NCBI RefSeq assembly: GCF_001194135.2
Contig: NC_068982.1
Coordinates: 132,079,325 to 132,143,324, forward strand
DNA from: Octopus bimaculoides
Taxonomy: Eukaryota
Reading direction: 5' to 3'
Length of the DNA: 64,000 nucleotides
The notes beneath the pieces were generated by a model. It did not search any database, was not told the origin of the DNA, and saw nothing but the letters and a program-made list of their open reading frames with translations. This document shows positions 1-64,000 of the stretch, one piece after another. Each line of letters starts with the position of its first letter. Position 1 is the stretch's first letter. Position numbers and translations under genes: made by a program.

Positions 1-14442: not shown

Positions 14443-14506
14443 TATGCTGGAATCGCATATTTAGACATTTCTTTGCAAAAATGTCTAAATATGTGGATCC
14501 AACATA
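14443..14506. repeat. 64-nt stem-loop (28-bp imperfect stem, 8-nt loop)
   Basis: The core CATATTTAGACATTT / AAATGTCTAAATATG is perfect. The outer stem has two mismatches and two G-U pairs. Confidence 0.7.
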
Positions 14507-14974
14507 AAATTATTTTCTTTGCTTTCTTTTTCTTTTTCTTGTTCTGTTAATAGCTATCGGATAGCTTTTTACGTTTCACATTATTATTATTAATTTGCTG
14601 ATGTATGCCAAATATAATAGAGAATTGAATAAAAGGCCATGCGATATTTGATAATGTTTCTTTTCGTTCTAAATTCAAAACGCATCGAGGTCAACTTTTT
14701 AATAACTCATCGTTTTGAATTTCCTTTTAAAAAAAGTTGTGTACTGTGACTGATTAGGGTTGATTAAAAGAATGCGTTGTTCTATGTCAAATTTAGAAAT
14801 TATTATTACAACTGATATGTCGATATTAACAACTTAAATAACTTTCGAGCTGTAAGTTTTAAAGACATTATTTCAGACGACCGTGCGTAAGTCAAAACTT
14901 GGCTACTTTGTTGTCATTCAGAAATGTATGAAACAGAATGCATAGCCATTTTGTCTCACACTATATATATATAT

Positions 14975-15164
14975 GAGCACAAGACCTCAAATTTAGAGGA
15001 TGAGTTTAGTCGATTATAAAAATTTCAGTGTTTGGCTGTTACTTTTTATCTATCTCGGAAGAGTATAAATCAGAGTCGAAGTCAATGGTGTTTGAATTCG
15101 GAACTTAGACGTAACTAAATATAACAACGCATTTTGTCTGACGAGTCTACCAATCTGCCGCCTC
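14975..15164 (-). mobile_element. SINE family 2, diverged
   Basis: Reverse-complement homology to the other family 2 copies. Confidence 0.6.
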
Positions 15165-15909
15165 AACCTTTCTCACTGTATTAATTAGAAAAATCTATGA
15201 AACAAACAAGAACGGACAGTTACTACTCAAAAGAAAAGTGTTTGATAAACACGCTCTTATTCCTTGTGTAAATTTACTAAACCAGGAACCAATTTCATTG
15301 GCTGTTTTCCATGAATGTTACTGAACTAATAGTAGAACGACCCGTTTCCTTATTATATGATCGATTTGCCACTAATTGGCTCAGCTAAATACAATTATGT
15401 GCTATAAAATTAGAAAATATTTTTCTCTTTCACACAAATAATGACAAATCATTCATCACATTGTTGCATACTCATAAAATGACAATGTTGTATAGAAAAC
15501 ACTACATCAATCATTAAGTCGTCTATCACCCACTGTAACCATAGAAGTATCCTTTTTCTTTCTTTCCTTTTTCTTTTGTTTTTGAGCAATATTCATAAAC
15601 ACTTCAGAAAATATTAAATGAACCCGAAGGAAAATATTTTCAGTTAAGAACAACCAATTATTTTCTAGCATTTTGCTCTTAAAATCGTCATCAAAGCCTG
15701 GATTTTATTACTCCTTTAAAATACATGTATTCTATTTGCTTATGTATTTACATTGCCGTGCGCATATTTAGTTTCTTGTATCTTCATTTTATTAAGTGGA
15801 GAGGGTTCGATCATTTCATATACTTGAATACAAGGATTCTTGTATTTTGTAATACATCCAATACCACATCCTACTTTTGTAATAATCGCTATTGTGCTAT
15901 TATATTTAA

Positions 15910-15977
<68 letters not shown>

Positions 15978-17794
15978 CGTGCGCGTGTATGCAAAAGCAT
16001 CGTCTAATGTCATTACATTTTTCGACAATTTCATTTGATGTCATTTTCTATGCTCGTTGTTTTCTTCTACCGTCTGACTATTAAATGAATGACCATATCA
16101 AAGATAAAGGCAGTTCGTTTTGCATTTGGACTATAACACGGCTCGATTCACTTAACTCTCAAGAAAATAAGTCCTCGTTTATTTGAGAATATTATTGAGT
16201 TAAGTTGTTTTTTTTTATAAAAGTTATTTGGCTATTAGAATTTAATGTTCATGTTTTTTTTTTAACAAGTTAGTGAGGGAAGATATTGTACTTCTGACTT
16301 GTGCAGGACCCTTCCAGATAGGTGATATTAGTTCAGCCGATGCCAACCCAATCACTGCATGAAAATGTTACTGAAGAGTAAACTGAGGTTTGGCTGAACT
16401 TTTTACTAAAAACGTTTGCGTAGAAATAAACTTTGAAAAAGCAATGGATATTTCATGTTAGTACATCCGTCCTTCATTCATAACACAGAGATGAATAGCC
16501 AATATTTTATAAAAAGAATGTGATAGGAAGCATAAAATCAAAGTATTCATAAATTAAGATGAAATTAAATATTTATTTTCTTTTGTAAATATAAAATCTC
16601 TAAACAAGTAGAGAGAGTTGTCTGATCGAACAGCGCCTGCAGTTGGATTAAATCACATAGAGAGACATTAAATACAAATCATATAAAAAAGCTATTAAAT
16701 AAATAATATGAAATACATAATTTGATATAATAATGATTATATTACAAAAATATAAATATGCTTGTTAATATAAAAAAAATTATTTGACTGAAATAAAAAC
16801 AAAGCAGATCATATGAAAAGCCAAATCTTTACAGATCTCGTCCACGACTCAAATTTAACATTGCAGACCACTACAATTTATTTCTGCGCTTTTATTTGTG
16901 TGTATGTGAATATACCTGTATGTGTGAGTGCACATACTCTACTCTGCAACACTTAAATTTGAAAAAGTATGTCTAATATCCTTCTCAAATATATTGAACA
17001 AAACTAAAAACTAATGAAATGATACTCATTCATGAGTCTTCTATCGAAAAATTGACTCCCTATCCATTCAATCATCGCAAGAGTGGTCATGCAACAGTTC
17101 TTGACTCGGAGGGTCAGGCAAAATAATTTGCGTTATTTAATTACTCTCCTTTACAATGTAATTTAAATCTTTTTAAGGTCAACATTGGCTTTCTGGTTTA
17201 AAAAAATAGGTTCCCATCAAGAACTAGATTCACTTTAATCGACTTTACTCTGATACAAAACCTGTGGCATTTTTGTCAGTGGGAAAAGACATTGTGAAAT
17301 AACTACAACAGTCGGTAGAGTAACTGATACGAAAGGGTGTCAAACTAAATGCTCTGACATGTATAATTACGTTACTTTACATGAAATAAATGACTTGTAA
17401 TATTATTTTTTATTATTTAATTTCTGCTTTTAAATCCACCCGTAATTGACTTTGGTAAAAATATTACTGGAGATGTACAGCAGTTAATCAAATGTATTAT
17501 TTCAATTTAAAATATTCTACAAAATCAAACAAATTCTAAAGCCATCAGAAGACGGCAGAATGGCAGAAGCATTACGACACTTATCTAAATATTCCTGCAT
17601 TTCTTGCCGTTGTATTATCAGAAGTGTAGTGAGGCAATTTACCCAATTATTTTCCTTTACAAATTCATGGCTTGTGAGAAATAAAATGCATATTCGAGTT
17701 ACATATTTTATTAATAAAACAATTGTTTGTTGTTTGGTAACAATTGAGAAATGTCTAACATGACTTCATTTTATTCTTTTTCCAGACTTGAACC

Positions 17795-17864
17795 ATGAAG
17801 ATTATAATCCTGTTAAGTATTTTATTAATTCTTCTCCAGGCCTATACAGGAACCTCCAGACGAT
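17795..17864 (+). CDS. First coding exon of agatoxin-like (ICK/knottin) peptide precursor: signal peptide MKIIILLSILLILLQAYTGTSRR
   Basis: Branch-like CTAAC near 17755 and polypyrimidine tract ending ttccAG (17784-85). The exon starts at 17786 with 9 nt of UTR, then AACC-ATG at 17795, a hydrophobic signal peptide, and a perfect GTAAGT donor at 17865 (phase 1). Confidence 0.8.
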
Positions 17865-18096
17865 GTAAGTTATACAATTTTCTTCTCAATGTATACTATG
17901 ATGTAAGATAAAATTAAAACCACACGATGTTTATACTTTATGACTACAATTTCTCTCACTATTCGTCAGTTATTCATCTTTTATCCGATCTATTTATTTA
18001 CTTGTGTGTATATTGTGCACATGGGACTGAATGGGCATTGAATGAAAGGAAAATTAAATGAAAGCTGGTTAATCTACATATATATAAAATTGAGAA

Positions 18097-18183
<87 letters not shown>

Positions 18184-18988
18184 CCCTAAAACTCCAGAAC
18201 TACACAACCAATTTCATTCAAATTTTACACATGCCTTACTTAGGGTTGTGTTTCAGTAACAAAACATTTTAACTTCTTGCATACTTCCAGCCCACAGCAA
18301 TATCATATCTCCTCCACTATTTAAGTATTACGTGTCAAAAGTGAAACAAAAACACTCATGTCATTCGAACCGGAATCTCAAAAACATTGTCACCTCACAT
18401 CTCATTCTCATTTAAGTACTACGACAGGCAAATAAAAATTACTTGTATGACATAAAGCTGATTTTCCTTAGTTCAATTATTATGACGCCTGCTAAATTAC
18501 AGACAGTGTTTGAATATGTTCCCGTGGTACCTTTTTTTTCTCTTGGCTTGACGAATTACCACTAGTTTGAAAATTATTTCGATCTTCTATTGCTTTAGCA
18601 GCATACAAATGTTGCCTGCACCTGTTTTTGTGACGTTGCTAATTAGAAATAGGAGTGAAATACAAAAATTGTGACTTGTGTGCTATCAGTTTGAAGAATT
18701 GTGGTACGAGATCTGTTTGATCTGCAAGAGGTTTTGTCCGATGAAATCAAAACCTTTCTGGACAGTATCAATAGATAGATGGAAACGAATCCATTCTTCT
18801 TAAATATGACTTCATTGCTACGTATAACAATATTTAGAGCTCTAACTGCAGAAGACAACCCTAACTGCAGGAGACAACCAGAAAGAATATAAAATATCAA
18901 ATAGAAGGCGAATTTAGAAAATATTTCATCATTCATAGATCATAATACAAATGTATAAACTTTGTTACTCGCAAATATCTACCAATTA

Positions 18989-19135
18989 GTCTTTCCCATC
19001 GTGCTGAACACTAGCCCATGTGAAGCCCTGTAGTATGGAAACCTCTGCACACTAATACAGGACGAAAATAATTAGATTAATGCATTTGGAAGAAACATGT
19101 GGCGCAAAATTTAAGGAATATAAAGTTACAAAAGA
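18989..19135 (+). mobile_element. RTE-clade LINE fragment
   Basis: VFPIVL..*YGNLCTL..*INAFGRNMWRKI*GI resembles the RTE motif VFPI..YG.E.WTL..I.AFE..WR.IL.I. Confidence 0.5.
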
Positions 19136-19737
19136 GAGAGAACCCTGGTACAGTGTGCTAAAATGCGTCTGAACAACGGCTGCTTGAACAAAGTATCTTC
19201 ATTTCAAAGCATATAATGAAAAATATTAAATTTCACCTCTTTATTCAGAATCTTGACCACGAATAAATTTAGCGTGCGTGCTCGCACGCACACGTGTGTA
19301 ACTTATATATACGCATACGTATATATTTATACATATATAGACATATGGATGTATATGTAAGTACAACGCTGGGAAAATGGAGTACTCTATAGAAAAATTC
19401 TCGGGAATTATAAAATGATGACAGAAAAGCGATAGTAGTATATGCTAGAGAAAGTAGGAAATTAGAGGAACAATACCGTGGGAAGTGGCAGCTGATCAAA
19501 TATCCATCTCTGTCTCTATGATGTAGTTATTGAATTATTAGACTTGTGGTGGGGGCAACGATAGAGTCTTTTATAAAGAGATAAATATTGCAGAAAATGA
19601 GCTTTGGTTGTGTCCTTTATTTGAAGATATTGACTGAAGAGAAATATGGAAAAGAACGTGCGTGTGCATGCGTGTGTGAGAGAGAGCGTGAGACAGACAG
19701 ACAAAGAGGAAGACAGAGAGAGACTAACAGACAGATA

Positions 19738-19796
<59 letters not shown>

Positions 19797-22393
19797 TGTG
19801 TGTGTGCGCGCGCGCGCGTACATATATATGTTAGAAACAGCAACGAAATCTCCCATCTCTAAACAAATTATACCGTATCTAAAAATGTCATATTGGCCAT
19901 TGTAGTTCTGGATAAACTAAACCTGACAAAAAAAGGTGTAACAGAAATGACTGACGCATTTTCGATAATAGGTTCTCTCAATCGGGACTGAGATGGGGCT
20001 AAACAACAATGACAACTAATGCCCCTTTTTTCATTGGTTTATGCAACACAGATCATCTTATTATTTTTGCTTAAATAATTTCCGTTATCTGATGGGAAAT
20101 TCTGTTGTATATTTTATATAAGAGACATATGGCCATTTGTACAAAAGGCATTACCTAAAACGTTTGTTAGTCAAGACTGACTCTCCAATGACATCTCAAG
20201 AGTTTCTGTCAGGGTGCAGATATAAGCTGGGTTTCTTTTCTACATCGAAGACCAGTACGCTAGGTAGTCATTCCTCTTCATTCCGGTGGTATGGGTCGAC
20301 GCACTTCGGCATCATTAAACGACTTCACCAAAGATGTAAGAAAGTAAACAGCTGAAATAAATACCACAAGACATTTTGTCTAATGTTCCTGACAAGTACT
20401 TTATGTTACCAATCCCAGAAAGATGGTGGAAAAAGTTAACCTTGCGGAATTGGAACTCAGAACGCAAAAACCTGAAGCAAACACTGCAAGACATTTTGTA
20501 CCATTCTCTAACAATTCTACTAATCCTTTGCCATAGACTGCCATGAAGATGATTAGCAAGGTTAATCTCGACAGATTTTGAACTCGGAAACTAAATGCCC
20601 GAACAAACAACGCAGGCTATTTTCCTACTATTCTTACATTTCTCTCAATCTATCGCCTCGATAAGCGCCATTAAGTTTTTTTTTAAATTTCGGTCAAAGG
20701 CTTTTACTTTTCTTTTTCTTTTGTATTCGTAAATGAATATACGTCTACATCACCAAGTGCTCTGAAATATTTACATTAATAACTGTTTTGTGTTAAAGTA
20801 TAATTTACTAGCATCTGCACATCATGTATAATTCATGTGTTTAAATTAAGTATTTAACTGTCTGTATTTTTATTAGATGCAAATACCCCTATTTCAGCAG
20901 AAAAAGAAAAAAAGAAAAATAGGAAGAAATATATTCTTTAAATACTGTCTTGTTGTTTTTGTTTGTTTCCCGTTCGATATCATATGAGTTTGTTTTCTTT
21001 TTTTACAAAACCAGTTTAAGTTATGTAATTATTGTTTATATTTCAATAAACAACAGTAGTTTTAGATAAATTCTGAAAATACTTCTGATTCTGATTACTA
21101 ACTTCTGAAGTATTCCAAATAACGTTGGTCTTTTTAGAGAAATGTATAATAGACATGGTTTTTGTCGTTTATTTTAACAATAATTATTTAAAGCATTTTC
21201 CGATGAAAAGAATTTGTAAAGATATCTTGAGAAATGTATCTTACAACAGAGTATAATATCTCATAGCTTATATTATAGATGCTATTATTTTTCTCTTTTT
21301 GCGGTTCGATAATTTCGTAATCTAGCTTTGTATGTTTTAGTTTGCTTCAACAGAGATAAACTGTTTATTCACAGCAATGCTATCTAGCAACAGATAATAT
21401 TATCTGAACACCATTTACTTCTCAGGTCACCAGTATACATGCACATACACTTGTTTTCCTTAAGCTTTCACTCTTATTATTTCTAACTATACTTTAACTA
21501 TTTGTGCAATATCCATACCTATATTTATTTTGAATATAAATACAATTTTTCCCATGTTTTCTGGCCTTTCGTTGATCCGATTGTTTATAGGTTTCTATTT
21601 TGCTGTAGGCAGTATTTCTTCAGTATGGAAGCACAAAAGAAATAATGTCCTTGTATCGAGATCAGCCTTTTGCATTGCGTATCGATACAACATTAACATT
21701 GTATCAACACAATAGTATTGATTGCGTCACCACAAAAGATAATACTTCAGCCGAAGAAAGATTCTATATTTGAAAAGCAAATATTCTAATATCAGAAATT
21801 CTGCTTAAGAGTGGGAATAAATTAGCTATATCTCGTCCAGTAGTGTCAACCTAGTTGGTCGTAGGGAGCAGTTAAAGACTTCATTGTTCAATATACTTAG
21901 GAACCATTGAAATTTTACTTCAAACAACGCCATTACAAGAGCATGTAAGGCAACGCACTGCATATTAACATAACTTTTGTCAGTTATCCGCTGCTTTCTC
22001 TTGTTACAGTAGTAAGTTCAATACTCCATAGTATTTACATACAGACAAGGCACATGGATATTTGGAATTTAAATGTCTTGTCTCTGTTAAGGATACTGTG
22101 TAGTGATAGTAACATAAACCGTTCACAATATAATCTCGCCAGTTGCCGTTCCTGAGATAAAAAATAATCAATTTGTAGCCGTTAGAAAATATTCGGATCT
22201 GCTTCCGTTTGATTGTTTCTCGTTCAAAAAGTATATGCAATTTTCATTATCAAGAATAATTTGCAATATGCCGTTAATACTGGTTTCAAATTGTGAGTAC
22301 TGAATGGATGTAATCGATGTAATCAACTTGCTCCTTCCCCAAGCATTTCAGGCCTTGTACCTATACTATAAAGGAAGATTACTAGATAGCCCA

Positions 22394-22583
22394 GGGCGGC
22401 AAGCTAGCAGAATCGTTCATACAGAACAAAATGTCTAGTAGCATATCGTTCGTCCGAGTTCAAGTTCCACTGAGGACATTCCTGCCTTTCATCTTTTTGA
22501 GGTCGATTTTTATCGAGCACTGGGATCGTTGTAACCCAACTCCCCGAAATTGCTGGCCTTGTGACAAAATTTGAAATCAATAT
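22394..22583 (+). mobile_element. SINE family 2 (a 3' fragment also lies at about 22290-22370)
   Basis: ggcaagctagcagaatcgtt..ccgagttcaag..gcctttcatc..gaggtcgat..gctggccttgtgacaaaatttgaaatc. Confidence 0.8.
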
Positions 22584-22975
22584 TATGTAGTTCATATTAC
22601 TTCTAAGTAAATAATTAGCTCGCAAAATAATTAACTTCAAAACACAGAAATATATTTTTAGATTAGCTGACCATATTTCTTCCAAGGGGTAAAAATAGGA
22701 AAGTTATTAACTTTCAAACCACCAAACATTTTAATTTTAAAATATTTCTTACATAAATACAAGGCTTCGGGTTTCTGTGATAAACCAAATTTACATATTT
22801 ATATCTTCGCAAAATTATATGTATTTTAACTAAAGTAGCATTTTTGTGGCTTAGTCATCAGATGAAGAGAGCAAGATGCATGAGATTTTTCTGGGTCTCG
22901 CAGATTGGTGGGAGAAAGTTATCCCGGATACATGTAGCCGAGTGGATTATACTAAAAAAAGTCAAGGATCAGTTG

Positions 22976-23215
22976 GTAGCCAAAATCCAAACCATTATTA
23001 GGGATAAATTTCGAAGGGAATGAAAAAGAAAAACATTTACCATCTATCTCCTGGACCATAGTTTCAAGCTCTAAATTAGCAAATAAAATAATTTAGTAAT
23101 TATTTTATTTGCTAATTTAGAGCTTGAAACCATTGTCCAGGAGATAGATGGTAAATGTTTTTCTTTTTCATTCCCTTCGAAATTTATCCCTAATAGTGTT
23201 TTGGATTTTGGCTAC
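22976..23215. repeat. Near-perfect 240-bp palindrome (118-bp arms, 4-nt loop TAGT)
   Basis: 22976-23093 pairs with 23098-23215, with only four non-Watson-Crick positions. TA lies just inside both ends. Confidence 0.95.
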
Positions 23216-24541
23216 TCCTTCTAGCATGCTTATGTGTTTAAATGTACACTGTATTTATATAAATAATATATAGTCTATTGACTAGTTTTCTACATACTAG
23301 GCCACTGGTAGTAAAAAATTTCTAAACTTTTTTCTTACCCTGATATTTATTAATTATATCTGTGTATATGTATATATATGTGTGTGTGTGTGAGAGTGGA
23401 TGTGTGTGTGTGCGCGTGCATATATNNNNNNNNNNNNNNNNNNNNNNNNNNNNNNNNNNNNNNNNNNNNNNNNNNNNNNNNNNNNNNNNNNNNNNNNNNN
23501 NNNNNNNNNNNNNNNNNNNNNNNNNNNNNNNNNNNNNNNNNNNNNNNNNNNNNNNNNNNNNNNNNNNNNNNNNNNNNNNNNNNNNNNNNNNNNNNNNNNN
23601 NNNNNNNNNNNNNNNNNNNNNNNNNNNNNNNNNNNNNNNNNNNNNNNNNNNNNNNNNNNNNNNNNNNNNNNNNNNNNNNNNNNNNNNNNNNNNNNNNNNN
23701 TATCATTATTCTCCAGTCTTGTTATATAATATTTGATATCATGGAAAAAGAAATTATTAAAATATAGTTTTAGGTTAAAAGTTTTGAAAAAATAAAGAAA
23801 ATTATTCCTTACATTGTTTGCTGATCATGATTTTCTGAAACATTGTTTTTTAATGATTTTTGTTTCTTTTCAATGTTGGGAGCTATGTGTAATAACAGAC
23901 TCTCACTTCTTCATGAATGCATTGCATAAATTCTCTTTCTTTACATTTACTGTACTGCTTATCGGTGTAGAAATCTTATTATAATGGAACGTTGAAAATA
24001 GAATGTGAATAGACGAATATCTTATAGCTACTGAAGGTTATCCTTTTTTTATGGAAAACCAAATCTCATTTTTACGATGAAGCTCTTCATATTTCATTAC
24101 AATCAATCCAACATGAGTTGAATTTCCTATGGCTTGAACTGCATTATATTTGCAATGTTTAATGAAAGAAATTAAATGCCTAATTTCTCTTCTAGACTTC
24201 TTAGTTGTTCAACAATAAGAAGAATAATTTCCTTTGTATTATGATGTCTGTTTATCAATGGAGACATTTTAACAATACCATCTCTTACTTTATTTTATCA
24301 ACTTACTATTCTTTCTGAAATGTTGCTAGTTTATTTGTAGAATTCAGAATGATTTCATTTTTACTGTACAAACTTCAGCTACAAATCTGAAATTCATAAT
24401 AAAAATTCACAAAGTTGTTTTTGATTAGCTTCTTCAACAACAAAAAATAAAGCTGTTTATTCAGATGCCATGCACACTGCAGAATACCCTTCCTGCTGGC
24501 AGCCATCTCACTTGCTAGCAACTATGGGTTTTCATATAATG

Positions 24542-24625
24542 AAGAATCTATGGTGTGACAAAACATATCTATACAAATTTTAAAATAAAGAATCTATGTT
24601 GTGACAAAACATATCTATACGAATT
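24542..24625 (+). repeat. Tandem duplication, 46-bp period
   Basis: aagaatctatg(g/t)tgtgacaaaacatatctatac(a/g)aatt occurs twice. Confidence 0.9.
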
Positions 24626-24969
24626 ATCTCAAACAATAACTTGCGGTATGTATATTTAGGTTTATATCAGAAGAATGATTTAATCTTTTCTTACAAAGAT
24701 AGTAGGTATACTCTTGGTAGGTTAAAGAAGAACATGGCAAAATACTTTCGAACATTTGGCGAGCTAAATCATCATTACGATAAACCTCTCTCAGTTAATT
24801 TCTTAGATGTCGTAATAAAACTTTGTACCAATGTATACAAAACATATAAAAAGACACAAAGAGAAGTTTATCTGCATGAACACACCATGTGACACTTACC
24901 AGCTGTCTTCAAAACCTTGTAAGGAATATTAGTAGGATATGAAAGTTTCAAGTAGGAAAATATCAGGAG

Positions 24970-25119
24970 ACACAGGTACAGCTGGGCGGTAAGAAGTTCG
25001 CTTCCCGACCGGGTTCAGTCACACTGCGTGTCACCTTAGATAAGTGTCTTCTACTATATCTTCGGGCTGACCAAAGCCTTGTGAGTGGATCTGATAAACA
25101 GAAAGTGAAAAGAAGCCCA
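24970..25119 (+). mobile_element. SINE family 1, 5' half
   Basis: Homology to 8639-8785. Confidence 0.8.
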
Positions 25120-25123
25120 CAGT

Positions 25124-25212
<89 letters not shown>

Positions 25213-25704
25213 NNNNNNNNNNNNNNNNNNNNNNNNNNNNNNNNNNNNNNNNNNNNNNNNNNNNNNNNNNNNNNNNNNNNNNNNNNNNNNNNNNNNNNNN
25301 NNNNNNNNNNNNNNNNNNNNNNNNNNNNNNNNNNNNNNNNNNNNNNNNNNNNNNNNNNNNNNNNNNNNNNNNNNNNNNNNNNNNNNNNNNNNNNNNNNNN
25401 NNNNNNNNNNNATATATATATATATATATATAAAATTAGAAAATGGAGAATAACATACATTAACCAAGACATCAATAAGACCACATTTACTGCTTGTTTG
25501 TTGATACAAAGCAAGACATAACAAAGCTAACAGCTGTTTCTGATCAAAATTCCCAGAATGCTGTCTATACATAAATGCGAGAATAAAATTCTTCATCTTC
25601 ATAGGGCATTCGAATTAAGGCAACCGATCGTCATTAGCGTGAAAAGCAAGAGCATACACTATAAACAGAAGGGAGAAGGAAGAGGTAAGAAAACATGGTT
25701 TAGA

Positions 25705-26949
25705 GAAATAGTGTAAGTGGTTAAGGGGAGGCAACAGGTCGCGGTAGGCCAGCAGTTCAATGAAAACAAGGAAAACAAATATGGCTTCAAAATTGCAGAG
25801 GGAAAACTTTGCCCCTTTTCCTTAGCTTAATAAATTTATTGATGAAAATGAGTTCCTCGTCGATAATGATATGGTTGAGTTGATGCGAAACCATATTTGC
25901 ATTCTTAGACAAGAATTATCCCTATATTTTCTCAATTTGCAAAAAATTGAGCAACTTTACTGCTTCTGAACAATCCATTTTCCATATCTTTTGCTGATCT
26001 CCCTTCCGAGGACACAACCATGCAGGAGCAGTTCATAGAATTGTTGAATGACAGAGCTGCAAAACAGATCTTTCGTGAAATAAGTTGTAATGACATGACT
26101 TTTGGATTCAAATAGCACAGCTTTATCCAGATATTTCAAAGATGGCACTGAAATATCTGGTTCCCTTCACGACCACTTATGAGTGCGAGTTGGTGTTTTC
26201 GGGTCTTCAATCGATAAAAAGCAAACAACGAAACAGACTGAATGTTGCACACGATACAAGGGTTGCTTTATCCAGAACCCAGTCAAATCAAATATAGATG
26301 AGTTGGTAAAGCTGAAGCAAATACATTAATCCTCCTTTTGAACAGGTTTAATGATTTTTCTTTAATACATCTATAAAACAAATATCCTATCTTCTATCGG
26401 TTTTTTGGCAAATATATATGCGAATAAAGGAAAGAATCGGATAAAATATACAAAGAATTAAGCGCCACGTCAATGCCATAATCCCTTTCTTATACCGGAC
26501 CTTACTTGCCACCGAACTTAATATTTGTGAAAATGGGTTTGAAAGCATAAATTACTAATGAATAATTAAAGTTTGGTATAGTTAACTGTGGCCCTACTTC
26601 ATAGCCTAAAAAGAAGCAAAATGTTAATTTTTTCATATCATTATTCCAACATTTGGTGTCATGTTAGTGTCACTATTCTTATTTTATGCTTACAACTAAC
26701 ATTTATATTTAATCACATTATTGAGGTTTTGTGCATTCAACTACTTAAGCCTAATAGTAGTATAATCGCGAACATTTTGCATTTGATTAATCACTTATTC
26801 CTGCCAAAATAGGCCGGGGACCACGATGCCTCCACAAAATGGCCAAGGAACCGCGAGGCCTCTAAAACATGGCCAGGGGACAGCGAGGCCTCCAAAAAAT
26901 GGCCAGGGGACCGCGAAGCGAAAATTTTGAAAAAGGTTGAGAACCACCG
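25705..26949 (+). mobile_element. 5'-truncated hAT Charlie/Buster-type transposon remnant
   Basis: Frameshifted C-terminal transposase (..QEQFIELLND..FW..YPDISKMALKYLVPFTTTYECELVFS..IKSKQRNRLNV..) ending at TAA 26327-29. Right TIR AGGTTGAGAACCACCG (26934-26949) is followed by GTCTAAAC. No left TIR. Confidence 0.85.
26812..26920 (+). repeat. GC-rich subterminal minisatellite of the hAT element (about 4 x 29-30 bp)
   Basis: Units resemble GGCCAGGGGACCGCGAGGCCTCCAAAAAAT. Confidence 0.8.
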
Positions 26950-27374
26950 GTCTAAACCATGTTTTCTTAGCTCTTCCATCTCCCTTTTGTTTATATTCTA
27001 TGCTCTTGCTTTTCACGCTGATGAAGATCGGTTGCCTTAATTCGAATGCCCTATGAAGATGAAGACTGCATTCTGGGAATTTTGATCAGAAACAGCTGTT
27101 AGCTTTGTTATGTCTTGCTTTGTATCAATAAACAAGCTTTAAATGTGGTCTTATCAATGTATTGATTAATCTATGTTTTTCTCCATTTTCTAATTATTTG
27201 TATTGGTTCCTGATGAACGTTTTGTTTATTCTATTGTCACCTGCGCTCGATGTATATGGTATCCCTGCACACCAGTGCCCGGGGATAAACCAGGTAACGG
27301 ATACTGATAGTACATACGTATATTTTATCCCTCGGTCGGTTACTACAACTGCTAACTCTCTCTCTCTCTCTCTC

Positions 27375-27447
<73 letters not shown>

Positions 27448-27635
27448 NNNNNNNNNNNNNNNNNNNNNNNNNNNNNNNNNNNNNNNNNNNNNNNNNNNNN
27501 NNNNNNNNNNNNNNNNNNNNNNNNNNNNNNNNNNNNNNNNNNNNNNNNNNNNNNNNNNNNNNNNNNNNNNNNNNNNNNNNNNNNNNNNNNNNNNNNNNNN
27601 NNNNNNNNNNNNNNNNNNNNNNNNNNNNNNNNNNN

Positions 27636-27724
<89 letters not shown>

Positions 27725-27726
<2 letters not shown>

Positions 27727-27806
27727 TACGATGGGTCTCTTTCAGGTTCCGTCTACCAAATCCATTCACAAGGCTTTGGTTGGCCTGAAGCTACAGTAGA
27801 AGACAC
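27725..27806 (-). mobile_element. SINE family 1 fragment
   Basis: ccgtctaccaaatccattcacaaggctttgg..tagaagacac is the reverse complement of the SINE body. Confidence 0.8.
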
Positions 27807-28198
27807 ACAAGCATATAAAAAAACTATTTACATATATATACATACACACACAGAATGTGTATTTGTGTGTGTGAGTGTGTGCGTGTGCGTGTGTGTGCAC
27901 GCGTGTGTGCACGCGTGTGTGCCTGTGTGTGTGATTTAACCGTGTATATCATGAATACAATACATAACGAAATATCTAGCCTGAGGCATAATAGCACAAA
28001 GTACTCTATAAATACTTATCAATAAGCTAGGATATTTACAGCTACGACGACAGTCTATGTGATAAATATGGAACGTAATTAATTCAGAATGATATCTGTT
28101 TAGCGCTGGAACAGGGCCTGTTCACACACATTCACACACATATCTAAGAAAGCAAATATTTTCTATGTACACATAGATACATATATACATACATATAT

Positions 28199-28249
<51 letters not shown>

Positions 28250-29192
28250 NNNNNNNNNNNNNNNNNNNNNNNNNNNNNNNNNNNNNNNNNNNNNNNNNNN
28301 NNNNNNNNNNNNNNNNNNNNNNNNNNNNNNNNNNNNNNNNNNNNNNNNNNNNNNNNNNNNNNNNNNNNNNNNNNNNNNNNNNNNNNNNNNNNNNNNNNNN
28401 NNNNNNNNNNNNNNNNNNNNNNNNNNNNNNNNNNNNNNNNNNNNNNNNNNNNNNNNNNNNNNNNNNNNNNNNNNNNNNNNNNNNNNNNNNNNNNNNNNNN
28501 NNNNNNNNNNNNNNNNNNNNNNNNNNNNNNNNNNNNNNNNNNNNNNNNNNNNNNNNNNNNNNNNNNNNNNNNNNNNNNNNNNNNNNNNNNNNNNNNNNNN
28601 NNNNNNNNNNNNNNNNNNNNNNNNNNNNNNNNNNNNNNNNNNNNNNNNNNNNNNNNNNNNNNNNNNNNNNNNNNNNNNNNNNNNNNNNNNNNNNNNNNNN
28701 NNNNNNNNNNNNNNNNNNNNNNNNNNNNNNNNNNNNNNNNNNNNNNNNNNNNNNNNNNNNNNNNNNNNNNNNNNNNNNNNNNNNNNNNNNNNNNNNNNNN
28801 NNNNNNNNNNNNNNNNNNNNNNNNNNNNNNNNNNNNNNNNNNNNNNNNNNNNNNNNNNNNNNNNNNNNNNNNNNNNNNNNNNNNNNNNNNNNNNNNNNNN
28901 NNNNNNNNNNNNNNNNNNNNNNNNNNNNNNNNNNNNNNNNNNNNNNNNNNNNNNNNNNNNNNNNNNNNNNNNNNNNNNNNNNNNNNNNNNNNNNNNNNNN
29001 NNNNNNNNNNNNNNNNNNNNNNNNNNNNNNNNNNNNNNNNNNNNNNNNNNNNNNNNNNNNNNNNNNNNNNNNNNNNNNNNNNNNNNNNNNNNNNNNNNNN
29101 NNNNNNNNNNNNNNNNNNNNNNNNNNNNNNNNNNNNNNNNNNNNNNNNNNNNNNNNNNNNNNNNNNNNNNNNNNNNNNNNNNNNNNNNNNNN

Positions 29193-29473
29193 CCGAACGC
29201 TAAATTACGGGTACGTAAACACACCACCATCGGTTGTCAAGCGATGCTGGGGGGGACAAACACAGACACACAAACATATACACACACATACATATATATA
29301 CATATATACGACGGGCTTCTTTCAGTTTCCGTCTACCAAATCCACTCACAAGGTTTTGGTCGGCCCTAGGATATAATAGAAGACACTTGCCCAAGGTGCC
29401 ACGTAGTGGGAATGAATCCGGAACTATGTGGTTGGCAAGCAAGCTACTTACCACACAGCCACTCCTGCGCCTA
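29193..29473 (-). mobile_element. SINE family 1, 3' end lost in a gap
   Basis: Reverse-complement homology to 8639-8900. Confidence 0.9.
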
Positions 29474-29904
29474 TGTATGTATGTATTTTAAGGTTTTGCC
29501 TTGACGTAGCGATACTGGTAAAGTGTGGTTAGAACTTCATAAGCGTTTGATGAGTACAGAGCGAAGTATGAAATTAAATAATGACAAAGGAACAGGAAAT
29601 TATGCAATGAACTACATTAATTTACGGCTATCACCTTATAGCCTCCTTGGAGCTCCGAGGGAGTCATAAGGTGATGCGCAAGTACTCAGTTCTATGTGTA
29701 CTGCATCTATAGCAGAAACAGCTGTAAGATAATGAAGTTCATTGTATAATTTCCAGTTCATTTGTCATTTATTTCATTTCATATATATATATGTATGTAT
29801 ATATGCATGTGTATGAGAGAGAGAGAGAGAGAGTAGGTATATTCATGTGTGTGTGTATTCCTGCGTATACATACATACATGCACGCATGCACACATACAT
29901 ACAT

Positions 29905-30012
29905 ACATTTAAATATATATGAGCATGTCTAGATATGCAACTATATGCATGACAAGACATGCATAAAGCAAAACATACAAATCTGCATATATACATAAAT
30001 GCATACATACAT

Positions 30013-30063
<51 letters not shown>

Positions 30064-30102
30064 TACATACATACATACATACATACAAACGANNNNNNNN
30101 NN

Positions 30103-30153
<51 letters not shown>

Positions 30154-30300
30154 TACATACATACATACATACATACAAACGAAAATACCTTATTGTTGAT
30201 GTTGAAATTCTAAAGGAGCCTTGAATCCAGGTTAGAAACTGACTCTTTCTCTATTGGCAAAAAATCTTGAAATAAAACTGAACAATGACATACACACATA
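29905..30300 (+). mobile_element. 3'UTR fragment of the same LINE family as 56100-57620, with (TACA)n tracts
   Basis: agcatgtctagatatgcaactatatgcatga..gcaaaacatacaaatctgcatatatacata matches 57515-57615. Assignment of 30180-30300 to the element is inferred. Confidence 0.6.
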
Positions 30301-30482
30301 CATATATACATGCTTACATATATACATATATACATACATGCATATAGTAACAGATTAAGGGAGAATAGAAGAGAAAAACGGTAGAGGAGAGAAGAATAAA
30401 ATGTCTGTGGATATAACTGAAATTCTTCTTTGTACAAGACTGGAAAGAATTCAACTTAGAGATCAATACATACGCACACACG

Positions 30483-30572
<90 letters not shown>

Positions 30573-30750
30573 GTGAAAGTGATAAAACGGAATGACATAA
30601 AATTTTATGCAAGATGAACATATGCATCATACAAATCCTTTCCCTTTGAATGTTTTGCGTGTGATTCCGATCAAGCTACACAGTGCAAATGTCTATGGTA
30701 TAGACATATACATATCTACATAAATCCGCGCGCGTATGTGTTTGTGTTTG

Positions 30751-30805
<55 letters not shown>

Positions 30806-32336
30806 GTGTATGTGTGTATGTGATTACTGTATACATGTAGCATACACATACTCACACATATACATAATGACTCGCTTAAGCGGTTTCACATGAATAAATT
30901 TATATTAAAATACAGAAAGAAGAAAATACATATACAAAAGTTAGAAATATTTACATTTTTATGTAAACTTGCTTCTGGCGATTTAGTGAAGCTGAAATGA
31001 GTGAGAAAATATATTGCAATAATTTCTATTAAAATTCATTTTTCCTGATATCGTTTCTGGAAGCCTACTTTTTTACACATCGTTTTTCTACAAAAATTAC
31101 AAAATGCGGATCGGAATGTCACCAACGTTCCGAGCCGACTGTTGCACTTGGAAACATTGACAACTCTTCAGAGATATTAACCGGAAGGGCATAGCCTTTT
31201 TCTTTTACAGTGAAAATGATTATATAGTTCTGGTTCGCTAAGTCATGATGAAAAAGCGGAATGAAAAAGTGATGAAAAGTTATAGCATTTTCCAAAAAGT
31301 TATAGCATTTTGTGTTTTCGAATTCAGGAAGGCAACTGATTGTGCGAACATTTTCGAATAATGCACCTCTCGGTCAAGTAAAACTTGCAATGACTACTTC
31401 CTTTCAGATCTAGCTCAGGCTGTTTCAGAAGATTCCAGTTGCTTATATTCGGGGTTTCTTCCTCTTTTAATCGCCATATATAACTGGGTAATATTGTAAC
31501 TTTGCACCTCACCTTGACTCTAAAAGAGGATCTGTGATCATTTAAGTTGGCTTTGAAGGGGTTCTCAATTGCCCAACCATATTTCTGTGTGTGTGTGTGT
31601 GTGTGTTGTACAACACTTCTTCGACTTCATAGACCACGCTCTCTGTGTTCCATTGGCCATTGACTGTGCACTCACTGTTAAACCAACGTTTGCGTCCTAT
31701 CATGCCTCTGCGTGAGGCTTTGGGAAATTCGCTAATGCTTTTTGCTCACTTTCTTCACTCAACGTTAAAACCTTCTTCCTTAGATTAGTGGATAGGCCTT
31801 TTGCACACTCGCATAGTCATAGGAAATTATTCAATATGTATATCTTAAAGGTCTCCTTCTGCTGTGTTCATGGCATGAAGTAGAAGGGACTATTTAACTA
31901 ATAAACCTCTCCTTCTTTACTCAGGAGACAATTCTCACTAAATTATCGTGCTTTTTCCTATATGAGTGAAATAGACAAATTGTAACTGTATTATATTCGT
32001 TCATTCGGTAATGGTTAAATGACTGTGGATTCCATCATGTAATATGCATAATATAATGTACGTGACTATATCATTGTCTTAGTCCATATATTTTTGCATT
32101 ACATTAGATTTGTCAGTCACACTTTGCTGAAACTACTGTAAAAAAAAAAGAATTAATGTAATACTAGTGTCTCCATTTTCCATTTATTATTAATACTCAA
32201 CGACGGTAGAAAAATTTCTGGAATTTCCATTTTTCAAAACCTATGTTTCTAGCGGAGATTTTCTCCTTCATACAAGTTCAGATAGCTGTTGCTCGAGGAA
32301 GGGTTGCCTGAATTATCTGATCTCCTCTCACTCACT

Positions 32337-32385
<49 letters not shown>

Positions 32386-32549
32386 CGCGCGCGCACACAC
32401 GCACACAAGGAAACACAAACATATACATATACATACGTGTGCACACCTGGAGATGCGTAACATATGCATATATACACAGATATCGACAGACGGACAGGTG
32501 GACAGAGATAGATCGACAGATAAATAGTCAGACAGACAGACAGACAGAC

Positions 32550-32603
<54 letters not shown>

Positions 32604-32946
32604 ATGTACATATGCATATATATTTATATATATGTATGTATGGATGTATGTATATATATATANNNNNNNNNNNNNNNNNNNNNNNNNNNNNNNNNNNNNN
32701 NNNNNNNNNNNNNNNNNNNNNNNNNNNNNNNNNNNNNNNNNNNNNNNNNNNNNNNNNNNNNNNNNNNNNNNNNNNNNNNNNNNNNNNNNNNNNNNNNNNN
32801 NNNNNNNNNNNNNNNNNNNNNNNNNNNNNNNNNNNNNNNNNNNNNNNNNNNNNNNNNNNNNNNNNNNNNNNNNNNNNNNNNNNNNNNNNNNNNNNNNNNN
32901 NNNNNNNNNNNNNNNNNNNNNNNNNNNNNNNNNNNNNNNNNNNNNN

Positions 32947-33019
<73 letters not shown>

Positions 33020-34182
33020 TACGTCAGAATGTAACTTGATTGTTTTTCAAGTGTATCTGTTTTAGCTGTATTTATATATCATTCTATCATTGCTGCAAAA
33101 TGGCGGTTTCTTGTGATTTTTTCCCCATTTCTATGAGAAAGGTTTTTGCCTAGAAAGGAAAAAGTGATTTTAAATCCCATAATTTACAATTATCCTATAT
33201 TGATTAATGATAAATCCATATTAATCTTTCCGATTCAGGCCTATTAAACTGAGACATACCCGTTGTTTTACCGGATGTCATTAAAGACAGGATCCTCTTC
33301 ATTCTGTATTGTTTATTTTGTCTAAAAATACCCATCTTATAGCTTGTCTGATATAAGTATTTCCAAAACTCATGCAGGGAGTTCTTATCTGCTAATTACT
33401 TTATAACCTTAGCTGATAGAAGTCCTTAAACTCATTGTATTATGTGTGTGATAGCATACCAAAATGGTGATTTCAAATATTATACTTTAATTTTATTTTA
33501 CTTTCTTCTCGTCTTTTTATCTATTTATTTTTTATTTAGAGTTGTGTACGATAAATTAAGTACCCGACAAAATGCCTTAAAATATTGAATCACATCACTT
33601 CCTTACCAAGAGGTCCTTGACAGCTCTATCTGTTTCCTTCGTTCTCTAGTCCCTAAGTTCTCACTTGATTTCTGTCATGCCTGAAAATACATTTTCTCTA
33701 AGCTAAGACTGTGTAGCCAGAGAAAATATGGTTATGTAATAGTTTCTTCTAAACTTCCTTTTATTCTTTAGTTAATGTATTTTACTTCATTATTTGCATT
33801 CAATTGTTTCTCGTGGGAAGGCTTTATTCCTATGTTAACGTCAAAAATATTTCGTTCTTAAGATTGAGTTTTAGGCTTTTCAGCGACGCTGCCATTTTAT
33901 TTATTAAATTTTTTTCTTTTTTCATTCTCTGCTTTGATTCTTTGCAATTGCCTTTTCAGGTATAAGTCCCGTGGGAGCTTTTCTTGCTGTCGTTTTAACA
34001 AGGCTTTCTGAAGCTTAATTAACACTGAGATTTTGGCTTTTACATGATTTCTGTTCCTTAACATTTCTCCTCATAACTATTTGTTACATCAACCTCTTCT
34101 TCCATTTTGAAGGCGTATTCCACATCAACAAAACAGCTTTTTCTTTTGCTCTGTTGCTGTTATTATTATTAATAGATGTTGT

Positions 34183-34214
<32 letters not shown>

Positions 34215-34234
34215 TCACCCTTTTATTATTATTA

Positions 34235-34271
<37 letters not shown>

Positions 34272-34272
<1 letters not shown>

Positions 34273-34363
34273 CTCGGCGGAATTTGAACTCAGAACGGAA
34301 AGACGGACGAAGTACGCAAAGCATTTTGTCTGGCGTGCAAACGATTCTGCCAGCTCAACGCCT
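34272..34363 (-). mobile_element. SINE family 2 head embedded between trinucleotide arrays
   Basis: cctcggcggaatttgaactcagaac..acgattctgccagctc. Confidence 0.85.
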
Positions 34364-34364
34364 A

Positions 34365-34415
<51 letters not shown>

Positions 34416-34584
34416 AATAGTTGTCTCAGTGAATTTTCTTTCCTTTTTTCCCCTTTTATTTTTCGTTTTCTTTTTCAATTTTTTTCTTTTTTTTCTTCTT
34501 TCCTTTTTCTCTGTCTTTGTTCCCCTTCTTTTTCTATTTGAAATTAACAATCCGGTATGTTTATTGTGATAGCCTACCAATGTT

Positions 34585-34678
34585 AACAGTGAGGTTCTTT
34601 GCCCTAGGTGCTGGGAAGACACTCGGCAAGAAATGGAAACAAAATTGAAAAACATGTCAATAATAATAATAATAATAA
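34585..34678 (+). mobile_element. Probable LINE 3' terminus with (TAA)n tail
   Basis: tgccctaggtgctgggaagacactcgg..aaaacatgtc followed by (AAT)n. Recognised only by its resemblance to R4-type ends. Confidence 0.35.
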
Positions 34679-36909
34679 CGAATCGATAATTATTAAACTT
34701 CTTGCATAATCTTTGAAGAAGTAAAAAAGAATGGAATAGAATTACAGTTCATTGAATGATGTTCTTTATTATATACATATATTCGAGAGGTTGAATATCT
34801 AATTTGGAAGACGTGGACGTTGGGTTTGTAATAGTATGAAACTTTATGCCGTATGCTTTACAAATAAACAATCTGGGAGCATTTCCGGATGCAATGGAGG
34901 TTTTGATGTGGAAAATTGGTGATGATATTAGTGTACTTAGATCTGTTCGCTGAAGCATTTCACACATTACTGATAATTTGAGAGAAAATCGTATTTCTGT
35001 GCGAGATGAAGTGAGGCTGTTTCTATTTATCATTTGGTCACGGAAATAGAGAAAATCATAGACAGTTTTTAAGTTATCCTAGAAAAGAAGTTTCTGAGAT
35101 TTTTTATCAAATTTATTAGGTTTAACCTTCATGTTTTAGTTCTTTGAAAACAATCGTAGATGTTAAACTGTGATCGGAAGAGTATTGCAGAGAAATATTG
35201 CGGCTGGGAGACAGAATAGAGTAAAGTAATTTTAATTAAATATTCTTGATTTACTGCATAATGTTATCACCGACTTTATCCTTTGGTTTTCATGCAGAGC
35301 ATGTCCCGAGACAATTTTCTAACTAGCCTTTAAGTATTAAAGAATCTAAAGAAAGATATACAGTGTAAATGTCAGATGGAGTGAATAATATAGTAATCTC
35401 CTTATTATTAGAGACCGTTGTCAGAAAGCCGGCTTCTATTAAGAGAATGCTGTGTTGTAACAATAAAGGAGACGTAAAGAGAATTCTGTGGAAAATAATT
35501 TCAACATATATTCTGTATTATAACGAGAGCTGTATGAGGTTTATAGTCTACAGTGGAGTTTATATTTTATTGAGTCGGTTGATTGATTTATATTCTGCAT
35601 CAAACTGTATGTTAAGGATGGAACAGTTTGAATTATTATGACATAAGCAATTTCAAATACATTAACTTTATAGTCTAAATAATAATTATGTAGTCGATCG
35701 CATTGGCCAGTCATTCAAAGTCAGTCCAATGTAATTCAGAATTCAACCATTTCATTAATCCTAAAAGAACCAATAACTGTCAACTGTCTTCAAGAGAATC
35801 GTGAATATAAAAGCAAACACAAATTTAACTATGAGTATATTGTATGTATTTGTTCGCCGTGTGATTAAAGCATTCGTGGCATCTTAAGCAAATCATCCCA
35901 CAACAACTGCTAAAGTTCAGGCGAAACCCACAATAAAGTATTTCTCCCACATTTGGTATAATGTCGCTGCTATACAGACTTACAGCTTAAACGACAATCA
36001 AATAAAGCAACCCACTTAACTGGCGCATACCGATCGCTGTGCCACAGGCGTGATATCTCCTCTCTCTGCCTTTTCTATATCTACTAGAATTTTTATGGAG
36101 GTGAATGACATCATGTCACTTTCTTTCAGACGGTCCCATTTAATTCATCCCTCTTCTCATTCGCCACATTGTGTTTACACTTCAGGTTCTAGCTACTACA
36201 TCCGGTCCTTCATTCTCTCCCTATAATTTTCTTCTGTGCTCATGGTATTTGTTCTGCAACCGTTGACAACAGTTTAAGTAGAACGTTAACTTTCTGGTTG
36301 ATCTTGAAGAGCCTATGCAACAGTGTCATTTTCCATAGATTTCGAAGTTAAATTGGGTCGACATGAACTGAGTGAAAGACCATCAGACGAACTGCACTTG
36401 CATTCGGGTGGCACACTTAATCTCACAGCATTATTGACACAACCGCCCCCTCCTTGGGTATTTTTAGTGAAGTCTATTATGTTGAATTGACAGAATCGAT
36501 AAAGAGCCAGATATCTTGCGGTTTTGTTTTGATTCATTAAATTCTGAGTTCAAATTAAATTGAAGGAAACATTACCGTTCATCCATCTGGGATAGATAAA
36601 TAGAGTAACAATCAAATAATGAATCAAAGTATAATCAATTGTCTCTACTTCCTCAAACTTTATATTTGGGCCTATGTTAGACTTTATGCTCCAAGCATTC
36701 AGAACGTCTCCAGACAATATCTCTTAATGTACTGCTTATTATTCCAGCCACATAATAAAACTTGGTTAACTCCTTCCCTTGTCCTATCAGTTTTGGAGGA
36801 TGTACAAAGCCGTCATGAGCAGTTCTTTGCCTTTTTTAAGCAAGTTATAATATGCGCACATGTCTTTCAACTTTAGTGGAAGAATTGTCAGATACTCCTA
36901 CTTTCTCAC

Positions 36910-36956
<47 letters not shown>

Positions 36957-37672
36957 TCTCTCTTCTCTTTCTTTCACATTCAAATTTCTTAGGGTATAAA
37001 AACAAAATTGGAAATATAAAAGAATATGCCAAATAACCGAAAAATATTTTCCAGTTTGATATATGAATATGTTTTATGTGTTATGGAAATAACGATTTGG
37101 TAGGCTTTTTCAATAAAACATCAATCATTTTACATTCCTATAATTACATTATACTCCATTATACTATATCATACAGATGCATTTTTATATGTACGTACAG
37201 GCATATATATCTCACTTTTTCTTTTCTGTTCTTTATATATATACATATATATAAGTAAATTTGTGGGTGTACATACTTTATTAATGCATTAATGCATGCC
37301 AATGTCTATAAATATCTGTTTATCTCCATGTCCACATCTATATTTGATATGAACAATAATTATATAAGATTGATTATTCAAAAGAGGAAATTATTCTTTT
37401 TATTTAAATACCAAAATCGGCAGCCCTTAATTCTAAGCAGCTATGGATTTTACTTGAGGAATCATGCTATATCGAATATTGGTAGGAAATTGTTAGTATT
37501 CTTTCATTACTGATTTTATATGCGTATTCTATGATGAAAGAAAACTCAACGACAGCAACTTTATTTTTCGCGTATTTTATCTATTTCTAGATTATTTTCT
37601 AGTAAGAACATAAAATGCTATTACATGTATATATATATATACGTATATATGTGTGTGTGTGAGTGTGTGCGT

Positions 37673-37703
<31 letters not shown>

Positions 37704-37723
37704 NNNNNNNNNNNNNNNNNNNN

Positions 37724-37784
<61 letters not shown>

Positions 37785-38775
37785 AAGACAGAAAGAGAGA
37801 CAGAGAGTGAGAGACAGACAAACAGACAGACAGATAGATATACATAGATAGATTTATATATATATAAATATACATACATGCATACATACAAGCATACACG
37901 TATATAAGGGGTTAGAGTGTATCAGTATGGACATATATTACGTGTACGTTTGTATTGTATATATACATATACATGTATATATTATGTATGCATGCATAAA
38001 TATGCATACATGTATAATATATATATGTATGTGCGAGTGTCTTAATACACAATACACACTAAATACATGATTTATTGTGTACATCAGTCTTTTTTTCTCT
38101 CCTTTTTCCTTCTTCTGGATATTTCTCTTATCTCATCTCATTGTCATCCTTGTTTTGTTATTACTTCATCGTTTTAGTCGTCGTTCATCAGATTTGCGTG
38201 CGTGCCTTTCGTTACTATTGTTCCCAGCACACTGGCGTAGTTGCCTGTAGCCCAATACTCTCTGTTCAGAAACATTATCACGAGCAAAGAAGATCAACCA
38301 TCGTAACTTAAAGTTTTACAATGGCTTCTTTTAGATTTTTATCGTTCGTGACGAGTTAGCGATCAGAGTTCTGTCAGAGTTAGCTACGGGCACTAAAGGG
38401 GAATAAAAAAAAAAACATACAGCTAAGCTGTTGCGAACCACGTAATATGTTTTAAAGATTTCTTTTCAATCCTCACCACTGTTAAAATCTCGACCTCTAT
38501 AAGCACTAGTTCCTGGGGCATCGTTAAAACCTCGGTTGCTATAACTATTGAATTCTGGAATCTGCAATGTCTGTCGTCAGTAGGTTAATATTTCTATACT
38601 TCATTTTTATTTACATAACTGGGTGTTATTGAATAAATAAACATGATGTACTTGATGATAGTTGTTAAGTTAGCGTTAAAATATTCACTGCAAAGAGTAT
38701 TATAAAAACAAGCTAGAAATAATTATGCAGTAAGATGGAGATAGCAATGTTTTATGCATTTCCTAATTCTGATTT

Positions 38776-38982
38776 GATTTCAAATTTTGGCAGAAGGCCA
38801 GCAATTTCAGGGAAGGAGTAAGTTTATTCCATTGACCCTAGTATTCAACTGGTACTTCTTTTATCGACCTCGAAAAGATGAATGGCAAAGTCAACCTCTG
38901 TGGAATTTGAACTCCGAACTTAGAGACGGACGAAATGCCACTAAGCATTTTGCCCCGGCGTGCTAACGATTCTGCCAGCTTA
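38776..38982 (-). mobile_element. SINE family 2, full length
   Basis: Head-to-tail reverse-complement homology to 46525-46740. Confidence 0.9.
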
Positions 38983-39621
38983 TCGTCTTTATTCAGTTAC
39001 TAATATTAAATATTAAATGTCAACGAATTGACTAATAACAAAAGAAGGGAAATAGAACCAGTATGTGTGTTTCTTATTGGCATAATGACCTTCCCGAGAT
39101 ACTATAAGATGTGTATCAATACATGAGTTCATATCAAGAAACTTCTGAAAGAAATACAAAAGCAAAATATCAAATTTTTCCTTAAGTACGATAGAGTTTT
39201 CGTGTATATATACTGTCACGGATTGCATTACGATGCATCAGTAGCCGTTTGTTATATTTTCAGTCTGAAATAGTTATTAGCAGACGTATATGTCTATATT
39301 CAAATATTTATTGTTAGCTTATAATTTATTCATATTATTTGAGGTAATTCTTGTCTATGAAAGTTGTTAACATCCCCCTTAAAATACTGTTGCAAGAAAT
39401 AGAAATCATAGGTCTAGCAAAGATTTATAGAAGATGATCTTCTGGGAATGAAAGACTGCGTGTAGTGTTTCTTGTGGAGATTAAGGTGTGAATACAATAT
39501 CGCTAACGAGAGAAGGGACGAATGAATCGGAATTCAACATGAAATAAAAATGATCTGCAATGACCCCTATTCTAATAAATGTTGTAAATACCTTGACCGT
39601 TGGACTGAATTTACGCATAGA

Positions 39622-39673
<52 letters not shown>

Positions 39674-39767
39674 GTTAATGTTTAATATATACAGTGAATA
39701 AAATTATTAATACTTTTCGGCATAAACCTGAATTTTGACAGACAGATAAACAGACAGACAAACAGAC

Positions 39768-39829
<62 letters not shown>

Positions 39830-41069
39830 GACGTGAGTTTCTTGTTTTCTCGTCCCATTTGTATGGGTCTATTATAAACAGAGAGGAAGCGTGTTTTCTT
39901 GTGTTTTTCTCCGTTTGGGGTAGAAAATGATTTTGCACTTTCTTTTTCCTCAGGCAAAACATAACATCTACTGAAATGATAATAAGGTGAGGTTCCCACA
40001 AAGATAAAAGCAACATTTATGCGGCCATCAAAAATAATTCCGTATATTTTTTAAATATGTACAGCTGAAAAAAAAAGAACGTAACTCTTAGTTAGATACT
40101 TGTTTCTTGACATATGCAAGTCAAAATTTTAATAACAGCTTCCCAAAAAAAGAAACGCAGAATATTGGTCGATTATTAAGAGAAATAGCAAAATCAGAGA
40201 TGTTTTACGTGAGATAGTGCTTTTAAGTTTGAGGAAAACATTCAGGAACTAGCAAGAAGGCAGGTAACCCCTATTTTTCGCAAAATAGAGAATACTTACA
40301 AAACCAATGCCCCGGTTGGCATGTAGATGGCTGTGGTTTCATTTCATTTACCGGAGTAGGACATATGGAGGCGTGTATCTAGTTTACAAGACCGAGAATG
40401 AGATGAGGAGATTGGCTGAGTTGTCGCATTATTGCGAATGCAAAGGTCACAGCCAGAAACATTGATATAACATTTATCCTTAGATCGTTACTACCTTTGC
40501 AACTCAGTCGGAGCAGTTGGAAAGAACGGAGATAAAAAGAAATAACATGCGGTGGGATTAGAACTGTATGGTCATGCAAGTCTTAATGAACCCTGCTCAC
40601 TACCTACTAATCGCAAAACAATATTCTGGAGTTGTGCTTTATTGTGAGTAGAAATGTAAGACATTAGACTGTGATGTTATGTAGAAAATCCAGTTGCTAT
40701 ATGAGATAGTAAGAGCTACTGGAGTAAGGCTAGACAAAAGTGAAAAACAATCCCTAAAATGAAAACAAAGAACGGGAAGAACAAAATATAAGAAATTAGC
40801 CATAAACAAGGATGTATAAGACACATGAGGAAGAGATCCTTCCCATAGGAGACATAAGATTTACGATACGCTAAACAACGAGTTTCTGATAGAACTTATG
40901 GAATGATTTAAGATGATGAGGGTTATGCGTTGACTCAGAAGAATGAAATAGGACAAGAATTGAAAAGATCCTCAAATGATAGACTACTTGTGAAAGGATA
41001 TCGATAGTTTGTTACAATATGGAACTAGCCTACACATGACACGTAGAATGTCATATACACATATAGTTT

Positions 41070-41336
41070 ATAGTAGCCCTGTAAAGGCGCGTGGATTAGT
41101 AATTGGAGTTTGTTATATCCTTGAGCAAGAGACCTTATTTCACGTTGCTCCAGTCTACTTAGCTGGCCAAAATGAGCTGTACCTGTACTTCAAATTCTGT
41201 CACACTGAAGATCCCTGATAACTACGTTAAGGGTACGCGTGTTAGTGGAGTGCTCAGCCATTTGCATTTCATTTGCATTAATTTCATGAGTAGACTGTTC
41301 CATCGTTTCGTTGAGCTGAAATACCTGTCGTCGTAA
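41070..41336 (+). mobile_element. Third SINE type with V/CORE-like and Nin-like segments
   Basis: TCCTTGAGCAAGAGACCTTATTTCACGTTGCTCCAGTC and CTCAGCCATTTGCA..TTAATTTCATGAG. Domain naming is from recall and is tentative. Confidence 0.5.
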
Positions 41337-41638
41337 ATGATGAAGTACCAGTTGATGTAGTAGCCCCAGTATCTAACTGGGGTTACTATAAATGCACGTA
41401 AGTATGAAAGACAAATTTACCTTGATGAGGTTTGTATGGGAAAATAAAAGGGCTGTAACTAAATAGCACAAAAATTTGATCCGACCGTGTACCGATTTTA
41501 CCAACTACCATCCTTTATCTAAAACATTGTTGATGGGTTTCTATTGATATTTTTATTTTTTCCTTTCAAATAAGTTTATCCCCTGTACTTGAAATCATAA
41601 ACTACCTAAATGTATTGTTTTGGGATTATATTTTACAG

Positions 41639-41690
41639 ATTATGCAAGACATAAATTGGAGGCATTGGCTCGATATCAAAGCCACCGACG
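41639..41690 (+). CDS. Second coding exon (propeptide, (Y)YARHKLEALARYQSHR(R))
   Basis: ttttacAG acceptor (41637-38) and GTACGT donor (41691). The 52-nt exon is open when entered in phase 1 and exits in phase 2, matching the exons on both sides. Confidence 0.75.
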
Positions 41691-42794
41691 GTACGTACTT
41701 TTTCACTTAATTCATATCAATCTAAAAGTACTTAGATTTGAAAGCTTACATGTTTTACCACAAAGTATATTTTTAAAATAATTTTCTCTCGACGTAGACT
41801 ATGATTTCTCTGGTCATAAACAGAGACTTAGCAACTATTTGTTAAAGAACTGGTGGGCTCTGTGAAACAAATGGTAAGCTCTTGTTGAAGATGCCACTTA
41901 AATAAAATCTTTAGAGAAAGCTTTTGTTATATGCCAAAAAAAAGTTATTTTTATATTTTACGAAAGCATAAAAGAAAAAGAAAATTTAATACAGTACAGT
42001 GTTTAGTTTTCGTCCTCTTAGTTTTGAGTTCATATACAGGGTTTCGCATAATAAGAGATACAGATTTTATTTGTAATTTACAAGAGTGCGAGTAATGCTT
42101 GTCTGGTATTCCATCATTAGTAAACATGCTTGTTTAAACAATGTTCCATCACTATGAGACACCGTGACCGGGTCGACCGTATCTTTCATGAAACAGATAT
42201 AAGTAGTTTGCAGGAACAGTATGTTTCTCTATCTCTCTTGAATATCACTTTGAATAAAACCAAAACTCGCAGATGCTAGATATAGTAATGCCAAACGTTT
42301 CATCTGGAAGAATTATAAATTTAGCTCACTGAAATTTACGATTCTAAGATGTTCATATGATATTTTCTAATCAAACATATGATAGGAAACGAGAACTTAT
42401 TTGAAACCATGGATCTCTTTCTGGCTAATATATGAGAGAAATAGAATTTTCATCTAGATTGGACGTCATTTCGTCGCCAATAGAGTTACTACATTTGATA
42501 GCTTTCTCTAAAGTTAGGAAGCAACCGCTTTCTTATTGCAAATTATATTTTGTGTATTGCAAATTACATTTGGCTTTCGTTGACTCGAAACAAGCTTTTC
42601 GATCTGTATCGAAAAATGAAATATATTTTCCAGCTGAGCCATACTAGATTAGCGACTGAAGTTAACCTACCATTTCATGGACGAAATCTGTGTTTGTATC
42701 ATCTAAGTGTGTGTATGTGTGTATATTCGTGGATAATTTTACATGCTTTCTTATTTGGATATGTGTATGACTATGTGCGCGTACACACACACAC

Positions 42795-42826
<32 letters not shown>

Positions 42827-42836
42827 NNNNNNNNNN

Positions 42837-42871
<35 letters not shown>

Positions 42872-42965
42872 AGCGAGTTAGAGAATGTTTATGGAATAGA
42901 CGTTGTTATGGGGGTGGGGATCGACTATCATTCTTTTTTTCCAAGCTAAATAATCTTTTCTTCTT

Positions 42966-43614
42966 GTCGCACAAGGCCAATTATTACATCGATCTCAGTA
43001 CTCAATTCGTATTTAGTTTATCGACTCTGAAGGAATGAAAAGCAAAGTCGAACTCGGCGGAATTTGAACTCAAAACACAAAGACAGACCAAATGCCGTAA
43101 AGCATTCCGTCCGGCGTTTTAATGACTTTTCCAGTTCATCAACTTTACGTTAGATAATCCTTTCTACTATAGGCACAAGACATAACATTTGCGGGGAGAG
43201 GGTAAATCGATCATATCGATCCCAGTACTAAACTGGTACTTAATTCATCGACCCCGAAAATATGAAAAGTAAAGCCAACCTCGGCGGAATTTGAACTCAG
43301 CACGTAAAGACGGGTGAAATACCGCTAAGCATTTTGCCCGGCGTGCTAAACATTCTGCCAACTCGCCCCCTGACTTTATGCTAAATAACGAAAAGAATAA
43401 TATACATCAGTTCACCAGTAATATCGATTCCAAAATTTGGCACATGGCCAGCAAGAGGAGAAGGATAAGTCGATTACATTGATACCATTGATTAACTGGT
43501 AGTTATTTTATCGACCCTGAAAGGATGAAAGGCAAAGTCGACTTCAGCAGAAATCGAGTGTAAATGCCGGTAAGCATTTTCCCGGCATGCTAACGATTCT
43601 GCCAGTTGCTGCCT
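42966..43614 (-). mobile_element. Three consecutive SINE family 2 copies (about 42966-43142, 43160-43370, 43425-43614)
   Basis: Each carries the cgac..gaa..gatgaaa.gcaaagtcga core and the aagcatt..ccggc..ctaac.attctgcca head. Confidence 0.9.
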
Positions 43615-43660
43615 TAATTTCACCGGTAATATCAAAGCATTGAATAGCACAACATTGATA

Positions 43661-43772
43661 GAGTGTCAGACAATAATCTAATGTGTCAGACAATTATATT
43701 TAGTTATGTCAGACAATTAGTCAGACAAATATATTTAGTTATGTCAGAGTGTCAGACAATTATATTTAGTTA
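43661..43772 (+). repeat. Irregular minisatellite with five GTCAGACAA copies
   Basis: Units TGTCAGACAATTATATTTAGTTA interspersed with shorter derivatives. Confidence 0.85.
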
Positions 43773-44052
43773 TATACCTTTCCAATTTAGGGTTAAACCT
43801 GTCCAAACTGTCTTTGATCATTCCGGCCTTGAAATAAAATATCTGTTAAATATGATGGGTGATTTAGACCCTGCTCTAAATTTTGTACCTGTTTGTGTTA
43901 AATGTATTCAAATTTTTAATCTATTCCCAAATCTCTGGTTAACTTTATTTATAGTGTGTGCACATGCGCTCGTGTGTGTGAGTGTGTGTGTGTGTGTGTG
44001 TTAAACTACTGAACAACAATAATCACCAGCATTTCTCTTTTCTTTTCCATAG

Positions 44053-44209
44053 ACGAAAACAAACCGAAAGAACGTGCTCCAAATGGCGTGAAACTTGCCA
44101 GCCTTGGTCCAACAGCAAAAGCAAGTGCTGCGATCCTAGCAGTTTAGTATGCAAGTGCAACCTTTGGATGCAGAATTGCAGATGTGTGAACAAACTTTGG
44201 GGTGGATAA
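44053..44209 (+). CDS. Terminal coding exon: agatoxin-like knottin domain RKQTERTCSKWRETCQPWSNSKSKCCDPSSLVCKCNLWMQNCRCVNKLWGG*
   Basis: Strong acceptor (catttctctttcttttccatAG). Cys framework C-x6-C-x9-CC-x6-C-x-C-x6-C-x-C. The CxCNLWxxNCRC motif is characteristic of agatoxin-like peptides. C-terminal Gly, stop TAA at 44207-44209. Confidence 0.9.
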
Positions 44210-44356
44210 AATATTCATTTACCGAACAGTTCGACATGAAGAGCTAAATATACCGGAAGAAATATAGTAGTAATTTTGCAAATCTATTTTAGTAAAGTAG
44301 TATCTCAGCTACTAATTTTCTTCAAAATGATCTCCGAATTATTTCACTTAATTTTA

Positions 44357-44362
44357 AATAAA
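44357..44362 (+). promoter_or_regulatory. Candidate polyadenylation signal of knottin gene (a second AATAAA lies at 44498-44503)
   Basis: AATAAA about 150 nt after the stop codon. Weak evidence in AT-rich DNA. Confidence 0.35.
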
Positions 44363-45439
44363 ATAATCAATATATTTAAAAACAAACATCAATCTAAACC
44401 TTACCGGATGGGAAAAACTTACGAAGAAGCGATAGAATAATATTTTTCGCATTGTAAACATACATTTGTTAGAAAGATCCTTTGTTGTTTGAAATGCAAT
44501 AAAATGCCTCAAAATATCTTCTGAATGCTATTTTATATGAGTAAAGAAACAAACTCTTGTGTTTTATTAGTCATTATTTGTTTGTTATATATGGATGTTT
44601 AGCTAACACCGCAACTTTAGGAGGTAAGCTTTCGCTGCATCAGAATTGATTTCACTTTAAATATACTCTACCGAAAATGTTTTTAAACTCAGTCTGAGAC
44701 TCATACAACAACATTCTTCATATAGATAAGCCTGAAACCATCTTTCCATGATAGAAGTGTATGCATGTATGTATGTATATATATATATATNNNNNNNNNN
44801 NNNNNNNNNNNNNNNNNNNNNNNNNNNNNNNNNNNNNNNNNNNNNNNNNNNNNNNNNNNNNNNNNNNNNNNNNNNNNNNNNNNNNNNNNNNNNNNNNNNN
44901 NNNNNNNNNNNNNNNNNNNNNNNNNNNNNNNNNNNNNNNNNNNNNNNNNNNNNNNNNNNNNNNNNNNNNNNNNNNNNNNNNNNNNNNNNNNNNNNNNNNN
45001 NNNNNNNNNNNNNNNNNNNNNNNNNNNNNNNNNNNNNNNNNNNNNNNNNNNNNNNNNNNNNNNNNNNNNNNNNNNNNNNNNNNNNNNNNNNNNNNNNNNN
45101 NNNNNNNNNNNNNNNNNNNNNNNNNNNNNNNNNNNNNNNNNNNNNNNNNNNNNNNNNNNNNNNNNNNNNNNNNNNNNNNNNNNNNNNNNNNNNNNNNNNN
45201 NNNNNNNNNNNNNNNNNNNNNNNNNNNNNNNNNNNNNNNNNNNNNNNNNNNNNNNNNNNNNNNNNNNNNNNNNNNNNNNNNNNNNNNNNNNNNNATATAT
45301 ATATATATATATATAAAAATATATATATACATATACATATATATACTTGGAAAAGGTTGCGTGGCGTACGATCATATAATAATATAAATAGTATATAAAT
45401 ATATGCATATATCCATACATATATGTACATACCTACATC

Positions 45440-45920
45440 TATATGTATACATACATGCATATATGGGTACAGGACATCAAAAAAACAAACGTTAAACAAA
45501 ATGAAAAACGAAAACATAGGAAACGAACGTTTTTCGAACAACTAAAAAAACAGAGAAGCGAGACATGCAACATAAAGAGTATACCCCTTCATCAGTTGTC
45601 CCTATTTCATCTACTCCGCGTACGAAGGCAAGGACAATACGCGACTTCGTTGAAACAGTCCTTCCCGCAAAGCAAATTAAATAAAATTTGGGATTTTTTT
45701 GCGGAGGGTGAAAGTGTTAACAAGATCAGAACAGTGAGAACAAGACAGTAAAAACAAACGGTGAGGGCTTTGGAGCCAAGACGATAGAAAAATTATTATG
45801 AACGCTAGGTAGACGAGCCATGAGGAGACAGGAAAAGCACGTCTTTTCTTTAGGAAGGAAGTGGACAGAAAGAACGATCCCCTTTCGTCACGTGTCAGCG
45901 ACGCGTCTTGGCTCACCAGT
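45440..45920 (-). mobile_element. Probable Penelope-like remnant
   Basis: A frameshifted IF.RLGSKA motif (LIFRLGT.xP) on the minus strand, followed by a pyrimidine-rich 3' region containing CTGATGAAG. Confidence 0.35.
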
Positions 45921-46428
45921 AAACCAGTAATACACCAGTAATCAATGACATATCTCTATACGCTATTGAAATGAAATAAAAATATGTCCATATACATGCC
46001 AGTTTAATTGTTACACACTTTAATACGAAGATACTGAGGCCTAATACAGAATGCTCATTTGGTTATGTTCGGAATTCCCTTGCATTGAAATAGGTTTTAG
46101 TAATCAAATCAGAAAGATGAGGATGTTATATATACATCCTTACGGCCTAGCCACTACATGTATAAAATGTTCCTCTCATAGAAATCGGAAAAGTTAATTA
46201 TCTATTGATGGGAATCTCTGATCCCGAAACAGTCAATAACCTAATCCTATTTATGTTGCTAGTACAGATGTTAAGTGGGTGTTGTTTGTCCTTTATAGAG
46301 AACTTTTATTGTTCAGTAATTATAATCATTGCTCGGATTATACGCGAATTATTAATATCATCATCACTATTATTCTTATTCTTATTATCATCATCATCAT
46401 AATCATCATCATCATCACCATCACCATC

Positions 46429-46461
<33 letters not shown>

Positions 46462-46462
46462 C

Positions 46463-46499
<37 letters not shown>

Positions 46500-46524
46500 T
46501 AGTAACAACACTGGTAATAGTAGT

Positions 46525-46740
46525 AAGGCGGTAAACTGGCAGAATCGTTACTGCGCCGGACAAAATGCTTAGCGGCATTTCTTCGGTCTTTAGGTTCTGA
46601 GTTCAAATTACGCCGAGGTTAGTTTTACCTTTAATCCTTTCGGGAGTCGATGAAATAAGTACCAGTTGACCACTGTAGGTCGATGTAAACGATTTACCCG
46701 CTCTTGATCTCGCTGGCCTTGAGCCAAATTTTGAAATCAT
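46525..46740 (+). mobile_element. SINE family 2, full length
   Basis: aaggcggtaaactggcagaatcgtta..ctgagttcaaattacgccgagg..cctttcgggagtcgatgaaataagtaccag. Confidence 0.9.
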
Positions 46741-46749
46741 CATCATGAT

Positions 46750-47045
46750 TATTTTCGTATACACACAACAGCTTAGACTGTTGGAACAGAAAACATCCTA
46801 ACATCGGGCTACAACAAGTAACCTTAGATGCCAAAAACCCTTTTAAGTATCCTAGCTGTCCCTAATAACACTGTTTTCTGGAGCTGTACTAAACTGAGTG
46901 TTATGTCTACTCCCTCTATCCATCTGTTCAAATCTTTAGGGACAGTTCCCAATGCACCTATAACTACTGGGATACATTTTACCTGGACTTTCTATAATCT
47001 CTGTAATTCAATGGCTAGGTCCTGGTACTGTACTATTTATTTTAC
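46750..47045 (-). mobile_element. R4/Dong-type LINE 3' fragment
   Basis: The minus strand encodes QYQDLAIELQRL*KVQVKCIPVVIGALGTVPK..LQKTVLLGTARILKRVFGI*, followed by a short 3'UTR. Confidence 0.85.
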
Positions 47046-47058
47046 AAATACAAAGAAT

Positions 47059-47115
<57 letters not shown>

Positions 47116-47134
47116 CAGCAGCAGCAGCAGCAGT

Positions 47135-47620
47135 AGCTCCTGGGGTTTTGCATGCGTAGCGGGCTTACTACCTGCAGAACTACGGCACCATGTTATTCGG
47201 TCTTTTCAGCTATCTAATACTTTCCTGATTATTCTGGCCTTGCCAAGGAGGCAAACCTTTTGTAACAGTTCTGCTGGGCACTATTCCAATTTCCTTTATT
47301 TTCCTCTTGATGCTTTCTGATACTGTTCCCAAGGACCCAACAATAATTGACACTATCTTCGCCTTCTTCATTTTCCATAGCCGAGCTATTTCGTACTTAA
47401 GCGGGTTCTATCTATTTATCTTTTCGTCTTCCGTCTTGACTATTCATGGGTCAAAGTGGCATGCAACATCAACTATATAGCATATGTGGTGCACCTTGTC
47501 CACCACCACCTAGTCCCGTCTGTTATGCTCAAGCACCTGACCTATTTGGATAGAGAAATCCCAGAGGATTTTGCTAGACTCCGACTCTGCTACTCTCTGC
47601 GGTCTGTGCTCATACCGCGT
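47135..47620 (-). mobile_element. R4/Dong-type LINE 3' fragment (second subfamily)
   Basis: KILWDFSIQ..EHNRRD*VVVDK..CYIVDVACHFD..LKYEIARLWKMKK..IIVGSLGTV, ending at a (CTG)n(CTA)n array on the minus strand. Confidence 0.85.
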
Positions 47621-47748
47621 CCTGCCTCTCTCCGGCCTCCACTTTTCACAGGTTTTTGCTTTGTATTTGTACAAGTAGACTCCACGTCTGACTCAGAGAC
47701 CTCAAGCGACAAGTTAGAAGTTCAAGCTGGTATTATGACTAGGATGCC
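47621..47748 (-). mobile_element. LINE 3'UTR fragment, homologous to 63960-64000
   Basis: The reverse complement gaacttctaacttgtcgcttgaggtctctgag matches gaacttctcacttgttgtctcttgaggtctctggg at the window end. It abuts (TAA)n. Family assignment to R4/Dong is inferred. Confidence 0.55.
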
Positions 47749-47750
47749 AG

Positions 47751-47789
<39 letters not shown>

Positions 47790-49249
47790 ATTATTATTAT
47801 TATTATTATTATTATATGAAACCTCACAGCTTATTTTGCTGAGCCTGATGGAAAGTGTCAGCTGTCCACAGTCAATTCTGTATACTCAATTCTGTATACT
47901 CAAGCAGAATGTTTACATGTTCCCGTCCCTCTTTCCACACCTATCCCTTTATCATAAACACAAGTACAAGATAAGCAGTACGCAGGATAGGAGCTTTGTG
48001 GCTTGTGTTATTGCTGTAAACGCTTCCTAAGTATTGACAAAATGTATGGCATGGAAGATTACTTTGCAAACTGGCAAGTTATGGCATATTTGTAGAGCCT
48101 TTACCGTTGCCAAACCATTCCCAACAGGAAAAAATCTAAAAGATTTTGTGAACGGTAATTCCTTTAATATTTATGAAATCAACAGACATACTTCATGGAC
48201 CAGCTAATAGATGTTTTCAGTAACCTAACAGGCTTGTGCAAATGGTTTATTGTATATATTTCAAAGACCGACATAGTATATTTCTTCTACCATCATGAAG
48301 TTTCTTCTCTTTTGATGAGAGAACTGTTATGAATGAGTCTCCCCGTTTCCAAGACTTAATTTTAAATCTAAGAATCGTAGTTTTTAAATTCACGCCGTTT
48401 TTGAGTTTATGTGCACATTATGTTTGTTGCTAAGATAGCGGATGAAATAATTAGCAAGTTGTGCCTTACAAACATGTTCATAACACTTGAAGCTCTAATA
48501 TATTTCTACGAAGGACAGAGGTGCCTAAATCGGAGTACTCTTCATATATTTGAACAATTTTCTACAGACATGTGCTGAGCACTCATCTTAGAATGCAGAA
48601 TCGAATATGTAATCAGGTTTGAGCTATTTTTACTCCAACCGCTCTGTCATCGATGGAATGTCGGAAGTATAGTCCTTTTCTTTCCTTACTCCCATGAAAG
48701 CTAATCAAATTAGTTTCATTCCTTGGTTCTGCCATCACGAAAATCTCTCATCAGAACTTAGTTTGCTAAATTTAGCGAATCACATACAGCATACATGGAT
48801 ATCTCACAAACACACTGCAAGTTCCAGGCACGATTTTTTTCCGGAACTGTTGAATTGCAGAATAAAGTTTCTAATTGTTTCCTGTAGACTATGATTCTAA
48901 TGTTTTTAAATCTAGGGCTATCAACTACATTACATGGTATTGGAAATTTTACCACCTCATTATATTTCGCTTATTAGCTCATTTATTGTCATCTCATCGT
49001 TGTTTCGTTGCTATCAGTTCTTTTGCTATCTTTATATTGCATTTGAATGAAATACTTTATCAATAATTCTAATGCCATCTTTTATTTACTCTATGTTATC
49101 ATTTTTTTTATTGTCAGCTTTTCTTTTGTATCTTAAATATGCATGTATATATAGAATTCTCGTGACATTCACCTCTTTCCTTTAACCTGCTATCGAGAAC
49201 AGACTTAATAGTTTTATTTGGATATAATGAGAAAAAGAAACATTCTAAC

Positions 49250-50090
49250 AAGATTTGTTTCTTTCTCCTGTCGTTTCGCCAATCGTTTCAACCGCACCTC
49301 TAAGAACAGAGCTTATTATTCACAAAGAACAAGATAGATTGACTGCGTGACTCACTGTATAGAGGAGAGACCGGTCGTCAACTAGTTAATCGATTCAGAA
49401 AACGTCTGTTTTATTAGACGTCCGTCACCAGAATATCAGATCATCTAAAGTTCGCTACTTCAACTTATATACTTCTAAGTAATTCTCCATCTCCTTTATT
49501 ATATTCCACCACGACTCTGGTGTCTCGACTGCAATGAGAACAGAAGATATCGGCATTTGTAACACACATTCACACGATCTGAATAACTGCCTTCCATTCT
49601 TCTAGCCGCCTATACACACAACCACATACGCTTGCATACACACAACACATGCCTTCCAAAAGAAACACATACCCAAATTATCACCAAGCATATATACATA
49701 AACACTATTCATACACAGAGACACACATAAAATACTCACACATAGACATGAACGCGCGCAACTCTAAATATTTACATACACAAACACAAGCATACAATAC
49801 TCCACCCCGCAACCCCAACACTACACTACACTTTTTACGTCTCTTTTAGTCACAGTTTGCTTATTTCCCTACTTCACTTTTCTGCCTGTCAATACACTCC
49901 TCCCCCTCCCCCTCCTATTTCTTCACTTCCTTCTGCACATGATGTGAGCTATTAACAGGAACACGCGGCTTTTACTCCGTTTGTTTTAATCGTTTTTCTT
50001 TTCATCTTTTTCTCATTTAGCATCTTACGCTCTGTTTCTTCTTTAGAGCGGAAAAATAAAAAAGTATTCATTGCGAACGTTATTTTCTTT
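49250..50090 (+). mobile_element. Penelope-like element remnant (GIY-YIG end and 3' region)
   Basis: LYRGETGRQLVNRFRKRL (YIGETGR.L..RF.EH) at about 49355, and HDLNNCLPF (PxGLNxxLPF) at about 49575-49600. Confidence 0.65.
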
Positions 50091-50800
50091 TTGTTGTCTT
50101 TCGTTCTTGAAACCTTTTCGTCCTAAACGGTAAAAGCATTGCCTAATTAGATTGATATCCTAATTACATTAATTTCCATGCCAATTTCATTTCCCACTGT
50201 CATTTGTTTATGGATGGATATTATAAATGTATTTCATCAATAAATAAGTACTTATTTGTAAATAGTACTCTTATTTAATTAGTCAATTAGTCAAATTATT
50301 CAATAAGAAATATATATGGTAAACTGACGAAAGAAAAATAATAATAATTTTCATGGAGTATGATGAGTGCAATTTGAATTGATCGACCAAAAAATCATTG
50401 GCTCATCAAATATCACTGAAGACGCTTGTGTGGGCATTAGATCTTGTTGAAATGTTTTCTACAATAAAGATAGTTTATGGAGAATTAGTTTCTGGAGAAT
50501 GTTTATATATATATGTTGTATGGACATAAGTGCATGCAACGAATTCATGGCAGTTTAAGCAAATGTCATCTATTGCAGCTTGTTGACTAATGCCTTGTCC
50601 GTAGAATTTGGTACTAAAAAATTGCACATGTATATATGTAGCAGATCCCTTATTCAAATTGAAACTGGATTCTTTTCAAAATAAGCTTTTAGTAAACAAC
50701 AAAACAAATATTTTCAAATGACTTCACGAAAAATATAACCAATGGCGCGTAACAACAATACATCAAATTCTTTGAGTGACGTCAGCAAAAACCTGATAAG

Positions 50801-50956
50801 TTATGGCTGTGTGATTAAGAAGTTAGCTTTGAAACCCTGTGGTTTTGAGTTCAATTCCACAGTGAAGCACCTTGAGTGTCTTCTACTGTAACCACAGGCC
50901 GACCAATGCCTTATGAGCAATTTGGTAGGCGGAAACTGTGTGGAAATCCGTCCGTC

Positions 50957-51029
<73 letters not shown>

Positions 51030-51218
51030 TTGGTGCCTCCGTGTTTGTCCCCCATCAACGCTTGAAAACTGATGTTAGTTTGTTCCCATAAAACAGCGGT
51101 TCGGCAAAAGGAATAAGTAAAAGACTTTAATATAATGATGGGACCGATTTCTTTGTGTTGAAAGCGATGCTCCAGAATGGCAGCAATGCAATGAATGAAA
51201 CAACAGACAAAAGAAAAT
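50801..51218 (+). mobile_element. SINE family 1, diverged near-full-length copy
   Basis: Head, internal (TG)n, cagcggttcggcaaaag and tail are collinear with 8639-9042. Confidence 0.85.
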
Positions 51219-51809
51219 GCTAACAGTAATTCTTTGAATCTGATCAAAACAACTCACGAATGCGATAACATTAACACAAATCTTTCCAGTGAGGTTTGTT
51301 GGCAATCGAGAATTAGTGATATAAAACAAACCAAACTCAAACCGGTCAGTCGATCACTGTGTCAATGAGCAGCGAGCTGATTCCGAGAGAGAAGTTATTG
51401 ACAAAGTCAACAGAAGCTGCAAACGAAATTCTCTCTCTATTACTGCCACCACAAGGCCACCAGAACTTCTGCCATGCGAACGAATAATTTCAGCTGATCC
51501 TATTTTAATAATCTGACTGACAGCAAAATATGAACGCTACACTAGCTAACCATTCTAACATTCATCACCACATAGAAAATCTCTTCATGATATTGTGAAA
51601 GCACTCTGTTGATTCTTTCTCTTTTGTGCTACACTGGACCGTCACGTTTGGTTTTACTTTCTAAAGCAACAATGACTCATATTCATTTCCTCACCTCTGC
51701 TTCATACTATTGTAAATAAGTTTTTGGCATTGTGTCCTTTACATCAAAAATGTAACTGATCGATAAACAGACTTGAATAAAATTTCCTGATTTCCATTCA
51801 TCCATTTTG

Positions 51810-52095
51810 CTGTCCATCATTCCTGGGAAGGTCGGGGAAATAAAGTCCTCAGGCATCTCCACCACTGAGTCCTGTCAGAAGCAACCGTCATTGCGCTTTC
51901 CTGCTGATTTCCTAAGTGTGACCAACTGAGGTTACTGATATCATCTACCATCTCGCTCGTAGTATATTCCTAGGGCTTCAGCCGTTTGGCTCGGCTTAAA
52001 AACTCAGTGTTGCGATTCCTTCATGTGACATTCCCATTACATTTCCTTAGTGCTGCAGCCGTGACGTCCCAATGCAGAGATGTAGCGGTTCGACC
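51810..52095 (-). mobile_element. RTE-clade LINE 3' fragment
   Basis: VEPLHLCIGTSRLQH*GNVMGM..DDISNLSWSHLG..VASDRTQWWRCLRTLFPRP resembles the RTE C-terminus (VEPLLL..RSQLRWFGHV.RM..DYIS.LAWERLG..LPPRP). Confidence 0.7.
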
Positions 52096-52454
52096 TGGAT
52101 TAGATTAACCAGATTAAATTAACCAGCAATATAACTGAAATCATTAAACTGGCGCTATTCCATTCTTTTACGCATAGATTTGTCGCTTATTTAGATGAAA
52201 ATATATTATTGTTATGGCCAGAGTGATGACTACTGCTGAACATAAAATATGACCTCCACCAAAAGAAGAGCGTTCCAGGTGAGGCCAATGTATGTTACTT
52301 TTGCTTGTGATATTACATAAACTTCACCATCTTTTTAACAAATTCGTGACCTACAACAGACGAACGTCACAAAATCAACCGAATACATTTTAATAAATGT
52401 AATAAATCATCACCATCGTCATCACCATCTAAAGATTTCTAAATAGCTCCGTTA

Positions 52455-52492
<38 letters not shown>

Positions 52493-53093
52493 ACAACAAC
52501 AACAACATTATCATACGTACTTGTGCAGTGTCCGAGTATTGCTGACTCGTGGAGTAATGTCAAACAGTTGTAAGGCCAATCCGACTCCCGGCTGAATCCA
52601 TCGTGGAGATCGCTCCACCACTTACCTTTAACAAAGCAGGGCAGGCTGCGTAAAGAGATTGTGAGATGGACGAAGCTGAATGGGTTGAGGAAAGAGATCC
52701 TCTTCGATCAAGCTCTCATCGACTGTTTTAAAGTTCCACGTAGAAAGGAAAGTAAAGGTGGAGAGGGAAGAGCTACCCGCAATGAATTGGTGAAAAGATG
52801 CGAGACTGTGGCAAAAATAGTCCAACTCTAATTATACGTCTGTAGATTGGAGAGTAACAGTTGAGAGGTGGCGGGGCTCATGCCTTTATAGTCAAGGGAA
52901 TCTTGGATCTGTGGGGTTCATTGATGGGGTTTCTCCTGTATCAGGACTGCATCATTTATGTTAAACATAGTTTATACATTACGTATAGTTTTATCGCATT
53001 TCACCATCTTTTATGTAAAACCCGGCTCACATTGTTGACTGTCCTCATATCCCACCTCATTTATACACCTGTGGCTAATAAAAGATATTATTA

Positions 53094-53160
<67 letters not shown>

Positions 53161-53491
53161 GCAATAATTCATGAATCAATAGTAATTAATTGGCGAAGGA
53201 TTCGATGGTTATGAGCCATAATAATGGCAACAACAATAGTTTTATATCTTCCGCAAGGACAACTGTACATACATACATACATACATACATACATACATAC
53301 ATANNNNNNNNNNNNNNNNNNNNNNNNNNNNNNNNNNNNNNNNNNNNNNNNNNNNNNNNNNNNNNNNNNNNNNNNNNNNNNNNNNNNNNNNNNNNNNNNN
53401 NNNNNNNNNNNNNNNNNNNNNNNNNNNNNNNNNNNNNNNNNNNNNNNNNNNNNNNNNNNNNNNNNNNNNNNNNNNNNNNNNNNNNNNNNNN

Positions 53492-53584
<93 letters not shown>

Positions 53585-54964
53585 TCTCTCTCTCATATCT
53601 GCGTAAATATATATCTCACAATTAGATTTCTTCCGTTTGTCTAACTGCTCATAAATGTAATAATCTCACTACGACAATACTTGCAGGAAACGCTTAGGCA
53701 TAGATTTCTAAATAGCTCCTTTACAAATATGTGTTGTTTGCAGATGTCATTACGATTTTATAGAAAGCACACACACACACACACACACACAGATTCAAAC
53801 TGGGGATGTTTATCTTTATGGTTTTATGCACAAAATTATTATCTCTATGCTGTATCTGTTGATTACNNNNNNNNNNNNNNNNNNNNNNNNNNNNNNNNNN
53901 NNNNNNNNNNNNNNNNNNNNNNNNNNNNNNNNNNNNNNNNNNNNNNNNNNNNNNNNNNNNNNNNNNNNNNNNNNNNNNNNNNNNNNNNNNNNNNNNNNNN
54001 NNNNNNNNNNNNNNNNNNNNNNNNNNNNNNNNNNNNNNNNNNNNNNNNNNNNNNNNNNNNNNNNNNNNNNNNNNNNNNNNNNNNNNNNNNNNNNNNNNNN
54101 NNNNNNNNNNNNNNNNNNNNNNNNNNNNNNNNNNNNNNNNNNNNNNNNNNNNNNNNNNNNNNNNNNNNNNNNNNNNNNNNNNNNNNNNNNNNNNNNNNNN
54201 NNNNNNNNNNNNNNNNNNNNNNNNNNNNNNNNNNNNNNNNNNNNNNNNNNNNNNNNNNNNNNNNNNNNNNNNNNNNNNNNNNNNNNNNNNNNNNNNNNNN
54301 NNNNNNNNNNNNNNNNNNNNNNNNNNNNNNNNNNNNNNNNNNNNNNNNNNNNNNNNNNNNNNNNNNNNNNNNNNNNNNNNNNNNNNNNNNNNNNNNNNNN
54401 NNNNNNNNNNNNNNNNNNNNNNNNNNNNNNNNNNNNNNNNNNNNNNNNNNNNNNNNNNNNNNNNNNNNNNNNNNNNNNNNNNNNNNNNNNNNNNNNNNNN
54501 NNNNNNNNNNNNNNNNNNNNNATGGAGTTAGTGAGAAGAGAAAAACAAAGGAATCAACAAGACAGGATAAATAGGTTCATAATCAAAATTATTAATTTGA
54601 CACTTGGAGAAATGGGAAGATTTAATTATCAAATTTTCCGAATATAGATGAAGAGCGAAAAGAGAAGAATGGAAGACAAAGAAGAGATCAAAATAAAAAG
54701 GAAATTACCAAGCAAAATAGCCCATACATATAATCTTACATAGTAGCTATTGACTGAACGATCGAACAACCAAATTTGGTACTGAAATACATGCGCGCGC
54801 GCACACACACACAAAAACAAACACACACGCACACACACACACACACATATGCTCGGAAGTTTCATTGCTAAAGGGATGCAAAAGTGGATAACTTTATTAT
54901 CAACTCACATAGGTTGTTCGAAGATCACAAATTGATCGCGCAATTCATCCTCAATGCAAATGTA

Positions 54965-55872
54965 TTATGCAAAATAGTTTCCATCAGAAGCGCGCCATTT
55001 GTCCTGTCATTGATCCCAACTCTCGAATCCTCTAGAAAAAAAAATTCAAGTATGCACCGTCGCACCCACCTCGTCACTCTCATCAAATCGTTGTCCACGA
55101 GGACTGTCTTTCATTAGATCGAACAGGTGGAAGTCACAGAGTGTTATATCCAGGTTGTACGTGGGGCTAGAGTACCAGTAACCAGTCCATGGTTTCAGAC
55201 TATTGTTCAGTGTCTTCTTCCTAATGATTTTTCAAAGCATTGAGTGTCTCAATGGGGTATAATGGAGTGTATACACCATTGTCATCCAACATATTCGCTA
55301 TGACTTTCTGTGCCGATCGCTGGCTCTTGAAGGTTTTATGTCTTGGAGAAGATACATGACGCTGTCTTATGGGCTGAATTTTCCTTTCCGGATCATAAAG
55401 ATATACCTACATTTCATTCCCTGTCACCAGTTTGTCTTCATTAACTTCAAACGCTTCCAATACATCAAATCAGACATTTAACCTTTTCCTCTTGAAATCG
55501 TGTATCAACAACCGGGGTACTATCTTTGCACTCACTTTCTGATAACCAAAATCTCTCACCATCTTCTGAAATGCATTGTAACCACAGTCTATTTGTGCAG
55601 TAAGTTCATGGATCGTGTCTCGTTTGTCTATGGGAGTCAATTTGCCCATTTGTTGTGGGTTCATCTCAGTGATCGCAGTTTATGTTCCCCCACTGAGTGA
55701 TTTCTCTTCAGTCCTGGTTTAAATTACTTTTTCCATTTGTTATCGTTTCTTTTGCTATTGGTGTCATCTCATAGAACAACTCGTTGCCTTCTGTGGATAT
55801 CGGGAACCTAGCGTCCATCCTTTGTCATGAAGTCAATGATGGCATGGCATGTTGCATCTGCTTGGAACCCAT
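54965..55872 (-). mobile_element. Decayed mariner transposase
   Basis: Minus-strand remnants of mariner motifs: KVSAKIVPRLL (WVPRxL), KLVTGNEM*VYLYDPE (VTGDETWV..YDPE), YSSPTYNLDITLCDFHLF (HPPYSPDLAPSDFHLF) and terminal ASDGNYFA*. Multiple stops and frameshifts. Confidence 0.85.
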
Positions 55873-56007
55873 TATTTGCTTGTAATTAAAAACAGGAAGA
55901 AGAATTCCTATAGAGAGAAAGATACTCTATCAACATGAACAATTTGAACGACTTTCGTAAGAGAACAGCCCTTGTATATGTATTACACACATACACACAC
56001 ACACACA

Positions 56008-56056
<49 letters not shown>

Positions 56057-56099
56057 GCACACACATACACACACAGAAACATAGTACTGCTACTACTAT

Positions 56100-57620
56100 T
56101 AAGGATAAATGTTGTTATATGGTTGTGAAAAGGAGGAAAACTATAAACCAGACTTGCAACATCTCCATCAATGATTTGACTGTTTACTCTGTATCTGACG
56201 AGGAATGTTACAGGTATCTAGGGGTGGATGAAAACATATCTTACAATGGCATCTGTAACAAAACATGTTCCACTAAAGAATATTGCAGTTGAATAAAGAA
56301 AATTTGAACCTCGCAACTCTCTGTATATAATAAAACAGTAATCCACAATGTGTTTGCAGTGCCAATAATAATTCAACATTTGGGCTGCTTGATTGGACGT
56401 TTGATGAGATCCGAGTCATTGATGTGAAAATCCGGAAAATACTAACACACACACATAATGTTCGCATAAACAGTGATGTTAACCGCTTCTACCTAAAACG
56501 AAAACAAGGCAGCAGAGGCTTAACATCAATCAAAAATGTCTTTGAATGTCGTATCATATCCCTTCGGCAACACCTTTTAACCACCAAGTGTCGAAGTGCA
56601 TCACCAAGTTTGCATACATGAGGCTGATAATCTCATAAGCCTTGAGCAGCACACCTTGTCTGATAATCTCAAATACATGTCGATAAAAGTCGCACGACTC
56701 TACCGCAACGTATCATCAGATGAAAGGATGAGCATATATGAACAGATGACCATGCATGGATATATCAGTAGAAAGCTCGGAGATGATAATAACATTGATC
56801 CCCAAAGCAGTCTATCAAGGACCAACAACCGGATTACTACCTCCCACTTTGAAGGGTATGCGTTTGCAATCCACGAACAGGAAATATCAACCAAATACCA
56901 GATGCACAAAAGGGACAGAGATGCAGGAAAATATGACAACCGATACAAACTTTAACACCGAAGTTATCACCCACATCATAAGCAGTTGTTCAAAAATGTC
57001 ATCACGGTATTATCTACTGATAAAATATGATGTTGTAGCTAGGGCACTGTATAACGAGATCCGTCGAAAGGATAAACACGAGGACAAAGAAATAAAAACC
57101 GGCAGTATGGTAATAAAAAGGAATATTGGTGGAACGTCCCTGTAAAAATCTCAATAAAATGTAAATACAACAGACGTGATATAATTATTTGGGATGGAGA
57201 AGAGAAACTGTGTACATTTGTGGAAATCAGCTGCACAGCGGGTGTTAACATAAAGCTGAAGATCAACGAAAAAAAGAATACTTACGCTGAACTATTGAGA
57301 AATCTGTAGTTACTCTATACAGATTATAAGTCCAGGTTTATACATGTAATTATTGGGACACTGGGATATGTAACACTGCCTAAATACCAATATTGAGAAA
57401 TTAGGTTTCTCACAACCAGAAAGGAGAAAGCTAATTCAAAGACTACAGATCCAATCCATCACTGGAACTGTAAAAATTTGTAAAATTTTCCAGTTTATCA
57501 TTTAATTATATGTAAGCATGATTAGATATGCAACCATATGCATGAGAATGCATATGATTAGATATGCAACCATATGCATGAGTAGCAAAACATACAAATC
57601 TCCACATATACATACGTATT
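56100..57620 (+). mobile_element. 5'-truncated R4/Dong-type non-LTR retrotransposon (end of RT, zinc knuckle, RLE nuclease, 3'UTR), decayed
   Basis: YRYLGVDE; RFYLKRKQGSRGL; HIISSC..RYYLLIKYDVVA; WWNVPV..YNRRDIIIWD..CTFVEISC; VIIGTLGY; TGTVKICK. Many frameshifts. The 3'UTR has a duplicated segment of about 36 bp at 57516-57582. Confidence 0.85.
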
Positions 57621-57667
57621 ACATACATGTATATTTAAAGTAGTATAAGATGTGGATTCAGAGTATC

Positions 57668-57722
57668 GTGGACTGATAGCTGAGTCCGGGAGCTCCTCTT
57701 ACGGACTCAGTTATCCGTCCAC
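57668..57722. repeat. GC-rich 55-nt stem-loop (21-bp stem, 13-nt loop)
   Basis: GTGGACTGATAGCTGAGTCCG / CGGACTCAGTTATCCGTCCAC, with one mismatch and one G-U pair. Confidence 0.75.
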
Positions 57723-58162
57723 ATGGTAGTCAATAACAAAGAAGTGTGATGTAGAGTGCCCATGTAGGGAACATTCAGATAAACCTATCGATGAAATTGT
57801 TTCATGAGGAGTGTATGAAACCATAAAGTCCGGAAGTATGAGCAGTGAATATATATTTACTTAACCACGTGTCTTCTATAGAATTACAGCAGTTTCCCAA
57901 CCTTCTTCATGTAATATTAATTTCAGTATGGAAGAAATTATGCGTACATATTTGCATTAGAAAGCATGCTCAACATTATGCAATTGTATTGTATATTCAC
58001 GAATTAATCCAAATAAAGCTACCTCATCAAATCACCAGAGCATCATGGTTACACCAACAATTCAACTCTAAACGTATACATAAAATTTCCTTTTTATATA
58101 TACAACGAACAGAACGCCGAAACTGAACAAAATTAGATTGATTTATGAGTAAAAGTAAAGCT

Positions 58163-58230
58163 CCAAGGTACCATGCAGTGAGACTGAATCCGAAATTATG
58201 TGGACACAAAGCGAGTTTCTTAAACCACGC
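58163..58230 (-). mobile_element. SINE family 1 head fragment
   Basis: ccaaggtaccatgcagtgagactgaatcc..gagtttcttaaaccac. Confidence 0.65.
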
Positions 58231-58908
58231 AATTATGTTTTCGCCAAACGGGATGATTTTAAAAACGTTAAAATCCCTGTAGGTTCGTTTATGTATATTA
58301 AAACAGACACAGCATTTGCCAAGGGCATAACTCTCACCCAGCATTCGCTCGAAATCCAACTACATCACTACAACCATTCATTTCTGTACCATTCTCCAGA
58401 ATGCAGCACTTGTTATCAACATTTTGTAATACGTGTGGTATGAGGAAAGAATTATAAACTATGGAATGACTAATCTTCGATCAAGCTAGTTCTTTTATAA
58501 ATGTATCGATAAAATACGGCCATGAAATTCCAGAGAAGATTAATATTATCCATAATTCTACCGGGACACTCTCTAAATCAGGAATTTCAATTCACCTTGT
58601 CATGTAACTATGCTATTAAAAATGAACTGCCTCACATGCCAGATTAATGTTTATCTAATCATTACCAAAATTCACAAGATACAACACCTTCTACCTTCTT
58701 TTTACTTCTTTCCAATAACCATCGCGATTATATTTCATATATTGGTGTGTATAATTGATTAAACCAATACGTCAGTAAATGAAGAATATAATTAGCCATT
58801 TTAGCGTTATATAGTAGTATTCTGGATAGTTTGTTGGGTCAAGGAGGGGGTGGTGAAGAAGGAGTCTGTATCTGCTGCTCACGACACCATGAACACCTAA
58901 AATACTTC

Positions 58909-58946
<38 letters not shown>

Positions 58947-59086
58947 GTGTGTGTCTGTGTGTTGTGTGTATGTATGTGTATGTGCGTGTGCGCGCACGCG
59001 CACACACATGTTTACATGCTACCACATCACACTCCTTGTGAGTTGTGTTGTTGTGTTAGCAACAGTAGTAGTATACATATGCATGA

Positions 59087-59141
<55 letters not shown>

Positions 59142-60289
59142 NNNNNNNNNNNNNNNNNNNNNNNNNNNNNNNNNNNNNNNNNNNNNNNNNNNNNNNNNNN
59201 NNNNNNNNNNNNNNNNNNNNNNNNNNNNNNNNNNNNNNNNNNNNNNNNNNNNNNNNNNNNNNNNNNTTATATAAAGGTAAGTTCAAAAAGAACAATTCAA
59301 ACTTTTGTGGGGATCCAAAAAGAGAGAAACGGTGATTTCTAATAAGGATTCATCATATTCATGAAACTCAGCCAAAACAGGTAATAAGAATATGAAAATA
59401 ATATTTGAGGAGATTCGTTATATGCATAAGAATATACTATAAGCAAGTATTACAAAGTGGAGAAAAGATGCTGAAACAGAAGTAGATTTATTATAAAACT
59501 GGATTCAATGCATACATACGTGTCAAAAACAATGCAAAAATGTAAGAGAAAATTTAAATCATAGTGATTATAATTATAATTGAAAATAAAAAAAATTAAA
59601 TTAAGAATAAAAATAAATTTTTTAATTTACTTTATGCATTGTCATTCTCATCAGTAAGGAATCTTTTGAAGGACATCAAAACAGTTTAATAAGATGAAAC
59701 AAAATGAGATAAAAATAAAATAAAATAAAAATAAAATAAGATACAATAAGAGAACACAGATGGGGCAATAAGGGAACTCGGGTAATTTACAAACCAAGTT
59801 GTTAACGGGAAAAATAATGATATCAACAATAACAATGGTGGGAGAGACGAGAATAAAAATATATCAATGTGTATGCAAGTGTACATGTGCAGTGAAACTA
59901 TAACATAAGAATCTAACGGATGTGTTTAAAGAAATAATAATAATAAACACCTTTCTAGACCAAATATAGTGTAAATCAGGCCACGAGTGTTTATTAGAGT
60001 ATATTGTACACTCCACCCAAAAAGTGACACAGACTGTATGTACTAAGAAAAAGAAGGGGGAAGAGAACTTATTGGATGCGAACAATGTATACATTGGTAG
60101 ACCATTAAAATAAAAACACCAAATTGTCCATTTACAAAGTCATGTGATAGAGAAAGGGGGGAAGAAAGACAGAGAGAAAAAATAAAAATAAAAAATAAGA
60201 AGTAAACAAAGAAAATAAAGGGGAAAAGGGAAAGAAAATTCACAGCGACAATGCTCTTCTCGATACGCGTAACGTACCAGTAAAGACAA

Positions 60290-60535
60290 TCTTTTGCCCT
60301 TCCTGTATGGATGGTAAACCAGTGATTATTTAAAAATAATATTCAGTTCCTTATTTAATCATTTCAAGTGCTCCTACAATCACTGGTATTGTAGCCATCT
60401 TGAGATTCCATCTTTTCGATTTTGATGAGCAAGTCTCTATATTTTCTGAGCTTATCAATTTCTTCTGCCAAGATATTATGGTCACAAGGTATGCTCATGT
60501 CAATCAATAAACACACTTTTTCTATTTCGTCTCCT
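60290..60535 (-). mobile_element. R4/Dong-type LINE RLE fragment
   Basis: KVCLLIDMSIPCDHNI..EIDKLRKYRDLLIKIEK..WNLKMATIPVIVGAL (one frameshift). Confidence 0.75.
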
Positions 60536-60889
60536 CATTTTTCTTCTCATTTCCTTTCTACTTTCTTCTCCTCTTCTTTCTTTTCTTCTTTTTCTTGTAT
60601 AGGAACAATAGTGGTGGTGAGGGTGAGGAAGTTTTCATTAAGCTGACTGTTCAAATTCCTGTCCTCACTCCTTCGCTCATTCACCATTATTTTTTGGTAA
60701 ATTTTCAAAAAAACTCTTGGATATAAATAGGTGTATTTAGCCCCCAAGGGGGACATTTTTTCAACAGAAACTAGCTCTCTAGGAGGGAAGCTACCTTATA
60801 ACACAAGTTAAACAATAAAACAAAAGTTTAACAACTTGTGACAACAAAAATTCATACAATTTCGAGAGCTCAAAGTGAGAGCTCAAAGC

Positions 60890-61005
60890 AAATGACATAA
60901 ATGTATCTGTCAAGACCTACCAAAAACTGAGCAAGTATAAAGATCTTGAAATAGAAATTGGCAAAATGAGGAACTCAAGACTAAAACAATACCTGTTGTC
61001 ATAGA
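60890..61005 (+). mobile_element. R4/Dong-type LINE RLE fragment
   Basis: INVSVKTYQKLSKYKDLEIEIGKM..KTIPVVI. Confidence 0.75.
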
Positions 61006-61486
61006 TTATTCTCTAGTTATTCCACTGGTTAAACTCTTAAATGATTGTGTGTGTATGTATTTATGTATGCATGTATGTATGTATGTATGTATGTATGTAT
61101 GTATGTATGTATGCATGTATGTATGTATATAAGCGAACAAAAAATAGAAGTAGCACTTAACATATATAGGGCCTTTCGTCTGAACAGCAACTTCGTATTC
61201 TCATACTTATCCTTCGACTTCCATTCCCCTCTTTCCCCTCTTCATCTATATTCGGATCATGTCCCATATATCATCGTTAGCTCTTCCCACTTCGACTGTC
61301 AACCAATTAATTTTGTTAGTCAACCCATCAATCCTGTGTGATATTTCTCCCCTTTTCTCTTCCATTTTCTCTCATAAACGCGTGCGCATGTAACTAACTC
61401 ACACACGTAACTATATATAAAAGAAAAACAATTAAAGATATATTAATTACCATACGAGATAAAATGAGATTTCACGACAGTCATAC

Positions 61487-62110
61487 CATCATCATCATCA
61501 TCAACATTATCATCATTATTGTCTTCATCATCAGCCTCATCATCATCACTATCCTCATCATCACCCTCATCATCATCGTTTAATGTCCGTCTTTCATACT
61601 TGCTTGGACGACGGTTTGACAGGATCTGGTGAGCCAGTGGACAGCGTCAAGCATCAGTATTTGTTTTGGCATAGTTTCTATGGCTCTATGCCCTTCCTAA
61701 CACATATCACTTTACAGACTGTTGCTGTCGTTTTCGTCGTGTATCGTACGCTTTGCGGTGTATTGATGACGACACAACGAAAGTATTCCCGATTATTAAG
61801 TGCGAGTTGTCCATTGGGTGAAACCACAGCACTATTTCATTGTGACTTTGTCAAAGTGTTTTCTTGAAAGGGATATTGAGGTGGCTTGCCATGGACTTCC
61901 CCAATTGGATCGTCATTGGCCCACAAGGAGCTCATCCGTCGTTCGACAAGTCTTATTTTCTGTCCTGCTGGGTGTCCAGTCACTTTCCTCGCAAGACTAG
62001 CAAGCTACTCAAGTGGTGAAGCTGGTTTAGTTACCGACCGCTCGATCATGGAACGAGTAGTATTGATCTACATGGTACCAGTAGCAAGTCTCATCAGCCC
62101 ATGATGAGGT
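61487..62110 (-). mobile_element. Decayed interspersed repeat with RTE-type 3' end and (GAT)n tail
   Basis: tttaatgtccgtctttcat..cggtttgacagg..atgcccttcctaac, preceded on the + strand by (CAT)n. Confidence 0.45.
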
Positions 62111-62276
62111 CCCTGACCTGACATTTTACAAAGTCTACTTATTGCTTTTTTTGTGGTTACTCATTTACATGTGATGTGAGAAGAGTAAATATTGTTGTAC
62201 AATGTGAGATGTTTTATTTCATAATACATGTTATTTAGCTGACACCTACTTGCAGTCGCTTTTATATATTTTTCAG

Positions 62277-62307
62277 ATATGCTCAACTGAAGTTAAATGA
62301 ATGTTTG
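62277..62307 (+). CDS. Candidate 31-nt exon ((R)YAQLKLNECL): alternative exon of the knottin gene or exon of a neighbouring gene
   Basis: CTGAC branch motif near 62239, pyrimidine tract ending tttttcAG, and GTAGGA donor at 62308. Open only in the phase-2 entry frame. Confidence 0.3.
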
Positions 62308-62528
62308 GTAGGATTTAATAAATGTCATTGCTAGAATATGAGACTAAATTTAATATATATTCGTCAGTTTCGGCGATGAGTATGAGGTTCATCGAACGAC
62401 TGAGTTTCTGCTCATTGAATTAGCGTATAAGTGGTTGCGTATTCCGCAAACATGTGTGCCATTAACGTAATCCTCTGGTAGAATCAGTGTAACAAGACTG
62501 TACTTTTGAATTACAGTATAACCCGTCC

Positions 62529-62660
62529 GACGGGCTTCCACATAGTTTCCGTCAACCTAATTTTACTCAAAACACTTGGATCTTTTAAGAGACAGTTATT
62601 CAAGATACCACGCAGGGATATCGAACTCGAGATTTAGTGATTGCAAAGTGAACTTCTTAC
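62529..62660 (-). mobile_element. SINE family 1, diverged 5' half
   Basis: gacgggcttccacatagtttccgtc..aagtgaacttcttac. Confidence 0.65.
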
Positions 62661-63654
62661 TCATTCTGGCATGCTGCGTTCTCCAGAGCGCCATATCAAC
62701 CACAAAAAGGGCAATCTTGGCATTTGCTTTAATAATGAATTATGACAATGTCACAAGTTCAGAAATTTGAAGTAAACAACTTCGAGGAACTTTAACTTAA
62801 TATTAAATGAAATTATTCAGTTACTGAGGAGATTCATTAAATTAGTCAATTGGTTATAAGTTCACTTATACTACATTCTGATATCAATTGATTTATTAAG
62901 TAAACGCAAGATACGATATAATATATATTTAGACTGATTATATATTTGTGATTACAAAATTTTTAAACGCGGATAGTGTGTTAGAATTATATTTATAAGT
63001 AACTGATATCTTTCTAAATTTAAAAAAAAAGCAGCTATACACAGCTAAGATTTTCGAGAATATATGTGATACATTTATAATAATCAAGAAATGGAGGAAA
63101 TATTAAAAAAATAAACATATATTAGTTGAAATTTTAGCTAAGATATATCCATAATTATGATCTAGGTAATGTTCTGATACGTTATAAATTAAGTTATAGA
63201 TGTTCTGGTATGTTATGAATTTCTGTTAAAAAGTATTTTACTCTTCGAGCCGTTTTACCGAGGAAAATTCGGTACCGAGATCGGTACCGAGTTAACTTGT
63301 CTGGTACAGCAAATAAACATTTGTATTTGATTTGAAAGAGGAAATTTGTGAATTCATTGGATTCATGGATTAGGATTATTTTGTTGATTACACTTCTCTA
63401 AACTAAAAATCATTTGCTGTGAACTGAGAGGAACTGTAGTGCAACTACGAATTGGATTTGCGATAATTATTCTTGTATTTGGCATCCTAAGTTTAAATTC
63501 TTTGGAGTCGACTTAGACTTTTTACCCTTCACGTTGGCATCAACTTCCTTTTTCTTACTTCTGAGATCAATAAAATAGAATCTAATGATATATCGGTGGT
63601 AATTCAATCATAGTACATTGTGTGTCATGTGGTAAAGTTAGAAAATATAATCAT

Positions 63655-63735
63655 ATTAACAATAGCAGCAACAACAGCATCATCATCATCATCGTCATCA
63701 TCAGCAGCAGCAGCAGCAGCAGCAGTAGCAGCAGC

Positions 63736-63785
<50 letters not shown>

Positions 63786-63863
63786 CAGCAGCAGCGATGA
63801 TCATTCCCATCATATCATCATTAGAACCATTTAAATAATAATAATAATAATAATAATAATAAT
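63655..63863 (+). repeat. Compound (ATC)(AGC)(AGT)(AAT) trinucleotide array
   Basis: Seen directly; explains the poly-Ser/Ala/Val/Thr ORFs in the track. Confidence 0.9.
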
Positions 63864-63879
63864 CAAATTTTAAAGCAAA

Positions 63880-64000
63880 CAATTTTCTTATGGTTTCTTA
63901 AACATTTACTTGAACAAAACTGTACAAATCCAAATATATGGTACCCTAGGCATAACACCTACATGAACTTCTCACTTGTTGTCTCTTGAGGTCTCTGGGT
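63880..64000 (+). mobile_element. LINE 3'UTR fragment running off the window end
   Basis: Homology to 47621-47748; follows an (AAT)n array. Confidence 0.5.

Follow-up and report, generated by a model that had tools for sequence, protein, structure and literature searches.

CCWamide is the family name used in spiralians, and the orthology of these peptides to the arthropod agatoxin-like peptides (ALPs) has already been shown (Thiel et al. 2021, PMC8557429). In the same study, spiralian CCWamides and arthropod ALPs were united by a hallmark of gene structure: three exons, and a basic cleavage site interrupted by a phase-2 intron. The CCWamide genes of Lottia and Crassostrea have three exons, intron phases 1 and then 2, and a split basic site. 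Neurons of the gastropod Berghia contain CCWamide mRNA widely and in abundance. Cephalopods are also represented in supplement 26 of Thiel et al. 2021 (PMC8557429), where a sequence named "octopusVulgaris.32202" stands in the CCWamide block beside 'CCWamide_platynereis_dumerilli' and where a CCWamide of the pygmy squid Idiosepius notoides is included.

The locus analyzed here lies in a 64-kb stretch of Octopus bimaculoides DNA (the window; all positions refer to it). Its 92-aa product is identical to octopusVulgaris.32202 and also, over all 92 aa, to RefSeq XP_036370989.1 of O. sinensis (LOC118768477), which has the same three coding exons, bears no functional name and is listed as an "uncharacterized protein". 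The preliminary description of this DNA had presented the gene as unrecognized, and that claim is not supported in view of these two records. The main text and part of the supplements of De Oliveira et al. 2019 (PMC6425005) hold neither this sequence nor the family name. The gene and its protein are already known; only the fault in the gene model of this assembly is new.

Gene structure and its support from Octopus sinensis

The three short exons in the window make up a genuine octopus gene, which encodes a small, secreted neuropeptide precursor with eight cysteines. Its parts are as follows:

17795..17864, + strand: coding exon 1, 70 nt, with the ATG, the signal peptide MKIIILLSILLILLQAYTGTS, a dibasic RR and position 1 of a Tyr codon that is completed in exon 2
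17865..41638, + strand: intron 1, 23,774 nt as assembled, including 1,919 N in 7 gaps
41639..41690, + strand: coding exon 2, 52 nt, with the propeptide YYARHKLEALARYQSH, an R and positions 1 and 2 of a further R codon that is completed in exon 3
41691..44052, + strand: intron 2, 2,362 nt, with one 10-N gap (42827-42836) and a (TG)n run
44053..44209, + strand: coding exon 3, 157 nt with the TAA, beginning with position 3 of the R codon from exon 2, followed by RK (completing RRRK)
44357..44362, + strand: candidate polyadenylation signal, the first AATAAA past the stop (a pattern match only); if used, it would make the 3' UTR about 170 nt long

All three exons are bounded by canonical GT/AG sites. 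The exon 1 donor is GTAAGT (phase 1), exon 2 has the acceptor ...TTTTACAG (AG) and the donor GTACGT (phase 2), and the exon 3 acceptor is ...TTTTCCATAG. The start ATG is at 17795, whereas position 17786 is the base after an AG (17784-17785), 9 nt upstream of it. When the exons are joined, the coding sequence of 279 nt is translated into 92 aa: MKIIILLSILLILLQAYTGTSRRYYARHKLEALARYQSHRRRKQTERTCSKWRETCQPWSNSKSKCCDPSSLVCKCNLWMQNCRCVNKLWGG. In exon 3, RRRK is followed by the linker QTER, the eight-cysteine CCWamide/ALP domain (TCSKW...CRCVNKLW), a C-terminal GG and the TAA. The three exons, the splice signals, the phases and the 92-aa frame given in the preliminary description were thus borne out when the sequence was read again, and the signal peptide, the basic sites and the cysteine spacing C-x6-C-x9-CC-x6-C-x-C-x6-C-x-C are present, the last exactly as claimed.

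The window as assembled contains eight N runs of estimated length between exon 1 and exon 3, including those at 37704-37723 and 42827-42836, which could mean that the exons adjoin only through a scaffolding artefact and that their order is not true of any one chromosome. All of these gaps are intronic, so the reading frame is not at stake. Moreover, the same exons are found in the same order and on the same strand in the O. sinensis chromosome, in a stretch of 57 kb without any N, and every gap in the window is bracketed by colinear, same-strand blocks in that stretch; the gap at 42827-42836 is spanned by a single alignment. The probability of such an artefact is therefore negligible. What cannot be trusted is the length of the gaps: the flanks of the gap at 23426-23700 are about 0.9 kb apart here but about 10.3 kb apart in O. 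sinensis, and the span from ATG to stop is 37,071 nt in O. sinensis against 26,415 nt in the gapped window, i.e. about 10.7 kb longer.

The rest of the window was searched for related and unrelated genes. A tblastn search with the mature peptide matched exon 3 only, and no paralogue was found in the 64 kb. No other gene was found in the window either, every ORF of at least 130 aa being a translation of an N run or a microsatellite.

Family assignment, predicted fold and processing

The octopus locus is very probably the orthologue of the CCWamide/ALP neuropeptide gene. The agatoxin-like family had been proposed in the preliminary description together with a profile search, and this proposal is upheld by a profile match above the cut-off, by family-invariant residues and by the diagnostic exon and phase structure. 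Residues 49-88 matched Pfam PF02819 Toxin_9 (spider toxin) with 23.5 bits against a gathering cut-off of 21.3 (E = 6.7e-5); the same model also matched 11 of 15 CCWamides. In an alignment with 14 published CCWamides, the eight cysteines, P58, W59, N77, W79 and N82 are invariant, and W90, which precedes the C-terminal Gly, is nearly so. The octopus precursor has every residue that does not vary among 15 published CCWamides. The eight cysteines and W79 are also invariant among 17 database homologues, W79 being the aromatic residue between Cys6 and Cys7 that characterizes the CCWamide/ALP family. As in other members, the precursor consists of a signal peptide, a propeptide, a basic site and a C-terminal cysteine-rich peptide. 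The putative signal peptide was assigned on hydropathy, residues 3-14 forming a hydrophobic core (Kyte-Doolittle mean about 2.8-2.9). [quoted passage not shown]

The spiralian CCWamides of Lottia gigantea (XP_009055999), Crassostrea virginica (CCWa-1) and Platynereis (PMC8557429) have the same short-precursor layout. The core CxCNLWMQNCRC is common to Lottia and octopus, and the P-W after Cys2 is invariant across CCWamides. However, the octopus precursor differs from other spiralian CCWamides in several respects. Its cleavage site is tetrabasic (RRRK), and its propeptide of 16 residues is bounded by a second dibasic site immediately behind the signal peptide. The C-terminus of the octopus and cuttlefish-type sequences is ...LWGG, in place of ...WG, ...WGR or ...WGK, and intron 1 is about 24 kb or more, against the 3.6-4.9 kb measured for Lottia and Crassostrea. 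The eight-cysteine framework with its CC doublet and two CxC motifs is also that of arthropod ALPs (Sturm et al. 2016, cited in PMC8557429) and of the Toxin_9 spider venom peptides. With the octopus peptide they also share a CRCNLWG.NCRC-type core, a putative C-terminal amidation signal and the three-exon, phase-2 gene structure, but the first inter-cysteine loops of the octopus peptide differ from theirs in sequence and its C-terminal tail is shorter.

A knottin is defined by disulfides I-IV, II-V and III-VI that form a knot around a beta-hairpin. In the AlphaFold2 model of the 49-residue peptide, which has a mean pLDDT of 63 (low confidence), residues 29-33 and 40-44 form a hairpin. When this low-confidence model was compared by Foldseek, the best matches over the full length were the spider toxins Hc3a, omega-Aga-IVB and Magi4, with TM values of 0.43-0.60 and E of at least 2.8, which is not significant. 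Sequence similarity to solved spider toxins was marginal throughout (E 0.25 to 1.8): a search of solved structures with the single sequence gave spider-toxin matches at E 1.4-1.8, and the best spider toxin found with the CCWamide profile had E = 0.25.

The processing steps can be proposed from established prohormone biology and homology. On entry of the precursor into the secretory pathway, its signal peptide would be cleaved near Gly19-Ser21. Prohormone convertases would then cut at RR (22-23) and RRRK (40-43), with the basic residues trimmed by carboxypeptidase, and the domain of about 49 residues would fold into an inhibitor-cystine-knot-like core held by four disulfides. An amidated aromatic C-terminus is expected of the family, with W-Gly standing before a stop or a basic residue; octopus and cuttlefish-type sequences keep W90, but GG-stop comes after it. 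Because of this ...WGG ending, standard amidation would be expected to put the amide on the Gly after the Trp. The amidating enzyme, using the C-terminal Gly, would thus convert ...LWGG to ...LWG-amide, whereas in most other molluscs a Trp-amide is predicted. The mature product would presumably be released by neurons as a signalling molecule. The 16-residue propeptide, YYARH(K/R)LEALARYQS(H/L), is framed on both sides by dibasic sites. We suggest only tentatively, as a rather doubtful possibility, that the cephalopod CCWamide is processed differently (to a Gly-amide) and that the propeptide is a second bioactive peptide.

Conservation and the venom alternative

The coding exons differ from those of O. 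sinensis at 3 of 279 nt, all in exon 3 and all synonymous, with no non-synonymous change. In the introns around them, identity is about 86-92%. Exon 1 together with its 20-nt flanks is identical in all 110 nt, and exon 2 is identical too. A wider comparison was made with a cuttlefish-type contig of 1,312 nt from SRR3011300, whose sequence cluster includes Sepia pharaonis CAE1286437.1. This contig contains no intron: homologues of the three exons follow one another directly, and both junctions lie where they do in octopus. SRR3011300 is assumed to be an RNA library, and the contig was read as a transcript because 1.3 kb cannot hold a gene of at least 26 kb unless it is spliced. The cuttlefish-type protein is about 86% identical to that of octopus. 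Non-synonymous differences were counted at 15.8 of 219.8 sites, but synonymous sites are saturated and dN/dS could therefore not be computed for this pair. The propeptide (2 of 16 residues substituted between octopus and cuttlefish) and the putative knottin domain (5 of 45) are about equally conserved. Strong purifying selection acts on the 92-aa protein among cephalopods.

This conservation bears on whether the peptide could be a venom or salivary toxin, in which case the posterior salivary gland of the octopus would have taken over the CCWamide/ALP scaffold, in parallel with its recruitment in spiders. Venom recruitment of this scaffold is recorded in the literature, the domain matches a Pfam family named 'Spider toxin', and its best full-length structural neighbours (E of at least 2.8) are four-disulfide spider ion-channel toxins. 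However, orthologues are present in non-venomous molluscs of all classes, and the octopus gene appears to be single-copy, without a paralogue in the 64-kb window. Venom genes typically diversify rapidly and duplicate. The absence of any amino-acid change among octopus species and the identity of about 86% to cuttlefish are the opposite of this pattern and count against a toxin. A venom role is thus considered very unlikely, and a conserved CCWamide neuropeptide is the preferred reading.

The Octopus bimaculoides gene model and its correction

In the preliminary description it was stated that annotation misses this gene. This is correct for the present assembly, in which only the last exon was captured, but not for O. 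sinensis, which has the full model. The O. bimaculoides entry A0A0L8HXQ3, labelled "Agouti domain-containing protein", keeps the last exon and adds a false first exon, which was placed by tblastn with 100% identity over 28 aa at 38735-38817:

38735..38817, + strand: spurious first exon of A0A0L8HXQ3, MEIAMFYAFPNSDLISNFGRRPAISGKE, without a signal peptide, with a GTAAGT donor in phase 2, repeat-derived

The resulting product of 79 aa (38735-38817 plus exon 3) might be taken for a real or alternative form of the protein, as an ATG and an uninterrupted frame are present in its first exon, the donor GTAAGT matches the consensus and is in the right phase (2), and the frame is also open in O. sinensis. 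Such a product would nevertheless carry a disulfide-rich secreted domain without a signal peptide. The exon is part of a dispersed repeat, of which at least four more partial copies lie in the window (43426-43545, 46739-46615, 43215-43282 and 22580-22541). Its divergence from O. sinensis is also like that of the introns, with about 10% of nucleotides different and 8 of 28 residues changed, against no residue change in the three true exons. Furthermore, the O. vulgaris, cuttlefish-type and RefSeq sequences all use exons 1 and 2. It is extremely improbable that A0A0L8HXQ3 is a genuine product, and the three-exon precursor is retained as the gene model.

The (TG)n run at 43972-44001 lies about 50 nt ahead of the acceptor of exon 3. 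It had been proposed to mask the last exon, but it has no demonstrated part in the mis-annotation. The more general point of the preliminary description holds good: genes for very small peptides are easily mis-modelled when their exons measure 50-160 nt and their introns 20 kb or more. Among 5.8 billion proteins in the collection searched, only four cephalopod gene models were found (O. sinensis, O. bimaculoides, Sepia pharaonis and transcript contigs); the O. bimaculoides one has the wrong first exon and the Sepia pharaonis one, at 213 aa, is probably over-extended.

The practical value of these results is an annotation fix: A0A0L8HXQ3 should give way to the three-exon, 92-aa CCWamide precursor, and XP_036370989.1 could take the family name in place of "uncharacterized". 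The CCWamide/ALP family is an orphan, with no known receptor, target or physiological role in any protostome. Although it is no discovery of the present analysis, an animal with a large brain and what appears to be one clean copy of the gene could help to find the CCWamide receptor.

Gene structure and conservation of the three-exon locus

The three exons proposed in the preliminary description were reproduced with their coordinates, splice signals, intron phases and 92-aa ORF, and the product (MKIIILLSILLILLQAYTGTSRRYYARHKLEALARYQSHRRRKQTERTCSKWRETCQPWSNSKSKCCDPSSLVCKCNLWMQNCRCVNKLWGG) carries the cysteine spacing claimed for it, C-x6-C-x9-CC-x6-C-x-C-x6-C-x-C.

Coding features of the locus
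17795-17864, + strand: coding exon 1, 70 nt, ATG at 17795, GTAAGT donor
41639-41690, + strand: coding exon 2, 52 nt, pyrimidine-rich acceptor ...TTTTACAG, GTACGT donor
44053-44209, + strand: coding exon 3, 157 nt, acceptor ...TTTTCCATAG, TAA at the end
44198-44206, + strand: C-terminal codons W-G-G

The exon lengths give a CDS of 279 nt with intron phases 1 and 2. Exon 2 ends in ...CAC CGA CG and exon 3 starts with A CGA AAA, which splits the tetrabasic RRRK in phase 2. A (TG)n tract (43972-44001) precedes the exon 3 acceptor by about 50 nt.

A protein search returned XP_036370989.1 ("uncharacterized protein LOC118768477 [Octopus sinensis]"), which is 100% identical over the 92 aa. At the nucleotide level the exons differed from O. 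sinensis at 3 of 279 positions, all three synonymous, and the splice-site flanks were essentially identical; the surrounding introns diverged by about 10%. Furthermore, a 1,312-nt contig from SRR3011300, of cuttlefish type since a Sepia pharaonis protein falls in its 90% cluster, encodes an 86%-identical precursor and runs unbroken through both predicted junctions with no insert at either. Because 1.3 kb can hold the gene only without introns, we infer that this contig is a spliced transcript and SRR3011300 is RNA. Compared with its precursor, synonymous sites were saturated and only 15.8 of 219.8 non-synonymous sites differed, so strong purifying selection acts on the whole precursor. On this evidence the three-exon locus is a real gene.

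A pyrimidine tract and CAG (tttattctttttccag; 17770-17794, + strand) that stop 9 nt short of the ATG resemble a 3' splice acceptor, and an unannotated non-coding 5' exon may lie further upstream. The cuttlefish-type transcript has a 5' UTR of about 660 nt, too divergent for placement. No other protein-coding gene was evident among the ORFs of at least 130 aa in the 64-kb window, all 31 of which derived from N runs or from TA/TG/CT/GA microsatellites. Such microsatellites also adjoin most of the assembly gaps in the window.

Assembly gaps and colinearity with O. sinensis

Eight N runs are present between exon 1 and exon 3. Every one is intronic, so the reading frame is unaffected and only the exon order is at issue. 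The orthologous 57-kb stretch of O. sinensis (CM016860.1, 87.69-87.75 Mb; L002) contains no N at all, and the window aligned to it as a single colinear chain of same-strand blocks at about 86-92% identity, with every gap bracketed.

Gaps and gap flanks compared with O. sinensis
37704-37723: gap of 20 N, intronic, bridged by colinear O. sinensis sequence
42827-42836: gap of 10 N, intronic, bridged by colinear O. sinensis sequence
22821-23719: flanks of gap 23426-23700, aligned to L002 15660-26004

The last of these gaps is written as 275 N, with flanks about 0.9 kb apart in the window versus about 10.3 kb in O. sinensis; either its size is badly underestimated or O. sinensis carries a large insertion there. 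This spacing accounts for most of the difference in the ATG-to-stop span (26.4 kb in the window versus 37.1 kb in O. sinensis). Gap sizes in the window are not reliable. Downstream of the gene, 49026-50288 matches L002 51912-53222 on the opposite strand at 87.6% identity. Possible causes are a small inversion, the wrong orientation of a contig in one of the assemblies, and a transposable element whose insertions face opposite ways.

Family assignment and the proposed peptide

Residues 49-88 matched Pfam Toxin_9 ("Spider toxin", PF02819) at 23.5 bits, above the gathering score of 21.3 bits. [quoted passage not shown] 2021; PMC8557429). The CCWamide genes of Lottia and Crassostrea are arranged exon-(phase 1)-exon-(phase 2)-exon (supplement, PMC8557429), and the octopus gene has the identical phase pattern and split cleavage site. 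Alignment to 14 published CCWamides showed all eight cysteines, P58, W59, N77, W79, N82 and W90 to be invariant, and Toxin_9 was matched by 11 of these 15 sequences. A profile searched against 5.8 billion proteins returned 19, of which the named ones were all molluscan, with labels including "U8-agatoxin-Ao1a-like [Pecten maximus]" and "Ccwamide neuropeptide [Plakobranchus ocellatus]". The Toxin_9 score, the invariant residues and the gene structure thus bear out the agatoxin-like family call, and the gene belongs to the CCWamide/ALP family.

Beyond the gene structure, conservation and family membership described here, processing and release would follow general prohormone biology. The signal peptide would be removed co-translationally near residues 19-21, a convertase would cut at RR(22-23) and RRRK(40-43), the C-terminal peptide of about 49 residues would fold with four disulfides, its final Gly would serve C-terminal amidation, and the peptide would be released from neurons. 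Neurons of the gastropod Berghia express CCWamide mRNA widely and at high abundance. Neither a receptor nor a function is on record for any CCWamide or ALP (PMC8557429). An AlphaFold2 model from 18 sequences (pLDDT only 63) placed a beta-hairpin across the CKCN...CRCV segment. With this low-confidence model, the best full-length Foldseek neighbours were four-disulfide spider toxins at non-significant E-values, and sequence matches to solved toxin structures were marginal. A knottin fold is a plausible candidate for the peptide.

The octopus and cuttlefish-type precursors end in ...WGG-stop, whereas other molluscs have ...WG, ...WGR or ...WGK. The mature cephalopod peptide is therefore predicted to carry its amide on Gly, not on Trp, and "CCWamide" may be a misnomer in cephalopods. 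Octopus and cuttlefish conserve the 16-residue propeptide, which the two basic sites enclose, to about the same degree as the cysteine domain, but not the linker QTER. This may point to a second product or to a part in processing.

Deposited models and previous records

It had been noted that only the last exon appears in the annotation track. This is because A0A0L8HXQ3, the 79-aa O. bimaculoides UniProt model labelled "Agouti domain-containing protein", splices the genuine last exon to an incorrect first one.

First exon of A0A0L8HXQ3
38735-38817, + strand: 28 N-terminal residues at 100% identity, within intron 1

The exact match makes O. bimaculoides the most probable source of the window; the O. 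sinensis assembly is rejected as its source because non-coding identity is only about 90%. The phase-2 donor of this exon, GTAAGT, fits the consensus, but no signal peptide is encoded. The exon is part of a dispersed repeat, of which other partial copies lie at 43426-43545, 46739-46615, 43215-43282 and 22580-22541. Relative to O. sinensis it has changed as fast as intronic sequence, and 8 of its 28 residues differ. We therefore consider it a probable artefact of ab initio prediction. The cuttlefish genome model CAE1286437.1 (Sepia pharaonis), which shares the 90% cluster of the cuttlefish-type contig, has 213 aa versus 93-95 aa in transcript-derived precursors. It probably results from over-extension or fusion, which would make it a further mis-modelled version of the gene.

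The view of the locus as a hidden, unrecognized gene holds for the assembly's own annotation only. Supplement 26 of PMC8557429, a query collection of known proneuropeptides, has a CCWamide block starting near "CCWamide_platynereis_dumerilli" and ending with arthropod U8-agatoxin-like entries; it includes "idiosepiusNotoides.305035" and "octopusVulgaris.32202 MolluscaCephalopoda", the latter identical to the window product residue for residue. With this entry and the O. sinensis RefSeq model on record, neither the gene nor its family assignment is new. The literature search found no discussion of the cephalopod member in the text of the papers searched, and in databases the protein is unnamed or, in O. 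bimaculoides, misnamed. The practical outcome is an annotation correction at the O. bimaculoides locus.
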